Shown here piece after piece: positions 1-64,000 of a DNA stretch of 64,000 nucleotides. Each line of letters begins with the position of its first letter. Position 1 is the first letter of the stretch. The position numbers and the translations under genes were made by a program. Source of the DNA: Nitrosopumilus sp. (GTDB lineage Archaea; Thermoproteota; Nitrososphaeria; Nitrososphaerales; Nitrosopumilaceae); NCBI GenBank assembly GCA_965203315.1, contig OZ241857.1, forward strand, positions 608,001 to 672,000. The letters are read 5' to 3'. The notes under the pieces are model-generated. The model was not told the origin of the DNA. It searched no databases and saw only the letters and a list, made by a program, of their open reading frames with translations.

Positions 1-434
1 CTAGATGTAGTACCGGGCGATACTAGCTGACCCGTAGATATTGCACCACCAAGTGACGTCTGTCGTATATTGTGCGACATTGATGCAAAGAACTCTAGTC
101 GCAATAGTTTAGAGTATATCATGCCAAGTATGGACTGCTTTGGTCTTTGTACGACGATAGTCTTACCTATAGATATCTGTGGTAACCACCTAGTGTCGAT
201 ATTTGGTACAAACAACATTGCAGCACCTACACATATCACGGCTAGTGATGGTACGATATCTCCTGCAATGCCAAGTATGACACCTACAAACAGCAGCACA
301 CACGACACACCATATGTCATCTGCATCACTAGACCTATGCCTTTATCGGTACTAGATACAGTTGCGTGAGATGTGTCTGTACTACCATGTACAGCTGTCC
401 CAGATATATCCACATCAGATTTTGAACTAGCCAT
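1..434 (-). CDS. Partial membrane protein, probable FlaJ/TadC-like pilus platform protein (runs off window start)
   Basis: Open frame read by hand from ATG at 434 (MASSKSDVDISG...) overlapping the ATPase stop. Two hydrophobic segments (YGVSCVLLFVGVILGIAG; SLAVICVGAAMLFV). Function inferred only from its position downstream of the secretion ATPase. Confidence 0.45.
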   Translation of the reverse strand, partial: MASSKSDVDISGTAVHGSTDTSHATVSSTDKGIGLVMQMTYGVSCVLLFVGVILGIAGDIVPSLAVICVGAAMLFVPNIDTRWLPQISIGKTIVVQRPKQSILGMIYSKLLRLEFFASMSHNIRQTSLGGAISTGQLVSPGTTS

Positions 435-1986
435 ATTTGGACAATATCTCCATTACTTGTCTAGGTGTGTATGCATTATGTTCGATACATCGCTCCAACA
501 GACTTTTTCTATAGTATAGATCGTCTCGTATGGTACTTGACGCATCTAGTTTTGATATGTATCTCAATTTCTTACTCTTTTGTAATATGTCATTGATGTC
601 AGCACCTTCAAATGTATCAGATAGCGCGTCATATTTTGCCAAGTTTATCAACTCTATTGTTGTACCGTTCCAGTGTACCTCATCAAAAGAGATACACTTG
701 CGTATGTGTCGTTTGTCTTTACCTATTATTACTGCCATATGTAAGATAAACCAGAGATGTGCAAATGATGCAGGATGTACGTCTAATTCTGTGGTAATAC
801 GAGATACTGCAGTATCTGCAGAACTAGCATGGAAAGAGGATAGTGAGCTGTGTCCAGTACTCATCACCTCGAATAGATTTTTAGTTGATCTTCCACGAAC
901 CTCACCTACTGCAATCATGTCTGGTCTGTGTCGTAGTACGGCATTGAGTAATTCAGCAAATTTTTCAGTATATTGTGGAGATGTTATAGGTACATCGATA
1001 GATAGTGGAGACCAATCAAACTGTGGAATGGCTAGCTCGGCAGCATCCTCTATACTCATTATTTTAGATGATCTATGTAGTAAAGGAAATAGAGTATTTA
1101 GAAACGACGACTTGCCAGCACCTGTACCACCTATTATCAGACCAGTACCCCTAAAGTCCAACATCTTCCAGATTACTGCTATGACGTCTATCGGTATGAC
1201 GTTTTGTTGTAACATGTGCGATATTGTAAATGGTTTGTCTGCCTTGAGACGTATCGATAGAGACGGTACACCAGACATTGTTATCTCGTCAGATATTATT
1301 GCAACTCGATATCGTTCCCCTAGATGAAAGTCAATTATTGGATCAGAAGACGATATATGTTTGCCGCCCATTCTAGAAATACGTTCAAGAAATACGTTCA
1401 TGTGTTGTATAGTCTTGAATCGAACATTTGATCGCAGTACCTTTTGTTCTAGATAGTCTCGATGTATTACACCTACGGATGTATAATCGGAACATGTAAT
1501 GTCTTCGAGATGTTCAGAGTCTTTCATCATTGTATCAAGTATCTCGTATCCAAGGATATCTCGATTCACATAGTACTGGAATGTCTTATAGTTTCGATTT
1601 AATACGTCTAGGAGTCCTAGTTCGTCTGCCGCACTCTTTATCGATGTCATTAATTGATCTAAACTAGTATGTGTAGGATCTGCATGTAACAGCTGTTTAT
1701 AGTCCATTATTGTATCGTATGCGTGTTTATCTTGAATAGTGCGAAACTGTGGCTCTGATACCAGATACTGATGGTCTTGTGTTATTGTAACTGTCGCTGC
1801 ACCTATATCATATCTATCCAGATAGTCATGTACATCAGCTGTAAATGTGCTAGTCTCAAAGATCTCTTTGTCTGGTTTGGATTTGATCTCTTTTCCAGTA
1901 TCGTGTGTTTTATCGTTGTGTGTACCGTTATCTTGTACGGTGTCTTTGAGCTGTGACTTTCTCTTGAGTGATAACTTGAACTTCAA
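427..1986 (-). CDS. Type II/IV secretion ATPase (FlaI/TadA/VirB11 family)
   Basis: Walker A GGTGAGKSS, Asp box SIEDAAEL, LRHRPDMIAVGEVRG Walker B region, His box TGHSSLSSFHA. YYVNRDILGY...EDITC is typical of archaeal FlaI-like ATPases. Confidence 0.93.
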   Translation of the reverse strand: MKFKLSLKRKSQLKDTVQDNGTHNDKTHDTGKEIKSKPDKEIFETSTFTADVHDYLDRYDIGAATVTITQDHQYLVSEPQFRTIQDKHAYDTIMDYKQLLHADPTHTSLDQLMTSIKSAADELGLLDVLNRNYKTFQYYVNRDILGYEILDTMMKDSEHLEDITCSDYTSVGVIHRDYLEQKVLRSNVRFKTIQHMNVFLERISRMGGKHISSSDPIIDFHLGERYRVAIISDEITMSGVPSLSIRLKADKPFTISHMLQQNVIPIDVIAVIWKMLDFRGTGLIIGGTGAGKSSFLNTLFPLLHRSSKIMSIEDAAELAIPQFDWSPLSIDVPITSPQYTEKFAELLNAVLRHRPDMIAVGEVRGRSTKNLFEVMSTGHSSLSSFHASSADTAVSRITTELDVHPASFAHLWFILHMAVIIGKDKRHIRKCISFDEVHWNGTTIELINLAKYDALSDTFEGADINDILQKSKKLRYISKLDASSTIRDDLYYRKSLLERCIEHNAYTPRQVMEILSKYG

Positions 1987-2660
1987 TTCACTACACCCAC
2001 TATACCAGTAACGACAAGCCAGATTATTGCAAACGATATTGTACTGTATACAAACTGTGGATGAGCCGAAAAGACATACTTTGTAGTGTCGTCTAGTCTG
2101 TTGTCTCGACGTATGGATAGGATTATCTTGTTTGGTGTATCCACATACGATGTTGTATCTGTTGTCTTTTGAGCAGAGAGTACAAATCTATCTCTGTCAC
2201 GTCTGCGTCTAGCTAGAAAGAACCAGTATAGTTTGTGTCTAGGTTTCTGTTTGTATACATCTTGGAATAGTTGTTTATCATGTATGATATCTGATACATT
2301 GTACGATACGTTTGATAGTGTAATGCCCCATGCTTGTATAATCAGTGTCAGTATCAATATCGGCAGCCCAGTAGGAATCGGACCTATATTTGGCACTGCA
2401 AAGGATAGTATCAGGATTCCCAGTAGATCAGCTGTGCCAAAGAGTCTAGCTAGATACGCAATAAATACAAAGATGGCAGATACTCCAAACATCACAATAT
2501 CAGACACAAGATAGTCTAGTGCAAATACCATCTTGTTTAGTGCGACAAATGTAGCTAGTCCAACAAACCAGTACAACTTGATCTCTCGATGTTTGATATC
2601 CAGTACAGCAAATCCACAAAAAGCACAAAACATCACAAATGCTAGTACCTCTGAATACAT
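1983..2660 (-). CDS. A24-family prepilin peptidase (PibD/FlaK-like)
   Basis: Polytopic membrane protein with N-terminal DIKHREI and FGTAD aspartate motifs. Stop overlaps the ATPase start. Confidence 0.8.
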   Translation of the reverse strand: MYSEVLAFVMFCAFCGFAVLDIKHREIKLYWFVGLATFVALNKMVFALDYLVSDIVMFGVSAIFVFIAYLARLFGTADLLGILILSFAVPNIGPIPTGLPILILTLIIQAWGITLSNVSYNVSDIIHDKQLFQDVYKQKPRHKLYWFFLARRRRDRDRFVLSAQKTTDTTSYVDTPNKIILSIRRDNRLDDTTKYVFSAHPQFVYSTISFAIIWLVVTGIVGVVN

Positions 2661-2795
2661 GTCATGTTGAATAAAATTTGGTTTTAAGGTAGATCAAGAT
2701 GTTTTGAAATGTACTATTCTGTCGAGATTATCTCTGATGGCATTAGCGACTAGATTTAGAGATATGAAGAGTCAGAGATATCTAGTATCGAGATG

Positions 2796-2880
2796 TGTAC
2801 ACGATGGGGTTTGAGTCCATAGAGATCTAGAATATTGTGTTGGAGACGAGTCCCATTTAACCGTGCTCTAGCACATGCCC
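2796..2880 (-). tRNA. Degenerate class II (long variable arm) tRNA-like sequence, probable pseudo-tRNA
   Basis: Minus strand reads GGGCATG TG CTAGAGCACGGTTAAATGGG...ATGGA CTCAAAC CCCAT CGTGTAC A, 85 nt. Acceptor stem pairs 6/7 with G-U, D-loop is Leu/Ser-like, T-arm pairs 4/5 with a TTCAAAT-like loop. Anticodon stem is poorly paired. Confidence 0.5.
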
Positions 2881-3054
2881 CAAAAATCAATACGACCATA
2901 CGCCTATTGGTATCTATTGCCGACAAGTTGTACTTTACAATTTAGTAAAGGTGTTCTAGACCCTTTTGTACACTTTGTGTACTTGATGTGAATCGTGAAC
3001 TTGTAGTATTCACTAGATCTCTTTGCATTGATCCTTTGGCATTCCACTCATCTA

Positions 3055-5775
3055 TTAGTGAGTTGGATACTCTTCTATCGTCGTCTTTGCTTTGACCATT
3101 TTAGCATATTCAATTAACAGAAACTCTAGTCGCTCATCATCATCTTTGAAGGGCTCTTTACGGTATAGTCTCTCAACGGCTCTATCGAGTTTCTGATGTG
3201 CTTTGAGTAGATCTGGATACATGGTATTTGGATAGTATAGATCAGCTAGAGATGAGGTACTGTATTTAGCTCGTATATCTAGTATGTTTTGGGCGAGTTT
3301 CTCTAGTTTGTCTAACGGCTTGTTTGGAACAGGAAACGTGTTATACACTATGCCTTTCGAATATCTGAATCTGTTATCTAGTCTACCACCAATAACAGAT
3401 AACCAAACCATGTGCATCCTTGATGTCAATAGTCCAAAGAGACCCATGGTGGCATCTTGTACAATCAGAGTAGCATCACTAGGTATTATTGGCGGTTCAA
3501 CGAATCCAATTGGGACATATCTGCGGTTTTCAGAACTGACTCTAGGCACCAGCAAATATGGTTTATTTGGAATTACATTGAGATGATATAACCTTGGCGT
3601 CTCACTTAACTTTCTAGTAGTTTCATCGGGACTGTTTGCTCTGAATTCAGCTACTTTTTTGATTCTTTCTAATACTTTTGGCATACTCTTTAATTGTTTT
3701 GGAGATGTGTCATGTAATGTAAGAATATATCTCATATTGTTGTTAATAAAATCATCAGCTGATAAATATGGTCTAAGTAGATGTTTTGCGCGTGGTTCTT
3801 TTCTTAGAAATTCAATCTTTTTTTGTTTTGTGAATATATAATTTCCATCATCAATAGGCTTAGAACCCATAATCATTTTAGGTAAACCATTGATTGCTTT
3901 TGTTGAGGTTGATACGATTGGCAGTCTTGTTGATGCTTCAATCAAATATGGAGAAATGTGTGGTGTCTCTTTTACATCATCTTTGTGATATAGATATCTT
4001 GTATCATTTGGATTTTTGGATAATCCAATTATGACTACCGTTACAGCAGCTGTGTTCTTTGTTTCAGAACTCCACAAGAATGGCTTGTACGCAAAGATGA
4101 TATCTAGTTTGCAATGATCTAGAAGAATCTGCCATAACTGACCTACCTGTTCACCATGAGTGATGCTCTTTGTGCTGACGAATCCAATCTTGGTATGGTT
4201 TTTGGCATACTGCCCAGCCCTGATAAACCACCCAGAGACAAAATCTAACGTACCGCCTTTAACTTTGAATGGTTTAGTCAATTGTTTTATCTGATTGCGT
4301 TGCTCTTCTGTTGACTGTTTAGAACCACTAAATGGAGGATTACCCAAGATATAGTCACAGTCATCAGATAATAGTATATCATTCCAATCTGCAATCAATG
4401 CGTCCGTACATGTGATGTACGGTTTCTTTGATAATGGCAATCTGTATCGTGTTGGCTCAAACATTGCATTCAACTCAAGATTCATAAGATGATCCATCAT
4501 CCAGAGTGAAACCTCTGCTATCTTTGCAGAGAATCTTGCTAATTCTATGCCATAAAATTGATGAACGTTTATTTGAGATTTAATCTCAGTTGTATCGTCT
4601 AGCTGTTTTAATTTGTATAGTATCTTGTGTTCTAGTTTGCGTAACTCTCTATACGTAATTGACAGAAAATTTCCACTTCCACAAGCAGGGTCTAGAAATT
4701 TAAGACTAGATAGTTTGTGTTGTAGTTGTTTATACAGTTCTAGCTTGTTTGAATCATCAGATGTTACAATATCGTTAAATTCTTGATATAGTTGTGTCAG
4801 GAATAAGGGCCTTGTCACTTTTAGAATGTTCTCTTCCGTGGTATAGTGTGCGCCAATCTCTCTACGAGCATCTTGATCCATAACATTTTGAAACATGGAA
4901 CCGAATATCACAGGTGATACTTTTGACCAATCATAATCACTAGCTTGTATTAGTAATTTACGTGTCTCAGAGGTAAACTCTGGAAATTGAACGTCCGTGT
5001 GATCAAATAGTGCACCATCAATGTATTGGAATTGCTTGAGATTTGAATGCAAATTTTTTGGTCTACGACTATTTGGTGTATCCAAGATATCAAATAGATA
5101 TTTGAGATGCATTCCTAAATCCGAACCATCTGATTTTGTATCTTTGACATATTGCTGAAATGACTTGTGTTCAAATATTCCTGTATTGTCAGCAAATAAA
5201 CAAAATGCAATTCGAGTCAAGAAAAATTCCACAGATCCGCCTTTCTCAAAACTACCTTTCTTTAAAGAATCAAAGATGTCTGCCATTATTTCACCTGCCT
5301 TTTCATTTACAGGATCTGTCTCCACCATGTTGGGTTTGTCTACCATAAACCCAAATAGTCCAATTTTGTCTGGTAGATCTGCCAGAGTAAACTCATAGGT
5401 AGAATTATCCTCTTTGTATTGCAAATACCACTTTTCAAAATTACATGCTAGAACGAATCTAGGTATTTCATCGTATCGTAGTTTCGGATAGTATTCCAGA
5501 GCCTGTTCCATTGCTGAATACACGTCTTTGTCTTTGCTCTTCATCTCTACTAATAGTATGCCTGGCCATATCAGATCGACTCTTGTCTTATCACCATTTG
5601 GATGTTCTTCAAATTTTGCACCGACAACACGACGATTCAGACGAAATATCTCAAAAAAGTCATTTAGAAACGTTTGAGCTTCTCCTAGCTCATACTTGTC
5701 ATTTTTATGTGATTCTACAAACTCTCTAGCACGTTGTTTGGCATCAGTGTGCCAGTCCGTGGTGAGTGCCGTTAT
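3055..5775 (-). CDS. MmeI-family Type IIL restriction-modification enzyme (nuclease + N6-adenine MTase + TRD)
   Basis: LDPACGSGNF (motif I), GNPPF (motif IV), GAHYTTEENI, and an MmeI-like C-terminus. The frame stays open 77 codons upstream of the annotated ATG (5544) and encodes EAQTFLNDFF...VDLIWPGILLVEMKS, the MmeI nuclease domain. The only start-like codon there is ATA at 5775. Confidence 0.9.
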   Translation of the reverse strand: MTALTTDWHTDAKQRAREFVESHKNDKYELGEAQTFLNDFFEIFRLNRRVVGAKFEEHPNGDKTRVDLIWPGILLVEMKSKDKDVYSAMEQALEYYPKLRYDEIPRFVLACNFEKWYLQYKEDNSTYEFTLADLPDKIGLFGFMVDKPNMVETDPVNEKAGEIMADIFDSLKKGSFEKGGSVEFFLTRIAFCLFADNTGIFEHKSFQQYVKDTKSDGSDLGMHLKYLFDILDTPNSRRPKNLHSNLKQFQYIDGALFDHTDVQFPEFTSETRKLLIQASDYDWSKVSPVIFGSMFQNVMDQDARREIGAHYTTEENILKVTRPLFLTQLYQEFNDIVTSDDSNKLELYKQLQHKLSSLKFLDPACGSGNFLSITYRELRKLEHKILYKLKQLDDTTEIKSQINVHQFYGIELARFSAKIAEVSLWMMDHLMNLELNAMFEPTRYRLPLSKKPYITCTDALIADWNDILLSDDCDYILGNPPFSGSKQSTEEQRNQIKQLTKPFKVKGGTLDFVSGWFIRAGQYAKNHTKIGFVSTKSITHGEQVGQLWQILLDHCKLDIIFAYKPFLWSSETKNTAAVTVVIIGLSKNPNDTRYLYHKDDVKETPHISPYLIEASTRLPIVSTSTKAINGLPKMIMGSKPIDDGNYIFTKQKKIEFLRKEPRAKHLLRPYLSADDFINNNMRYILTLHDTSPKQLKSMPKVLERIKKVAEFRANSPDETTRKLSETPRLYHLNVIPNKPYLLVPRVSSENRRYVPIGFVEPPIIPSDATLIVQDATMGLFGLLTSRMHMVWLSVIGGRLDNRFRYSKGIVYNTFPVPNKPLDKLEKLAQNILDIRAKYSTSSLADLYYPNTMYPDLLKAHQKLDRAVERLYRKEPFKDDDERLEFLLIEYAKMVKAKTTIEEYPTH

Positions 5776-5881
5776 GGGACACCCCTAGTCAGAAATTTGT
5801 TATCTGCTGTATGATACTTTATGGCTACGGAGGTTAACGCAACTGGTTTATTGTTTGACATCAGACAACAACCCGATTGTA

Positions 5882-6688
5882 TCAACCTGTATTATCGCGT
5901 AGTTCCAGATTCTCGGTCTCTAGGTCTTCGATCTTTTTCTTGGCATCGTTTAGTTCTTGAGTAAGTTTCTCTATGGTAAGTTGTTGTTCATTAGAAGTTG
6001 TGTTCATGATTTGATACAGTCGTTGCAGTTCAGATAGTTCATCTGTGATTCTATCTTTGTCATCATTACAAGCTCCATGTTTGTTCTTGAGTTCTTTATT
6101 CTTGTCTTTGAGTTTCTGGATTTGTTCATTAGATACTGATTCTGTTCTATCTGGTTGATTGTTTGGTGTCAAGTTGAATGTTCTTGAAATAAGATTTATG
6201 ATTTCTTGTTTCGTTAATTTTGTTGTTTTTAATTGGTTTGATTCATCAGGAAAATTCCATGTTATAGGTTTAAGCCGCATCATATCCGTAGTATATTTAC
6301 CGTCGATATAATCACCTACATTTCCACACAATGGGTATCCGTTATTATCACCAAATCCTCCAATACTCATATAATCAGGAATAATCACACCATGAAAATG
6401 AATAATATCCTTTTTATCACCTCTGGCAAGATCATAATCACCAACAACCTTTACTCCTTCATGTTCACTATGTTCAAAATGGTTTCTAAAGAAGTTATAG
6501 GAGGTTTCAATCTGCGTTATATTAACAAAATGAATATATCTAGATGTAAACTCTATTGTACTTGTATCACATGTGGATATTATTAATCCTAAATCTACTT
6601 CTTGATATGATTCTGCTTCAGCGTTATCGACTAGACCCATAACTCCAATAAGAGATACTACAGCAAGACCCAAGATTAGAACATTCAT
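5882..6688 (-). CDS. Secreted protein with C-terminal coiled coil (paralog family with 35378-36358 and 55172-55555)
   Basis: Signal peptide (MNVLILGLAVVSLIGVMG...AEA) and heptad-rich tail LTIEKLTQELNDAKKKIEDLE. Confidence 0.75.
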   Translation of the reverse strand: MNVLILGLAVVSLIGVMGLVDNAEAESYQEVDLGLIISTCDTSTIEFTSRYIHFVNITQIETSYNFFRNHFEHSEHEGVKVVGDYDLARGDKKDIIHFHGVIIPDYMSIGGFGDNNGYPLCGNVGDYIDGKYTTDMMRLKPITWNFPDESNQLKTTKLTKQEIINLISRTFNLTPNNQPDRTESVSNEQIQKLKDKNKELKNKHGACNDDKDRITDELSELQRLYQIMNTTSNEQQLTIEKLTQELNDAKKKIEDLETENLELRDNTG

Positions 6689-6896
6689 TCTTACTTTTGA
6701 GAGATATGTCTGGTTATAAAAGTATGTGATTTTAATGATTGATTAGTGAATGAGAGATTAGTTGATCTCGAATGATCTCACCATATGAATGACATTCAAA
6801 GTAGCGTTCTCATATCTCATATTTTACAATCTTTCATGCTTAAAAACACAGTTCAAAGATTACACAGAATCGACACTCAATGCTTGACAGTCTGTT

Positions 6897-7694
6897 TCAT
6901 TCTTGTTCTGACTTTTCAGCCTTTTTGATGAGTTGCTCAAGTTCCTTAGCACGATGGAAAGATGGATCTAACTCAAGTACAATATTTATTGCCTCTGTTG
7001 CAGGTTTTGTTTGTCCAAGGGCATGTAACGCCGCAGCAAGAGTGTACAATGTTGGTAGATCATAGGCTTCCAGGTTGGTCACTTTTAAGCAGAGATCATA
7101 TGCTTCTTTGAATCTGTCTAGAAAAGTAAGTGCAAATGCTTTTTCTGCCAACAACCTAGCATCATCTGGCTTGATCAACAATCCCTGATCATAACACTCT
7201 AGTGCTTGCCCATATTCTCCGAGATCAATCATGATCTTTCCTTTATCGGCATACAGACCCGCATTAGCAGGATCTTCCAATGCTTTATCATAACAGTACA
7301 GTATAGACTCTACAAGTTTTTTGTCATTGGATTGGATATAAAGATGATGTAATGATGATCCTTTTATGGCATATGTAGTAGGATCTGCCATACCATTTTG
7401 CGTTGCTATGTCGATCCACTCTACTGCTTTATCATATATGCCACATTTGTGTAGCAAGTTTGCTTTATGAAGTGCCAACACTGGCGCAATAATACCATCA
7501 GCGTATCTCAATGACTTGTCAATGCATTTTATTGCTTGAGGGTATCTCTCAAGGTCCTTATAGCAGAATGATTTGACAAGATACAGTGCAAAATCTCCAG
7601 GATTTGTGTCTAGAGCTTTATCACATGCCGCCAACGCTTCTTCATATTTGCCTTGGTTCTCCAATCTGAATATGTTGTCCAATGATGGGTCCAT
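6897..7694 (-). CDS. Tetratricopeptide repeat protein
   Basis: Repeated TPR consensus (GKYEEALAACDKAL, GEYGQALECYDQGL). True start is probably ATG 7694 (MDPSLD), because the longer ORF runs into a TGTACA-repeat region. Paralog of 8111-8998. Confidence 0.85.
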   Translation of the reverse strand: MDPSLDNIFRLENQGKYEEALAACDKALDTNPGDFALYLVKSFCYKDLERYPQAIKCIDKSLRYADGIIAPVLALHKANLLHKCGIYDKAVEWIDIATQNGMADPTTYAIKGSSLHHLYIQSNDKKLVESILYCYDKALEDPANAGLYADKGKIMIDLGEYGQALECYDQGLLIKPDDARLLAEKAFALTFLDRFKEAYDLCLKVTNLEAYDLPTLYTLAAALHALGQTKPATEAINIVLELDPSFHRAKELEQLIKKAEKSEQE

Positions 7695-7890
7695 GTCATT
7701 ACTCAGTAAACTTACAATATTTCTTAAACTCACAAATATCGTCCCTTGGCTTGACTTTAAAGTCTTTTGTAAATTGTACATTTGTACAAATAGTACATTT
7801 GTACATATTGTACATGACATGTCAGAGTAATGTACCGTCAACAGGAATGAAGACTAGATTGTGTAGACTTTTCTTGGCAATCTGTACATA

Positions 7891-8091
7891 TACCAAAGTA
7901 CAAAAGTATCTTCCAATATGGCAATCCAAGAAACCATACATGTTTGTGAATATATACATCTTGTAATGACGGCGCATGTGTTATTTCTATAGGTAAAGAT
8001 TGTTCAAATGATGTCTTTTTGATTTCCGTAAGTAGATATTACGCACATACTAGTCTACGATCTAGTAGGAGAATACTTTTGCACTTTAGTA
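7891..8091. mobile_element. MITE (201 bp) of the IS630 family
   Basis: Terminal inverted repeats taccaaagtacaaaagtat / atacttttgcactttagta match the IS630 at 47281-48561, with TA on both flanks. Interior is homologous, in inverted orientation, to 63471-63681. Confidence 0.88.
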
Positions 8092-8110
8092 TAGAATAAA
8101 AATGTTTGAT

Positions 8111-8998
8111 TCAATTATTCTTTGATCTCAGTTTTGATTCGATCACACGTCTATATTTCTCGCCCTTGGGATTAAAAGGATCTAGATTTATTGCAGTATT
8201 TATGGTATCGAGTGCTTCATCATAGAGTTCTAGACTGTAAAACCTGGCACAAAGAGAATACAATATTTCAGGATCTTGTGGATCTAGTTTTGCCAGATAC
8301 CTGCAACATTTTCTTGATTCCTTGTTTTTACCAATACGATGTAGAGCTGTTGCCTTGTTTGTCAAAGTGTGTACATTGTCAGGACGTATTGACAGTTCCT
8401 CTTCGAAACATTCGATTGCCGCATCATATTTTTTTAGATCAAATAATAATAGTCCCTTGTTGTGTAGAACTTGGTCACTATAGCTACGTTTCGGATTCAG
8501 TAACATTTCATCAAATTCTTCAAGGTCATTATCTTGTAATGCTCTATCGTAATAGTATAGAATCGTTTCTGCAAGATTTCTGTCGGGAGATTTATTATAG
8601 GTATTATGTAGTACTAGTCCCTTAATACTAAACAGCATCGAATTCCCGTGTCCCTGTCGGATAGCTTTTTCTGCCAATTCTGCAGCCTCATCATCTCTTT
8701 CAAGATCATACATCAGTGAAGATTTCATACCAAGATACATTGATGTAATTAGACCACTAGAGTGCTGTATGGCCATATCAAAACATTCAACTGCTTTATC
8801 ATAATCTCCAACTTCTTGAAAATATGTGGATTTGAGCACATATGCAAACGAATCGTTTGGGTTCGCCTTTAACAGATCGTTACAAAAATCTAGTAACGCA
8901 TCAATATCATATTCTGGGTTTAGATTAGCTGTCTTTTCCAATATGTCAAACGCTCGTGCGTATTCACGTATATCGGGGTCAAATTTGTCCAGATTCAT
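8111..8998 (-). CDS. Tetratricopeptide repeat protein
   Basis: TPR consensus (GDYDKAVECFDMAI, KKYDAAIECFEEEL, LYDEALDTINTAINLDP). Tandem paralog of the downstream TPR gene. Confidence 0.88.
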   Translation of the reverse strand: MNLDKFDPDIREYARAFDILEKTANLNPEYDIDALLDFCNDLLKANPNDSFAYVLKSTYFQEVGDYDKAVECFDMAIQHSSGLITSMYLGMKSSLMYDLERDDEAAELAEKAIRQGHGNSMLFSIKGLVLHNTYNKSPDRNLAETILYYYDRALQDNDLEEFDEMLLNPKRSYSDQVLHNKGLLLFDLKKYDAAIECFEEELSIRPDNVHTLTNKATALHRIGKNKESRKCCRYLAKLDPQDPEILYSLCARFYSLELYDEALDTINTAINLDPFNPKGEKYRRVIESKLRSKNN

Positions 8999-9284
8999 AT
9001 TGTGTGATAATTTTCTCTTTTTTTAAAGTTTTATGAATTGTGTACCGATCAGGATTTGTATATCGCTGATACCCAAGATCCTAAACCTAGATGTCAGACC
9101 GTAGTTCAGAATCAAGATGTAGTCAATATATCAGCAACCACGAATCTTAATGTTGATAAACATCTACCAAGATAACTATGGTCATCGATCTGATGTAGAG
9201 ACGATGAACTTGTCTTTACGTCTGTGTCTGGAAAGCATGTTTTTGTAAGGCATATCATCGAAAAAGCACTAAATCTATGTGAGA

Positions 9285-12200
9285 TTAATCCTGTAATATC
9301 AATAAAAGACCGTTCTTGACATGAATGTTTGCTGTGGACTGAGATATGCTAAACGATCCACTAGTAAAATCAAAGTCGTTACTGTATGATGTACAACTTC
9401 CCCCTCTGGCAGAATTTAATGCCGAGATACATGCTGTTGGTTTAGGTGGAAATTTACTTACTAGTAGATCGTTGCCAGGAACAGGTAACCCACTACTACT
9501 CACATATGCATTTACAACAAATTCGACCATATCGCCAGACTCTACAGGGATCTGTACAGTAGTCTTTGCATTTTGCAGTGGGAAAGATAACCCAAGCTTA
9601 TTGATCACATTGAATGTATTACTTAGTGATGTTGATGGTTGTGACTGTGCAGATGTACCATAATACAGTATACCAGTAGAGTATAATTCCATATTTTTCA
9701 AAACGGTTAATTCTAATGCCAATACACCCAAACTGCCCGAATTGATACTATCGTGTATTCTCTGATTGTATGCGCTTTGCTTGGCAAACGTTGAATAATA
9801 GTCTAGGGCACCCCTTTGCTTTTCATTAATCTCATCCCAGTCTCGATATTTAGCACCATCAGGAGGGTCATACATTTGAACAAAAGCTGAAGAACATTTT
9901 AAAGCGCTCATTATACTTCCATACCATCTCCATGTATCTGTTACTTTGCCGACACATACAGGGACCCCAACTTGTGATTTCGTTTTAGTGCTGTATGTGG
10001 ATTCAGATGATCCCGCAAAATCTATGTCAAGTACAGCACTCAGGTATCCATCTGCAGAAGCCATGTAAAATCCTGTTGTTTGTACTTTTGCCAAAGATGT
10101 AGCAGCACCATTATACGACACTACATAATCAGATGACTCTTGCTCTGGTATTATCTTGACACGTAGATTGTTCTCTATCCATTTTGTCGCAAGTTCTATG
10201 TATTCGCCATTTATCTTCATTTTGATGAGGGATGATTTGGGAATTAATGGTATGTACATGGCACTATTGTCGTCATATCTCTTATTCAAGTATGGTATAG
10301 AAGTGTCATCTATGTGTAGATCTGTAACTGTTAATGCCTTTGGAAAGACCAATCTAACAAATGCCTGTGGTATATACACACTGTTCTCTTGCCAATCAAA
10401 TTGTATAGAATTAGAATTGTATCCATCTAAAATAACTCCATTGTTTATATCACCTATCCATATCGCAGAGTTTGGGAATATAGATAATTCTATAGGTGTA
10501 TCATCTCTAGCTGGTAGAAACACTTGATCCTTTCTTAATGATATTGTACCTGAACTATCTGAATGTCCTGTAACCAGTACATGTTTCTCAGAACGTATCT
10601 CGTATGGTGTGTTGGGTGGCAGATCTGTTACAGTTAATATTCTGTCTTGGTCCTCATCAGGTATGTTTAACAACCATATCTTTGCTTCTGTGAGTTGGTC
10701 GTCTCCTAGATGTGACTCGTTCCTATTCATCTCAGAGAATACGTGATCACGAGTCAGATATGTTTGCGTGTTAAACAACGGTACCTGTTCTTTTGTTATC
10801 AAGATGTAGTTAGTGCCTGATGTTGGAAAGTTGACAAACAATTGACTATGCGTAGCATTTGAATTGTACGAGTTACACCAAAAAGTACCATAATTCATGG
10901 CACCGAGATTTATCGAATATGTGGTATACCGACTAGATCTATATGAATACGAGTACGAGTCTTGATTAAAAGTACATCCATCATCATTTGACTGTTCTCC
11001 CAAGATATCATAATGTGCAGCAATTGGTCTGTTTAGGGGATGAGGATTCTGCATCTTGAATATGACATTTGAGACTCCTGTTTCGGTATATCTGCCGTGT
11101 GTAGGAAATGTTCCATACGTGCATCTCGTTTCAACAATTGGCAGATAGTTAGACGGGCAACTCGGAAAAGTAAAAGCAGCACCACTTCCATGTAAACCAC
11201 CACTATAACTATAACCGAATCTATTCCAAAAATAGTTATCGGTCATGGTATAATCATTTAATCTGTTTGACTCGCTGTTTAAGATTTGTACATGTAGTCC
11301 AGGTTCTAAAAATGTATGCAACAGTAAAGTTTGACCCTTTAATGAATCGTCTAGTTGTATCAACACCTTGTCTGAGACTTGACTTTGTGGACATGCTTGG
11401 TTATGAGCTATTAACATTCTTGTTGTAGCAGTGTTTGTATAACTACCATAACCAGATGCTGTTTTTCTTGGAAATATATCATAACAATCTGCATTGTGTG
11501 ATCTCTTTTTACATTTCTTAGAATAGGTTTTATCATTAGGGGTTACATCGGAACAGATCTCTTCTGTTGAACCATCAACTGTATTTTTGAATAAAAGATA
11601 ACCAGGATATCGATCAGTGGCTGGAATATACTCTACTTGCTTCTTTCCAACTAGTTTGTGTATCGTGTGATCTCGTAACAGTTCCGGACCCCAATTATCC
11701 CTATATGATTTGGTAAACGTCTTGTCGGGATTGTATCTAAATTTACTATTGTCCATCGAGATAGTAGCAGTTATCTTTTCTCCTCTGTCACGTACAGCTG
11801 CAATCCAATACGTGTCGTCTTGGACTGTACGATATGAAGATAGATCATACTGATAGCCTGTTCTATCTCTAATGCCTTCATATAGTTTACCTGTGATATC
11901 ATAATTTACGATGCTCATAGATACGCCGAGTCCACCAAGTGTTGACTGTCCTATGTTTATGGGATTGCTGGAATTTCCTTGTGTACTAGTTTGAGTGTTA
12001 TTCCTGTTTGGATCTATATCCATAGATATCGGTATCACGTTTCCAAATGATGTGATTATCTCACCAGATGTTGCGTTGGATGGCCAATATTCATTGATGC
12101 TAGGTACGCGTCTCTCCAGAGTACTGTCATTATCATCTAGTGTACCACCTGACAAATCATCCGATTGAATCTCGCGTACAAGATTTGCTGTATTGTCATA

Positions 12201-12419
12201 AAATCGATACTTTACAATATGTGATGTGTCTTTGCCACGATTCTCTAATGTAACATGTGTACCATTATACACAGCATGAATCTCTTCTTGCTTTTTCTGT
12301 TGATCAATACTTGATGATATTGTTGACGTGGTTGATGTCTCTAGTATGGTGGAGCCGACATATGTTCCCATACCAAGTATAGCTGTGATTATTATTGTGG
12401 CTGCGAGTACTTGATTCAT
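9285..12419 (-). CDS. Large (1044 aa) surface protein with archaeal pilin-like N-terminal domain; putative adhesin/minor pilin
   Basis: Hydrophobic N-terminus followed by KQEEI...LENRG...IITSFGN, a pattern shared with 20331-21578. The rest is Ser/Thr/Tyr/Cys-rich and looks beta-rich. Confidence 0.6.
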   Translation of the reverse strand: MNQVLAATIIITAILGMGTYVGSTILETSTTSTISSSIDQQKKQEEIHAVYNGTHVTLENRGKDTSHIVKYRFYDNTANLVREIQSDDLSGGTLDDNDSTLERRVPSINEYWPSNATSGEIITSFGNVIPISMDIDPNRNNTQTSTQGNSSNPINIGQSTLGGLGVSMSIVNYDITGKLYEGIRDRTGYQYDLSSYRTVQDDTYWIAAVRDRGEKITATISMDNSKFRYNPDKTFTKSYRDNWGPELLRDHTIHKLVGKKQVEYIPATDRYPGYLLFKNTVDGSTEEICSDVTPNDKTYSKKCKKRSHNADCYDIFPRKTASGYGSYTNTATTRMLIAHNQACPQSQVSDKVLIQLDDSLKGQTLLLHTFLEPGLHVQILNSESNRLNDYTMTDNYFWNRFGYSYSGGLHGSGAAFTFPSCPSNYLPIVETRCTYGTFPTHGRYTETGVSNVIFKMQNPHPLNRPIAAHYDILGEQSNDDGCTFNQDSYSYSYRSSRYTTYSINLGAMNYGTFWCNSYNSNATHSQLFVNFPTSGTNYILITKEQVPLFNTQTYLTRDHVFSEMNRNESHLGDDQLTEAKIWLLNIPDEDQDRILTVTDLPPNTPYEIRSEKHVLVTGHSDSSGTISLRKDQVFLPARDDTPIELSIFPNSAIWIGDINNGVILDGYNSNSIQFDWQENSVYIPQAFVRLVFPKALTVTDLHIDDTSIPYLNKRYDDNSAMYIPLIPKSSLIKMKINGEYIELATKWIENNLRVKIIPEQESSDYVVSYNGAATSLAKVQTTGFYMASADGYLSAVLDIDFAGSSESTYSTKTKSQVGVPVCVGKVTDTWRWYGSIMSALKCSSAFVQMYDPPDGAKYRDWDEINEKQRGALDYYSTFAKQSAYNQRIHDSINSGSLGVLALELTVLKNMELYSTGILYYGTSAQSQPSTSLSNTFNVINKLGLSFPLQNAKTTVQIPVESGDMVEFVVNAYVSSSGLPVPGNDLLVSKFPPKPTACISALNSARGGSCTSYSNDFDFTSGSFSISQSTANIHVKNGLLLILQD

Positions 12420-12519
12420 GTATTGTTAGGTGTATTTGTATTAAGAATTGCAAATCTACGAATTAATAGATTAGATCGACTAAGAAGTTTAGATATATTC
12501 AAGTTGTGAACTGTTAGAT

Positions 12520-13367
12520 ATGGTGAAGAGGCGACAGTTGGAGGCATTTGGGGAGATATTTGGTTCTCTTGAATCTGTAAAACGATTCAAAGATAGGAAC
12601 TACAAATGTCCATTTGATGTTCGCATAGACTCTTGTGACAAGCCTAATCGAACTGTTCACAAATACGGAAACTGCTCCGCACGTATCGGAGATCAAAACA
12701 GATAATATGTCCAAGAAGGTTTTATGAAGGTGACTATCAAATCTTAAAGGATATACGCAACTTTGTTTGGGGAAACAGCACCACAGTAAACATACATGAC
12801 GAAGTGAAACTATCCAAAAGTCTAGGATCTGACAAATTTGATTATGGTAATTTGGACTGGATCATGACAGATTGCGAAGATGCTGATAGATTTATTGGTG
12901 TTGAGATTCAATCTGACTCCACAACCGGTACTGGCTCATTTGCCGATGCAATAGATGATCTATTAAATAACAGGCTGCAAGAAAGTTACACCTTTGGCTT
13001 GAATACAATGGCATCTTTCAAGGGATTTCTGCCTCAATTCATCTTTAAAGGCCAGTTATTTGATGAGTGGAAGATGCCATATGTGGCAGTTATGCAGGAT
13101 GAACTATGGGAAAAGTTTGTCTCAAAGTTTAGAATACAATCACACATGATAGACAAATACACTACAGAAACATTTTTGTTTTTCATATACTCGTTGAAAA
13201 AGTCAAACGATGGATATCACATAATCATGAACAAGGTCATGGCCACTAGATGGGTTGATCTGTTGTTATCATTTGCGGTAGATGGAAAACTATTGATAAA
13301 TTATAACGAAGTCAAAGAGATAATAAAGAGAAAGATCGACAAGTATGAGCCAATCTCAACATTCTAA
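12520..13367 (+). pseudogene. NotI-family restriction endonuclease, frameshifted at about 12700
   Basis: Frame 1 encodes CPF...C...GNCS. After a one-base shift at gatcaaaacagataata the frame continues IICPRRFYE...DEVKL...GNLDW...VEIQS...TTGTG. This gives four Fe-S Cys and a PD-(D/E)xK-like core. 848 bp + 1 = 283 codons. Confidence 0.8.
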
Positions 13368-14411
13368 TCCTGTATCCAAAAATTTTTTAATTCGCTGTTC
13401 AGCGTGTTTCAAATATCTCTTGCTTGTGTCAATTCCTATACCGCGCTTGCCATATTTTAACGCGGATATTATGCTTGTGCCTGTACCAACAAATGGATCA
13501 AGTACTATACCATCTTTAGGACATGTCGATTTTATTGGTATCTCTAACAATGTTGTTGGATAAACTGCACAATGAATATCTTTACGATGTGTGTCTTCGG
13601 GTACTATTGACCATAGATCAGTGGGCATAAAACCCTCTGATTTTTGTTCAATGACATAGTATCCATTCATCTGTAGTTCTCTAGTTCTGCCACTTAGTCG
13701 TTCACTATCTCCATGTGATGTTCTCTGTTGACCACGTATGGTCATTCTGAAGTCAACTGTTTTGCCGTTTGCCATGTTATCTATTGCTTGATCAAGTGCA
13801 CGTAATGCATTCTCTTTCTCACTAGTTGTGAGTTTTGTTGATGTGTTTATCTGCTGTCTGTATCTGACACCACTTGTACCCGTAATTGATACCAAACGAC
13901 CATTACGTCTTTTAGGTTGGCTATTGTGCTTGATCAGTATGCTCTTTCTATCGTAATAGTATTTTGGATTCTTTACAAAATGAAACACATACTCATGCAA
14001 ATCTCGTAGTCTGTCTTTTGCACTCTGAGTCATACGAACCTTGTTCCATATTATGTCGTTACGCAGTATCCATCCTCTATCTTTTAATGCTAGTGCTACT
14101 CTCCAAGGCATTCCCAAGAGATCTTTATTTACATACTTGTCACCAATATTGAGCCAGAATGATCCTCGATCATCTAGAACTCTATAGACTTGATCAAAGA
14201 CGTTCAATAGATTTGAGAGATACTCGTCAAAACTACTCTCAAGACCTATACTGCCTTTAACATCATATTCACGTTGACCCCAATACGGTGGTGATGTTAC
14301 AACACAATTTATCGACTTTGCTGTAAACCCCTTCAATACATCTTCTGCCCTACCATGTAGTAAATCAAACTGATCTACGTTATGCGCTTGATAATATGTG
14401 ATATCCATCAT
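13356..14411 (-). CDS. N4-cytosine/N6-adenine DNA methyltransferase (beta class)
   Basis: VTSPPYW catalytic motif near the N-terminus, HCAVYP, and VLDPFVGTGT motif I near the C-terminus. Convergent with the NotI-like gene. Confidence 0.92.
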   Translation of the reverse strand: MMDITYYQAHNVDQFDLLHGRAEDVLKGFTAKSINCVVTSPPYWGQREYDVKGSIGLESSFDEYLSNLLNVFDQVYRVLDDRGSFWLNIGDKYVNKDLLGMPWRVALALKDRGWILRNDIIWNKVRMTQSAKDRLRDLHEYVFHFVKNPKYYYDRKSILIKHNSQPKRRNGRLVSITGTSGVRYRQQINTSTKLTTSEKENALRALDQAIDNMANGKTVDFRMTIRGQQRTSHGDSERLSGRTRELQMNGYYVIEQKSEGFMPTDLWSIVPEDTHRKDIHCAVYPTTLLEIPIKSTCPKDGIVLDPFVGTGTSIISALKYGKRGIGIDTSKRYLKHAEQRIKKFLDTGLEC

Positions 14412-14830
14412 CTGTTTTGATCGTTTTTTAGATAAAGAACTCGGTATTAATAATTTTGTGTGAATCTATATAACAAGCGATCGTCTTTATGAATGATCCA
14501 TATAGATTTGATAGTCTGCAAGAGATAATGGTAAATTATGATGGTGGCAGTATCGACTCAAATGAACTCCATACATCTGAAGCAAAATCTTGAATTAATC
14601 TAAATATGGATTCTGACATATCTAGCTCTGATTCTTGTGACGTATCATTTAGAGTACTTATGTTATCGTCAGCCGCAATCGAGGCAGTGAGTGGAACATT
14701 AATGACATTCGTTCATGGTATCTGTCGTAACTGCCACAAGTTACTTGGTTCATGCATAGTTAGACCGGTTTATATTAAGAACAGACATTAGTTAAGAGAA
14801 CCATGTTTTGTTCAAAAAGTGTCATCAGAG

Positions 14831-15331
14831 TTATCTGCGAACATGTTTAAAATCTTTAGGCATGTGGAATCTGGAATTGTACAGTAGAGTTAAAATCTCA
14901 TCAGCCTCGTCAAAGCTTTTAATTCCTTTATCTTCCAACATTATGATCAATCCAATTAATCCTGTATGTTTTATTTTTAATTTTAATGCTGATTTTCGTG
15001 CATCGCCATCATCTAATACACAATAAACACTATTCTCATAACCTCCTAATTTTAGATAGGTCAAGATTACATCTATCTCGCCCTCTTTTAATTTAGATGT
15101 GGTTAATTTGAAATTCATAATCTCTACAAATGAATTTCTTTCTGAATATGTGAGTTTACCTTCTTTAATTAGTTTTTGTACATCTATATTTAATGCCTTG
15201 GCATCCACCTCTTTTTGAACATATTTTGGGATCACTAGTTCATGTCCCAACTTTAAAATATCATCAAAGACATCAGGTCTATTGATAAGATCAAATATTC
15301 CAATCAACACAGACGCGTCTAATATCTTCAT
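14831..15331 (-). CDS. PIN-domain protein (DUF3368-like), putative toxin, copy 1
   Basis: ILDASVLI, GEIDVI, LDDGDARK, HTGLIGLI motifs. ATGA overlap with the upstream gene. Confidence 0.85.
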   Translation of the reverse strand: MKILDASVLIGIFDLINRPDVFDDILKLGHELVIPKYVQKEVDAKALNIDVQKLIKEGKLTYSERNSFVEIMNFKLTTSKLKEGEIDVILTYLKLGGYENSVYCVLDDGDARKSALKLKIKHTGLIGLIIMLEDKGIKSFDEADEILTLLYNSRFHMPKDFKHVRR

Positions 15332-15942
15332 AACTCTAGTTTCAGTAATCCTCTATCAAGCATCTTACGTTGCATATCATATACTGTTTCACCTAATAGA
15401 TCTCCTCCTCGTCCACCACTAAGATTTTCTTTTGCAATCATTGAAAATATATGCTCTTCGATATCGGGTTTGAGTTTTTCATATGTTTTAGAACCTTTGG
15501 TCATATCTGGATACTCACAATACATGAAAGATAGCATCTCTGGAATAGTTACGTCATTTAGAGTATCTTTATAGTTGTGAAATACCCATCCCATAGTTGG
15601 ATTAAATGCGTCTTCAAACTCTGGGAAACCGCCCTTCTCTTCTCCAATCATTCTGGCGTACTCTGTGCTATGCTTGGTTAATTGAATAGTATCGTCCTGT
15701 TCGATCAGTAGTTCCATTTGTACTAGACGTTCCAAAGTATCGTTCAAAACTGCACTGTAGGGACCATCATCCTTTATTGTAAAATTACACCACTCTCTTA
15801 TTTCTGGATATGGAGCACCTAGCATGTACATCAAGACTTGAAGTTTCTGTCTACCGTATATTGGCTCGTCATCCACATATACGAGTAAAAGTATGTACTT
15901 TTCGAGTTCGCTGATCTCTAGAGTTGCAGTGTCTATTACCAT
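15328..15942 (-). CDS. Putative antitoxin: YwgA/SocA(Panacea)-like winged helix fused to UPF0175-like C-terminus, copy 1
   Basis: GRQKLQVLMY...F...GPYS..L..TLE.L wHTH signature. C-terminal LSGGRGGDLLG resembles the UPF0175 IS.GKAAELLG motif. Confidence 0.7.
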   Translation of the reverse strand: MVIDTATLEISELEKYILLLVYVDDEPIYGRQKLQVLMYMLGAPYPEIREWCNFTIKDDGPYSAVLNDTLERLVQMELLIEQDDTIQLTKHSTEYARMIGEEKGGFPEFEDAFNPTMGWVFHNYKDTLNDVTIPEMLSFMYCEYPDMTKGSKTYEKLKPDIEEHIFSMIAKENLSGGRGGDLLGETVYDMQRKMLDRGLLKLEL

Positions 15943-16275
15943 GTTATTTCAACGGTATAACGACATAAAAACATTTTGAAATTGTACAGTCATGGTACCA
16001 GTGCTGACCTGAAAGCATTTTGTAGATCTGAAACAAAGTCTTGAATTAATCCAACTAGGGTTCTGCTATGTCTGATTCTGATCCTTGTGACGTATCATTC
16101 AGAGTGTTTGTGTTATCGTTAGCCGCAATCGAGGCAGTGAGTGGAACATTAATGATATTAGTTCATGGTATCTGTCGTAACTGCTACAAGTTACTTGGTT
16201 CATGTATAGCTAGTTGTTTATATTAAGAATAACTAGCCAAGAGAATAGTATTTTGTTCAAAAAATATCATAAGAG

Positions 16276-16776
16276 TTATCTACGAATATGTTTAAAATCC
16301 TTAGGCATGTGGAATTTGGAATTGTACAGTAGGGTTAGAATCTCATCAGCCTCGTCAAAGCTTTTAATTCCCTTGTCTGCCAACATTAGGATCAATCCAA
16401 TTAATCCTGTGTGTTTTATTTTTGCTTTTGATGATACTTTTCGTGCATAGCCATCATCTAGTACACAGTAGACGTTATTTTTGTATCCTCCTAGTTTTGT
16501 ATAGGTCAAGATTACATCTATCTCGCCCTCTTTTAATTTACGCGCTGTTGATTTGAAATGCATAATTTCTATAAATGAATTTCTTTCTGAATATGTGAGT
16601 TTACCTTCTTTAATTAGTTTTTGTACATCTATGTTTGTTGACTTGGCTTCCACTTCTTTTTGAACATATTTTGGGATCACTAGTTCATGTCCTAATTTTA
16701 AAATATCGTCAAAGACATCTGGTCTATTGATAAGATCAAATATTCCAATTAACACAGACGCGTCTAATATCTTCAT
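16276..16776 (-). CDS. PIN-domain protein (DUF3368-like), copy 2
   Basis: Same motifs and same length (166 aa) as copy 1. Confidence 0.85.
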   Translation of the reverse strand: MKILDASVLIGIFDLINRPDVFDDILKLGHELVIPKYVQKEVEAKSTNIDVQKLIKEGKLTYSERNSFIEIMHFKSTARKLKEGEIDVILTYTKLGGYKNNVYCVLDDGYARKVSSKAKIKHTGLIGLILMLADKGIKSFDEADEILTLLYNSKFHMPKDFKHIRR

Positions 16777-17387
16777 AACTCTAGTTTCAGTAATCCTCTG
16801 TCAAGCAACTTGCGTTGCATGTCATATACCGTTTCACCCAATAGATCTCCGCCTCGTCCACCACCAAGATTTTCTTTTGCGATCATTGAAAATATATGCT
16901 CTTCAATATCGGGTTTGAGTTTTTCATATGTTTTAGAACCTTTGGTCATATCTGGATACTCACAATACATGAAAGATAGCATCTCTGGAATAGTTACGTC
17001 ATTTATGATATCTTTGTGGTTCTGAAATACCCATGACATTGCTGGATTAAATACATCTAGAACTTCTGGAAATCCGCCTTTCTCTTCTCCTATCATTCTA
17101 GCGTACTCTATACTATGCTTGGTTAATTGAATAGCATCGTCCTGTTCTACTAGTAGATCCATATGTACTAGACGTTCCAGAGTATCGTTCAAAACTGCAC
17201 TGTAGGGACCATCATCTTTTATTGTAAAATTGCACCACTCTCTTATTTCTGGATATGGATCACCTAGCATATACATCAAGAGTTGTAGTTTCTGCCTACC
17301 GTGTATCGGCTCATCATCCACATATACTAGCAAAAGTATGTACTTTTCTAGCTCGCTGATCTCTAGGGTTGCAGTATCTATTGCCAT
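16773..17387 (-). CDS. Putative wHTH/UPF0175-like antitoxin, copy 2
   Basis: 204 aa paralog of 15328-15942. Confidence 0.7.
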   Translation of the reverse strand: MAIDTATLEISELEKYILLLVYVDDEPIHGRQKLQLLMYMLGDPYPEIREWCNFTIKDDGPYSAVLNDTLERLVHMDLLVEQDDAIQLTKHSIEYARMIGEEKGGFPEVLDVFNPAMSWVFQNHKDIINDVTIPEMLSFMYCEYPDMTKGSKTYEKLKPDIEEHIFSMIAKENLGGGRGGDLLGETVYDMQRKLLDRGLLKLEL

Positions 17388-17720
17388 GTTATTTCATCTG
17401 TATAACGACATAAAAACATTTTGAAATCGTACAGTCATGGTACCAGTGCTGACCTGAAAGCATTTTGTAGATCTGAAACAAAGTCTTGAATTAATCCAAC
17501 TAGGGTTCTGCTATGTCTGATTCTGATCCTTGTGACGTATCATTTAGAGTGTTTGTGTTATCGTTAGCCGCAATCGAGGCAGTGAGGGGAACATTAATGA
17601 TATTAGTTCATGGTATCTGTCGTAACTGCTACAAGTTACTTGGTTCATGTATAGCTAGTTGTTTATATTAAGAATAACTAGCCAAGAGAATAGTATTTTG
17701 TTCAAAAAATATCATAAGAG

Positions 17721-18354
17721 TTATCTACGAATATGTTTAAAATCCTTAGGCATATGGAATTTTGAATTATACAGTAGGGTTAGAAGCTCATCAGCCTCGT
17801 CAAAGCTTTTAATTCCCTTGTCTGCCAACATTAGTATCAATCCAATTAATCCTGTATGTTTTATTTTTAATTTTGATGCTGACTTTCGTGCATTACCATC
17901 ATCTAATACACAATAGACGTTATTTTTGTGTCCTCCTAGTTTCAGATAGGTCAAGATTACATCTATCTCACCCTCTTTTAATTTTCGCGCATTTGGTTTG
18001 AAATTCATGATCTCTGCTAATGAATTTTTTTCTAAACTGGTGAGTTTGCCTTGTTTGATTAATTCTTGTACATCTATAGTCACGAACGGAATTGTTTTCT
18101 TGTTTACTTTTGCATATGTGAGATCAGAGACGAAATTTACCTCTAGCGGAACGGATAATGCCAAATTGTGATACTATGCACTCGGAAAATTATTATGTTC
18201 ACGACTATATATTTGATGGCTTAGCCTCTAACTCTTTTTGAACATATTTTGGGATCACTAGTTCATGTCCTAATTTTAAAATATCATCAAAGACATCTGG
18301 CCTATTGATAAGATCAAATACGCCAATCAACACAGACGTGTCCAATATCTTCAT
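17721..18354 (-). pseudogene. PIN-domain protein copy 3, interrupted by a MITE
   Basis: Starts MKILDTSVLIG at 18354. Removing the 133-bp insertion restores 501 bp (166 aa), the same as copies 1 and 2. Confidence 0.9.
18077..18207. mobile_element. 131-bp MITE with TA target duplication (IS630/Tc1-like)
   Basis: Absent from the two sister PIN genes. Imperfect TIRs tagtcacgaac...ttttc / gaaaa...gttcacgacta, with TA on both sides. Confidence 0.82.
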
Positions 18355-18965
18355 AACTCTAGTTTCAGTAATCCTCTGTCAAGCAACTTGCGTTGCATAT
18401 CGTATGCAGTTTCGCCCAACAACTCTCCTCCTCGTCCACCACTAATCTTTTCTTTTGCAATTATTGAAAATATGTGTTCTTCAATATCTGGTTTGAGTTT
18501 TTCATATGTTTTAGAACCTTTGGTCATATCCGGATACTCACAATACATGAAGGATAACATCTCTGGAATAGTTACGTCATTTATGATATCTTTATGATTA
18601 TGAAATACCCATCCCATAGTTGGATTAAATGCGTCTTCAAACTCTGGGAATCCACCTTTCTCTTCTCCAATCATTATGGCGTACTCTATGCTATGTTTGG
18701 TTAATTGAATAGTATTGTTTTTTTCGACTAGCATATCCATGTCTACGAGACGCCCCAAAGTATCGTCTAAAGATACACTGTATGGACCATCATCCTTTAT
18801 TGTAAAATCACACCACTCTCTGATCTCTGGATATACATCACCTATCATGTACATCAGGACTTGGAGCTTTTGCCTACCGTATATGGGCTCATCATCCACA
18901 TATACTAGCAAAAGTATGTACTTTTCTAGCTCGCTGATCTCTAGGGTTGCAGTATCTATTGCCAT
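18351..18965 (-). CDS. Putative wHTH/UPF0175-like antitoxin, copy 3
   Basis: 204 aa paralog of copies 1 and 2. Confidence 0.7.
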   Translation of the reverse strand: MAIDTATLEISELEKYILLLVYVDDEPIYGRQKLQVLMYMIGDVYPEIREWCDFTIKDDGPYSVSLDDTLGRLVDMDMLVEKNNTIQLTKHSIEYAIMIGEEKGGFPEFEDAFNPTMGWVFHNHKDIINDVTIPEMLSFMYCEYPDMTKGSKTYEKLKPDIEEHIFSIIAKEKISGGRGGELLGETAYDMQRKLLDRGLLKLEL

Positions 18966-19012
18966 GTTATTTCATCTGTATAAAGACATAAAAACATTCT
19001 GAAATCACACAG

Positions 19013-20242
19013 TCATGGTACCGGTGCTGACCTGAAAGCATTTTGTAGATCTGAAACAAAGTCTTGAATTAATCCAATTAGAGATTCTATCAGATCTGGT
19101 TCTGTCTGTGATTCATTATCTTGCGGGTTTGATCCTCGGGATGTATCGTTTAGAGTATCTGTGATGTCGTCAACTAGAATCAATGTATTGGATGAAACAT
19201 TAGTGACGTCGTTCATGGTATCTATCACAACTAGTACATCTGTTGTACCGTTAGGTAAAGTCTCTTCAGATATAGTTGATAGCTCGTCTGAAGAGATCAT
19301 GTCCAAAGATACATTAGATAAAGAGTCGTCCGACACATCTAGAGTATTGTTGTCCAAAGTATCATTAGAAATTAGAGATACAATATCTGTACCTATCTCA
19401 TTTGTTGTATCCGTGATATCATCTGTGATATCATTGTTATCGTCAAGATCATTAAATGTACCGTCAAAGATACTGTCAATAACAGACGTATCATCAAATA
19501 TTGGAATACTATCTGAGATATCTATACCACGTGTCAGAGATACCAGATCAAATGTAAACAACTGCCTATCTTGTATTGTTTGTGGAATGTACATCACACC
19601 CGATACGGGTAAACCAATGTCATCTTGGAACTGCAAATGCCCTGATATCAGCTCACCATCAAACGATACACGAAACTCTGCAATGTCGAATTCGGTATAC
19701 TCGTCAATTATCACTGGCGAGTATAGATGATTGGCAGGTATGTCATCACCAAGTCTTGGGTCGAGGCTAGAGATACGTGCATCATGGTATATCCAGAATA
19801 GGGTATTTGATAGGGTATCAGCTACATATCTAGAAGATAGTGATCGTACATCGTATGTTGTATCATCAATCAGTATGATATCGCCCATCATATCGCCTAT
19901 ATCGCCTATATCACCTGGCATATTATCCATCATATGGTCCAACACGTCATTCTGAATATGACTTTGTGTGTAATCTAGTGATATATCTGAGCCTATAGAG
20001 CTAGAGTTTGTTATGATTGTTTGTGCAATCCAGACGGTATTTGATCCAGATATGCCTGTATCCAGTATCAATAGTTGTAAGGTATAGCACAAGTGTAGTC
20101 TAGATATGTCACGATTTATTGTCCGATAGTCACATATATCGTACACATATACGTCACCTGGTACAAATCCTCCAAACTCCCAACCATGTACGTTTGGTAC
20201 AAAAAACATAACTAGAATTAGAGACAACAAGTAAATCTTCAT
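19013..20242 (-). CDS. Secreted acidic Asp/Thr/Ser-rich protein, unknown function
   Basis: Signal peptide MKIYLLSLILVMFFVPNVHG, low-complexity acidic C-terminal half with many N-x-T/S sites, and an internal GDI repeat. Confidence 0.7.
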   Translation of the reverse strand: MKIYLLSLILVMFFVPNVHGWEFGGFVPGDVYVYDICDYRTINRDISRLHLCYTLQLLILDTGISGSNTVWIAQTIITNSSSIGSDISLDYTQSHIQNDVLDHMMDNMPGDIGDIGDMMGDIILIDDTTYDVRSLSSRYVADTLSNTLFWIYHDARISSLDPRLGDDIPANHLYSPVIIDEYTEFDIAEFRVSFDGELISGHLQFQDDIGLPVSGVMYIPQTIQDRQLFTFDLVSLTRGIDISDSIPIFDDTSVIDSIFDGTFNDLDDNNDITDDITDTTNEIGTDIVSLISNDTLDNNTLDVSDDSLSNVSLDMISSDELSTISEETLPNGTTDVLVVIDTMNDVTNVSSNTLILVDDITDTLNDTSRGSNPQDNESQTEPDLIESLIGLIQDFVSDLQNAFRSAPVP

Positions 20243-20330
20243 TTATGATTCACTCTCCAGATAATCGATCTCGTGATGTTTTATATAATCAAAGAGCAGA
20301 TATTGATGTATATTACATATCACCAATTCT

Positions 20331-21578
20331 CTATTTTACTCCAAATGTGGCCAGTATCTTGGATACCAGCAAGATATCATTACCATCTCTGCCATAACAG
20401 ATCTCTGCATTTCTCTTGAGCTTGTTTTGTTTTTTGTTAAAATTTTTGTTATCACATTTATCAATCTCTACTAGATTACTACCGTTGCCATCACCATAAT
20501 GGTAAAATGGTACTTTGCCAATCTTGTCTACAAATCTTACATAGACCTCTTTGTTTAAGAATAATTTATCAGCGAGTTCGATATCTGGTGAGCCATTACA
20601 CCTAGCAGGATCATCTGATTCTCTAAACTGTATGTGTAATGTGGTATCATGCTGTACAGATATAGATGGGCTTGGACCTACGAGTAGATCACCAACATAA
20701 CAGTACGGATTACCTTGTGACACAAATGATTTACTAGTTATCTCTGTATCTCGAAATATTGTGATGAATGCCTTGTCGTTTATGTGATATCTAGTACCCT
20801 TGTCACCAAAATAATGAGTATCGATTCTTATCTTACTAGTAACGCCTGTGTACAGATCAATGGTTCTACCAGTAGTATCAAATTCCTCTGTTTTTGGTGG
20901 TTCTGTTACTCTTTTGGTTTGCGATGGTTTAGGTGTCTGTGGATTGGACGACATACTTGTAGGTACAGTTAGAGTTTCTAGATTGTTTGGTGGATCAGGC
21001 TGTACAGTTGGAGACTGTGTGTTCTCTGGACTGGTTGACATACTAGTGGATATACTAGGATCTGCACAAGGCGAAGGAAGCGGTACAGTATCTGGTACAC
21101 TGCCGTTCAATCTATGAATTTTTACATCAAGGATATTCCTAGCACCAGTTATCACTAGGATATTATCATGAATGAGACTATTTGGTATGCTACAAACTAG
21201 TTCTTGTGGTGCGTCTGGAGTTATTGTCGAATTAGTACAAGGGCACTCGTTACCATCTGCATCAATTACAGCAAGTATCTTACTGTCAGTAGTGCCATAG
21301 TTTGTCAAGACTAGACTCACATTGCCATTTACATGTCTGTCTGCAGATATGACATCGATCTTTTCGTTTAGAATCGCCAATCTAACCTCGTTTATTCTAC
21401 CTAGCGTCTCACTCATTACGCCGATATTCTCAGAGAATGCAGCTAGTAATCCAATTAGTAATACTCCAACAGCTGCAGATATCAACAAGAACTCGTTTGT
21501 AAAAGATACACCTGACAAAGGAGTCGACATCCTCTGCCAGATATATTGGTGCAATAACAATACGATACTAGTACACAT
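20331..21578 (-). CDS. Pilin-like protein with Pro/Ser/Thr linker and C-terminal domain
   Basis: SGVS followed by a hydrophobic helix, then NEKIDV...LTNYG...VITGARN (same pattern as 9285-12419) and a P/S/T-rich linker. True start probably at MSTPLS. Confidence 0.55.
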   Translation of the reverse strand: MCTSIVLLLHQYIWQRMSTPLSGVSFTNEFLLISAAVGVLLIGLLAAFSENIGVMSETLGRINEVRLAILNEKIDVISADRHVNGNVSLVLTNYGTTDSKILAVIDADGNECPCTNSTITPDAPQELVCSIPNSLIHDNILVITGARNILDVKIHRLNGSVPDTVPLPSPCADPSISTSMSTSPENTQSPTVQPDPPNNLETLTVPTSMSSNPQTPKPSQTKRVTEPPKTEEFDTTGRTIDLYTGVTSKIRIDTHYFGDKGTRYHINDKAFITIFRDTEITSKSFVSQGNPYCYVGDLLVGPSPSISVQHDTTLHIQFRESDDPARCNGSPDIELADKLFLNKEVYVRFVDKIGKVPFYHYGDGNGSNLVEIDKCDNKNFNKKQNKLKRNAEICYGRDGNDILLVSKILATFGVK

Positions 21579-21718
21579 TGTATTAACTGCGATATCAGAT
21601 GTGATCTATTCGATGATTGTTTTAAGAGATTACTCCGACATATGAGGGATTGATAGTTTTGTGCCTAACCATCACTAGTCTGCTAGATTCGACACAAGAT
21701 ACAGTATCAGATACAGTA

Positions 21719-22648
21719 CTAGCTAGTATCTACAAATATCAAGAAATTCTTGTTGTAGAGTCTACGCTTTAATGCAGACCAGTCATCGATATCCTTGGAT
21801 GATATTACAGTTGGTGGAGTCTCTGGAGTTATGTGTAGATGTTTCTTGTATTTGTCTGGAACATAATGTGGCTCTGACTTGTCCTCTCCTGATATCAGTA
21901 TGACGCCATCTTTCTCTTCTTTTAGTCCAACGTGGTTTGGCGTTATCACTATATCTGCATTACAATGTTCGCACTGATACTCTCGAATGTCATTTACTGC
22001 AGTACGTTCTTTCTTTACTTTTGGCCTCTCTGATTTGATAAGATCTAGTAGATTACCTGCGGGCCAATTAAATTTAGATTTTGTGGCATTAATCATGTCT
22101 TGTAGTTTTTTCATAATCATCTTTGTCTCTTGTGGCGTAGTTTTTTGTAAAATTTCAAATACTTTAACAGGAACTATTGTTTGTGCATCAAACGTATATG
22201 CCAGATGTATTATTCGCTCAAAGTCTTTAATGACGTGTGGTTTTGGATAATATGGATATAATCTAGCATACATTGAGTTTAGATGGAACGTCTTTGTAGT
22301 ATGTTCGATACCGTCTCTTTCTACATACGGTTTGATCAGTCTCAGCACAGTTACTGGATTTGGCAGTGGTTTTAGAGATAGTGTCATGTGGGATGTAAAG
22401 GTATCATGTTCCTTTAGTACAGCACAGTTTATCGTCTTTCTTCCTTTTGTTCTAGCTGCTACATATACCTCATATCTGTCGATCAACGTATACTTGCCTT
22501 TGGATTCAACTACAATTGGAAAGAACAATGCCTCAGACTCTGTTCCAAATGTATCTGCAATAGATTGTCGCTTTTGATCTGATACTACAGATATGACATC
22601 CTTTGGTATAGATATCTCGGATACCTTTAGTTTTTGAAACTTAGCCAA
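21719..22648 (-). CDS. ParB/Sulfiredoxin-like N-terminal domain protein with C-terminal CxxC motif
   Basis: LKVSEI...FPIVV...YTLIDRYEVYVAA...G.KTINCAV resembles the ParB-N fold, with a degenerate DGxxR motif. YQCEHC near the C-terminus. Overlaps the TFB-like gene. Confidence 0.55.
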   Translation of the reverse strand: MAKFQKLKVSEISIPKDVISVVSDQKRQSIADTFGTESEALFFPIVVESKGKYTLIDRYEVYVAARTKGRKTINCAVLKEHDTFTSHMTLSLKPLPNPVTVLRLIKPYVERDGIEHTTKTFHLNSMYARLYPYYPKPHVIKDFERIIHLAYTFDAQTIVPVKVFEILQKTTPQETKMIMKKLQDMINATKSKFNWPAGNLLDLIKSERPKVKKERTAVNDIREYQCEHCNADIVITPNHVGLKEEKDGVILISGEDKSEPHYVPDKYKKHLHITPETPPTVISSKDIDDWSALKRRLYNKNFLIFVDTS

Positions 22649-23291
22649 GACTACTCAAATACTCCTGTATTGTTTTTGCCCTCTTTTCTGCCTTGCCTGT
22701 GAATACATTCATCAGTTTGACAGCTGTGTGATGATATTTGGGCTCAACATGTTTACGAATGTAATAGTTGTCTGGAATCTGTATTGTATTTACTAGATTC
22801 ATATCTTGAGCAGTCGGCTTTATTGCGTATATTGCCTCACGCATGTTAAAGTATCTCTTTAGATTGAATCTAGCTCGTACTGTTTGGATTATCTCATCTC
22901 CATTACATATCGCCCCAGAATCTATACATGCTTGATGTATAGCAAATGCAGCTGTCTTGCCTGTGCCAAGTTTCTTTGGCAACAGTTTCCTAAAGATTAA
23001 CGTTGCTGATCTAGTTGTTATATCGTTTAGATTCAATACATTACAACACGCAACAAAATTGTTTAGGTACTGATTGTTATGTTGTATTATTTGTGAGGTC
23101 TTTGTTTTATTGACGTGTTGTAACTTTAGTTTTGGATCTATTAGATTCTTTGATCCTAGATTTGCTGTATCATATGCAGGACCGGTATCTGCTTGTTCAA
23201 TTGTATCGCATACGACACCACAGACACAAATTATCTCATGCTCGTCTGTTATTCTCTTTGTACTACCACATATTCGACAAGATTTTTCCAT
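22641..23291 (-). CDS. Truncated TFIIB/TFB-like protein (Zn ribbon + one cyclin-fold repeat)
   Basis: CRICGS...EIICVCGVV Zn ribbon. ACCNVLNL...SATLIFRK...TAAFAIHQAC matches the first cyclin repeat. Confidence 0.7.
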   Translation of the reverse strand: MEKSCRICGSTKRITDEHEIICVCGVVCDTIEQADTGPAYDTANLGSKNLIDPKLKLQHVNKTKTSQIIQHNNQYLNNFVACCNVLNLNDITTRSATLIFRKLLPKKLGTGKTAAFAIHQACIDSGAICNGDEIIQTVRARFNLKRYFNMREAIYAIKPTAQDMNLVNTIQIPDNYYIRKHVEPKYHHTAVKLMNVFTGKAEKRAKTIQEYLSSLG

Positions 23292-23555
23292 TATTGCACC
23301 ACAAATAATAGATCAGATTAGTATTTAATAATAGGTTTTATGCATGATTCTTGTCGTTTTAATTTATGTACTTTTAATTCTAGAAACATACTTTCTGATT
23401 GCAGATATCAAATAATTTGCCACACATGTTTATAAAAACAGTACTTGCATAATTAAATTGTCCAATGCGTCTTTTAAAAATGACGTACAATTACTCCTCA
23501 TTATTTAGTATTCCACAATACCGAATAATCGGGACTTGGTTATTTGTTGACATGT

Positions 23556-25028
23556 CTATTCTAGAAACTCGAATGTGTCTACAGTCTTGGTTGAACTGTT
23601 CATACGTTTCATAATTACCACTAAACATATTGCTATCACTATTACTAGTGCCAATATGCTTATAAAGATTAACTCCATGTTGTTTTCAACAGCAGATATA
23701 ATTGCAGTGTTGTTTGTAGAATTTGTTATGATATTTGAGATATTATCTTCCAGAGTATCATTTGTAGTAGCGTTTATGGTATTTGTAATAATAGTAGATA
23801 CTTCAGTAGGTGGCTCTTCTTTAGGGCACTCATCATCTAGCCATGTTTCATCTGCAAATTCAGAGTCATTGCAGGAAAAGTCATAGACTTGTGCAAGACC
23901 AGCTGTGTATAGTGACTCGTTTAGTAGAATATCGCCACACGTCACCATTGCTATGGTTCTGCCAAATTTGTCAGTAGGTTGATTATCATCTGGGTCTACC
24001 AAAACTCTCATGCCTACTGGACACGTCCTAGATGTGTGAGCAGTAGCTGTATCATAGTTATCACGTCCTTCGTTTGGAGTATCTGTTAGTGCCAATCTGA
24101 CATATTTTTCATCGACATAGAGGGTGTCACCATCTTCGATCTCTGTTACAATACCAGTCCAACACATTGAACAGCTGGTATCATATGTGTATTGTACTAT
24201 ATCGACACCGTCTGTATGGTCTGAGGGTATATCAGATATTGTGCCTGCTATGGTACTAGTCACGTTTGGGCTAGTGAGTTCTGCTGTTCGATATTGTAGT
24301 GTAGAGACTCGAACAATGTCTACGTGACCACCTATCCAGGGATGTATCAAGCATCGATAGTCGATCTCACCCGATCTAGTTGGAAAAACAATCCCATCAC
24401 CGTTTGGCAGTATTATGCCTGTATTTGCAGCACCTATACTCATCTGATGTGTACGATAATCATCATTCCAGAATCTCATCCCGAATGTAAGTGGAATTTT
24501 GGTATATGTAGGAGATAGACACTCATCAGATATGTTGATTCCAGATGTCTCACATCCAATTGCTGCGTTTCGTTTGATATCTAGATGTAACAATCCATCA
24601 TAGTCGCCTAGAAAAAAGTATGAAGTTAATTTACTATCTCTAAAATTTGTATCGTTGTATGAGTGTACTTGAACTGTATACAGTCCACTTGGTAGTTTAT
24701 CCGATATTACAATGAACGGATTTATGACTCCCTGTTTTGTAACTTTGAGCTGAGAGTTTTTTACTGTATTATCTGGATAGATTACCGTCATATTTGCACG
24801 AGTTGTAGATACGTGTCCGTTTATCTCGATTGTGTTTGATGAACCTTTCTTGCGTACTATATTATCTTGGATGTCAATCCAATCTGCAGATGCCAAGTTG
24901 GTGATTGAGATACTAAATAGCATTACACCAAAGACAAGAGCTAGTAAGCGATAATCAACAATAGAAAGACTAGAACTATTGATCATATTTATCAAGATGA
25001 GGAAATAGCGTACCATCACTTTGATCAC
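23556..25028 (-). CDS. Membrane-anchored cupredoxin + thermonuclease (SNase) fusion protein
   Basis: N-terminal signal/TM segment. FWNDD.RTH...YRCLIHPWIGG is a plastocyanin-like motif. IEDGDTL...VRLALTDTPNE...DKFGRTIA...LNESL..AGLA are SNase motifs. T/N-rich stalk and C-terminal TM helix. Confidence 0.82.
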   Translation of the reverse strand: MIKVMVRYFLILINMINSSSLSIVDYRLLALVFGVMLFSISITNLASADWIDIQDNIVRKKGSSNTIEINGHVSTTRANMTVIYPDNTVKNSQLKVTKQGVINPFIVISDKLPSGLYTVQVHSYNDTNFRDSKLTSYFFLGDYDGLLHLDIKRNAAIGCETSGINISDECLSPTYTKIPLTFGMRFWNDDYRTHQMSIGAANTGIILPNGDGIVFPTRSGEIDYRCLIHPWIGGHVDIVRVSTLQYRTAELTSPNVTSTIAGTISDIPSDHTDGVDIVQYTYDTSCSMCWTGIVTEIEDGDTLYVDEKYVRLALTDTPNEGRDNYDTATAHTSRTCPVGMRVLVDPDDNQPTDKFGRTIAMVTCGDILLNESLYTAGLAQVYDFSCNDSEFADETWLDDECPKEEPPTEVSTIITNTINATTNDTLEDNISNIITNSTNNTAIISAVENNMELIFISILALVIVIAICLVVIMKRMNSSTKTVDTFEFLE

Positions 25029-25833
25029 CGCTAGACATGACTGGACTTGCTGCAGTATCTAGACCCAAGATGTGTGGTTGTTCAGGGAACTTTACAAACG
25101 GTCTAATATCTTGCTCAGATAGTATAGTCTTTCTAGACTTTGGTTTAGACTTTACTGTTTTTTGTAGTATCTTTGTAGCAGCATCTAGATTCTTTTGCCT
25201 AGCTGTGAACACGCGACTTGTGATGAGATGATTTGGTTCTAGTGTATCACTTGTGTACGGTATAGTCTTTTCAAAGGGCTCGATGTCTGATATCTTTTTT
25301 ACTCCATAAAATATCTCTGCATAGTAAAATGATGTAGACTCTGCCTTTTGCTTGGCAAACTTTTCATATGGATCAACATGTACAGTATCTTGAGCTTTTT
25401 TACTCTTTTTTAGTAAGCTCTTGTATCTACGTGTTACGTGTTTGGAAGGAGCATGTCCTAGTTTGATACCAAATACGCCACAAGGCGCATCAGATATTAT
25501 AGAGTATACATCAGAGGATAGTTTGATATCAGGTACGAGTGGATAGACATAGTTCTTGGCAAGTTTTAGTGTAACGTATGCATCGAGTTTTGTAACTAGC
25601 GGATACTCGTTATGTACAATACCAAACGACTGTATTGACTCCATCATGCTTTGGTATATTTTTGGCACACGCATTGCAATAGTCATTCCACTAGACTGTA
25701 ACTTGAATATCAGAAACAAGATATCGGGTATATTTCTGCACAGCATGAGCAGATCCTCGTCTTTTGTATCATCATACTTTTCTCCAACAGCTGTGGAATA
25801 TGGTAATAGTTTGTACCAGATATACTCGATCAA
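24976..25833 (-). CDS. Hypothetical protein, possibly conjugation-associated
   Basis: Long ORF coupled to its neighbours. TLKLAKNYVYPL and ILSEQDIRPFVKFP loosely recall N-terminal domains of archaeal VirD4-associated proteins (from memory, unverified). Confidence 0.5.
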   Translation of the reverse strand: MIEYIWYKLLPYSTAVGEKYDDTKDEDLLMLCRNIPDILFLIFKLQSSGMTIAMRVPKIYQSMMESIQSFGIVHNEYPLVTKLDAYVTLKLAKNYVYPLVPDIKLSSDVYSIISDAPCGVFGIKLGHAPSKHVTRRYKSLLKKSKKAQDTVHVDPYEKFAKQKAESTSFYYAEIFYGVKKISDIEPFEKTIPYTSDTLEPNHLITSRVFTARQKNLDAATKILQKTVKSKPKSRKTILSEQDIRPFVKFPEQPHILGLDTAASPVMSSGDQSDGTLFPHLDKYDQ

Positions 25834-26471
25834 TGTTGTATCTCTGCATCACTGACAGAATCAGATTGATCTATGACCATTGGTTTGTTTTTTATGGTTG
25901 TGGCGTTATTTGCAGATGTATAGTCAAAACTAGATGGATCTACCCCTACCTCATCCTCGACATATATGATCAAATGTTCCAAGTCATCCCCAAGTGTATC
26001 TTTTATCATCTCTTCTGTCTCATCTGTGGTATGTATCATCCAATGTCTGTGACCAGTAATGACATATCCTTTATTGACTAGACGCGTCAGTGCGTTCCAT
26101 ACTGTTTGACGACTAAAATTAGATTTTGAACATACAAATTCATCATCTAGATGATATCTCCGATAGACATGTTCTCCACCACCAAATCGTCTATGAATTT
26201 GTAATACGCTGATCAGACGTGCCAGTATACACAATTCCAAGAAAGAGAGTCCAAGATCTGCTGCAGACAGCAACCATCTAGCATATATTGTAACTTTACC
26301 ATTCTTGATCAGATATTGGAAATTACCTTCTGGTAATGGGCCGTATTTTAACATTTTATAAATTGCTGATCCTTTGACTATTCTGGAGCTCTTCATATTG
26401 AATTTACTTTCACGTCTACGACGTATCGACAGTGTGTTCTTTACAAGCTCTTTACATGTGCCTCTAGGCAC
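25830..26471 (-). CDS. Winged helix-turn-helix protein
   Basis: LSFLELCIL...SNFSRQTVWNALTRLVNKGYV is a wHTH signature. Confidence 0.7.
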   Translation of the reverse strand: MPRGTCKELVKNTLSIRRRRESKFNMKSSRIVKGSAIYKMLKYGPLPEGNFQYLIKNGKVTIYARWLLSAADLGLSFLELCILARLISVLQIHRRFGGGEHVYRRYHLDDEFVCSKSNFSRQTVWNALTRLVNKGYVITGHRHWMIHTTDETEEMIKDTLGDDLEHLIIYVEDEVGVDPSSFDYTSANNATTIKNKPMVIDQSDSVSDAEIQH

Positions 26472-26547
26472 TCGTGCAGGTTTCAGTATATTACTGATTA
26501 TTTAGAAGACTTGTTGTCATTAGTGCCTACTTGCTGAATCTAGCCAG

Positions 26548-26883
26548 TCAATAGTTTAAGAGTTTTGATTCTAAATTCGATAAAGCACTCAGTGCCTCAT
26601 CTCTGTATTCTAAAGTTATTTCCAACTCTTCGTATCTAGCAACCATACTCGCTTCAAACAAAAAATCATAATTATTCATCAAATCCGAAAAATGTTTTTC
26701 AACCATTTTGTTTCGTACTGCATGATTGTTAGGTAATGCATGTCCATTTCTTTCAAAATGGTCGTCAACCAAATGCAATGCAGCATAAAATAATATGGTC
26801 ACTTGCCAATCATAAGAATTTGAGTCACTTTCATACAGATGATCAAATACCCTTTGTTGTGCTTGTATCTTTTGCAGTGCCAT
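26548..26883 (-). CDS. HEPN-like protein (putative toxin)
   Basis: YDWQVTILFYAALH...NHAVR...ASMVARY, a HEPN-type helical pattern. Confidence 0.7.
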   Translation of the reverse strand: MALQKIQAQQRVFDHLYESDSNSYDWQVTILFYAALHLVDDHFERNGHALPNNHAVRNKMVEKHFSDLMNNYDFLFEASMVARYEELEITLEYRDEALSALSNLESKLLNY

Positions 26884-26893
26884 GTCATGAGTG

Positions 26894-27298
26894 CTATTCT
26901 CTCTTAAAAACAGTGGTTGTGTTATCTAGACGCTTTGGTTTAATTTCAGATGTCTTGAAAAATAACATCTCCATATCAGAGTCTGGGAATTGATCTTTTA
27001 ATTCGCTATATTTTTTAAATATCGTCTTCACTGCAAAGCTAAAGTCATCATGCTCATAAATTACAATTAGTTTTATCACATTACAATGAAAATTGTTTTC
27101 ATAACATACCTGTTTTATGAAATCAAGATCAAACGCTTCAATAATTTTAGGCTTTATGCTGTCCATGCCTATGTCTTGCTGAGCGAGTCTGTTTACGCTA
27201 GTTTGCAGTTGATCCATACTAGTTTGTAGATGTTTGATGCGAGTCAACATTTCACTCATCTCTGATTTCTCTGCACGCTTTACTTGAACACTTGCCAT
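26894..27298 (-). CDS. Putative partner of the HEPN protein (degenerate minimal nucleotidyltransferase-like fold)
   Basis: Directly upstream of the HEPN gene. Short coiled coil followed by an alpha/beta region (IKLIVIYEHDD). Paralog at 63710-64000. Confidence 0.5.
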   Translation of the reverse strand: MASVQVKRAEKSEMSEMLTRIKHLQTSMDQLQTSVNRLAQQDIGMDSIKPKIIEAFDLDFIKQVCYENNFHCNVIKLIVIYEHDDFSFAVKTIFKKYSELKDQFPDSDMEMLFFKTSEIKPKRLDNTTTVFKRE

Positions 27299-28295
27299 TT
27301 TCAGTCACTCTAGTATCTGTTATTTGAGACATAAATCCTTTATGTACATGTAGGTTGTCTGTCAAACGGAATTATGTGAGAAAAATGCGGATATGTACTA
27401 GTCTAAATTTGAATACTGATCTTAGCTCAGATGGGGCAGATCTCGATATAGTATGGAAATGGTTATGTCACCTATAGGTACGTCTATTGGCATCTTTGGT
27501 TACTGGTTGCCAGGTTCCATCATCTCGCAGTGTGATGGACTTTAGTAATTTGTCATGAGGAAATTTCATGGTAAACTCTAACTTGATTTTTGATTCAGAG
27601 AATTCATCACGCTGCGGTTGATCGGCTATCTCTTCAGCTCGTTTTACTAGTTTGCGCATATGTTTGATGTATTTCTCTCTCTCAGGCGTATAGTTATGAT
27701 CTAGTTCTGCTTTACGTAGTTCTTCTTTGATATATGCCAAGGCATCATAACTACGAACAGCTTGATCTACTCCAACAGATTCTGAAGGATCCCAGTCAGT
27801 CGGTTCAAATTCTTTTGGTAATCCTTTAATGATCTTGTCGGATTCTGCTCCAACATAGACTAGTCGCTGAATCATTGCTATTGTCTTTTCTTCGGTCATT
27901 GTTTCAGTTGGATCATTTACTATGCCACTGTCCTTGTCTGTTGTTTTACGGTATCGATCTATGACCCATTCGATTGGAGTCCTGCCGTTTACTGTGTATT
28001 TTATTTCAGGTAGGTCAAAGACTTCGATGCCGTTTATGAATAGTCGAGTCTTGTCTGGAATCTTTTTACCGTTTTTTGTTACTTTGGGGAATGCCATCTT
28101 TACTAGCTTGCCAAACTTGGCTTTAGGTTTGAGCGGATATTTTTTACAGGTCTCGTAGTGTATATGTAGATCTGCTAGTTTACGTCCAGCTGTTTTGAAT
28201 GTATGGAAGTTTGGCGCCATTGGGATTCGTGGTAGTTCTTTGGATAGGTTGCTTGTGAATTTCTTTTTGTATTTTTCATGGTGTAACACACCATA

Positions 28296-29788
28296 AGAGC
28301 CCATTCATAATTCCCTTTTCATTAGTCCACAGTTTTGATAACTTTGTAAAATATATTGTAATCAACGTTGCAGAGCAAAGTTTGTAACACGAAATGCAAA
28401 AGATAATGTCCAGTTTGATAATAAAATATTCAAATCGATGCAAAGAATATACAAATATCATAAAAATCCAAAACATCGTGCGCAGTCGTATGGTGCTGCA
28501 ATACACTCTGTGTTATTTGATTCCGGCTATCTCTTTTAGCTTTTTGAGTCGCGCAGTTGGTCTGTCTCTTATTTTATCCCAAAGACGATTGTAATTAACC
28601 AGAGTAGCTATTCCTTGCATCAGTAGGTTGTGATCATCATCGTTTCCTTGAAACTGGTGCTGCAAGATTGCATACTGTTTACCTTCACCTATTACATTCT
28701 CTATTATTACACGAATTGCTCGTTGCCATCTGTTAAACTCCATCTGTTCTTTTGTGAGTTGACCTTTTGGTGGTCTCTTGTATGGTGTGATTACATTAAC
28801 GCCAAGATAATCTTCGCCAGCTGATATGTACACAGCATCCAAATAGAGATCAAACTTTTCCTTGTCTGGCGTGTTTGGATCTTTCATTGCTAGCCCCCAT
28901 TTACCCCAGTCCAGTTCCATCTCTCTAAGAATCACTATGTCGCTTTTAGGCCCAGGATATGTCTTGGTGATGTCCAAGATCTCTTTTCTGTTGTTTGTCA
29001 GAACGCCCTCCTTTACTGTATGATGGTGCTTGTATCCAGAGTAATAGTCTTCATTTAACTCCTCGTCTGTAGGTACATTAATGAACGACTCTGTACAGTC
29101 TCCAAACAGTTCTAAATTTGGTATCCACTCTTTGAGCTCTTTAATCGTCTTGCAGTTCTTGATTGCTTTGCTGAATCCACCAGTTGACGCAAAAAATATC
29201 GGAAGAAACTTTTGGACATATGCTACATACCTTGATATCGTGGGTTGCGATATTGAAAAGTGGCTGCCTAGTCTATCTTGTGTTAACCCTGTTGTCATGT
29301 ATGCTAATGCCAAAAATAAGATATGTCGTAACGTGACCATACAGACTTTTCCTTGTCCAAACTCTGTATCCGAACATTGTGGTACTCTTCCACACTTGTC
29401 TGCGTATTTGTTAAATTCGTCATACATCTCATCAAATTGCTGTGGCGTCATCTTTATGTTATGATGTAGTTTATTTGGGTCGTCGAGTATCTCATCAATT
29501 AATTCTAGAGCATGTTGTAGACTCGTCTTTGTCTCATCACGTTTATCTACATATCTCCACATTGCTCTCTCTGATTCTAGTTTAGATTCAGCTTTGGCCA
29601 GAGCCGCTTCTGCTCTTATTCGTCTCTTTCTCTCTGATTCTAGTTCAGATTCTAGTGTACAACAAGTTTGACAATCCATGTTTACTGTACAACAGATTAA
29701 AACTAAAGCATTACTGCTGAAATGTGTTGACAAAATGGTAAAAAACTAGAGCACAATACGAGCCAAAAGAGAATTATGAATGGGCTCT
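28296..29788 (-). mobile_element. IS5-family (DDE_Tnp_4/ISL2-like) insertion sequence, 1493 bp
   Basis: Perfect 18-bp TIR agagcccattcataattc / gaattatgaatgggctct and a 3-bp target duplication ATA. Confidence 0.92.
28513..29733 (-). CDS. IS5-family transposase
   Basis: HTH (LGSHFSISQPTISRY), GDCTE, YSGYKHHHTVK, DAVY, TPYKRP, R.IIENVIG. Confidence 0.9.
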   Translation of the reverse strand: MSTHFSSNALVLICCTVNMDCQTCCTLESELESERKRRIRAEAALAKAESKLESERAMWRYVDKRDETKTSLQHALELIDEILDDPNKLHHNIKMTPQQFDEMYDEFNKYADKCGRVPQCSDTEFGQGKVCMVTLRHILFLALAYMTTGLTQDRLGSHFSISQPTISRYVAYVQKFLPIFFASTGGFSKAIKNCKTIKELKEWIPNLELFGDCTESFINVPTDEELNEDYYSGYKHHHTVKEGVLTNNRKEILDITKTYPGPKSDIVILREMELDWGKWGLAMKDPNTPDKEKFDLYLDAVYISAGEDYLGVNVITPYKRPPKGQLTKEQMEFNRWQRAIRVIIENVIGEGKQYAILQHQFQGNDDDHNLLMQGIATLVNYNRLWDKIRDRPTARLKKLKEIAGIK

Positions 29789-32700
29789 ATACGTATAATA
29801 AAAGATGTCCTCTTTGGTTATTGCCTTGTCGTTATAGTGATCTTGGTATTGTGTTAAGATATAGTCTGTAATGTTGATTCTCTTCTTTCCATTTTCATAT
29901 GTGTATAATGGAAAACATTGACCATGATGGATTACTTCTAGATCAGGAGTGATATCAACAATGAATGTGGATGGGTTGCCGTGATATTTGTAGGGGACGA
30001 TGATGGCGAGGTTTTTGGTAGTTTCGGTTGGAAATATTTTTGAGATTTGATAATGACTTTCATTGTATATTTCATCAAAGTACAAATATTGTGTAAAAAA
30101 TGGCCTATACGCTGCTAACCTAATTTTATTTGTTTTAAAAATCGGCGTCTTGTTTTTTAATCGGTGTATGAGTACTGAACTCCACTTTACTTGTTTTGGA
30201 TCTCTTTCAGGAGACTTCAAATTTTGTTTATTACAATAATCTATGGTTTTTTTCATGTTGTTTGACAATATGTTTTTAGATGAATTATATGCCCAATATT
30301 GTCTAGCAGTGTTTATTCCAAGCGAATATAACTTGAATATGGAATCAGAAGTCTTGCCAGCCTTGGTCTCTTTGTTGCCCATTGCTGTGTACTGTTCAAA
30401 CTCGTCGGAGCGTTGACCAACCCAGTCGTGGTGCTTGTCGGGTGTGATGGTATCCCAGTCTTTGATACCTTGTATCGAGTTCAACTCTTTAATTCGTTTA
30501 CGTTTATCTGGGCCAGAATAGTATTTGTCTTCCAATGCTTTGTAGTGGATGGTGTGTTTTTTCTTGTTTGGGTTTTTGACTAGAATTACAATTGCGATTG
30601 GAGTTCTAGAACCACCAGTACTTTTCCCAGGATACTCAAACACATTCCGTCCATCACCTGTACGTCTGCCATCACCTCGCAGGTCAAAGCAGTAAATGTC
30701 GGTGAATTCCTCGTGGAGAGAGGCGCGGACGCCTGATGTTGTGTCTGAGTTGATGAAGCTTGCGTTGGTTACAAAACCAATGATGCCAGATTTACCTATT
30801 CGATCTGTGGCCCAACGTAAGGAACGTATGTACGAGTCATATAATGACTTTTTATCATGTGTTGTTGCTTTCTGCATGTAGGTTTTGACTATCTGAGCAT
30901 CCAATTCTGGATATTGTTGGTTAGGATTTTGATCATCAAAATTACTCTGGCCTTTAGAATAAGGTGGATTCCCCATTATCACGTGTAGATGAGACCACCT
31001 CTGAGCATGTACTCGTTCATGTGCCTGTTTGAACTGCCCTGTAAATGGTTTGAGTTGTACTCGATGTCTCTCGTCTTCTCTATATTGTGGATTTATCTTT
31101 AGAGTATCTGTGTAACTGATGCCGTCAAACGGTACATGTCTGTGTCCATGTCGTACACTAGAGTATACCGTCTCGATGTTTACAGTTGCGACATAGTATG
31201 CTAGCAGGATCAGTTCGTTTGCGTACAGGTCATGCTTGTACTTTTCATAAATGTTGTCGTCCAGATATCCAGAGTTTATCAGTTGTGCAAGGAACGTTCC
31301 TGTGCCGGTAAATGGATCTAGAACCTTGACCTGTCTGTCTGCAAATTCGGTGCCAAACTCTTTCTTGAGAATATACTGTACACTATGTATAATGAAATCG
31401 ACTATCTCTATGGGTGTGTACACAATGCCGTGCTGTTCTGTGCCTTTCTTGTCTGCTCCTTTGAAAAAGTTGTCATATATTTTCTTGATAAACTCTTGTC
31501 TAGCTGTATCGGTTTTAATTCTGGCTATCTCTTGTCTTGCTTCTTCATAAAAGTCGTCTAGCTCTCTTAACTCTTCCCCTAGTCCTATCTTTTGTACAAT
31601 ATCCTCAAATGCCTTTGATATTGGATTCTGTGTTGTAAAGTCTCCTGAAAAGAGTTGATTGAATATTGGTGCTAGAACCATGTGCTGGGATATAGCTTGT
31701 AATGTACTTGCAAATGTTACAGTATCGTTTATCAATATTTTGAGATTCTCGTGAAACTCTTCAATCTCTTTTTTGATAGAGTCGTCAGTTTCAATTCTGT
31801 TCTCGATCTGAGCCAAGATGGTTCGAGATTTGTAACCAGCTGTCTCGCCAAATTTATCGTAGTGATTACTTTCGCCCACCATCTTTACGATCTTGGACTT
31901 GGCCTTGTCGAAGAAACTAGTAAGAGGCTTGGTCTCTGTAAAGTCTTCATCAAGTACAGATATACTGGTTCGTGCAGTTAATTCGGATGTGACTTCTGTA
32001 CGGCTATCAAGTATCAGATCATTAATTTCAGCACCATAAGACTCGTCATGTGATTTTAGAGCGTTAAGTACCTGCCACACTGCCTTCCATGTCTTGTTAT
32101 CGTCTAGTGCATCAACGGGATTGATTCCAGCAGGTATGGCAACAGGAATGATCACATAACCATACTTTTTACCAGATGCTCTACGCATCACACGACCTAC
32201 AGACTGGACTACATCGACTCGAGACTTGCGCGGATTTAGGAATATTACTCCATCTAGCGCTGGAACATCAACTCCTTCAGATAGACATCGGGCATTTGAT
32301 ATTATTCTACATGTGTCGGGATCTTGATTACTATCTTTGAGCCACTCTAGCTGTTGGCGTCTCTTGTTGGCACTGGTGCTACCGTCCATGTGCTTGACCT
32401 CGACTTTAGATGTACCGCCCTTGATCTCTTCATACTGTGTAACTACTTTGTCGAAACTACGATCTACATCATCCTGATCTTTTATTATGCCAGCAAATAA
32501 TTTTGACGCGTCTATACGATTTGTAAAAGCAATGATTCTTTGCAATAGTCTTGGTTTCTCTTCATCACCTGTAGAATATTTTATGCCATGCCACGTAGCT
32601 GCTAGATTGGTTCTAGCATCTAGAGGCATCACATTGTCCTCGTTTGCCACAGATTGCTGAAATGTCTTGTCGATGATATCAGCTGGAACAACTGCAACCT

Positions 32701-33972
32701 TTACTCTAAAGTCAGCTAGTATTCCCTTGTTTACTGCATCTTTAAAACTAAGCTTGTGGAATACTGGACCATACTTGGACTCGTCGTCCATAGAGTATAG
32801 ATTGTCAGTCATCTTTGTTTTAATGGCATCGGTATATACACGAGGAGTGGCAGTCATGTACAATCGCCTCTTACCAGAGATGTTGGAATCTTTGTGAATT
32901 AGTTTAAAGTATGATTCATCTTCTACTCCTGTTGTACGATGTGCCTCGTCACAGAATATTGCATCAAATGTGCGACCCTTCATAGTCTGTCTGACGACAT
33001 CTAGAGACTGATACGTTGAAAAGATCACAGTCATCTTGTCGCCAGGTATTGATGAAATGTATGATTTTAGGGTTTTAGGATCAGTAGATACAGGACATTC
33101 TAAATCGGTAAGCGAACCCTCTTCAGATGCAGATACAGTTTTGTCAGAGCATACAGCTATGAAATTATATTTTACGTTAGCATTGTTTGACCAATCTCTC
33201 ATACTTTGTTGAATTAAGGATATTGACGGTACAACATACAATATCAACCCCCCTCTACCTTGTACATGTTCAGCTACATGTAACGCAGTTAGAGTCTTGC
33301 CTGTACCACATGCCATTATTAATTGTCCACGATCATGTGTTTCAAAGTGGTCCAGTACGTCCTCTAGAGCATCCTTTTGATATGGTCGTAATGTAAATGG
33401 TTTATGTAATCTCTCAAACGAATCTGGATATCTACTCCAATCTACATTAGCAGATTTAAAGTCAGACTTTTCTATGACTGTACATTTTATTCCTTTGAGT
33501 TTCTTGAGTGCTGTACTAGTAATAGTATCTGATGTATGCGCAAATATTTTTTGTACGATTTTAACGCCTGAAGCTTTTTCAATAGCTGGTATTGCAGATA
33601 TAAATGAAGATACACCTTTGTTGTCTATTGTGTTGTCGTCGTCATAAAACTTGCATTGCACTGCACAATAGGTACCATCGTGTCGCTCCGCCATTATGTC
33701 TATACCAATATCGCGGTCAGTGCGTTTTTGCCACTTGTTCCAACGGTCTACCTTTCTGAATTGATTTCTGTAAATAGGATCAGTTTCTAGAAATCGTTTG
33801 ACAAGTATCTCAAATTGCTCTCCTTTCTCAACATCATTTTTAGCGGATGATCTAATCTCTTGTAAGATATCATCAAATGTCTTGGTCTCTTGTTTGGAGA
33901 CCAATTAGATGATCTCCTTTGAAGCATATTCATTTGAGTGATTACAGTAAGGATGAGTAGATTTTGTATCAT

Positions 33973-34041
33973 AGTGATGTAAGTTGTAAGTGATGTAAGT
34001 TGTAAGTGATGTAAGTTGTAAGTGATGTAAGTTGTAAGTGA
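33973..34041. repeat. Perfect tandem repeat, 16-bp unit agtgatgtaagttgta x4.3
   Basis: Read directly. Ends 68 bp upstream of the Type ISP TTG start (33904). Confidence 0.95.
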
Positions 34042-34428
34042 ATCTGTGTCATCCACTGGGGACTAGTTTCTGTCCTATTTGGATTTATACACGCCATTAA
34101 CAAAATCGAGACTGTCGAGTTTTTATATCTATGTGAATGAATCTCTTCGATTTATGTGAGATAGTGTTTCGCAAGGCTTTTTCTGTAATTTTCTCTTATG
34201 GACTCTTGTAGTGTTTTCTGTAACTCTCCATCTCACGTAAACCGAAGAGATCTGATCAGAATTGCCTTACCAAGATAAGAGATGGACAGTACAAATTGTT
34301 CAGGCACATTGTGGGTGACTTGAAGCAAAACGTCAGGCTTGTACAGGAATCAAGACGATCTATATCCAAGCCTCTGCAGACGATGACTGTACACCATAAT
34401 GCCAAGAGCGTATTTTGATGGTCACCAT

Positions 34429-35109
34429 CTAGATTGCTTTTTTGCATACCAGTTCCCATTGATACCAAGAACCAGTATTTGGTTGATCACGTTTTATGGC
34501 TAGTTCACGTATAGATTGCATGGTCATGCCTCTGGACTCAACACATTCTTTTAATTCATCTTTTGCAAAGAAATGTATCAACATATCTTGCTTTGATCCT
34601 TCATCGTATCGTATAGTTAGTCCATCGGTATCTTCAAGGATTGTATGCTTGTGATGTATTTCAGTAGATATTGAATTTACACGTACAAACAACATACCAT
34701 TGTTTGCTAGTAGTTTATTGATCTTGTCAAAGTATGAAGTGATTATTTTCTTGTTTCCATGTTGAAGTACTTGGATGGCGACAATATATCCAAAGGTATC
34801 ACTAGTTTCAAGTCCACTGATACTGACACACCACAAGTCTTTAGCATATTTTGGATACAAGCAGACTAGCTCAGATATGGCATTTTGTGATAGATCGATA
34901 CCCAGAATATCTAGATTTTTGGCTCGTAATGGAATGTAATTTCTTCCATTTCCACAACCGAGATACAATCCACGTTCCTGATCTAGATCATTTGCTTTTA
35001 CGAAATTAATGATCTCCTTTACAAAGTCGATCGGAGACTCGTCTCTATATCTGCCCATACTATACTGATCGTTCCATCTAGATGCTATTGTCATATCTTG
35101 AGGCATCAT
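34429..35109 (-). CDS. Class I SAM-dependent methyltransferase
   Basis: GLYLGCGNGRN motif I, GIDLS motif II, LANNGMLFV. Confidence 0.88.
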   Translation of the reverse strand: MMPQDMTIASRWNDQYSMGRYRDESPIDFVKEIINFVKANDLDQERGLYLGCGNGRNYIPLRAKNLDILGIDLSQNAISELVCLYPKYAKDLWCVSISGLETSDTFGYIVAIQVLQHGNKKIITSYFDKINKLLANNGMLFVRVNSISTEIHHKHTILEDTDGLTIRYDEGSKQDMLIHFFAKDELKECVESRGMTMQSIRELAIKRDQPNTGSWYQWELVCKKAI

Positions 35110-35377
35110 AGTTCTAACTCAAGATTTGATCATATAATGCCTTGTTACAAAACAACATAAATCACAACCAATCACACTATACAACACATCTAGAATGCTA
35201 CGATTTACAAGTAGGGATTTCATACAACATGTGCTCTCAAGAGATAAACTATACTAGACATGTCCAACTTTTTTTATTCTACCAGTATGGTATCTCAACA
35301 CCAAAAGAACCTGTCACATGCTGTGAAAAATGTACATACGGGATCATGGACGATAAAGTAAAAAAAATAGTTAAAGT

Positions 35378-36358
35378 TTATTGAGGCTCTAACTCTTGAA
35401 TTTTATCTTTGGCTTTTTGCAATTCAGCTTCTATTGCCTCTAGTTTTGATTCAGTAGTCTCTAGTTTGGTTTTCAGTTCTTCATTTTCTTCTTGTAGTCG
35501 TTGACGTTCCGAATCTGCCTCTTCGTGTAGTTTTTCTAGTACTGCATGTTTTTCTTCAAGTGGATCATATATCAATTGCAGTGCGTTCAATTTGGACTTC
35601 CATGAATTGATTGTCACTTTCAAGTCTTGTTTCTGGTCTACACATTTCTGGTGTTTTACTTTCCAATGATCTTTTAGTTTAATTTTGTTCTCTCTGGCTT
35701 CGTCTAGTTTCTCTATTCGATCATTGAGTTCTGTGGTTGATAGTGATCTTGTTTGTAATGCTGGTTGATTTTGGTCGTCAAACACGTACAAACATTTTTC
35801 ATTTGTGGCTGGGTTCACTCTTACAGAAAGAAAAGTCCAGTCTTGTTCTGAACCTTCAAATTCTGTATGATTATGTATCCAATCTACATCAGGATCTACA
35901 GAATTATCTTTTTTGTAAAAGGCATGTGTATTTTCGATTGAAATGGCTCCTTGTGTTAGGTCGCTCCAATCAACTGTTCTTTGGCTTTCAATTGTCCATT
36001 TACCATATGTAGATTTGTCGGTTTCGTCAAATCCAAACTCATATTCCGTTTTACTGATACTGTCCAATGATATAGTGAATGAAAAATCACCCTCAGAATC
36101 TGTGACTTGTTCTGTGATCAGTCTCTTGTTAAAACTGAATATATGTTCGCCACTTGAAGCAGTGCCAGTGTATTCATCAAAAACCAATGATGTACTAACC
36201 AAACCATAATTTCCTGTATTACCAGATATGGTGAACTCTGTACAACCATCAATGGTCACATCTATACTTGCTTCTTTGTCCGCATATACGTCAGATATCC
36301 CTACAACTCCCACTGTAGCGAGAATTGCTATGATACTAGCTGTCATTGTTTTCATCAT
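35378..36358 (-). CDS. Secreted protein with long C-terminal coiled coil
   Basis: Signal peptide (ASIIAILATVGVVGISDVYA), beta-rich N-domain, and heptad tail IEKL...KDHWK...ELQKAKDKIQELEPQ. Confidence 0.78.
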   Translation of the reverse strand: MMKTMTASIIAILATVGVVGISDVYADKEASIDVTIDGCTEFTISGNTGNYGLVSTSLVFDEYTGTASSGEHIFSFNKRLITEQVTDSEGDFSFTISLDSISKTEYEFGFDETDKSTYGKWTIESQRTVDWSDLTQGAISIENTHAFYKKDNSVDPDVDWIHNHTEFEGSEQDWTFLSVRVNPATNEKCLYVFDDQNQPALQTRSLSTTELNDRIEKLDEARENKIKLKDHWKVKHQKCVDQKQDLKVTINSWKSKLNALQLIYDPLEEKHAVLEKLHEEADSERQRLQEENEELKTKLETTESKLEAIEAELQKAKDKIQELEPQ

Positions 36359-36392
36359 TGAAGTTGCGTTAGGGGGGGGGGTTATAAAGGTA
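36359..36392 (-). promoter_or_regulatory. Archaeal promoter with a C10 homopolymer between TATA box and start codon
   Basis: Minus strand ccTTTATAA-CCCCCCCCCC-taacgcaacttca-ATG. The TATA box ends 23 nt before the ATG, consistent with a leaderless transcript. Confidence 0.7.
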
Positions 36393-36523
36393 TTCTTTAC
36401 ACTTGTGTAACTCTTGACATGTTGATATCAAGACATAGTCTGCATCTACCAATCCCATATACACCAGATATACAATTCTCAAAACTCTGATACACAATAG
36501 ATCTAACGATCAACACCAAACAA

Positions 36524-36691
36524 TCAAAAGAACTTGAAGATCTGTGGTTGATTGTTCTCTTGGTTTTGATGTAGTCTCTTGTGTGTCATCTGCTGAGACT
36601 CGGTCATGTGTGTAAGTATAGCCAAACACTTGTCACATACAACTTTTTTGGGCGATTCGATCTTTTGTGGTTTTGATCGAAACTTATTCAA
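36524..36691 (-). CDS. Small C2H2 zinc-finger protein (55 aa, below the ORF-track cutoff)
   Basis: TTG start. MNKFRSKPQKIESPKKVVCDKCLAILTHMTESQQMTHKRLHQ... contains CxxC-x14-HxxxH. Confidence 0.55.
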   Translation of the reverse strand: MNKFRSKPQKIESPKKVVCDKCLAILTHMTESQQMTHKRLHQNQENNQPQIFKFF

Positions 36692-36698
36692 GATGAAT

Positions 36699-36908
36699 CT
36701 AATGTATGCATCTTTTGTGTTTGGAAATTATAGTGTAATTCTCAGTAGTGTAGACAAGGCGACTTTTTTGGAAATATGTCTCTACACTTTGGACAGTATA
36801 CTTTACCTGGAGCAGTCTTGCACTCGTGCATGTGATGTGGTTTAGCATTTGTATCAAAGCATTTGTGATCTTTGAATACATGGAAGTTAGACAGCGTTTA
36901 CAGTTCAT
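36699..36908 (-). CDS. Small Cys-containing hypothetical protein
   Basis: MNCKRC N-terminus. Co-oriented and tightly packed with its neighbours. Confidence 0.4.
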   Translation of the reverse strand: MNCKRCLTSMYSKITNALIQMLNHITCTSARLLQVKYTVQSVETYFQKSRLVYTTENYTIISKHKRCIH

Positions 36909-37004
36909 GCGTTTGAAATGTACTAGATTGGAGTATATCGGATGTGAAGATCAATCTCATACTGTCTAGATTACTAGTTTTCAGCGAGTCCTGCTATTCT
37001 TTTT

Positions 37005-37703
37005 CTATAACTCTTGTAGTCTATGGTCTAAAATTTCAATATCAAATATTTCACTAGATCGCTGACGAGGGTTTGCTAGAATGAATCTCCGTATCTTACG
37101 ATCCAGTTCTTTGTCATTTACTGCAGGTGGTTTAACTCCCGATGCCAGTATCTCCCTTACGTCTTTTCTCATTAGACGTATAGTCTTTTGATGCAGATGT
37201 AAACCCATCCTCATAAGAAATAGTTTGATCAAATGTTGAGCAATATCTCTACGTGTGTTAAATTTATCGAGATAGTCAAAATATCCTTGCACCAGTATTG
37301 GAATCATCTCTATCTCTGGCTCTACACGCATATCTGTTGCGATCTTTGCTATTCTCTGTTTAAATGAGCGATGTTCATCCCGTGCCAATCCTTCATAGTC
37401 CGCCCAATAGTACTCTGCATTGTTTAGACAATACTCATCTGCATTTTCATAAAATTCATCAACGTATTCACTCAATCGTTTAGCGATCTCTTTTGGATCT
37501 TCTTTGCGTAGTTGAACATATCTGCAATGTCTACTATGCTTGTGTGTACATGGCTTCAATACTATCTCTAGCGTACAACACATTATGAATATTACTTGTG
37601 ATCTCCAAAAGAACCGATTCTCAGCCACAAGATAAACCAACATTGATACTGACATATACTGAATGTGTGATCTACTTGTTCTAGATATCATGTTGAACTC
37701 CAA
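37005..37703 (-). CDS. Hypothetical protein (true start probably internal)
   Basis: Long ORF with a charged helical C-terminal region. No recognised motif. Confidence 0.55.
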   Translation of the reverse strand: MEFNMISRTSRSHIQYMSVSMLVYLVAENRFFWRSQVIFIMCCTLEIVLKPCTHKHSRHCRYVQLRKEDPKEIAKRLSEYVDEFYENADEYCLNNAEYYWADYEGLARDEHRSFKQRIAKIATDMRVEPEIEMIPILVQGYFDYLDKFNTRRDIAQHLIKLFLMRMGLHLHQKTIRLMRKDVREILASGVKPPAVNDKELDRKIRRFILANPRQRSSEIFDIEILDHRLQEL

Positions 37704-37899
37704 AATATACTTGGATAATATGTGGCGTTGTGTTATGATCCACTAGTGTTGTATTATGATCCACTAGTATTCTATACATGACACTTGGGATAGCATCTCA
37801 TGCCCTTGTACTTGTTCCAGTATATGACATCACCCATAGATATCTCTTTACCACATATGGTACACTGATCACTATGCTTTGCTGTTATCTGCATATCAA

Positions 37900-38445
37900 T
37901 CATCTCGACGCAACGATCTCCCACTGTAGATACTTTGTATTGCCTATGACAAGGTTTACGGGTCTCATTCGTTCAATGTCAAAGTCGGTAAGATGTAGCT
38001 CTAGTTCATACTCTGTAAAATAGTGTACATGTGTATCGTTCAGTATGGTGAAACCGCCACGAGGATCACGTTCTGTGACTTTATTAGAGTTGAAGAGTTT
38101 TGGCGTCGCCTTGTTTGCATACATGTACAGTATGGAACCTCTATGCAATATGCGAGATAGAGTCTCAAACAACTCGAAGGTATTGTGTACTTTACCTGCA
38201 AACGCTCTGATGGCGATTGCATAGTCTATTGTACTGTATGGAACATCGTCTAGCATCTGTATGAACGTGCCTGATCTAGATGTATCTAGGTTGATCAAAT
38301 CTTGTACACCATGTAACGAAACATACTCTCTGCCATCACCAATGTATAGTCCATTTCCATTTAGCAACTCACGAGCCTGCAACATCTTGATGATATCAGA
38401 GATGATATATGGTACTCGTACCTCTGGTATGTCTGAATCTTGCAA
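37900..38445 (-). CDS. Degenerate paralog of the SAM methyltransferase at 34429-35109
   Basis: Colinear matches GLYIG/GLYLG, YAIAI/YIVAI, LYMYAN/LFVRVN, HYFTEYEL/HFFAKDEL, QWEIV/QWELV. The glycine-rich loop is eroded. Confidence 0.7.
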   Translation of the reverse strand: MQDSDIPEVRVPYIISDIIKMLQARELLNGNGLYIGDGREYVSLHGVQDLINLDTSRSGTFIQMLDDVPYSTIDYAIAIRAFAGKVHNTFELFETLSRILHRGSILYMYANKATPKLFNSNKVTERDPRGGFTILNDTHVHYFTEYELELHLTDFDIERMRPVNLVIGNTKYLQWEIVASR

Positions 38446-39292
38446 GTCTAGAGTAACTTGTACTGTCTAGTTGTGATAGAATTGAGTTGTTTTATCGTCT
38501 TTATTACTGATTCGTATGTGTTTATCAATAGTTCTAGTGGATCAAAATCTGACATTGTACTCTTTCATTTCTTTCTTCTAAATAACCCAATATTGCTTTA
38601 GTAATCTAGTAAATGAGTTAATCCACTCTCATTCTAGATTGGTTTTTCTTTTTTTGATAATGATCTTGTAATGTAGATTGATTCCCGTATTGTTATACTC
38701 TTGAAATCGGGTTTAGGCATTTATCTTTATCATTATAACATCTAACACATATTGGTAGATTCGTAAGATTTTGTATCGTCTCTATATTAGATGTGAAACA
38801 CTTGTGACACAATCCTGTCTTTGTCATTTTCTACATTCCTACAGAATAAACTCTAATTCATTCACTAGTTTTCCAAGCCTTTGATTTTTTTGAATAGAGG
38901 TTTATCACAAGGTAATAGCACGTCTTGTTGGTCGTCTATTCTTTTTTCTAATTTCGTTAGCATAATGGCGTGTTTATTGGTTATGTAATGTATGTCATGT
39001 ATGTCATGTGTGTAATGTGTGTCATGTATGCGTCTCTCAGTCTTGTCCATAATTCTACTGTCTCACCATATCCACCAATATAGTCAAAAACTGATCTCTT
39101 TGTTTCTTACAGATGTTTAGTATCTTGTCTATTTTCGATCTCTAGAATAGTAAACTGCTTGTCAAGAGATATTTTTTCCAAGTCATGTTCTAATTCAACT
39201 AGGATAAATTCACTACCTGTGTCTAGTTTTTGCATCGTATAACAGTCATACGCTTGTGAGTTTCTTTCAATGTCGTGGCTATTTTATCTATG

Positions 39293-39631
39293 CTATTCAT
39301 TTTTCATTTGTTCTTCTATGTTCTTTTTCAGATCATCTACCCACGCCTCTGATCTCTCTCGATAAAACGATAGTTTATGAGCAGAGCCATCTATACTCTT
39401 CTTCTCAGCAATATACTCGTACACGGTGCGTATTAACTCGTAGTCATATTCATGTAGTCCTGTTATGATTACTTTCCAGAACCGCCCTCGTTTACCTGCT
39501 TCCCAACAGGTATCGCAAATCCAATTATCTTGATAGGATTTATGGTAGCCATAATTTCTGCAATGCACACAGGTACTCTTTGGATCTTTTGCATCAAAGC
39601 AACCGTCTGTCATACTCGATGCTCCCCACAA
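39293..39631 (-). CDS. Small Zn-ribbon protein
   Basis: CVHC...WICDTC. Lies within a run of very short Cys-rich minus-strand ORFs (about 38865-40000). Confidence 0.55.
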   Translation of the reverse strand: MWGASSMTDGCFDAKDPKSTCVHCRNYGYHKSYQDNWICDTCWEAGKRGRFWKVIITGLHEYDYELIRTVYEYIAEKKSIDGSAHKLSFYRERSEAWVDDLKKNIEEQMKNE

Positions 39632-40608
39632 TCTTTACAAGTGGCACAATTAAAACACCTCTCACCAAAGGTAAATCCCACGTATATTTCTGTATCACAC
39701 TCTTTTACAACCATCATTACTCCATACCAGACATTCATGTATATCATACTTGTTACATGCTTTTGTATTTTCAGTTCTTCCAAATTACATACAACACTAT
39801 AACGCTAGTCATCATACTAGATCTTGAATGACTCGTTACAGTCTTGACATTTCATTTTAATCGTATATCCTCACCTTCAAACTCGTCAAACCAATTCCCT
39901 TTGATACTCAAGAGGTGTCCACAATTCATACAGAATATTACGTTTAGATTAGATGTAAGACATGCTTTGTTTAGTTTTTTGCAACAAGTCATACTTTCTA
40001 GATTCCTTTCAAATCAGCTAGTTCTTTGGCTTTACGCTCTTTTGAGATAATCGAGTATTCTAGTTGTTACTAGAATTGGTACATATCTACACATGCGAGA
40101 ATGACTCCAATTGTGAAACAACTCCGCCAACTGTATTCTATGCAACTCTATGCGATCAATTCTTGTTGTTTGATCCACTTGGAACGCTTTGGGTCTACTG
40201 CCACCGTGATCTTGCAGAATCTGCAGTAATGTCGTCTCATATGGTGATTACCTCTCCTGGTCATGCGGGTTAGACATTCTGGACATCTCATTCTTTAACA
40301 CCTTTTAAAATTATACGTGTCTAGACCAAAAATAGTGTATGATACAAGTTTGTTCATGTACTGTTCTGTGATTCTTTTCTCGTAACATGGACATTGCATG
40401 AATAATCCATAAATTAACCATAAATTAACCATCAATCAATTTTTTCTGTATGTTTGTTGTATTATTCACAACAGCAATTTCCAACACAACATCATTCCTT
40501 CTTTAAACAATAACCCATTATACTTTCAACTCTTTGTAATCGGAGTAAACACTTGTAACATACCCAGATATCAAGGTAGTGTCTCTCCTTTATTGCAAAC
40601 ACTAGATC

Positions 40609-41424
40609 TCATCTTTTTCTCTTCTTTTCTTTGAGGTCTTGGATCAACTCGCTCGCTTTACTGACATTGAGGGGCATATCTCCAGTATAACCCAATACCT
40701 TTAGGTACTTTATCTGTCGCACTGTTGGACTGGTACAGTTGGAGTGAGTGTTTACTGGTTTTTGGTCGCTTGTGTTTGATGTACTGGCATCAGATTGACT
40801 CTTTATGTTGGTTTGTAATCTATCATTGTTTTGTACACCAGTATTCTCTGGTGTACAAGTATCGTCTGTTGAGACATTTCCGGCAGTTGTACTCGAATCG
40901 GTACTGGGAATTGTACTAGATGAAGAAGCATCATCTCCAATATGTTTTACCTGTTGTTCTGTACAGTCTTTGATCATGTTGTCTATCTCTATTACGGGTA
41001 TGATCTGTCGCATTGCATTTCGCATCGCCTTTCCGTGTGCTTTGGTTCTACCAAATTCATCATAGTCCGTGCATACATACTGACCTGTCTCTTTATCAAA
41101 GCGATATTTCAAGAATGGTGACTCTGATACTCCTATAGTTACTGCACCTGTTCCAGCGTTCTTGACCTTTGCAGTTGAGTACCATATCCACTGCGATTTA
41201 TCATCGGGATCATGTTTTACTAGTTTTGTATCGGCAAATATTGCTTCGAGTGATTGACCATTTTCTGCCATCCTTTGAGCAATCCACTGTATACCTGTGT
41301 AGGAGAGTTCTTTGTTGCCTTGCTTGTTTACATACACTAGAGCTTGAATCAACTCTTTTGATGCATGTACGATCTGATAGTCATCCTCTTGTTCGTACGT
41401 CTCGATATCTGTATCTGGTACCAT
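40609..41424 (-). CDS. Single-strand annealing recombinase-like protein (Rad52/Sak/ERF-type)
   Basis: LSYTGI...AKVKN..TG...IGVSE...RTKAHGKAMRNAMR core, S/T-rich linker, and a C-terminal PTVRQIKYL..LG...ASELI module as seen on phage SSAPs. Confidence 0.65.
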   Translation of the reverse strand: MVPDTDIETYEQEDDYQIVHASKELIQALVYVNKQGNKELSYTGIQWIAQRMAENGQSLEAIFADTKLVKHDPDDKSQWIWYSTAKVKNAGTGAVTIGVSESPFLKYRFDKETGQYVCTDYDEFGRTKAHGKAMRNAMRQIIPVIEIDNMIKDCTEQQVKHIGDDASSSSTIPSTDSSTTAGNVSTDDTCTPENTGVQNNDRLQTNIKSQSDASTSNTSDQKPVNTHSNCTSPTVRQIKYLKVLGYTGDMPLNVSKASELIQDLKEKKRKR

Positions 41425-41457
41425 GCTAGTATATCTCCAATACTGCGTTAAGAGATA

Positions 41458-41973
41458 TCATTTCAGTAATTCTTGTTCAAACTTGACGCTGTTCTCTCTG
41501 ATGAGTCGATAGAACTCTCGTTCTTCTATGGCTAGTTTATTGATCAACTCGGCATTGAGATTGGTAGAGTCTGCAATCTTTACTAGTTTGCCGCGCCTCT
41601 TTCTAAACAGTTCTAACAACATACCTTCGACTTTATCATAGTCATATCGATCTAGCGTACTCGCTGCATCTTTGAGTTTGATGTAAAAGTGTAGGTCCAG
41701 AGTTGCCAGATTATACTCACCAATCATCTTTTCTTTGGACAGTGCCTGTTTGAGGGCCGATATCACACTGGATTTATCATATATGACCAAATTTTGTTGA
41801 GCAAGGACATCTGCAATCCATCTGGGAAGAGATACTAGCTCGCCCTCTTTACCAGATATCTTTGTTTCTTGTATCTGTATACGTATATCTCGTTTGAACG
41901 TGACCTTGATACAGTCTAGCTGATGACCTATTGTGTACAGTCTCGACATATCACTCATTTTGCCAAGTGACAA
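41458..41973 (-). CDS. gins23: DNA replication complex GINS subunit (GINS23 type)
   Basis: Beta domain first (G.EGELVSLPRWIA.VL), then a helical domain (L.KE...LD.HFYI...R.R.GKLV...LAIEEREFY). Confidence 0.88.
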   Translation of the reverse strand: MSLGKMSDMSRLYTIGHQLDCIKVTFKRDIRIQIQETKISGKEGELVSLPRWIADVLAQQNLVIYDKSSVISALKQALSKEKMIGEYNLATLDLHFYIKLKDAASTLDRYDYDKVEGMLLELFRKRRGKLVKIADSTNLNAELINKLAIEEREFYRLIRENSVKFEQELLK

Positions 41974-42004
41974 GTATTGATATCTAGATACATTGTACGG
42001 TAAG

Positions 42005-42475
42005 TCAAGAGAGCTCTTTCTTGATCCGCTCTGATTCTATAAACTTTACAAACGGCTCCATGTTATACTGGACTAGTGTCTTATTTACTGGATTGCCGAT
42101 ATAGTTCAACACCATATCCCGATATCTCTTGCGTGTACATGCCGATGATGTATGTACGTAATGTTTTATAGTATTATTCAATAACATGGGAGTCACAAAA
42201 GGGTATGATGGAAGTCTCTCCAACGCATCACTGATCCTCCTCAACTGTGCTAGTGTATTTTTATACAGTGGTTTACTAGGAGACTCTTGTATCGATACAT
42301 GTGACATCATGTACATCTCTAATGCATATTCAAGTTCTCTGCCATACACATTCTTGATTGTACCATACCTTGAGAGAAGAAAGTTGTGCCATTTTTCTTT
42401 AATCTCTGCGGATATCTTGGTCGATATGCGACCAGTACGGCGTTCTGGTTTATGACTATTCTTTGTTTCTGTCAT
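42005..42475 (-). CDS. Hypothetical DNA-binding protein (ribbon-helix-helix-like N-terminus)
   Basis: RISTKISAEIKEKW...YG...VYGRELEYALEMYM pattern. Lies between MCM and GINS. Confidence 0.5.
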   Translation of the reverse strand: MTETKNSHKPERRTGRISTKISAEIKEKWHNFLLSRYGTIKNVYGRELEYALEMYMMSHVSIQESPSKPLYKNTLAQLRRISDALERLPSYPFVTPMLLNNTIKHYVHTSSACTRKRYRDMVLNYIGNPVNKTLVQYNMEPFVKFIESERIKKELS

Positions 42476-42559
42476 GATTTATTGTATGTAATCTATATCT
42501 CCTGTTGGATACAGTATGCAGAGTACATATTGATAACATGTTATGGTAATGACTGAAAA

Positions 42560-42852
42560 TGAAAACACATAACATTTGACGAATGTTGTCCATATGCATC
42601 CAGACATAAAATTCTAGGCACGAGATCCACATCTGTATAGTTTTTTGATGTATTTTTTTATTCAATTTGTGTATAAATGTGGAATGTCTGTATCGTTATA
42701 TGGTTTCTGACGTCAGCTGACGTTATTCTTGGATATTTCCTGAAACAGTTCATTTTTGGTTGGTCTTTTGGGCATTTTTGTTCAGAACCACGCCTAGAGA
42801 TTCTCATCTCGGAATGTTTTTTCGTCCGTGTGTCAAATGTCATATGTTTTCA
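42560..42852. other. Inverted 21-bp repeat pair flanking an AT-rich stretch and a central palindrome; candidate replication origin
   Basis: tgaaaacacataacatttgac (42560-42580) matches the reverse complement of 42832-42852 at 19/21 positions. Palindrome acgtcagctgacgt at 42710-42723. Immediately downstream of MCM. Confidence 0.4.
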
Positions 42853-42935
42853 AAAGTTTTTGCCATTCTTTTGTACATCTGGATGATAATACGATGTTAC
42901 TCAATTTGTACATAAACATAAACTGCTTATGTACT

Positions 42936-45089
42936 TTATACAGAAGCAAATTTGCCCGGCGATGTCTCGTAGAGTAGGTTCTCTTGAAACATTTTGTGCA
43001 AGAAATCTCGTGCAGTATCATCATCCCACTTTGTGCTCTTGATCATCTCGCTTATGATCTCTTGTTCTGATACACCGTCAGAGAACTGTGGCGCAATGCC
43101 TTGCATGATATCACGGAATAGATTCATTCTAGATACCATACTTGCAGGTTTGCCACGTTGTACTCCAAAGTCAACCTTGCCCGTGTTTACGTCTACTCCG
43201 CTGGTCTTTAACATCTCGTCTAGTATGTGGATGGCACGCTCTGCGTCATGTATGTCAGCAGTATCTTTTAGCAGAAATTTTGCCCTGGCAATGGTCAGTC
43301 GAACTAGTCCTTCTAGTTGTCGTACTGTTATGGTGAATCCAGACTCGGCATCCTCTGCACGTCTCATGTTTAGATAGTACTGTATGATCTTTGATTCAGC
43401 TGATCTAGATATCTTGGGTTTGAGGCGTTTTGCAATACGCAGATACTTTGCAAAGTCATCTATGTCTATGGGTGTGTGTATTCGATCATGCTCTAATCTA
43501 TGTGACGACATTACATGTTTGGCAATCTTTGTGTCTCGTTCTATAGATGGTATATCACGTACGACAAATATCATGTCAAATCTAGTCAATAGTGGTACAG
43601 GTATAGACGTTACATTCTCTGTTAGATTTCTATATGGATCATACTTGCCGTATGTAGGATTTGCGATTGCAACTACTGACGTTCTCGTGTTCAGACTAGC
43701 TGTTATTCCTGCTTTGGATATACTGGCTTGTTGTTGTTCCATTACCTCATGGAGTGCTGCTCTATCTTTGGTCTCCATTTTATCAAATTCGTCTATTATG
43801 ACCAACCCTTGATCAGCGAGAGCAGTAATACCAGGGTCTAGCATCCATGTTTGAGTTACCTTGTCTTGTACTACTGCTGCAGTCAGACCAGCTGCAGATG
43901 AACCTCGACCTGATGTGTAAAATGATCTTGGTGCAACTCGGTATGTTGCTTTACCCATCTCACTTTTCGCAGTACCTGGGTCACCTAGAATGAATATGTT
44001 GATATCGCCACGAATTCTAGTACCGTCTGATAGTATGTGAGGATTAGCTCCAATCATCGTCAATATCAGAGCCTCTTTGATGAGTGTATGTCCTTGGATG
44101 TGACTAGCAAAAGAGGATATTATCATGTTTGTAGCGTTTGTCTCGTTGTTATTTTTTATCATCTTGCTTATTCGCTCTTTGTCATCACTTGTTATCTCGC
44201 CACCAAAGTCATTCTCGTTGGATAACCGTCGTATGTGGTTTGCGTATAGTCTATGTCTGTATGTTTGAACAGGCACTCCTAACTTTATCTCCTTTGACAT
44301 CTCTGGACGAATCATACCTGATATCTCTACTGTATCTCCCATACGCGCAGTATCCACTAGATCACCTGCTACGAATACACCCAAAGTTTTAGGTAGTTTT
44401 CCAGCTGGTAGTTCATTTGGTAGTTCTTGCAACTGTAGTATCTGATAATCGACAAAGGTAGACTCTTTTGGATTTAACTCAAACTTGCGACTCTTGCATC
44501 TGTCGTTTTCACATATTACTGGTACAGACATGGTATAGTTCTTGTCTGCTTGAATACTAAACACATGACCTTCCTCACATCTGTATACAGCCTTGACGGG
44601 TATGGCCTCGATTGCACTCATGCGGATCAGCATCGCTTTTATCGTCACGAACTGACCAGAATTGTCGCTGTTTATCTCACGAACTCCAAGTATATTTGGA
44701 TAGTTCGACATACGTACAGATATCTTGTCACGTATATCATCAGCATAGTCAGGAAATCGTTGTCGTAATATTTCGTATACTGCTCTTGCAGCTGCTGTAA
44801 GAAAGATGTCCGAGTCTTGCTGAAACACATATGCGATATCATCATCTAGAGCAAAGTCCATGTAATTCATCGTCAATGATGTCTTGTTAGCAGATGGCAT
44901 CAAATCTATCGCATTAACGTATACGTATTCTCCACCTAGCTTGTAATTCTGCATGAACTGTTTTATCACATCTGCTAGTCCAGATTTGGTATAGTCTATA
45001 CTGGTATCCGATTTGATACTAGATTTGATACTAGTATCTTTCACACTAGTATCTTTCACACTAGTATCCTTCACACTAGTGTCTTTCAT
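42936..45089 (-). CDS. mcm: MCM replicative helicase
   Basis: Zn finger (C.EGH...CEN.RC), GDPGTAKS Walker A, IDEFDKM Walker B, LLTRFD arginine finger, ITVRQLE sensor 2, C-terminal wHTH. N-terminal (KDTSV)n repeat. Confidence 0.97.
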   Translation of the reverse strand: MKDTSVKDTSVKDTSVKDTSIKSSIKSDTSIDYTKSGLADVIKQFMQNYKLGGEYVYVNAIDLMPSANKTSLTMNYMDFALDDDIAYVFQQDSDIFLTAAARAVYEILRQRFPDYADDIRDKISVRMSNYPNILGVREINSDNSGQFVTIKAMLIRMSAIEAIPVKAVYRCEEGHVFSIQADKNYTMSVPVICENDRCKSRKFELNPKESTFVDYQILQLQELPNELPAGKLPKTLGVFVAGDLVDTARMGDTVEISGMIRPEMSKEIKLGVPVQTYRHRLYANHIRRLSNENDFGGEITSDDKERISKMIKNNNETNATNMIISSFASHIQGHTLIKEALILTMIGANPHILSDGTRIRGDINIFILGDPGTAKSEMGKATYRVAPRSFYTSGRGSSAAGLTAAVVQDKVTQTWMLDPGITALADQGLVIIDEFDKMETKDRAALHEVMEQQQASISKAGITASLNTRTSVVAIANPTYGKYDPYRNLTENVTSIPVPLLTRFDMIFVVRDIPSIERDTKIAKHVMSSHRLEHDRIHTPIDIDDFAKYLRIAKRLKPKISRSAESKIIQYYLNMRRAEDAESGFTITVRQLEGLVRLTIARAKFLLKDTADIHDAERAIHILDEMLKTSGVDVNTGKVDFGVQRGKPASMVSRMNLFRDIMQGIAPQFSDGVSEQEIISEMIKSTKWDDDTARDFLHKMFQENLLYETSPGKFASV
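45027..45086 (-). repeat. In-frame 15-bp tandem repeat encoding KDTSV/KDTSI x4 at the MCM N-terminus
   Basis: cacactagtatcttt units read directly. Confidence 0.92.
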
Positions 45090-45891
45090 ACTCTTTGTAT
45101 CGTTTCACAAAGTTACGTAATGCCATGGTTGTTACACCAGCTGCACTAGATATTGTATCTTGTTTGATAGATTTACGACATACAAGGTAAATTATTCCAG
45201 CAGCACATACACCAGGATGTGATATTACACCAAAAGGACAGCTAGCCAGTATGTCAAACATCTTGTTTCGTGTTTTGTATGATATGTCAAGAATATTACA
45301 TGCCTTGTTGATTCGAATCTTTATGTTGTTACGGATATCATATGTTATGTTCCATCTCTGTAACATGTATCGATATACTCTACGCGTAGATCTCTTGTTT
45401 ACATTTGCTTGGTCCATTATCTCTGTCTCTTTTATGACTCGACCATGTCTCTTGCATGCAATCATTACACATGCTACAGATACTTGATCGAGACGTCTTC
45501 CGTGTGTGAGTCCCTCACGGATTGCACGTCTTGCAAGGACTTTGGCTTCAGTCGCGATGAGCGTGGTTGCGCCTAACCTACCTAGTAGAGCGTCTAACAA
45601 TTTGTATGTCTTGACGAATCTCCTATCGATGCCTTGAACTTGTAAAGAGTTTGAGATAGTTTTATCACCTATCTTTGTAATTGGTTCACTACCTAGTCCA
45701 TTACCAAGTATTATATCACTAGTTTGTATGACAGAGTCACTTACATCTGATTCGACCATTCTAGACTCGATTATTACGCCGCATTTGCTGCACAATATCT
45801 CGCCTTGTTTTATGTCAGATATCAGCTGGGGCGTATTACAGTAACAGTATCGTTTCATTTTACACAAGAGTGTAGATGACCGTTTCTGCAC
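45076..45891 (-). CDS. tfb: TFIIB/TFB-like transcription initiation factor paralog
   Basis: CYC...D...GEILCSKCGVII Zn ribbon and two cyclin repeats (GLTHGR...VACVMIACK; P.VCAAGIIY...Q..IS.AAGVT..ALRN). Overlaps the mcm start. Confidence 0.85.
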   Translation of the reverse strand: MQKRSSTLLCKMKRYCYCNTPQLISDIKQGEILCSKCGVIIESRMVESDVSDSVIQTSDIILGNGLGSEPITKIGDKTISNSLQVQGIDRRFVKTYKLLDALLGRLGATTLIATEAKVLARRAIREGLTHGRRLDQVSVACVMIACKRHGRVIKETEIMDQANVNKRSTRRVYRYMLQRWNITYDIRNNIKIRINKACNILDISYKTRNKMFDILASCPFGVISHPGVCAAGIIYLVCRKSIKQDTISSAAGVTTMALRNFVKRYKEYERH

Positions 45892-45989
45892 ATGTGTGAT
45901 ATTCTAGTCATGGTGTATTCGCGTTGGTTTTTGTTTATGTGTAATGTTTCAGGCATGTATGATTGCATGATAATGACGACCGACTAGTT

Positions 45990-46439
45990 TCATCTCTTGT
46001 TGTCAAATAACATCTGCATATTAGATGTTTGAGAATTGTGGTTTTCAGTCTGTTTGTGGTTACGTTTAGGATCGTACTTTTGGTTGTATATGCCAGCACT
46101 AGCTAGTCTGATCAATGTAGATGATGATGCTGTACCTGTGAGTTTACCAATCTTGTCCTCTCTTTGTACAAGATCCCAGTGAAGTTTTGTGCGTCCACTC
46201 TTTGATCTGTAGAATATATCCAAGACGCCTTTTGCAGATATTATTGTGTACTCTGGTGTTTCAGATATTGTACACTTGTCTATTGCTCGAACGTGTATCA
46301 ATGATTTGGATTCGCGTTCTAAAAATATTGTAGTATCTTTAATGTATATTTCGGGAATGTCATCGTATATAGACAAAAGAAACCTACGAAATACATCCAG
46401 AGATATCATGATAGTGATCTTGGTTTGAACTCTCTTCAT
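45990..46439 (-). CDS. Hypothetical protein
   Basis: ATG-initiated ORF co-oriented and upstream of tfb. No recognised motif. Confidence 0.55.
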   Translation of the reverse strand: MKRVQTKITIMISLDVFRRFLLSIYDDIPEIYIKDTTIFLERESKSLIHVRAIDKCTISETPEYTIISAKGVLDIFYRSKSGRTKLHWDLVQREDKIGKLTGTASSSTLIRLASAGIYNQKYDPKRNHKQTENHNSQTSNMQMLFDNKR

Positions 46440-46475
46440 GTGTAAAACCCTCGATCAGAACTTTGTATAGGATGT

Positions 46476-46549
46476 GTATATGGCGTATGGTATATGGCGT
46501 ATGGTATATGGCGTATGGTATATAGCGTATGGTATATGGTATATGGTAT
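46476..46549. repeat. Tandem repeat, 14-bp unit gtatatggcgtatg x4, then gtatatg x2
   Basis: Read directly, one mismatch in the fourth unit. Intergenic, upstream of the tfb-mcm genes. Confidence 0.93.
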
Positions 46550-46588
46550 CACCATGTTGGATCACATTGCCCGTGTAATCTAGATTAT

Positions 46589-46888
46589 TCAAATTTTCAT
46601 ATTGGAAGAAAATCCTCGGCATAGACGGACGAACAACCTCATAATTCCGAGATTGCGTACCAGTATGTTCGCCCGCATGTAATATGCTTTGAACTTGCTG
46701 ATCTTCTTTGAAATCTGTGTGATACAAGCGACGCTGCAGGATTGACCTGGCAGAGCCCGTACCTTGTACCTCGCAAATCTATCACAGGTATTACCTGCCA
46801 GTTCTGATGAAAAGGTACCATACGGTTGGTCTAGACCAACTTGCCCCTCGATATGGTACGATCGATTAGTGAGATGTTTGGTACACAT
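46589..46888 (-). CDS. Hypothetical protein (99 aa)
   Basis: ATG at 46888 overlaps the upstream stop (TAATG) and follows a GGAGG motif. Confidence 0.5.
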   Translation of the reverse strand: MCTKHLTNRSYHIEGQVGLDQPYGTFSSELAGNTCDRFARYKVRALPGQSCSVACITQISKKISKFKAYYMRANILVRNLGIMRLFVRLCRGFSSNMKI

Positions 46889-47280
46889 TATTGGTGCACC
46901 TCCAATAGTTTGACTACATTGTCTTGGATTGTAATCTGCTTGTTTAAGATCATCTGTGGTAGAATACAAGCTAGTACCTGCGATGTACATTCTATAGCAA
47001 ATGTCTCGTATAGTGCATCTAGTGTAATTTTTTGAGTATTGTCGTATGTCAATAGAGTGAATATCATGCGTTGTAGCGATGTCTTTAACTCTCGGTCTAG
47101 TCGCTCTTGAATGTCTGCAGTCTCGAGTTGATATTGTTGTACCTTTTCAGATATTGCGGTACACTTGGACATCTTTATGCATACTTTGCATCGAGTTGAA
47201 CCAAACTGTGTATGTGGTTTGTATGTGTAAATGTCATCACCGATCTTTGCTGTACCACAGATACTGTCTAGTCCAATATA

Positions 47281-48561
47281 TACCAAAGTGCAAAAGTATT
47301 TTCCACGATTTGACAATAAATTACTCTAACCGAAACCTTTATCGATCAGATGTTTTTCTGTATTTGTAATGGGCACACACTTTCAAGGATTAATGGAAGC
47401 GTTTCAAAAAGAAAAAGATGATACCAGTTTCTCAAAAAGAGCGTTGGCGGTAATACTAGTCAAAGTTAAAAAAATACCTATAGACGAAGTAGCAGAAATA
47501 TTTGGTTGTGTACCAAAAACGATAAGGAACTGGTTAAATCGATACAAGGAAAGAGGCATCAATGGCTTGAGAGATCGTCCAAAAACAGGTAGACCAAGAA
47601 AGATTTCCAAGTTGCAAATTTTAGCAATAGTTTTGCACATGCCCCAAAAACACCCAATCATCATAAAACGAATTATCTATGATCTAACAAAAATCGAGTA
47701 TTCTGTGTGGAGCATTAGAAGAGTATTACGTGAATTGAAGCTTACCCGAAAGAAGCCCAAGCCATATTACATAAATCGAGCTAGTGCAGAAGACACTCAA
47801 ATATTTCAAGATAGAGTACTTTTAAAAATACAAAAAGCAAAAAGAAAAGGCATACCAGTATTTGTTTGTGACGAAGTCCAAGCCAATTATGACGACAATT
47901 GTAACTATATGGTATGGGAGTTTAAATGGAAAGATGCACGTGTTCCATACGTAAACCAATATGAAAGTGTCAGATACTTTGGAGCTCTTGATTCAGACGG
48001 CAATCTATTTACAATACAATATGAGGATAATTTTACAGCAGATATGTTTAGGATATGTTTGAACATGCTTTACGACAAATGCGGTAAATTTATGATAATA
48101 GCAGATGGAGCTAAAGCACATACTGCAAATAATGTCAAAGAGTTTTGTGAAAAGAAAGGAATAGACCTAGAAATTCTTCCTGCTGGACGTCCAGAACTCA
48201 ATGCAATAGAGACAATATGGTACATGGGGAAAAAGGAACACGTAAATGGCAAGTTTTATCCAGATCGTAGAGAATTAGTGTCAAAACTCAATGAATTTTT
48301 TAGTCAAAAATTCGATATTGACCTAGTAAAATACTTGAAAAGAAAGGTTGATGACTAGTAAACAGTCGCAAATCGATCATAATATGGATATACAAGACAA
48401 TTGCATGAACTTTAATAATTACAATCTCATCTTTCGTTTAAATTAACTAACTCTTTATCAATTTCTTAGTTAAGTAATAGACAAACAGAGTGGCTTGGAA
48501 ACAAAATTTAGACCAATACGTTTTGGGACACAGTTTTGGAAAATACTTTTGCACTTTGGTA
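47281..48561 (+). mobile_element. IS630-family insertion sequence, 1281 bp
   Basis: Perfect 25-bp TIR taccaaagtgcaaaagtattttcca / tggaaaatacttttgcactttggta, with TA duplication. Confidence 0.95.
47369..48358 (+). CDS. IS630-family transposase
   Basis: HTH (TIRNWLNRY...GL.DRPKTGRP), catalytic CDE, ADGAKAH, PELNAIE.IW. Confidence 0.95.
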   Translation: MGTHFQGLMEAFQKEKDDTSFSKRALAVILVKVKKIPIDEVAEIFGCVPKTIRNWLNRYKERGINGLRDRPKTGRPRKISKLQILAIVLHMPQKHPIIIKRIIYDLTKIEYSVWSIRRVLRELKLTRKKPKPYYINRASAEDTQIFQDRVLLKIQKAKRKGIPVFVCDEVQANYDDNCNYMVWEFKWKDARVPYVNQYESVRYFGALDSDGNLFTIQYEDNFTADMFRICLNMLYDKCGKFMIIADGAKAHTANNVKEFCEKKGIDLEILPAGRPELNAIETIWYMGKKEHVNGKFYPDRRELVSKLNEFFSQKFDIDLVKYLKRKVDD

Positions 48562-48610
48562 TAGTAATGTGTATCTAGTATATTGTCATCTTGTACACGA
48601 GATATCCAGT

Positions 48611-48922
48611 TCATTGTACAGCCACCTCACAATCTAGACAACGACTTCTACCATACAGATACACATACTCTTGACCCGTAAGATATCCTGCTTGGTACAC
48701 CTGTGCTAGTATGTCATGTGTTGGACCATCTGATATCTCTGCTACGAGTTGTTTTATCTGCTGTAATGATATTTGTACAAAGTCTGCATCTATTGGTTCT
48801 CTGCCATAAATGTAATAGTCTCTCTCGTCTGATATGAAACGAGTCAACTCTGAAATACACTGACCACTAGGGAGACGAGATATCATCTCTAGATCATTTG
48901 TAGATATCTTTATAGACATCAT
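48611..48922 (-). CDS. Hypothetical protein
   Basis: Start and stop codons overlap the neighbouring genes on both sides. Confidence 0.6.
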   Translation of the reverse strand: MMSIKISTNDLEMISRLPSGQCISELTRFISDERDYYIYGREPIDADFVQISLQQIKQLVAEISDGPTHDILAQVYQAGYLTGQEYVYLYGRSRCLDCEVAVQ

Positions 48923-49095
48923 GTATAGTCCTCCACAGTTAGATTACACGTGGGCCGTTCAGATTTTTTCATAGACTCTAGTATCTGTTGTATTTTAGGT
49001 AAAGTGTGATCATCTTTACGAGATGTGATGCGTAAATATTCATGAATACGTACTAGCTCGTGATACTCTAACGATATTGTGTGTACTCTAGTCAA
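48919..49095 (-). CDS. Small hypothetical protein (58 aa, below the ORF-track cutoff)
   Basis: MTRVHTISLEYHELVRIHEYLR... exactly fills the gap, with TTGA and ATGA overlaps at its two ends. Confidence 0.6.
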   Translation of the reverse strand: MTRVHTISLEYHELVRIHEYLRITSRKDDHTLPKIQQILESMKKSERPTCNLTVEDYT

Positions 49096-49589
49096 AGAAA
49101 CTCCTCCCGAAATAATGCAGTATTGCCTTTGATGTTGCTACTTTGTATGTCCGAGTGTGCTGCAAGGTGTTCCATAGGATCATCCAGAGTCATTCCACAT
49201 ACACATGTAACAAGAACACGTGTGTTGGAGTGGTGTCGTTTACATCCGCCCGTTGCCATAACATCTCTTTGACATTGTAGACATTCCATCTCGATATCTT
49301 TTAGAAACGATTCACAAGTCTGAGATAGATCGTAGACATTGCTCTGTTCATTAAAGAGATATTTTATGCAGACTAGGACCTCTAGATTTTTTCTGTATAC
49401 TGTTTGTAGAGATCTCTTGCCGTTACTAACACATGTGATTTTATCAGCCGTACCGCCAATCTCTTCAATACTCTCTTCAGATCTGTCTCGGTTTGGTTTT
49501 ATTACTGGGATATATCCTAGACTTTTATACATTATTCTATACAACTTTGGGTTGTTGCAGTATTGATGGATCACTTTTTGTTCGCTCAT
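49092..49589 (-). CDS. Hypothetical protein with C-terminal Cys/His zinc-binding cluster
   Basis: CLQC...C..HH...CVCG...HLAAH. Confidence 0.6.
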   Translation of the reverse strand: MSEQKVIHQYCNNPKLYRIMYKSLGYIPVIKPNRDRSEESIEEIGGTADKITCVSNGKRSLQTVYRKNLEVLVCIKYLFNEQSNVYDLSQTCESFLKDIEMECLQCQRDVMATGGCKRHHSNTRVLVTCVCGMTLDDPMEHLAAHSDIQSSNIKGNTALFREEFL

Positions 49590-50140
49590 TTTGTGCCTCC
49601 ATAGTGTGTCTGATAGATGTGATCTAGAGTGATCTCGGCTGCCTTTTCGTTTGCTACACGTTGATAGTTTTGTGGACTCTGCTCCAACTGATCAATCTTG
49701 ATCAAAAAGTAACACACAGCTGCTCTAATCACAATACTGCGAATCGTAGTGACCTTGGAGTTTGGTATGTATCCATCCTCTTCTAATCCCTGGAATATCC
49801 GTTGAACCAAATCAGACGCTACGATCTTGTTGACTATATGAATGGCAGACGGAGTAAGACCAGTAGATATGCTCGTCATGTGCTTACTCCGTCTATTGAT
49901 CTTGTGTTTATGGTCTGGTACGAGATCTCGATATATCTCTGCTAATAGTTTGTCTGTAGATATTCGATTACCACATCGGCGTAGGATCTCAATCTCTTGA
50001 AGTCTTGGCAACTCTTCTAGGAATAGAGCGATTGCACAACGTATCAAGGTGCATTTGTTGAAGGACAGTCCAATCTCATATAGACGCGCAAATACTTTAG
50101 ACTCTGCAATTACTCGATCAATAATGACACTACTGTTCAT
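49586..50140 (-). CDS. Putative DNA-binding regulator with two RHH-like helices; first gene of the operon
   Basis: Internal repeat KCTLIRCAIALFL / RSIVIRAAVCYFL resembles RHH helix 2. Confidence 0.5.
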   Translation of the reverse strand: MNSSVIIDRVIAESKVFARLYEIGLSFNKCTLIRCAIALFLEELPRLQEIEILRRCGNRISTDKLLAEIYRDLVPDHKHKINRRSKHMTSISTGLTPSAIHIVNKIVASDLVQRIFQGLEEDGYIPNSKVTTIRSIVIRAAVCYFLIKIDQLEQSPQNYQRVANEKAAEITLDHIYQTHYGGTK

Positions 50141-50790
50141 AGTGATCGAACATGCGATCCCTGTATCTATGCCACTAGACAGGTGCCACCACCATACTCA
50201 TATCCAACATTTGTCCAACATTATTCACACATGTGTTGTTTATAACTGTATCCATAGTCACGAATGGAATTGTTTTTCTGTTTACTCTTGCATGTGTGGT
50301 GAGACGGAATTTACCTCGTGCAGAACAGCTAACATCAAATTATGATACTGAACACCAGGAAAATTATCATGTTCGCAACCATGTTATAGTTCAATACAAT
50401 CAAGTTGGCAAAAAATATCAAATTTTTTTTACACTAGATCTCAATAATATATTATTGCAAAATCAATAACACATTATTAGAAACATCTGAAAAAAAATAA
50501 ATTATTATATGACATAAGCGTATATTGATCGGGTCTTGTGGGGTTAGTGTAAAAGCTATACTCGAACATTTGTCCAAAATGGTTTTGAGCCCCACGAGGC
50601 ACGTCTCTGTAATGGATCATTGTGTGGTTCAGCATATATGCAAATTTCGTATACTGTGGAATTGTTTGTCATCGTAGATGATAAAGTAACCGTCGAATCA
50701 GATATACGAGTTTCTAGATCGGTTCTCATACTGCCGTATATGCAAGATGACATATTGGCAGATATGGTAGCACATACCACAAAATTTCTC

Positions 50791-51153
50791 TCACACACGT
50801 TTTGTATTATTTGAACATATATTTAAGAATTTACCATACATTACGGTATAAAAGTGGCTTTCATTATACATGATAGTGATATGATAATGACAGCATAATG
50901 ACAGTATGCGACCAACTAGGACCGGTATTCTCAGAAGATCTTGCATCCACGGATGTAACATACATTGATAGTGATGCGACTCTTGTACCTCGTAGGTGTC
51001 ATCGTCAAAGGTTATGCTAATTGTGTGTCTCGGATCTATATCATACAACCACAATTGACCCACCGTTGCTTCTTGGGTTCTGTTCAATTGACGGGGGTTG
51101 GCATTTTCTGCACAAAATTCTCGAAACTTTGCAAAATATGGAAACTGACTCAT
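50791..51153 (-). pseudogene. Cupredoxin (plastocyanin/azurin-like) gene remnant
   Basis: SITFDD...HYQCMLHPWMQ copper-ligand motif in an otherwise unconvincing ORF with no signal peptide. Confidence 0.5.
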
Positions 51154-51322
51154 ATCGACTAACGTGAATTGTTGCTGTTTTGAGTCTCATACTGTATGTT
51201 CTGAGATAACGTCATAACGATCTCAACCCCTTCTCCTCCGTCAATTGAACAGAACCTAGCCATATAATATAGATAGTCAAAAAGGATAATATTATAGTAT
51301 TTTACTATAATAACTAGATAAC

Positions 51323-52390
51323 ATGCTGGATTTAACATACAAAGTACTAGACGTACTGTCACGAAGGATAGGGATTCCCACATCCATTAGTGAAAGCAAA
51401 AGAGAGATTAAAGAGAGATATAATAGTGCTCATTACGCCAACACTTATGAAAAGATCAAGCAACTAGAACAAGAAGAGATCATATTACTAGCAAAGATAG
51501 GCAAGTCAACATTGGTGTCCCTAAATTTCGACAGTTATGTTATCGTGGATATGCTTGCAGAGATGGAGTTTAAACGCAAACGTGAATTTGTACGAGGGAG
51601 ACAAGAGTTACAGATTCTTTTGTCAGATATCTATACTCATCTACTCAAAATTCCTCTAATATCTTATGCATTACTGATATATCCAGAAAAGAATGCGAGA
51701 TTGAACAAGATAGAGATGCTAGTGCATCTAAAAGAATCCAATGCCAAAAGAGCAACTGGAACAAAGATCAATATTCATACAGCAGTAAAAAGATTGCAAA
51801 GAATCTACAACATAAGAATAGATTGTCTCACATTAGAAGATATAGCATTTCTAGATCTGCTCAAATCAAACGAACATAACATGATCAGAGAGATGTTGTA
51901 TGACAAGATTGTAATATTGCACCCACAAGACTTTTGGCTGACTGTAAAAGATGAGGTGTCAGGAGTCAAAGTATCAGATGTAAAATGCGAAGATGTTCCC
52001 AAGATAGATCAAAAAGATATCACATACAATCTCGCAAGATTTGGATATACAGGGATCGGTAACAAAGTTGAACAAGGCAAGCTGTTCTGTATAGAGTACA
52101 TTATAACTGCAGTAATGTTTCATGATGATATAAGGACAGTAGAATCCATTCCAGTAATTATTGCAAAGAATCCAAAGATAAAGTACGATCTATTATTGTT
52201 TCTAGCACAAAAGTACGAGTTCGGTGATAGACTACTCGGCATACTACGAGCATTAAGGGATATGCCAATATACGAAATCGAGGTTGTGGACGAGCCAATA
52301 AAGCTGTTAGAAACAACAGGAGTAAAAGAGGCAAACATGGACATCAACGACATCAAGGAAAGATTGAGAGTATACAATGTCACTAGATAA
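51323..52390 (+). CDS. wHTH + nucleotidyltransferase-like protein, putative antitoxin/regulator
   Basis: N-terminal wHTH (SISE...YANTYEKIKQLEQEEII...IGKS). Overlaps the downstream NTase gene. Confidence 0.6.
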   Translation: MLDLTYKVLDVLSRRIGIPTSISESKREIKERYNSAHYANTYEKIKQLEQEEIILLAKIGKSTLVSLNFDSYVIVDMLAEMEFKRKREFVRGRQELQILLSDIYTHLLKIPLISYALLIYPEKNARLNKIEMLVHLKESNAKRATGTKINIHTAVKRLQRIYNIRIDCLTLEDIAFLDLLKSNEHNMIREMLYDKIVILHPQDFWLTVKDEVSGVKVSDVKCEDVPKIDQKDITYNLARFGYTGIGNKVEQGKLFCIEYIITAVMFHDDIRTVESIPVIIAKNPKIKYDLLLFLAQKYEFGDRLLGILRALRDMPIYEIEVVDEPIKLLETTGVKEANMDINDIKERLRVYNVTR

Positions 52391-52886
52391 AGCAAAACTA
52401 TTAAATTTTTTAAATGAGATAGACAGAAAGATCTCAAAAAGAATCACAATAGTTGCAGTAGGAGGTACAGCCATGACTCTGCTAAACCTAAAACAATCTA
52501 CACTAGATGTTGATTTTACCATTCCGTGTGAATATTATGAAGAATTCGAATCTGCAAGAAAAATTGTACAGCCCGGCTTCCGAATAGATGTTTATAAGGG
52601 CGGTAGTGTATTCATAACAGTTCTGCCCGAAGATTATCTAGAAAGGAGCATTCCAATCATAACTAATTTTAAAAGTATCGATCTGAGATCTTTAGATCCT
52701 GTAGATATCGTAATTACAAAAATTGCAAGACTCAACGATAGAGACAAGAGAGACATAAAATCATGTATAACTAATTTTAACATTACACAAACACAGATCG
52801 ATCAGAGAGCAATAGACATAAACTATTCAGGAAATGACGAGATTTTTATTTGTAACCTCAATAAGGTGCTAGTGGAATTTTTTTAA
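52377..52886 (+). CDS. DUF6036/AbiEii-like nucleotidyltransferase, putative toxin
   Basis: VAVGGTAM...STLDVDF (GG...DxD) and DIVITKIAR...RDKRDI. Confidence 0.8.
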   Translation: MSLDKAKLLNFLNEIDRKISKRITIVAVGGTAMTLLNLKQSTLDVDFTIPCEYYEEFESARKIVQPGFRIDVYKGGSVFITVLPEDYLERSIPIITNFKSIDLRSLDPVDIVITKIARLNDRDKRDIKSCITNFNITQTQIDQRAIDINYSGNDEIFICNLNKVLVEFF

Positions 52887-52906
52887 AATATATGCAATTA
52901 TGGATA

Positions 52907-53110
52907 TCAAGCCCCCAACATGTATTGCATTAGCAAATCAAACAGATCGCATTCTCGATTATTGTATCGCCACTTCATCTCTTTGAGACACAGTAAGAAT
53001 TTCTTTGAACTCACACCACGATACTTTACCAAGTTCAATTTAGCAAATCCCCGGCATCCTTCCATGTCGTTGATGTACACATCGCCTTTTGCAAAAAGAA
53101 CTGGCGATTA
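52907..53110 (-). pseudogene. IS1595-family transposase C-terminal remnant
   Basis: FAKGDVYINDMEGCRGFAK...YRGVS...F.L.LKEMKWRYNNR matches the N..EGFW...K...GV...YL.E..WRYN pattern. Confidence 0.7.
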
Positions 53111-53122
53111 GGTATCCATTGT

Positions 53123-54579
53123 GCTCTGTTCAATGAATAGGCACAAAACCGCAAAATTTCTCATTAGTTGATACTCAACTGCGTCAAATTCGAAGATGAT
53201 TAGAGATTATGAAATTAAATTGCATGTTAGTTTGCTTTTAATTATGATTTCATTTTTTGTGATGTAATTTAAAATTAAATGAAAAGATCTATATAGGGTA
53301 TCTATTTTCTACAAGATATTGAAACGTAAAACAAGTCAACATTCAAAGTTTTAAAAGATAAAAAAGTTCAAAATAAAGAAAGAAATAAAATAAGAAGAAT
53401 AGCAAAGCAACTTAGTAATGGTTCAACGGTCAGATATGTTTTGTTATTATTTGAATTTGGAGTAATCGATATTGAGGAACTTGCAGAACTGTTTAGTAAA
53501 GAATTAAAAAAGATGAACGCAAAGAAACGTGGCGGTCAATACGCCTATTCGGAATCTTTTTTGAGATGTGCTGCAATGATAAGAGCTAAGCGAGGATTAT
53601 CGTATAGAGAATTAGAAGACGAATTAAAACGATTTTTTCCTGATTTCGATATACCAGCTTATACTACATTATTTACTAGAATAAATGACAAGGAGGTAGA
53701 CATTTTAAATGATATCGTAGTTGCAGATCATTTTAAAGAAGTCATTCTTTCCCTGGATGCCTCTGGATTTACACAACACGCAGGCGGTAGATGGATCGAG
53801 TTTAGGTTCGAGAAAGAAAAGGACAAAGTAAAGAAGAAAGGATTTGTTAAATTACACCCAATCATAGACGTAAAAACAAAGGCAATACTAGGATGTACCA
53901 TTACAACCGATTCTGAAGCAGATTCATCTCAATTTATTGAACTCGTTGAATTTGCGCTTGGTATGCTCCAAAAATGTTGTAATATTAATGACATAGAGAT
54001 TAAAATTCTAGCTGATAAAGGCTACGACACAGTTGAAATCTTTGAGTACTGTAAAAAGCGTGGGATTAAACCAATAATTCCAATAAGATACACTGCTAAA
54101 ACATATCTTGAAACTGTTAGAAGTAAAACCGCTCAGATTCAGTTAACTTTTGGCTCAAAATGCAAAGATGTGACAAAGATCACAAAAGAAGATAGATTAA
54201 AAAATCAAGCAAGATGGGGAAGAAAAAACGGTTATGGTGAGCGCTCTGCATCGGAAGGTGTATTTTCTACAATGAAGCGTCTGTTTGGTGAAGGTTTAAA
54301 ATCGATATTGTGGGAACACATGGTTCAAGAATTGTTATTTAGGGTTGCCGCACATAACTTGAGAATAATTAAAAAACAAATACTTGCAAACCTTTGATTT
54401 TTTTAATGATTTCTAACTTTTGATTGTCAGAATCTTGTTCATTTTGTAGTAAAAAACAACATTTCAGTACAACAAGCTTTAATTTTAAAGTGAAATTGAT
54501 TCCAAATTGCACATCGGATGTGTTTTCATCTAAACCACCACTAAACCATCATATTGCAAAAATATTCATTGAACAGAGC
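53123..54579 (+). mobile_element. IS5-family (IS903-like) insertion sequence
   Basis: 17-bp TIR gctctgttcaatgaata / tattcattgaacagagc. No matching target duplication is visible. Confidence 0.85.
53441..54397 (+). CDS. IS5-family transposase (may start further upstream)
   Basis: RGGQYAYS, LSYRELE, IPAYTTL, LDASG, FVKLH, LADKGYD, YGERSASEGVFS.MKR.FG. Confidence 0.9.
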   Translation: MLLFEFGVIDIEELAELFSKELKKMNAKKRGGQYAYSESFLRCAAMIRAKRGLSYRELEDELKRFFPDFDIPAYTTLFTRINDKEVDILNDIVVADHFKEVILSLDASGFTQHAGGRWIEFRFEKEKDKVKKKGFVKLHPIIDVKTKAILGCTITTDSEADSSQFIELVEFALGMLQKCCNINDIEIKILADKGYDTVEIFEYCKKRGIKPIIPIRYTAKTYLETVRSKTAQIQLTFGSKCKDVTKITKEDRLKNQARWGRKNGYGERSASEGVFSTMKRLFGEGLKSILWEHMVQELLFRVAAHNLRIIKKQILANL

Positions 54580-54653
54580 TAAACAGATGGTAATAGAGAC
54601 ACAATCTGTTTTGCACTGGAAATGAAGGTGTGGGGGCAAGAGATATTGGAACA

Positions 54654-54741
54654 TGTAGTGTGTAAACATGGACACCGAATGCACAAACTAGATGAGAAAA
54701 AGGTACGATACATCATTCGAGAAAAACGTAAAGGCACCAAA
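54654..54741 (+). pseudogene. Left end and first codons of an IS481-like element
   Basis: TGT-initiated end (tgtagtgtgtaaac) followed by MHKLDEKKVRYIIREKRKGT, resembling archaeal IS481-type transposase N-termini, then truncated. Confidence 0.5.
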
Positions 54742-54869
54742 GCGACTATTTCAAAAATATTTTACAACCAATATGTAAAAAATCTTAATTACAAAAACAC
54801 ATGTGCGATTTTTATTCGATGAAATAACACATGATATCGAAAAACAATGTCGTTATGAAATTTTAACAC

Positions 54870-55050
54870 TCAACTCGCTGATTAAAAACACCAAAAACAA
54901 CTTCATCCCACGTTAAGTTAAAAGAACCTCGAGTTATCATCATTCCAGAAATAATTGTACTGTTCGATTTTTTCATACCTCCGTATACTTTAAAATTGTC
55001 TTGGAGTCATCCATTAAAACGCTCTTCTATGTTGTTGTTTGATCAGACTG
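54870..55050 (-). pseudogene. Degenerate DDE transposase (IS6-like) C-terminal remnant
   Basis: SNNNIEERFNG*LQDNFKVYGGMKK resembles the NN..ER.NG..R...K..RG.K motif and contains an internal stop. Confidence 0.5.
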
Positions 55051-55171
55051 TATGCGTATTTCTTACATCATACTCACCTTTTAGGGTACAATAAAACACA
55101 TGTGTAATTTCTAGAGGCAAATTGATCCACGGTTGTCATGTTTGATGATTGGGCGTCAGCACTCTTAATAA

Positions 55172-55555
55172 CATGTATACAGTCTTGATGAGTACATAGA
55201 GAAACTAGAAGCCAAGAAAGACAAACTAAAAGAAAAGAAAGACAACTGGAAAGATAGATTACAAGAATTCAAAGAGAATCTAAGAGTAGCCTTTGAAACA
55301 GATACCAAGACTAAAGAACATTTGATCCAATTAGCTAAATCATGTAAAGATGCCACTACTGGACTATCTGATCTGCAGTCTAGATTCAATACTCTAGAAA
55401 CTGAGCATGCAACTCTAAAATCTCAATATACAACTCTACAAACCAACTCCACTCAAACTCAATCTAAACTATCTGAAGCGTTGTTCACAATAGAGAAACT
55501 AACAACTGAACTGAATGAAGCCAAGAAACAGATTGAGGAGTTAGAAAGTCCATGA
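55172..55555 (+). pseudogene. 5'-truncated member of the secreted coiled-coil family
   Basis: Open frame LDEYIEKLEAKKDKLKEKKDNWK...FTIEKLTTELNEAKKQIEELESP matches the tails of 35378-36358 and 5882-6688. No signal peptide; IS debris lies immediately upstream. Confidence 0.7.
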
Positions 55556-55574
55556 GTTATGACTTTACAAGTAG

Positions 55575-56351
55575 CTAGATTGGCTTTCTCACTTCACGTG
55601 TGAATGCATATGCAGAGATCGAGACCATTACCAGAGCAAAGATACCAATTATGCCTATACTGAACGCGACAGAGATGCCGGCTTCGGTCACACCAGTCAT
55701 CAGTCCACGAACCATCAAGACTGCATATGTTACAGGGTTGAATTGTGCTGCAGTTGCAAGCCATTCAGGTAACAAGTCCAAAGGAAAGAGAGCAGGACTC
55801 AGAATAAAGAGAGGCATGCTCAAAAAGTTTACCAGTGCTCCAAATGTCTCATGTGACTTTGCAATGGTAGCTATTAAGACGGATATTCCAGAGAATCCAA
55901 ACGAAAATAGAACGACTGTAGCCATCACAGGAATAATCATCAACAAATTCGGAAACGTGGCGCCTATAGCTATAGCAATGCCCAAGACAACACTAGATTG
56001 AAGTGTCGCAATAAGAGATATCGCACTAATCTTACCAAGTGCTATAGATAGACGAGATGCAGGTGAGATTAATGCACGATTTATGAAGCCGTATCGCCTA
56101 TCCCATAATGTTCCAAAACCACCATATATGCTTGTAAAGATGGCAGTGAGAATTATGATGCCAGGTGTCATAAACTCGATATACTTTCCTTCAAAACCCA
56201 CTGCAGCTATTAGAGACTCGGTTCCAGCAAATGTATTGCCGACCACAATTATCCATATTGCTGGCTGGATCAGTCTGATGATCATGCCGCTACGTGATTT
56301 TTTGTACCGTTTGAACTCACGCCAGAGGATCATATATGTATCATTTATCAT
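55575..56351 (-). CDS. ABC-2 type exporter permease (DrrB-like)
   Basis: Six-TM pattern, Y.EFM.PGI, DRRYGF, LPEWL...AQFNPVTYAV. Confidence 0.93.
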   Translation of the reverse strand: MINDTYMILWREFKRYKKSRSGMIIRLIQPAIWIIVVGNTFAGTESLIAAVGFEGKYIEFMTPGIIILTAIFTSIYGGFGTLWDRRYGFINRALISPASRLSIALGKISAISLIATLQSSVVLGIAIAIGATFPNLLMIIPVMATVVLFSFGFSGISVLIATIAKSHETFGALVNFLSMPLFILSPALFPLDLLPEWLATAAQFNPVTYAVLMVRGLMTGVTEAGISVAFSIGIIGIFALVMVSISAYAFTREVRKPI

Positions 56352-57412
56352 CTCTTGAGCTCCTCTCTTTTGACACCTTTGTCATAAAACTGTCCAAATC
56401 CCCAACGTCGTGTATTCAAAAATCCTTTCAGTTTAGAACTCGTACTCTTGTTTCGTTTAGTTTCATCACGTATCTCGCGTCCAGTATACGAGATAAATAC
56501 ATCATCCAAGGTTGGTTTGGTAAGTGAGATCGAATCAACCTTTGTATGGTTATTTGCAGCTAGTCGAAATACCTCTGGAATGATCGTCGCACCGTTTGAG
56601 ACAAAGATGGTTAGATTTTCACCGCTGTTTGTTACACGAGATACATCTGGCAGAGATTCTATAGCGTGGACGAGTGATGCAATGTTGTCAGAGTTGCCCA
56701 ACACGACAGATATAATCTCGTTACCTAGAGCGTTCTTCATGTTTGTCGGAGTGTCAATCACTTGAATTTTACCATAGTCGATTATTCCGATGTGATCACA
56801 TAGTTGATCAGCCTCCTCCATATAATGAGTGGTGAGAAATATCGTCATCTTGAACTCATCATGAAGGCGCTGTATATACTCCCAGATCTTTCTTCTAGTC
56901 TGGATATCAAGGCCAACGGTAGGCTCATCTAGGAATAGAATCTTGGGACGGTGCAATAAACCACATGCGATATCTAGTCGCTTTCGCATCCCGCCAGAGT
57001 ACTTTACAACATAGTCGTTCTGTTTATCTCCAAGCTCGATCATGTCGATCAGATTATCGACTCGTGACTCGACATCGCTCTTTGGAACATGGCTCAGGTT
57101 TGCTTGAAAGATCAGGTTCTCTCTGCCAGTGAGGTGATAGTCCACAGTAGAGTCTTGCTGTACATAGCCAATATTTGCTCGAACTTGCTTTGCGTTGCTC
57201 TGTACATCGAATCCAGCAACCTTTACACTACCCAAAGTTGGTTTGAGTAGAGTCGTAAGGATCATAATCGTTGTGCTTTTGCCTGCACCGTTTGGTCCAA
57301 GAAATCCAAAGATCTCACCATCGTCAACTGTAAATGATATGTCTTTTACTGCAACAAGATCGTCAAACGATTTTGTTAGATTGCGAGCTTCTATAGCATA
57401 CATGATCTTCAA
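56348..57412 (-). CDS. ABC exporter ATP-binding protein (DrrA-like)
   Basis: GPNGAGKS, YSGGMRKR, LFLDEPT, TTHYMEEA, C-terminal PTLDDVF. Confidence 0.95.
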   Translation of the reverse strand: MKIMYAIEARNLTKSFDDLVAVKDISFTVDDGEIFGFLGPNGAGKSTTIMILTTLLKPTLGSVKVAGFDVQSNAKQVRANIGYVQQDSTVDYHLTGRENLIFQANLSHVPKSDVESRVDNLIDMIELGDKQNDYVVKYSGGMRKRLDIACGLLHRPKILFLDEPTVGLDIQTRRKIWEYIQRLHDEFKMTIFLTTHYMEEADQLCDHIGIIDYGKIQVIDTPTNMKNALGNEIISVVLGNSDNIASLVHAIESLPDVSRVTNSGENLTIFVSNGATIIPEVFRLAANNHTKVDSISLTKPTLDDVFISYTGREIRDETKRNKSTSSKLKGFLNTRRWGFGQFYDKGVKREELKR

Positions 57413-57778
57413 ATTACATTGTAATTATAAATCCGTAATCACTTGCTAGTACAAGCAACAATCTCACGCATATGTTCATGGATGCGTCTGCCTTGTCACA
57501 TGTCAGCAACCTTCAAACAGTCATTATCCAACATGAATCGCCTGGCTCGTTCAGATGTGAAAGTTTGTGCTCTTGTCTGAGTCAAAAATAGATACCGATA
57601 GTTCTTTTTAGTGGTTGTCCATACTCTACGATATGAATAACAAGATGTTTTTAGATTCCTCCTATCCACAATCGAGAGATCATTAAAGCACATAAGGGGC
57701 ATGATTCCGAATCAGAATATGTCAAATAGCAAGATTCAAATGGGAGAAAAACTAGCCCCCCATCGGATGATACGGATT

Positions 57779-57990
57779 ACTCAACTCTCAAACTCAACTC
57801 TCAAACTCAACTCTCAAACTCAACTCTCAAACTCAACTCTCAAACTCAACTCTCAAACTCAACTCTCAAACTCAACTCTCAAACTCAACTCTCAAACTCA
57901 ACTCTCAAACTCAACTCTCAAACTCAACTCTCAAACTCAACTCTCAAACTCAACTCTCAAACTCAACTCTCAAACTCAACTCTCAAACTC
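57779..57990. repeat. Perfect tandem repeat, 13-bp unit actcaactctcaa x16.3
   Basis: 212 bp read directly. Ends 68 bp upstream of the Type III mod TTG start and is followed by hairpin cctccg-gttgg-cggagg. Confidence 0.97.
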
Positions 57991-58058
57991 TTAGAGCAAA
58001 CCTCCGGTTGGCGGAGGATTATTCGACAGGTGGTGGTAAAATTAGAGGTGAACTCTAA

Positions 58059-60572
58059 TTGGTACGTAAAAAGACTACTAAAAAAATACCATCTAAGAAA
58101 GAAGTCAAAGGATATGTACATTCTCAAACCAAAAGAACAAACAATCCGCCGGTTGGGCTTGCCAAACAAGAACAACACTCACAAGAACAACAAAAATACT
58201 CTTTTGATCCTAGGCTTGATCCTCAGCTGTACTGGTCAGGTAAACAAGAAAATACATCATTTGAAATAGATACTGTATCCATACACGTACATGAACGAAT
58301 TGATCCGAGTACAATACTAGAGAAAGTAAAACGAACAAGCTCGTCAAAGACGATGACAGAATTCTTTGACACGGATGAGAACAATCCTCCACTATACAAA
58401 GCGCTAGATTTCTACGAGCATGAACAGGGGTGGTCCAACAGAATGATTGCTGGAGATTCTTTACTGGTTATGAATTCTTTACTGATCAAAGAGAATATGA
58501 GAAACAAAGTGCAGATGATTTACTTTGATCCTCCATATGGAATCAAGTATGGTTCTAATTTTCAACCATTTGTAAATCAACACAGTGTACAAGATGGTAA
58601 AGATGAATATTTGACTTCTGAGCCAGAGATGATCAAGGCATTTCGAGATACGTGGGAATTAGGTATTCATTCATACCTAACACACATTAGAGAGCGTTGT
58701 TTATTCGCTAGAGAATTATTAACAGAGTCAGGATCAATGTTTATTCAAATCTCTGATGAAAACATACATCTAGTAAGAACAATAATGGATGAGATATTTG
58801 GACCAAAAAATTTCATAAGTTTAATTACATGGCGTCGTAAAACAAATTCAATGGGCGCAAAATTAATGGCGTCTGTCTCTAATTATATTATTTGGTATGC
58901 AAAAGATAAAGAAAAAATTAAATATCATAAATTGTTTGAAGAACGTGATCCAGAATTAGGCGGCGTGTGGAGTTGGGCAGAGTTACCTGACGGTACTAGA
59001 AGAAAATTAACAAAACAAGAAATAGAAAAACCAAAATCAATACCCCATACTAGTAAAATATTCAGATTATATGATTTAGCACCATCATCATTTAGTGGAC
59101 AGTATACATTCAATGTTATGTACAAAGGCAAAGAATATGGGCCACCATATAGAAGTGGTGGACGAAGTTGGAAGCATAATAAAGAAGGTATTAAAAAACT
59201 AATAGAAAAAAATAGAGTAGAACCGTCTAAGAATACATTAAATTTTATTGCTTATTGGGACGATTTTCCTTATAATACACTAGACAATCAATGGGATAAA
59301 CAGTTAATTTCAACCAACAAAAAATATGTAGTTGAAACATCACCAAAAGGGATTATGCAATGTATGTTAATGTGCACAGATCCAGGTGATCTTGTATTAG
59401 ATATTACGTGTGGCTCAGGGACTACCGCATATGTAGCAGAAAAATACGGAAGACGGTGGATCACATGTGATACGTCACGAGTAGCATTAAACCTAGCACA
59501 GAGGCGCTTAATGACATCTGTCTATGATTATTATGAGTTAGTGAATTCAAAAGAAGGAGTATGTGGAGGATTCAAATACAATACAGTAACAAATATTACG
59601 CCGGGATCACTAGCAAATGATGAGCCACCTAAGCAAGAAACCTTATACGACAAACCCCACATCGACAGATCAAAGCATCGCATATCTGGCCCCTTTACGG
59701 TAGAAGCAATACCTTCCCCCGTAGGAAAATCAATCGACGTGTTGCATGAAGAGTTTGAAAATATGTCTGATCATATATCATATCAGAAAGAATGGCGAGA
59801 CGAACTATTACACACAGGTATTCGTACCAGAAACAACAAGAGATTAGAATTTACAGATATCAGTACTAGCAAAGAGACCAAATGGATACATGCAGTAGCA
59901 AATACTAGAGAGGATAATCCACAAGTATCTGTTGTATCGTTTGGTCCACCTCACGGACCATTAACCACCGTACAAGTATCAAACGTACTAGACGAAGTTG
60001 AGCACATACGACCAAAGCCAACTATTGTGATATTTGCAGCCATGCAGTTTGATCCAGAAGCATCAAAGATAATCAAAGAGACCAAATGGAAAGGAGTAAC
60101 TATTCTCAAAGTAGATATGAACAAAGATTTGTTGGTATCAGACCTCAAAAAGAAACAAAGAGATAGCGAGTCATTTTGGGAAGTGGGACGACCCGACTGT
60201 ACACTAATAAAAAATAATGGCAAATACATTGTCAAAGTAAACGGGTTTGATTATTACGATACTAGTACAAACAAGATTGTATCAGGAGATACATCTAAAA
60301 TATCCATGTGGATGCTAGATACAGATTACAATGGCCTCAGTCTATATCCAGAACAAGTATTCTTTACAAAAACTGTAGGTAATCAAAACAACGAGATGAA
60401 GAAACTAGCCAAGACATTAAACCGAAGTGATGATATCATAGACGAGTCGTTGATAGAACAATACACAGGCACAGAATCTCTACCATTTGTGCCTGGAGAA
60501 CACAAACGTATAGCAATTAAGATCATCGACGATAGGGGAATATCCACACTAGATACCATAGATGTAGAATGA
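58059..60572 (+). CDS. mod: Type III restriction-modification methyltransferase subunit
   Basis: VQMIYFDPPYG and VLDITCGSGTT. C-terminal IAIKIIDDRG. Overlaps res (ATGA). Confidence 0.93.
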   Translation: MVRKKTTKKIPSKKEVKGYVHSQTKRTNNPPVGLAKQEQHSQEQQKYSFDPRLDPQLYWSGKQENTSFEIDTVSIHVHERIDPSTILEKVKRTSSSKTMTEFFDTDENNPPLYKALDFYEHEQGWSNRMIAGDSLLVMNSLLIKENMRNKVQMIYFDPPYGIKYGSNFQPFVNQHSVQDGKDEYLTSEPEMIKAFRDTWELGIHSYLTHIRERCLFARELLTESGSMFIQISDENIHLVRTIMDEIFGPKNFISLITWRRKTNSMGAKLMASVSNYIIWYAKDKEKIKYHKLFEERDPELGGVWSWAELPDGTRRKLTKQEIEKPKSIPHTSKIFRLYDLAPSSFSGQYTFNVMYKGKEYGPPYRSGGRSWKHNKEGIKKLIEKNRVEPSKNTLNFIAYWDDFPYNTLDNQWDKQLISTNKKYVVETSPKGIMQCMLMCTDPGDLVLDITCGSGTTAYVAEKYGRRWITCDTSRVALNLAQRRLMTSVYDYYELVNSKEGVCGGFKYNTVTNITPGSLANDEPPKQETLYDKPHIDRSKHRISGPFTVEAIPSPVGKSIDVLHEEFENMSDHISYQKEWRDELLHTGIRTRNNKRLEFTDISTSKETKWIHAVANTREDNPQVSVVSFGPPHGPLTTVQVSNVLDEVEHIRPKPTIVIFAAMQFDPEASKIIKETKWKGVTILKVDMNKDLLVSDLKKKQRDSESFWEVGRPDCTLIKNNGKYIVKVNGFDYYDTSTNKIVSGDTSKISMWMLDTDYNGLSLYPEQVFFTKTVGNQNNEMKKLAKTLNRSDDIIDESLIEQYTGTESLPFVPGEHKRIAIKIIDDRGISTLDTIDVE

Positions 60573-63295
60573 CGGGCATAAAAAACCTAATAATCTGTGA
60601 TCCATACAAGAAACCGTCGCACTATTGGCAATATAATGATACAAAGAATGAATGGTCCAAGATACCAGGTAGAAGACCGTTCGAGTACATGCCAGGCAAA
60701 GCCACCACACTTGACGATCATACAGAGGTACAAGAAAACCTCGTAAACAAGATTCGTAATCTAGTAGATTTATGGCGTGATGCCGGATATCCATACATTA
60801 CAGGCATAACTCGAGAGTTGTTAAACCATTGGAATGATAACTCTTTTCGAGTTTATCCATACTTTTTCTGCCAACTAGAAGCCATAGAGACTCTGATATG
60901 GCTGATAGAGACGCCTGATACTGAAAAAGAAGATATTGTTATTCCGTCAGATGGAGGATTATTTGAACGATTATGTTCCAAGATGGCCACCGGCACAGGC
61001 AAAACTGTAGTTATGGCCATGTTGATTGCTTGGCAAGTAACAAACAAGGTAGCATATCCTAGAGATGCTAGGTTTTCTAAAGATGTGTTGGTAATGGCGC
61101 CAGGCATAACAGTAAAGTCTCGACTAGAGGTACTAGTGCCATCTAGTGACGATAATTATTACGATACATTCGATATTGTGCCGGATTCATTGCATGATAT
61201 GCTACAACATGGCAATATTACAATACACAATTGGCACAAACTCCAACCAGAAGAAGACAAATCAAAGAGTGTTGTGAAACTGGGTACAGAAAGCAATGAG
61301 ATGTTATCTAGACGAATTTTAAAACACAACAACAAAGATATCATAGTAATAAATGACGAAGCACATCACGCATATAGAAAATCAGATAGTTCGGTAGATA
61401 AGTTTGAACGGGAACGAAACACGATTTGGATAGATGGGTTAGATAGAATCCACAATGCACGAAATATAATAAAATGTTTTGATTTTTCTGCCACTCCATT
61501 CATACCAACTGGAAAGAATATATCAGAAGAGATGATATTCAACTGGATTGTGTCAGATTTCTCGTTAAACGATGCAATCGAATCTGGTTTAACAAAGACA
61601 CCTGCCATATCAGTCAAAGATGACACTAGAGATACTTGGTCAAAGTTTTATCACATATACAAAGAGAGAGCTATACAGGATAATCTCAAATCGTCAACAA
61701 AACTTGACGTACCGTTGCCAGAACTAGTTATAGTTGCGTATACGATGCTAGGTGAGCATTATACAAAAATAAAGAAGAGTTGGCTAAAAAGCAATATACC
61801 GCCAGTAATGATCTCAGTATGTAACAATACAAACACAGCAAAACGAATTCTACACGCTTTTGATACTGATCGGTTTAAACTTGATGAGCTATCTGATCCA
61901 AAGTACATGTTGCATATAGATTCCAAGAGTTTACAACACGCAGAGTCAAAAGATACTATCAACGCCAATCAAGACGAAGACCTCCGAATCAAAGTAAACA
62001 CAGTAGGCAAGGATGGCAAACCTGGCGAACAGATCAGAAATGTAATAGCTGTCAACATGTTATCTGAAGGATGGGATGCACATAATGTAACGCACATCAT
62101 GGGTTTGAGAGCATTCTCTAGTCAATTATTATGTGAACAAGTAATAGGCAGAGGCTTGAGGCGAATGTCTTATGACATAGATCCCCAAACTGGACTATTT
62201 CGTCCAGAATATGTGTATGTTATGGGAGTACCATTTACATTCATACCGCACGAGATACAAGAACAGAGTGAACAAAAAAATCAAAAGCCGCCAGTAAAAG
62301 TATTTCCAGATAAGACAAAGAAACAGTACGAGATATCATGGCCAAACATAGAAAGAATAAATTCAATATACTCAAAGAGACTCAAAGTAAATTGGAACAA
62401 GATTAAACCACTTGAACTGACCAGTGAAAATACCATCATATCTATGAAACTAGCTTGTATTACTGACGGTAAACCTCATCTAGACCAATTAGAAGAATCC
62501 AAACTAGAAGAAATAGCCAAAGAGATAAGAGAACAGACAATAATATTTACTACAGCAAAGAGTGTGTTTGAGAACATAGAATCTGAAAATAAAAAAGGCA
62601 AAGAGATTGATTGGTTTGACACTCGTAACAACATGTATCTATTTGTACAAGTAGTAAAGCTAGTTGAAGAGTTTATTGCTCGTAAAAAAATATACGTGCC
62701 AGACATACTAGAAGATAATCTTCGGAAAAAGATGACAATATGGTTCAATATGGAAAAAATAGTAACGTATGTGTGTAATGCAATAAAAAATGACGACAGA
62801 ACCACAACACATGTTATTTTAAATCCACTAAAACCCACAAGATCGACAAGTGACATGCGTGTACTACCTACCATTAAAAGTACTGTGCCAACAAAGAAAT
62901 CACATCTAAACTATGCAATATGTGATTCCGGGTGGGAAGAAATAGTAAGTAAGGAGCTCGACAGAAATACAAAGATTGTATCATGGTTTAAAAATTATCA
63001 TAGTGGTTTGTTGATATCATACATGGACAAAGATGGAATACACAGATACATTCCAGATTTTATAATCAAACTAAAAAACAACATAAACTTGATACTAGAA
63101 GTAAAGGGTCAAGAGAAAGAGAAAGACGTACAAAAAGAAAAGGGCCTAGCAAACTGGATCAAGGCTGTAAACGACAACGGCAAATACGGCATATGGAAAC
63201 ACGACACGTTATTTGATCCACCAAAGATTACCAACATGATTGAAAAGTACAGTCAGATTCATTCCAGTAAACAATCACTACCAGAATCTGCATAA
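60569..63295 (+). CDS. res: Type III restriction endonuclease/helicase subunit
   Basis: KMATGTGKT, DEAHH, SATP, EGWD, EQVIGRGLRR, and C-terminal YIPDF...ILEVKG nuclease. Confidence 0.93.
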   Translation: MTGIKNLIICDPYKKPSHYWQYNDTKNEWSKIPGRRPFEYMPGKATTLDDHTEVQENLVNKIRNLVDLWRDAGYPYITGITRELLNHWNDNSFRVYPYFFCQLEAIETLIWLIETPDTEKEDIVIPSDGGLFERLCSKMATGTGKTVVMAMLIAWQVTNKVAYPRDARFSKDVLVMAPGITVKSRLEVLVPSSDDNYYDTFDIVPDSLHDMLQHGNITIHNWHKLQPEEDKSKSVVKLGTESNEMLSRRILKHNNKDIIVINDEAHHAYRKSDSSVDKFERERNTIWIDGLDRIHNARNIIKCFDFSATPFIPTGKNISEEMIFNWIVSDFSLNDAIESGLTKTPAISVKDDTRDTWSKFYHIYKERAIQDNLKSSTKLDVPLPELVIVAYTMLGEHYTKIKKSWLKSNIPPVMISVCNNTNTAKRILHAFDTDRFKLDELSDPKYMLHIDSKSLQHAESKDTINANQDEDLRIKVNTVGKDGKPGEQIRNVIAVNMLSEGWDAHNVTHIMGLRAFSSQLLCEQVIGRGLRRMSYDIDPQTGLFRPEYVYVMGVPFTFIPHEIQEQSEQKNQKPPVKVFPDKTKKQYEISWPNIERINSIYSKRLKVNWNKIKPLELTSENTIISMKLACITDGKPHLDQLEESKLEEIAKEIREQTIIFTTAKSVFENIESENKKGKEIDWFDTRNNMYLFVQVVKLVEEFIARKKIYVPDILEDNLRKKMTIWFNMEKIVTYVCNAIKNDDRTTTHVILNPLKPTRSTSDMRVLPTIKSTVPTKKSHLNYAICDSGWEEIVSKELDRNTKIVSWFKNYHSGLLISYMDKDGIHRYIPDFIIKLKNNINLILEVKGQEKEKDVQKEKGLANWIKAVNDNGKYGIWKHDTLFDPPKITNMIEKYSQIHSSKQSLPESA

Positions 63296-63470
63296 AACAG
63301 TCATCGTCATGTTTGTATGTAACTCGCCAATTGTTGTTATTTAGATCTTTGAGATTCCAATACGTCAGTTTTTTTCTTGGCTCTTCTTGAACAAGCATCT
63401 TGGGATCTTTTCGGTTTGTGTGGGATAGTATTTGACGAGGTTTTTTTCTGATTTCCCCGTAACCGTGCTA

Positions 63471-63681
63471 TACCAAAGTGCAAATGTATTTTCCAAATAG
63501 ATCGTATAATGGCATGCATGTACTTTTGAATACATTTTTACGAAAATCAAAGGGACATAATTTGGACGATTTTGCCCGTAGAAATAAGATATGCGCTGTC
63601 ATCATTACCGGATGATTGCACACATAAAAAGTACATATGCTTTTTTGTTGTCGTCTTGGAAAATACTTTTGCACTTTGGTA
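63471..63681. mobile_element. MITE (211 bp) of the IS630 family
   Basis: TIRs match those of the IS630 at 47281 (one mismatch in the left TIR), with TA flanks. Interior is homologous to 7891-8091. Confidence 0.92.
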
Positions 63682-63709
63682 TATCTTTTGTAGTGTCATG
63701 GCATGAATA

Positions 63710-64000
63710 CTATTCCCTCTTAAAAACAGTTGTGGTATTCTTTAGATCGTTTGGTTCAACTTCAGATACGCTACACCACATTATATGCATGTCCAAAGAT
63801 GCAAATTGATCATCTAATTTATCAAACCTGTCGAATATTGCGTTACTAGCAAAATCATAATCGTCGTGCTTATAAATCACAATCAATTTTATTACATCTC
63901 GATCAGAGTTGTTCTCATAACACACCTGCTTTATGAAATCAACATCAAATGCTTCAACAATCTTTGGTTTTATGTTATCAATGTCTTGTTGAGCAAGTCT
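63710..64000 (-). CDS. Partial paralog of 26894-27298 (runs off window end)
   Basis: KPKI.EAFD.DFIKQVCYENN...VIKLIVIY.HDD...NTTTVFKRE is shared with 26894-27298. Confidence 0.8.
   Translation of the reverse strand, partial: RLAQQDIDNIKPKIVEAFDVDFIKQVCYENNSDRDVIKLIVIYKHDDYDFASNAIFDRFDKLDDQFASLDMHIMWCSVSEVEPNDLKNTTTVFKRE

Follow-up and report, generated by a model that had tools for sequence, protein, structure and literature searches.

Which kind of genetic element brings its own MCM helicase, transcription factors, partition gene and type IV pilus genes into the chromosome of an ammonia-oxidising archaeon? The locus that raises this question lies in a Nitrosopumilus genome (G000) in which amoA was found, and it was analysed as a window of 64,000 nucleotides (G000:C1:608001-672000) that begins 608 kb from the start of the chromosomal contig C1 (1,940,504 bp). 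An earlier note had taken window positions 1-50140 for the backbone of an undescribed mobile element, possibly a megaplasmid, an ICE or a provirus. Our answer, to which we assign a probability of roughly 80%, is that one half of a thaumarchaeal-type integrated conjugative element (ICE), with the genes for replication, partition and pilus, occupies the window from position 1 to about 50-55 kb and resides in the chromosome. Its features are collected in Table 1. As noted earlier, the region is strongly biased to one strand (54 of the 56 ORFs taken from positions 1-50140 are on the minus strand) and its Pfam matches include no metabolic or translation gene; a scan of the whole window gave neither tRNAs nor Rfam matches. 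The earlier gene list is mostly real but missed about 16 kb of restriction-modification (RM) genes, insertion sequences (IS) and repeat families in between, and the boundaries had to be revised: the element runs at least 24 kb leftward beyond window base 1, while its right end falls between 50140 and 55575, with host core genes from 55575 on. Host core genes flank the element block on both sides. A type III RM system is present at 58059-63295, beyond the range claimed earlier.

Table 1. Features of the window, with coordinates relative to its first base and the evidence for each assignment.
Position	Strand	Feature	Evidence or remark
1..434	-	Pilus platform protein (TadC/UpsF-like), 3' part	666 aa, ~10 TM; whole ORF G000:C1:606434-608434
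427..1986	-	FlaI/PilB-like type IV filament ATPase	Pfam T2SSE E 4e-27; Walker A at residue 286
1983..2660	-	Probable A24-type prepilin peptidase, 5-TM	Language-model (Atlas) neighbours are Peptidase_A24 clusters, score 0.90
3055..5544	-	MmeI-type (IIG/IIL) restriction-modification enzyme, cargo	Pfam: five MmeI domains, best E 5e-81
5882..8998	-	Coiled-coil protein and two TPR proteins	Members of families with several copies in the genome; not in G009 element
9285..12419	-	1044-aa protein, N-terminal hydrophobic helix (pilin-like or adhesin)	Conserved in ICE family
13356..14411	-	N4/N6 DNA methyltransferase, cargo	Pfam N6_N4_Mtase E 4e-47
14572..19238	-	Three tandem copies of 166-aa + 204-aa gene pair	Genome-wide repeat family
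19013..21578	-	Two conserved proteins of 409 and 415 aa, secreted or pilin-like	Signal or hydrophobic N-termini
21719..22648	-	ParB-like protein	AF2 model pLDDT 68; Foldseek ParB/Noc/KorB E 2e-6
22641..23291	-	Second TFIIB-like protein (Zn ribbon + cyclin fold)	Profile against PDB TFIIB, E 7e-4; invariant CxxC...CxC
23556..25028	-	Membrane-anchored SNase-like nuclease	Pfam SNase E 1.5e-4; PHROG endonuclease E 2e-10
24976..26471	-	Family-specific 285-aa and 213-aa proteins	36-45% identical orthologues in 5 genomes
27468..33904	-	Type ISP RM gene split by IS	Pieces 29774-33904 and 27468-28304; IS 28292-29788, DDE_Tnp_4 transposase
38693..40291	-	Four small ORFs, 44-112 aa	Two CxxC pairs each (motif inspection)
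40609..41424	-	Probable Rad52-like single-strand annealing protein, 271 aa	S/T/N-rich linker, conserved C-terminal helix pair
41458..41973	-	Extra Gins23	NCBIfam Gins23 E 6.5e-29, 100.8 bits, below 120-bit cut-off; Pfam Sld5 E 4e-6
42005..42475	-	156-aa protein	Adjoins MCM, conserved in ICE family
42936..45089	-	Extra MCM helicase	Pfam MCM E 2e-80; MCM, OB, lid and N domains
45076..45891	-	TFB	Pfam TFIIB E 6e-12; NCBIfam TFIIB E 8e-23
45990..50140	-	Operon of unknown proteins	Contains inserted IS630-family element 47267-48563 (+)
50141..55574	.	Right border zone	Small ORFs, MITE-like repeats, DUF6036 nucleotidyltransferase pair, IS

The MCM, TFB and GINS23 genes recognised in the earlier note are all confirmed by profile searches, the last with a score under the cut-off of its model. 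Walker A, Walker B and the arginine finger are intact in the window MCM, which shows 47% identity with the chromosomal MCM and 58-60% with the element copies of four other genomes of the genus (G009, G135, G144 and G164). A sole genomic copy that branches with chromosomal orthologues is not what we encountered: the window MCM is one of three in G000, and in a rapidly computed LG+G4 tree with seven outgroups, which has long branches and covers no further genus of the Nitrosopumilaceae, six extra MCMs form one separate, long-stemmed clade (SH-aLRT 100, stem 0.86) that is sister to the chromosomal clade of the genus. The MCM of G000 contig C7 groups with that of the window (SH-aLRT 86). Best tblastn identities of the window MCM were 31% against 72,556 plasmid records and 29% against 50,697 phage records, and all matches were euryarchaeal or from Altiarchaeum. 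The TFB gene overlaps the MCM start by 14 bases, and TFB orthologues are located upstream of MCM in G009 and G144 as well. The window Gins23 is 56% identical to the chromosomal copy (C1:878784-879272); a second Gins23 was not found in G009, G135, G144 or G164.

The ParB-like gene claimed earlier is borne out by a fold search, in which the AF2 model had 34 Foldseek matches at E <= 0.001, including a pNOB8-like ParB-N structure (5k5d, E 3.9e-4); ParB was also the top match in a PDB profile search (E 0.076), while Pfam gave no match. The start of this gene is overlapped by 8 bases by that for the TFIIB-like protein, which a PDB profile supports as the second TFB that had been announced. The proposed annealing recombinase is a more tentative case: the RAD52 N-domain is the top Foldseek match of the AF2 model (pLDDT 70, probability 0.99) but at E 5e-3 and TM 0.27-0.39. 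Atlas leads from this protein to Rad52_Rad22 and SSAP_Sak at 0.83, and homologues reside on contig C7 and in the G144 element. Tiny zinc-finger ORFs do exist, but four were found instead of many. The 213-aa protein yielded weak wHTH matches only (HTH E 0.02-0.16).

At the left edge, the platform protein shows hydrophobic segments and matches the NCBIfam models UpsF (E 7.6e-20) and BasF (E 3.5e-8), and its orthologues (35-56% identical) adjoin the ATPase in six genomes. The pilus ATPase stands as identified before, with an additional match to the NCBIfam FlaI model (E 2e-61, score below the model cut-off). Two aspartates of the putative prepilin peptidase, D21 and D78, are invariant across six orthologues and point, together with the Atlas neighbours, to the function suggested earlier, but sequence matches in Pfam, NCBIfam and PDB are lacking. 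Pilin heads are possible on the basis of N-terminal hydrophobic segments. The 1044-aa protein had no family match in Pfam, PHROG and NCBIfam searches; the 409- and 415-aa proteins have orthologues in G009, G135, G144 and G164, and an S(Y/F)TNE motif is conserved in the 163/415-aa protein family. Hydrophobic segments at both the N- and the C-terminus of the SNase-like protein agree with its description as a surface nuclease.

RM systems, IS and repeat families have enlarged the element in G000. The MmeI-type enzyme matches PADLOC REase_MTase_IIG (E 4e-282), and the N4/N6 methyltransferase has a 76% identical copy in the G135 element. Copies of the 166+204-aa pair share 84-91% DNA identity, with 27-37 tblastn matches per member genome-wide, and the 166-aa member matches the PADLOC candidate PDC-S70 (E 4e-12). 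The two pieces of the interrupted Type ISP gene cover different parts of the Pfam model Type_ISP_C, positions 1-197 and 197-338; the inserted IS is 99.9% identical to C1:1582537-1584034. The operon of unknown proteins described earlier is indeed present upstream of TFB and MCM but is broken by the IS630-family element, itself 100% identical to C1:780060-781345. Profile searches gave no family matches for the operon; for its 184-aa ORF (49586-50140), an orthologue with 42% identity is located at the border of the G144 element.

That VirB4 is missing, as stated before, holds within the window, but VirB4/VirD4-like genes are present elsewhere in G000 at C1:449156-453623, 155 kb away (Pfam AAA_10 and TraG-D_C; NCBIfam VirB4 E 1e-36, VirD4 E 3e-7). 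Homologous recombination between inverted IS copies has flipped C1:431509-578126. The two 1505-bp copies (C1:430004-431508 and 578127-579631) are 100% identical and inverted, and the 7-bp sequences next to them, TGTGAGG and CTCAACT, pair between one copy and the other, such that the duplications match only after flipping the segment back; as controls, two other copies of the same IS each carry their own 7-bp duplications. The VirB4/VirD4 half now extends from C1:431.5 to ~501-518 kb and the pilus-MCM half from C1:579.6 to ~658-663 kb, and the halves are complementary in that each G009 core protein has one G000 match. The inverted segment encloses host genes, e.g. for the proteasome alpha subunit, and the G000 copy can probably not leave as one piece unless the inversion reverts. 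Neither an integrase nor an att repeat nor a tRNA target was found for this copy; the genome has just two Phage_integrase matches, at C1:412469 and C1:1468056. No relaxase was found in the element. An empty site was not demonstrated, with flanking host blocks at least 130 kb apart in G012, G021 and G009.

The ICE family occurs in 7/151 genomes of the genus, five of the seven with a linked extra MCM; close ATPase orthologues (44-54% identical) were detected in six of the 150 other genomes. The extra MCM is encoded 15-62 kb from the ATPase on the same strand in G009, G135, G144 and G164, while no linked extra MCM was found in G161 and G154. VirB4/VirD4 genes share a block with the pilus genes in G009, G135, G144, G164 and G154; the stretch examined in G161 ended short of them. 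G009:C1:130097-160520 is collinear with G000:C1:583840-653891, and collinearity in four other genomes upholds the earlier view that pilus and replication modules belong together in the backbone of a self-transmissible type of element. In G009, the copy resides in a 131-kb insertion, with Phage_integrase genes inside, between genes whose G000 counterparts are separated by 1.5 kb. Genes for TBP-like, actin-like and probable Rad52-like proteins occur in the family, and for most family-specific proteins profile searches revealed no known family.

It is conceivable, though unlikely, that the block is a host-owned, domesticated island for DNA exchange or adhesion that serves the cell, comparable to the chromosomal Ups/Ced systems of Sulfolobales. 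Such a role would fit the splitting of the G000 copy around host genes, the lack of a nearby integrase, the still intact core ORFs (including the MCM motifs and Walker A of the ATPase) and the matches of the NCBIfam models CedB to the VirB4-like protein (E 2e-15) and UpsF to the platform protein. It is at odds with the sporadic distribution, with the differing chromosomal sites, among them the integrase-containing insertion in G009, and with the 24-60% identity between element copies, which is much lower than the 59-89% of flanking core genes (G009 versus G000); moreover, a chromosomal system would not need partition and replication genes.

The megaplasmid of the earlier note, as an autonomous replicon misjoined to the chromosome during assembly, is very improbable, even though the element encodes MCM, Gins23, ParB-like and actin-like proteins of its own and the IS copies at its borders could mislead an assembler. 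The block sits inside the 1.94-Mb chromosomal contig, the swapped 7-bp target duplications link element and host DNA across the IS copies, and the family members in G009, G144, G161 and G164 are likewise part of chromosome-sized contigs (2.0-2.2 Mb). We also give very little credence to a provirus replicating by MCM. Capsid, portal, tail and terminase families were matched by none of 32 element proteins in comparison with PHROGs, Pfam families of these kinds are absent from the window, its flanks and the G009 element, and VirB4/VirD4 plus a pilus indicate conjugation; set against this are the existence of archaeal viruses with MCM and the affiliation of the window MCM with that of contig C7, which is tailed-virus-like.

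If the locus is indeed half of an ICE, an intact family member may be excised by a tyrosine integrase, such a gene being present in G009 8 kb beyond TFB. Element-encoded TFB, TFIIB-like and TBP-like factors would turn on the element operons, and MCM, in G000 possibly with its own Gins23, would recruit the host replisome so that the circle is copied and then partitioned by the ParB-like and actin-like proteins. A pilus built from FlaI-like ATPase, UpsF-like platform, A24-like peptidase and pilin-like proteins could hold mating cells together while VirB4/VirD4 move the DNA; DNA processing might involve the Rad52-like protein as well as the membrane nuclease.

The kind of element is not undescribed. 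Krupovic et al. (2019) reported thaumarchaeal ICEs (NCAV2-E1/E2, NitIsl-E1-3, NitEve-E6, NitGar-E3, NitVie-E3 and NitNCS1-E3) with VirB4/VirD4, TadC, FlaI, prepilin peptidase, pilins and TFIIB upstream of ParB as hallmarks (PMC6563490). The present family shares with them the VirB4/TrbE and VirD4/TraG homologues, the TadC-like membrane protein, the FlaI-type ATPase, the prepilin peptidase and pilins, and the TFIIB homologue immediately upstream of the ParB-like gene; both are also large (published median 64 kb), contain inserted IS and carry RM genes as cargo, and a relaxase is reported to be missing there and in Sulfolobus conjugative plasmids, too (PMC6563490). The replication modules differ. 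The published ones consist of PolB, Cdc6/Orc1, UvrD-like helicases, topoisomerase IA or primpol-S3H, with MCM named in the ICE section only for cryptic elements (PMC6563490), whereas here we find TFB-MCM, plus Gins23 in G000. GINS, TBP, TATA, Rad52, actin and ParM are absent from the main text of that paper, supplementary tables aside, while the present family has TBP-like, actin-like and probable Rad52-like genes. Hosts named in its pertinent passages are Nitrosocaldus, Nitrososphaera and Nitrosotalea, to which its supplementary tables may add more, in contrast to Nitrosopumilus here. Compared with the pertinent passages of PMC6563490 and PMC9905601, two features appear as new: an ICE with an MCM (plus Gins23) module, and the occurrence of an ICE family in Nitrosopumilus. 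For none of the thaumarchaeal ICEs has transfer been demonstrated (PMC9905601).

A VirB4/VirD4 pair without relaxase is likewise characteristic of the Sulfolobus conjugative plasmids (pNOB8, pING family; PMC6563490, PMC9905601). The ParB-type partition protein is a further resemblance, with the pNOB8-like structure 5k5d among the Foldseek matches. These plasmids are episomal in hyperthermophilic Sulfolobales, and we know of no type IV pilus module or MCM in them. Recruitment of a host-type MCM for replication, accompanied by a long tree branch, is reminiscent of MCM-bearing archaeal plasmids and viruses such as the pT26-2 family and haloarchaeal tailed viruses; unlike theirs, the present MCM clade branches beside the chromosomal MCMs of Nitrosopumilus, with the low tblastn identities given above. 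Finally, Ups pili and Ced of Sulfolobales also pair a type IV pilus that establishes cell contact with an ATPase of the VirB4 family that moves DNA, and their UpsF and CedB models were matched, but those are chromosomal DNA-import systems of the host (PMC9905601), whereas here the genes reside on a sporadic, insertion-borne block together with partition and replication genes.

The region is most probably one half of an integrative-conjugative element (ICE) of the thaumarchaeal type, which has been swollen by defence genes and left stranded through an inversion between insertion sequence (IS) copies. The window corresponds to positions 608001-672000 of C1, a contig of 1,940,504 bp in the Nitrosopumilus sp. 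genome G000 (2.47 Mb, 7 contigs, 38.6% G+C), which carries an archaeal amoA gene. G+C content is flat across the window (0.34-0.41) with no compositional border, and tRNA and Rfam scans returned no tRNA genes or Rfam families in it. Contigs from sequencing runs of three studies cover positions 38000-46500, the covering pieces being 100% identical to the window; no RNA run is among those listed. The mobile-element backbone described in an earlier note for positions 1-50140 is real and coherent: 54 of the 56 ORFs taken from this range lie on the minus strand, in line with the near one-strand layout reported there, and family searches recovered the TFB, MCM, Gins23-like, FlaI-like pilus ATPase and surface nuclease genes that it had named, the latter as an SNase-domain membrane protein. 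Other parts of that description need amendment. The "many" tiny zinc-finger ORFs amount to four small ORFs with two CxxC motifs, and the run of unknown ORFs described as an operon does consist of unknowns but is interrupted by an IS630-family element. Also overlooked were an MmeI-type restriction-modification (RM) enzyme, a methylase of the N4/N6 type, a Type ISP RM gene that an IS has split, two TPR genes from a multi-copy family, the three tandem copies of a 166-aa + 204-aa gene pair and, beyond 50140, a type III RM system.

Among the pilus genes, the ATPase and the platform protein were assigned by NCBIfam and the pilins by N-terminal hydrophobic segments only. Assignment of the prepilin peptidase is based only on language-model neighbours, which are Peptidase_A24 clusters (score 0.90), and on conserved Asp, two such residues being invariant across six orthologues. 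The candidate has five hydrophobic segments, found no HMM match and gave 0 matches in a PDB profile search. With these genes the window holds the type IV pilus parts typical of thaumarchaeal ICEs (FlaI/PilT ATPase, TadC, prepilin peptidase, pilins). A further trait of these elements, a TFIIB gene directly upstream of a ParB-like gene, is present as well, the two genes overlapping by 8 bases. The TFIIB-like protein was matched by profile to PDB TFIIB chains (E 7e-4). The putative ParB lacks Pfam support, but a model built from five orthologues (pLDDT 68) retrieved ParB, Noc and KorB structures at a Foldseek E-value of 2e-6, with 34 matches at E <= 0.001, pointing at a ParB fold as had been proposed. 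The same pair occurs in the Nitrosopumilus genomes G009, G135, G144, G164 and G161. Less can be said for the annealing recombinase of the earlier note, a 271-aa protein: RAD52 N-domains lead its Foldseek list with probabilities of 0.98-0.99, but the best E-value is 5e-3, none reaches E <= 0.001 and TM scores are low (0.25-0.50). Neither Pfam, PHROG nor NCBIfam produced a match and a PDB profile search gave chance-level matches only. A Rad52-like function of this protein is thus only a lead.

Coordinates of features in the window (1-64,000), elsewhere in G000 and in two related genomes
Feature	Location	Remark
FlaI-like pilus ATPase	window 427-1986	
Prepilin peptidase candidate	window 1983-2660	
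MITE-like repeat, ~215 bp	window 7888-8093 and 63468-63684	
166-aa + 204-aa gene unit, 1.45 kb	window 14572-19238	three tandem copies
ParB-like	window 21719-22648	
TFIIB-like	window 22641-23291	
SNase-domain membrane protein	window 23556-25028	
271-aa protein, Rad52-like lead	window 40609-41424	
Gins23-like	window 41458-41973	
MCM	window 42936-45089	
TFB	window 45076-45891	
184-aa ORF	window 49586-50140	orthologue at edge of G144 block
MITE-like repeat, ~185 bp	window 51076-51256	>70 copies on C1, C5, C6
355-aa + DUF6036 nucleotidyltransferase genes	window 51323-52886	91% identical copy at C1:257108-258753
MITE-like repeat, ~190 bp	window 52904-53095	
ABC-2 transporter	window 55575-57412	host core
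Type III RM system (Mod + Res)	window 58059-63295	54-60% identical paralogue at C5:308252-313600
Cysteine desulfurase, DUF4007, 1112-aa, PAPS-reductase set	C1:405125-413701	
IS6/IS240-type IS, copy 1	C1:430004-431508	
Inverted segment	C1:431509-578126	146,618 bp
244-566-687-aa trio	C1:438.2-443.3 kb	
VirB4-like	C1:449156-450985	
VirD4-like	C1:450918-453623	
TBP-domain protein	C1:466838-467338	Pfam TBP E 8e-11
IS6/IS240-type IS, copy 2 (inverted)	C1:578127-579631	
Methylase fragment	C1:579535-580476	
Chromosomal MCM	C1:876695-878761	adjoins Gins23 gene
Control copies of the IS	C1:1510541-1512040; C6:38562-40063	
3328-aa ORF	C7:27333-37319	
TBP-domain protein, G009	G009:C1:112726-113283	Pfam TBP E 3e-6
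Phage_integrase genes, G009	168922-170634; 184192-185526	
Tandem-repeat regions of the G144 element	G144:C1:1279339-1281708; 1336725-1345159	

That pilus and replication genes form one unit, as the earlier note had proposed, is borne out by comparison with 150 further genomes of the genus (151 including G000). The region G009:C1:130097-160520, around the extra MCM of G009, is collinear with G000:C1:583840-653891. The common order is platform protein, ATPase, peptidase, a 930/1044-aa protein, pilin-like proteins, ParB-like, TFIIB-like, nuclease, 285/298-aa and 151/156-aa proteins, MCM and TFB. Because of this collinearity the block extends leftwards beyond window base 1, where the earlier note had let it begin, by 24 kb or more. 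It measures 70 kb in G000 versus 30 kb in G009, the difference being made up of RM genes, IS and repeat families in G000. Close orthologues of the ATPase (44-53% identity, E <= 6e-128) occur in six of the other genomes, G161, G009, G154, G135, G164 and G144, while a further 51 contain only matches of 26-35%. A scan of genome contigs with the 285-aa family returned three loci from the same genus (G161, G144, G164); it says little on the range outside the genus because it missed G009 and G135. In G009, G135, G144, G164 and G154 the block also encodes VirB4-like and VirD4-like ATPases and a trio of 244-, 566- and 687-aa proteins; in G161 the trio is present in the stretch covered, which stopped short of VirB4/VirD4. 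A TBP-like gene belongs to the block in G009, G144 and G164 and an actin/ParM-like gene in G009 and G144. The TBP-domain gene is situated a few genes downstream of virD4 in the family, and together with the two TFIIB-like genes it completes the basal factors for transcription initiation. The G144 element features tandem repeats, with five wHTH-type units fused in a 955-aa ORF and five 378-aa-type genes, each accompanied by a 126-aa-type gene.

The VirB4/VirD4 pair, likewise a trait of thaumarchaeal ICEs, is encoded outside the window in G000. The earlier note was correct in finding no virB4 in the window, but the genome does contain a single VirB4-like gene (NCBIfam VirB4-like E 1e-36, Pfam AAA_10 at cut-off) and a single VirD4-like gene (VirD4-like E 3e-7, TraG-D_C above cut-off). 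They reside at C1:438-501 kb on the plus strand in the order known from G009, i.e. trio, VirB4, VirD4, TBP-like and small SNase-type genes. The actin-like gene among them is on the minus strand, and its G009 counterpart also opposes its neighbours. For every core protein of G009 there is just one match in G000, which makes the two parts complementary. What separates them can be read from two 100% identical copies of a 1505-bp IS6/IS240-type IS in inverted orientation. In the frame of the IS, TGTGAGG ends the left flank of copy 1 and starts the right flank of copy 2, and CTCAACT starts the right flank of copy 1 and ends the left flank of copy 2. As the 7-bp flanks pair across the copies, only flipping back the segment between them restores both duplications. 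Two such matches of 7 bases at given positions would arise by chance with a probability of about 4e-9; two control copies of the IS have their own ordinary 7-bp duplications and two further full copies are without them. In the flipped-back order the trio and VirB4/VirD4 immediately follow the 286/724-type gene (C1:583.8 kb) and share its strand, which is the arrangement of G009. Host genes are also part of the inverted segment, e.g. that for the proteasome alpha subunit, and the element as it stands can probably not leave in one piece. A methylase fragment at C1:579535-580476 was considered as a gene cut by the IS, an idea rejected because the N-terminal part that it lacks is on the opposite side.

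The right end of the element falls between 50140 and 55575, near the limit set in the earlier note, since the ABC-2 transporter is host core and, in G144, the orthologue of the 184-aa ORF sits at the block's edge. The transporter gene sits directly beside a PRC-barrel gene in the relatives G012 and G009, and in G000 that gene is found 7 kb away, past the type III RM system. The other half has its far end between C1:501 and 518.7 kb, and the element flipped back would span about 150-173 kb. No empty site for the G000 copy could be reconstructed with flanks placed in G009, G002, G021, G018 and G012. C1:549.6-563.5 kb (left host block), 518.7-523.6 kb and 672-692 kb (right) are at least 130 kb apart in relatives and the genes found after the ABC transporter of G012 and G009 occupy dispersed places in G000, so the outer ends are approximate. 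No integrase gene was found near either half. The G009 copy is situated within a 131-kb insertion, whose flanking genes are 1.5 kb apart in G000, where the island site is empty; this arrangement supports mobility of the family. A Phage_integrase gene follows 8 kb past the TFB in G009. A provirus, one of the options left by the earlier note, is a reading to which the gene content gives no backing, as no capsid, portal or terminase genes were detected among 32 element proteins compared with PHROGs or in Pfam scans.

The MCM of the window retains N, OB, AAA+ and lid domains (Pfam), the motifs GDPGTAKS, DEFDK and TRFD and thus an intact Walker A, Walker B and arginine finger, but with 613 bits against the NCBIfam MCM cut-off of 940 bits it is a divergent member. 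It is one of three MCM genes in G000, being 47% identical to the chromosomal copy and 53% to one on contig C7. In 24 other genomes of the genus, the chromosomal type (46-48% identity) was present in all 24, while a full extra MCM was found only in G009 (60% identical); G024 has a 383-aa piece (56%). Extra MCMs also exist in G135, G144 and G164 (58-60% identical to the window copy), and in these three and G009 the gene is on the strand of the ATPase, 15-62 kb away. Only MCM of the chromosomal type was detected in G161 and G154, and neither MCM nor TFB was seen upstream of the 297-aa gene in the G161 stretch. A quick IQ-TREE phylogeny (LG+G4, SH-aLRT only) of 38 sequences (25 chromosomal MCMs of the genus, 7 MCMs from other families within the order, 6 extra copies), which omits short or partial rows from G005 and G023 and several matches of the 24-genome search, united the six extra MCMs in one clade (support 100, stem 0.86), apart from the chromosomal orthologues and sister to those of the genus. 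This position fits an origin by capture from a host resembling Nitrosopumilus and rapid divergence thereafter, with long branches and thin outgroup sampling that do not fix the exact donor. Within the clade the window copy pairs with that on C7 (support 86); identity is at most 31% to MCMs of a plasmid collection and at most 29% to those of a phage collection. In the archaeal replisome, Gins23 is a direct partner of MCM. The window protein covers positions 1-158 of the 159 of the Gins23 model (E 6.5e-29; 100.8 bits, cut-off 120) and is most similar (56% identity) to the product of the G000 chromosomal gene beside the host MCM. Gins23 matches occur in 144 of the 151 genomes; G009, G135, G144 and G164 have one each, beside the chromosomal MCM, and by these searches the extra copy is peculiar to G000.

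Contig C7 itself (53,622 bp; L052-L054) looks like a tailed virus with T4-type terminase pieces (N and C), a LAGLIDADG-domain protein of 887 aa, the 3328-aa ORF, methylases, a PD-(D/E)XK nuclease and, at the contig end, a 193-aa homologue of the 271-aa protein. Repeats and cargo are prominent in G000. The 166-aa + 204-aa unit occurs in about 25 other places with 65-90% DNA identity (about 27-37 recurrences genome-wide); for the 166-aa member the PADLOC candidate system PDC-S70 was retrieved (E 4e-12), for the 204-aa member nothing. At least four paralogues of the Type ISP gene exist elsewhere in G000. In run X4, which belongs to an independent study, one contig connects 28292 directly with 29789 and lacks the IS in this gene; it may derive from a paralogue since only 25 letters lie on its shorter side. 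The 355-aa + DUF6036 pair has DNA matches of about 68% in G009 and G021 and could represent a small cassette of a mobile or toxin-antitoxin-like type. The 390 kb of C1:327,595-718,538 are dense in IS and RM genes, with no tRNA genes found. The cysteine desulfurase set in this stretch, which we take to resemble a DNA phosphorothioation (Ssp/Dnd-type) system, adjoins a gene for a 545-aa protein, one of two Phage_integrase matches in G000.

Ammonia-oxidizing archaea of the Nitrosopumilus group drive marine nitrification; to our knowledge, no genetic system exists for the group and few of its mobile elements have been described. It is conceivable that the family constitutes a distinct conjugative lineage with its own start-up kit for transcription (TBP-like and two TFIIB-like proteins) and replication (MCM, once Gins23), the intact members of which (e.g. 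those of G009 or G144), once excised, would replicate in plasmid form and spread among marine ammonia oxidizers via a pilus-assisted VirB4/VirD4 channel. We consider this tentative, with a probability of about 0.3. If true, these would be the first natural gene-transfer vehicles in the group and a route to genetic tools. The family also offers replication and transfer modules that are candidates for use in vectors. The combination of a conjugation apparatus with a host-derived MCM, once with a second Gins23, makes up a natural experiment on the capture of replisome parts. The split G000 copy provides a base-by-base view of IS recombination stranding a large element in a chromosome and illustrates how such elements gather RM cargo.

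Contrary to the suggestion of the earlier note, the kind of element is already described: the gene signature published for thaumarchaeal ICEs by Krupovic et al. in 2019 (PMC6563490) is shared by the Nitrosopumilus family: a VirB4/VirD4 pair, TadC, FlaI/PilT, prepilin peptidase and pilins, no relaxase, and TFIIB directly upstream of ParB, a coupling that the authors call specific to these elements. A literature search found no description of an element of this type in Nitrosopumilus, and a 2023 paper (PMC9905601) still names just the 2019 study where it refers to conjugative elements of Nitrososphaeria. As the kind is already known, the family extends rather than overturns what is understood about mobile elements of archaea. 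Compared with the text of PMC6563490, the new points are its occurrence in Nitrosopumilus, the TBP-like, actin-like and probable Rad52-like genes, and a TFB-MCM (+ Gins23) replication module on an ICE; the words GINS, TBP, TATA, Rad52, actin and ParM are absent from the main text of that paper. The replication modules named there for ICEs are PolB, Orc1, UvrD-like helicases, topoisomerase IA and primpol-S3H, with MCM named for cryptic elements only, whereas the Nitrosopumilus family carries TFB-MCM, joined by Gins23 in G000.

Follow-up and report, generated by a model that had tools for sequence, protein, structure and literature searches.

The window, a stretch of 64,000 nucleotides from Nitrosopumilus sp., carries a Type ISP restriction-modification (RM) gene on the minus strand and a Type III mod/res pair on the plus strand, two unrelated RM loci that each follow a perfect tandem array (Table 1). 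The archaeal origin read from the letters alone is borne out by TFB and MCM and by best neighbours that are Nitrosopumilus/Nitrosarchaeum records. The Type ISP protein combines an Mrr-like nuclease, an SF2 helicase, a coupler, an N6-adenine MTase and a C-terminal specificity domain in a single chain, and in the Type III locus an N6_N4 mod gene precedes a res helicase-nuclease gene. Among 300 other genomes of the family, 24 have homologues of mod; the window ISP protein, used to search for related loci, gave 23 matching pattern stretches, 0 of which were confirmed. The TTG starts fit the homologues, as ISP paralogues begin M-G-T-S-K-A-S-T-F-D-D compared with L-V-S-K-Q-E-T-K-T-F-D-D here, and mod relatives align from query residues 1-5.

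Table 1. Features of the Type ISP and Type III loci in the window (positions are those of the window)
Feature	Position	Strand	Detail
TATA/BRE-like motif CATAGATATAAAAA	34120..34133	-	conserved T 30 nt before ATG 34097
Type ISP leader ORF	33969..34097	-	42 codons plus TGA 33971-33969
16-bp x4.3 perfect array, sense unit TCACTTACAACTTACA	33973..34041	-	no G
Type ISP spacer, 68 nt	33905..33972	-	gene frame 0 stops/21 codons up to TAA 33907-33905
Type ISP restriction-modification gene, 1376 aa, TTG start	29774..33904	-	Mrr_cat_2, ResIII, ISP_coupler, N6_Mtase, Type_ISP_C
IS element within Type ISP gene	28293..29788		DDE_Tnp_4 transposase 28513-29733, minus strand
Displaced 3' piece of Type ISP gene	27468..28304	-	Type_ISP_C profile positions 197-338 of 342
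TATA/BRE-like motif AATCGAGAGATCAT	57670..57683	+	conserved T 25 nt before ATG 57701
mod leader ORF	57701..57994	+	97 codons plus TAG
13-bp x16.3 perfect array ACTCAACTCTCAA	57779..57990	+	no G; unit length mod 3 = 1
mod spacer, 68 nt	57991..58058	+	gene frame 0 stops/21 codons up to TAA 58056-58058
Type III mod methyltransferase, 837 aa, TTG start	58059..60572	+	N6_N4_Mtase; PADLOC MTase_III 2.7e-141
Type III res subunit, 908 aa	60569..63295	+	NF046055, 2e-283; overlaps mod by 4 nt

The Type ISP gene is truncated inside its specificity domain, at position 197 of the 342 in the Type_ISP_C profile (1-197 being present), and an IS element separates it from its displaced 3' piece. The IS boundaries were taken from contigs that skip the element, in which the joint 28292>29789 occurs in four contigs of run X2 and one of run X4; these contigs may come from intact paralogues, since the sides of the joint comprise only 27 and 25 letters. 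The paralogue ISP1 is likewise disrupted by an IS.

The sequence-only reading had described two perfect arrays, equal 68-nt spacers, TTG starts and the common context TCTAATTGGT, all of which are present; Tandem Repeats Finder returns 100% matches for both arrays, with scores of 138 (16 bp) and 424 (13 bp). The junction TCTAA/TTGGT is found at the Type ISP and mod starts alike, with the TAA in frame and adjoining the TTG. The purine-rich motifs noted before both starts, GGAG (33917-33914) and GAGGTG (58045-58050), are complementary to the 3' end of the 16S rRNA (...GGATCACCTCCT, located at C1:297344). The array units at both loci are also free of G on the gene strand, as that reading had stated; the units of GC-rich relatives hold 1-3 G, yet no stop or start codon, and G-lessness was therefore dropped as a defining property.

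The equal spacing, for which coincidence had been left open, does not mark a homologous module common to both loci: the two 68-nt leaders are non-homologous (22 of 68 positions identical in register; the global score is reached by 11% of 2000 shuffles), the array-to-start spacers at other loci measure 18-133 nt, and the equality at the two window genes is probably a coincidence. TCTAATTGGT was likewise rejected as a general start context, since only two of its seven occurrences in the genome sit at gene starts, namely those of the Type ISP and mod genes, and the paralogous mod2 carries TCTAATTGGC instead. Exact searches yielded 0 matches, both for the mod leader in metagenome contigs and for the Type ISP junction in genome contigs.

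The link between repeats and RM genes, on the other hand, is general. Arrays of period 4-45 with at least 3 copies and at least 90% matches were collected from contigs C1, C5 and C6, giving 19 arrays, 12 of which end no more than 150 nt before an ORF; five of these 12 ORFs are RM genes (four Type ISP genes and mod). A GACAG x67.8 array additionally divides a Type IIG gene, in which one PADLOC profile matches 114-905 before the array and 926-1243 behind it in a different frame. Perfect arrays also stand 18-120 nt upstream of 8 of the 30 ISP genes examined in other genomes of the order. A homopolymer or an array is likewise present at the 5' end of 9-10 out of 17 related Type III mod genes (six with a homopolymer of 11-14 nt, three with a perfect array upstream). 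The homopolymer lies inside the ORF in the mod relatives L199, L203, L204, L205 and L211, each of which is out of frame in its own assembly; since some relatives carry it there, frame dependence is the ancestral logic of the mod family. The repeat-RM association exceeds chance, which the equality of the two 68-nt spacers probably does not, and the perfect, slippage-prone tracts are physically linked to the 5' ends or ORFs of RM genes, as in contingency loci. An apparent common upstream module of the ISP and GT4 loci turned out to be a dispersed, non-specific 145-bp element with about 80 copies.

The position of promoter-like motifs bears on how the arrays could act. A TATA position weight matrix (PWM) was trained on 581 ATG gene starts of this genome, where TATA-like motifs peak 35-26 nt before ATG starts. 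The matrix assigns 6.92 to CATAGATATAAAAA, which corresponds to percentile 99.7 among random ATGs and 93.8 among real gene starts, and 4.57 to AATCGAGAGATCAT, the 95.2nd percentile of 3000 random ATGs and the top match in the 400 nt before mod, which makes the latter a candidate promoter of a leaderless mod leader ORF. These two leader ATGs contrast with RM starts, which score 1.71, -5.56 and -1.07, and no TATA-like motif was found in the 68-nt spacers or at leaderless distance from the two TTGs (1.71 and -5.56). Since the well-placed TATA-like motifs are found ahead of ATGs that themselves lie upstream of the arrays, the arrays would lie inside small upstream ORFs; the window arrays are thus probably not promoter elements, contrary to their earlier description as promoter repeats. 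For the paralogues ISP1-3, the leader ATGs have moderate promoter scores (77th-89th percentile).

In the predicted leader ORF of mod, four in-frame ATGs (57701, 57719, 57740 and 57767) lead into the array, and neither the ACTCAACTCTCAA nor the TCACTTACAACTTACA array contains a stop or start codon in any sense frame. Across loci, none of the 11 array units holds a stop or start codon on the sense strand, and none has a length that is a multiple of 3, so that the frame in which translation leaves the array would be set by copy number. In this assembly, both leader ORFs run in frame 2 relative to their genes and end directly behind the array, at TAG 57992-57994 in the case of mod, whose spacer contains 4 stops in 22 codons in that frame. 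The coupled frame is one unit deletion away at both loci: the distance from leader ATG to gene start is 58059-57701=358 at mod and becomes 345, in frame, upon loss of one unit, and 34097-33904=193 at Type ISP becomes 177, likewise in frame. In the gene frame, the stop-to-start distance at both window loci is 0 nt, as in termination-reinitiation.

The stop adjoins the start in all 11 array-bearing ISP genes whose start is clear, and in mod1 and mod2 too; among array-less ISP genes it does so in 3 of 14, and among the crude gene calls of the genome in 154 of 1594. In L207 the two codons overlap as TGATG. Loci with an ambiguous start or N-terminus were left out of the ISP count (L187, L189, L190, L191, L212, L215, L218, L219, L237, L241, L242, L245, L046/L056 and L054), and L182, which has an array of only x2.6 with 93% matches and no stop adjacent to the start, was placed in neither the array-bearing nor the array-less class. 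Furthermore, the gene frame is free of stops over all 200 codons in the spacers of eight independent leaders, whereas the remaining two frames together hold 29 in 413 (binomial 4.7e-7; Fisher 1.6e-5). For this genome's three leader families, however, the gene frame is not alone in being open, since the spacer has no stops in frame 1 either (0/22, 0/22 and 0/10). Misfits also occur: in L183, a TAG falls in the gene frame right at the array junction, and the upstream arrays at L206 (start ambiguous), L209 and L195, like those before a GT4 glycosyltransferase gene and a 1037-aa gene, are without a stop-start junction. The hypothesis was built on part of the supporting loci; the loci seen later are few, of which L207, mod2, L226 and L234 fit and L245 has an ambiguous start.

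Predicted hairpins cover the ribosome-binding region of the RM genes. At Type ISP, an 8-bp hairpin formed by GGAGATCA (33917-33910) and TGGTCTCC (33903-33896) places the stop-start junction in its loop and includes the Shine-Dalgarno (SD) motif GGAG (MFE -12.8, z -3.3). At mod, AATTAGAG and CTCTAATT (58040-58047 and 58053-58060) cover both SD and start (MFE -13.0, z -4.2), and the spacer also holds a GC hairpin at 58001-58017 besides the SD GAGGTG. Overall, the SD/start hairpins reach MFE values of -12.8, -13.0 and -18.8 to -20.3 with z-scores of -2.8 to -4.2, compared with a mean of -6.7 (sd 3.2) at gene starts of the genome; the z-scores of relatives are weak, at -0.6 to -2.2. No terminator was found on the gene strand, the structure present being the SD/start hairpin; the sigma-70 and terminator scan does not apply to an archaeon.

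Based on these features, we propose that the arrays are slippage-prone repeats within short leader ORFs before RM genes, i.e., archaeal contingency loci, a reading to which we assign an even chance. Translation of the leader ORF would begin at an ATG whose TATA-like box stands at the spacing typical of this leaderless-dominated genome. In the gene frame, it would read through the open spacer to the TAA/TTG that touches the RM start; in the second frame, it would terminate directly behind the array, 64 nt before the RM start; and in the third, it would pass the RM start into the gene, out of frame. With the RM start and SD held in the 8-bp hairpin, presumably only a ribosome terminating at the stop-start junction would melt the hairpin and reinitiate at the RM TTG, so that the gain or loss of one unit would turn RM translation on or off. 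The junction would also keep the repeat-encoded peptide off the RM enzyme. That copy number sets the leader-ORF frame and thereby switches termination-reinitiation at the RM gene is about evenly poised between right and wrong. The hairpin over SD and start together with the stop-start junction implies translational coupling, and the overall arrangement is suggestive of a switch that combines leaderless initiation with such coupling.

Repeats can also act at the level of transcription, and promoter-repeat control is known in bacteria, as in hmw and the fimbriae of H. influenzae and nadA of N. meningitidis. Untranslated arrays could alter how far the core promoter lies from an upstream site, or the TATA from the start, or else the helical phase between them, and so tune transcription stepwise. 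Consistent with this, a TATA-like ATCCATTATATGAT (PWM 4.9-5.2) spans the array end at ISP1-3, at least 14 giant genes of the genome have the arrangement TTTTATAA-G(11-15)-8 nt-TTG, in which tract length sets the TATA-to-start distance, and a TATA-homopolymer-ATG tract in the window varies by 2 nt between samples. Given the motif-free spacers and TTG surroundings, and since stop-start junctions, gene-frame openness, stop- and start-free units and lengths that are not multiples of 3 would all be left unexplained, we regard this as unlikely for the RM arrays. A graded control through the RNA is less probable again. Here the arrays would be transcribed within a long 5' UTR and act through their length, their lack of structure, or the binding of a small RNA or protein, for which the promoter-like motifs upstream of the arrays and the inability of G-less arrays to form strong structures would speak, as would the precedent in H. 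pylori, where a small RNA is reported to target a variable G-repeat of an mRNA leader (PMC8295292). Rfam gives 0 matches at E<=1 in 33000-59000, the units are unrelated between loci and so offer no common binding site, and neither the junction nor the frame statistics would be predicted.

Finally, the arrays could have no present function, being neutral slippage products or relics of in-ORF repeats in RM genes that are horizontally acquired and often decaying. The IS-disrupted window ISP gene and ISP1, the out-of-frame Type IIG gene, the uniformly out-of-frame mod relatives with in-ORF homopolymers, and the occurrence of TATCCAT x4 in 0 of 150 other genomes of the genus are in keeping with this; with an IS interrupting the window Type ISP gene, the switch there may be a relic, and the switches of both this gene and ISP1 may no longer be of consequence. 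As a general explanation, it is the most improbable of the alternatives weighed here, because several genera show this architecture, each time with unrelated units, arrays with 100% matches imply ongoing turnover, and the frame-specific absence of stops would decay without selection.

Frame-switched leader ORFs before RM genes, as proposed here, resemble known systems in part. Bacterial Type III phasevarions share a hypermutable tract linked to mod, the reading frame deciding expression (PMC5909438), and in other Nitrosopumilaceae the 5' coding region of mod relatives contains G/C homopolymers of 11-14 nt; the differences are the long units (13 and 16 bp), the archaeal host and the location of the tract outside the mod ORF, in a separate leader ORF whose stop touches the start. 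No word starting with "archae" appears in the main text of either PMC5909438 or the Type I survey PMC7383803. Another likeness is offered by Streptococcus gallolyticus, in which leader-peptide repeats switch pilus genes (PMC3894217): at pil1, a repeat (GCAGA) whose unit is not divisible by 3 lies inside an upstream leader ORF, as the window arrays lie inside short upstream ORFs with their own starts, and leader length decides whether the ribosome reaches and melts a downstream stem-loop. At pil1, that stem-loop is a transcription terminator (attenuation) and pili are controlled, whereas here the hairpin covers SD and start codon and RM enzymes would be controlled.

Termination-reinitiation coupling is known in archaea (PMC6728339, PMC10666635). 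The known cases join two stable genes; here a variable leader filled with repeats takes the place of the upstream gene, which would make the coupling itself subject to switching. Reinitiation is almost abolished in Haloferax volcanii and E. coli when ~20 nt separate stop and start (PMC10666635); the 0 nt of the gene frame and the TGATG overlap of L207 agree with coupling, and the 64 nt of the alternative frame far exceed that limit. For the mod2 paralogue, a further parallel concerns the start codons ahead of the repeat. H. influenzae lic1 and lgtC have several ATGs in different frames upstream of a repeat, and mod2 similarly has ATGs in different frames (ATGATGGATG before G11); the difference is that the repeat of lic1 and lgtC is translated within the protein itself.

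Repeat-driven phase variation is a classic bacterial bet-hedging device, and slippage on/off switches of a similar kind have so far been described mainly in bacterial pathogens; the full feature set is found here at RM genes of a non-pathogenic nitrifying archaeon, with relatives in several genera alike. In the literature searched, no description of phase-variable RM genes in archaea was found, and in two surveys of archaeal RM systems such genes appear only via bacterial references. A 2025 review remarks that genomes rich in repeat phase-variation loci seem confined to pathogens and places surveys of archaea among future tasks (PMC11868660). Somewhat short of an even chance, in our estimate, is the broader possibility that this family of ammonia-oxidising archaea uses multi-locus phase variation through two mechanisms suited to gene expression in archaea, in which (a) the frame of repeat-filled leaderless uORFs would gate termination-reinitiation at RM genes and (b) poly-G tracts between TATA and start codon would shift the transcript start relative to that codon in leaderless giant genes. 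If true, stochastic switching of defence and surface genes extends beyond bacterial pathogens and would likewise affect virus-host dynamics in a nitrifier group of global importance.

Differences in copy number are visible among the sequences compared. The paralogues ISP1-3, which are identical at 109 of 109 upstream positions and 96-97% identical in their genes, carry TATCCAT x17.4, x10.4 and x22.4, and in two species (L180 and L185) leaders identical at 105 of 116 positions have CTCCGAG arrays that differ by 63 nt. In region 27001-47000 of the window, contigs of four runs end at 33973-34041 and 46476-46549, and the poly-G10 at 36372-36381 has two extra G in run X2 only.

An array ahead of each of two unrelated RM genes, both perfect and both ending 68 nt from a TTG start, had been claimed in the sequence-only reading, and the repeat and ORF coordinates confirm it. 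The minus-strand gene encodes a Type ISP enzyme with Mrr_cat_2, ResIII, ISP_coupler, N6_Mtase and Type_ISP_C domains, while the other is a Type III mod gene (mod1) followed by res. Both TTG starts are supported by homologues, are preceded by a Shine-Dalgarno (SD) site that can pair with the 3' end of the 16S rRNA (that end found at C1:297344, on the contig of the window) and lie within the junction TCTAA/TTGGT, in which TAA is an in-frame stop (the slash parts stop from start). The equal spacing and the common 10-mer, both pointed out in that reading, are regarded here as coincidental or as the result of convergence towards one layout.

Repeat-associated and neighboring features in the window, elsewhere in the Nitrosopumilus sp. 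genome (G000; contig names begin with C) and in other genomes
Feature	Position	Context
Perfect 16-bp x4.3 array	window 33973-34041	68 nt before TTG 33904 (minus strand) of 1376-aa ORF
Perfect 13-bp x16.3 array	window 57779-57990	68 nt before TTG 58059 of 837-aa ORF
mod2 (L223), second Type III mod, 869 aa	C5:308223-308245	64% identical to mod; G11 replaces VNTR
GACAG x67.8 (L006)	C1:1677323-1677661	inside Type IIG RM gene; sixth RM-linked array
33-bp x6.7 array (L002)	C1:720577-720797	23 nt before PDC-S01 candidate defence ATPase (AAA_14/DUF4143)
Array-bearing ISP loci, other genomes		L180, L183, L184, L185, L188, L226, L234, L245
Poly-G10 (C10 on gene strand)	window 36372-36381	between TTTATAA and ATG 36358(-) of coiled-coil protein gene
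Imperfect array, 14 bp x5.3	window 46476-46549	X4 contigs: 46545>46532
Imperfect array, 9 bp x5.4	window 38982-39030	X4 contigs: 39016>38988
IS-bypassing run contigs	window 28293-29788	X2 (4) and X4 (1) join 28292 to 29789
MCM helicase (717 aa), TFB-like and GINS/Sld5-like proteins	window 41458-45891	amid transposases and family-less ORFs
MITE-like element, ~145 bp	window 55045-55185	~80 other G000 places; copies 80-93% identical
Large region, window included	C1:430000-730000	300 kb
CRISPR-like array	C1:1011365-1016338	repeat GTCTGAATGAAACTTCTACTAAAACAAAGATTGAAAC
Giant-gene modules	C1 (outside window)	136717, 266538, 553358, 775046, 851331, 1065482, 1253609, 1742635, 1793541, 1917952
Giant-gene modules	C5 (outside window)	81629, 196309, 267558, 313924

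An in-frame stop touches the start in all 11 array-bearing ISP genes with a clear start, as well as in mod1 and mod2, in the forms TAA/TTG, TAG/ATG, TGA/TTG, TGA/ATG and TGA/GTG, with a TGATG overlap at L207. The same contact is present in 3 of 14 array-less ISP genes and in 154 of 1594 crude gene calls genome-wide; by our own arithmetic from the counts, Fisher's test places the excess at ~8e-5, or ~5e-4 after paralogues and orthologues are collapsed. None of the 11 unit types has a length divisible by 3, and all 11 lack a stop or start codon in any sense frame. Between the array end and the RM start, the spacers of eight independent leaders contain no stop among 200 gene-frame codons, versus 29 among 413 codons of the other two frames. 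At most loci, another frame stops within 1-2 codons past the array end, i.e., at -67 at both window loci and at -31 at the three Type ISP paralogues of G000 (ISP1-3).

Upstream ATGs lead into the arrays, and at both window loci the first of these ATGs is preceded, at leaderless distance, by a TATA-like motif (scores 6.92 and 4.57); no such motif was found at that distance before the two window RM starts (1.71 and -5.56). Hairpins enclose the RM starts together with their SD sites. We propose that a leaderless leader ORF, i.e., the small upstream ORF holding the array, would be translated through the repeats, that the copy number modulo 3 would direct the ribosome to an early stop, a stop exactly at the RM start or an overrun, and that reinitiation would occur only in the second case. 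Both window loci are now in the early-stop frame; arithmetically, each would reach the coupled frame with one unit less (358 to 345 nt and 193 to 177 nt). Coupling in Haloferax volcanii and E. coli is nearly lost once stop and start are ~20 nt apart (PMC10666635). The stop/start junction looks like a means of retaining frame dependence without a repeat-encoded peptide being fused to the enzyme. In mod2, G11 lies nine nt before TAA/TTG in a junction, TCTAA/TTGG, like that of mod; its leader ORF of 19 codons now ends at this junction, and ATGs in two frames lie upstream (ATGATGGATG).

The frame-switch reading arose from part of the loci that support it, and its transcription, translation and switching are all predicted from sequence. 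The loci seen only after the idea was formed, namely L207, mod2, L226 and L234, are few and all fit; L183, L206, L209, L195, the IS-split GT4 glycosyltransferase locus and the locus of a 1037-aa protein are misfits or unclear. The earlier idea of promoter control bears on ISP1-3, where the end of the array falls within a TATA-like site and a transcriptional effect is therefore possible. Compared with known systems, the separate leader ORF of the window mod differs from the classical design, found in mod relatives whose homopolymer is part of the mod ORF. Nearest among precedents is S. gallolyticus pil1, with a GCAGA leader-peptide switch whose target is a terminator instead (PMC3894217). The literature searches turned up no account of phase-variable RM genes in archaea; 18 archaeal genomes were covered in a statistical analysis of short homopolymers from 2010 (PMC2831843).

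The sequence-only reading had suggested checking genome-wide for an enrichment of VNTRs about 70 bp before RM genes; on contigs C1, C5 and C6, the link between arrays and RM genes exceeds chance. These contigs contain 19 arrays with a period of 4-45, at least 3 copies and at least 90% matches, and 12 of them end no more than 150 nt ahead of an ORF. C2 and C3, with seven arrays, were excluded as foreign-looking. Five of these 12 ORFs are RM genes, comprising the two window genes and ISP1-3, each with a TATCCAT array 32 nt ahead. With paralogues collapsed, RM genes make up 3 of 10, for which the binomial chance is roughly 6e-4 against a background, estimated by ourselves, of ~35 RM-related among ~2100 ORFs. 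A single PADLOC profile covers the Type IIG gene, with positions 114-905 matched before the GACAG array and 926-1243 behind it in another frame; the methyltransferase and specificity parts are now out of frame with each other. Further arrays adjoin the PDC-S01 candidate defence ATPase, the GT4 gene and the 1037-aa protein, which has no Pfam or PADLOC family. Every unit of the L002 array bears a strong TATA-like CAACTATATAAAAA (PWM 7.7), and copies of the ~145-bp dispersed element are found upstream of the ISP2, ISP3 and GT4 arrays.

Type_ISP_C occurs in 25 of 301 family genomes, G000 included, and a perfect array lies 18-120 nt before the start in 8 of 30 ISP genes examined in other genomes. 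The units at these eight loci are unrelated (CTCCGAG, AGCTCTGTAC, CGCTCTGG, GCTCTGCACG, TATTCCTTCC, TCAAGAATCAT and AGAC), and TATCCAT x4 was absent from 150 other genomes of the genus. Relatives of the mod protein are likewise present in 25 of 301 genomes, G000 included; among 17 mod loci matched at the N-terminus, G or C homopolymers (11-14 nt) occupy the 5' region of six, perfect arrays lie upstream at three, and an imperfect array is seen at one.

Array length differs between closely related loci. The three TATCCAT loci share 109/109 upstream bases and 96-97% gene identity, and carry 17.4, 10.4 and 22.4 copies; similarly, L180 and L185, from two other species, share 105/116 leader and 541/600 gene positions, with CTCCGAG arrays differing by 63 nt. 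The strain of the window is present in five runs from three studies, the contigs of which break at the arrays. The one repeat they resolve is the poly-G10, with two extra G in X2 only, absent in X1, X3 and X4. Low-depth X4 contigs double back at the imperfect arrays, hinting at extra units in a minority. The window Type ISP gene is cut by an IS element, with Type_ISP_C profile positions 1-197 in 29774-33904 and 197-338 in 27468-28304; the contigs bypassing the IS, with sides of just 27 and 25 letters, may derive from intact ISP paralogues.

G000 comprises 2.47 Mb in 7 contigs with 38.6% GC, and the window spans C1:608001-672000. TFB and MCM are encoded in the window, and a housekeeping ABC ATPase has its best relatives among Nitrosopumilus and Nitrosarchaeum records (62-68% identity), which places the genome in the Nitrosopumilaceae. 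Ahead of ATG starts, TATA-like motifs are most frequent at a distance of 35-26 nt, and most genes are therefore considered leaderless. DNA methyltransferases are abundant (26 N6_N4_Mtase and 8 N6_Mtase matches), and most of them fall in the 300-kb region of C1, which has the look of a defence or variable region of very large size. The MCM-containing segment, between both RM loci, is possibly an integrated mobile element. C2 and C3, which seem foreign to the archaeon, contain a 188-bp satellite x15.9 along with long runs of dinucleotides, and their coding density is low.

At least 14 giant genes (583-3085 aa, with an LSKRHLI-like N-terminus) share a module consisting of caagatacTTTTATAAgatac, G(11-15), ~8 nt and TTG; no Pfam family was found in three of them tested. 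Their poly-G separates a TATA-like box from a start of the leaderless type, and tract length would therefore alter where the transcript begins with respect to the start codon. G/C tracts of at least 10 nt number 36 in G000.
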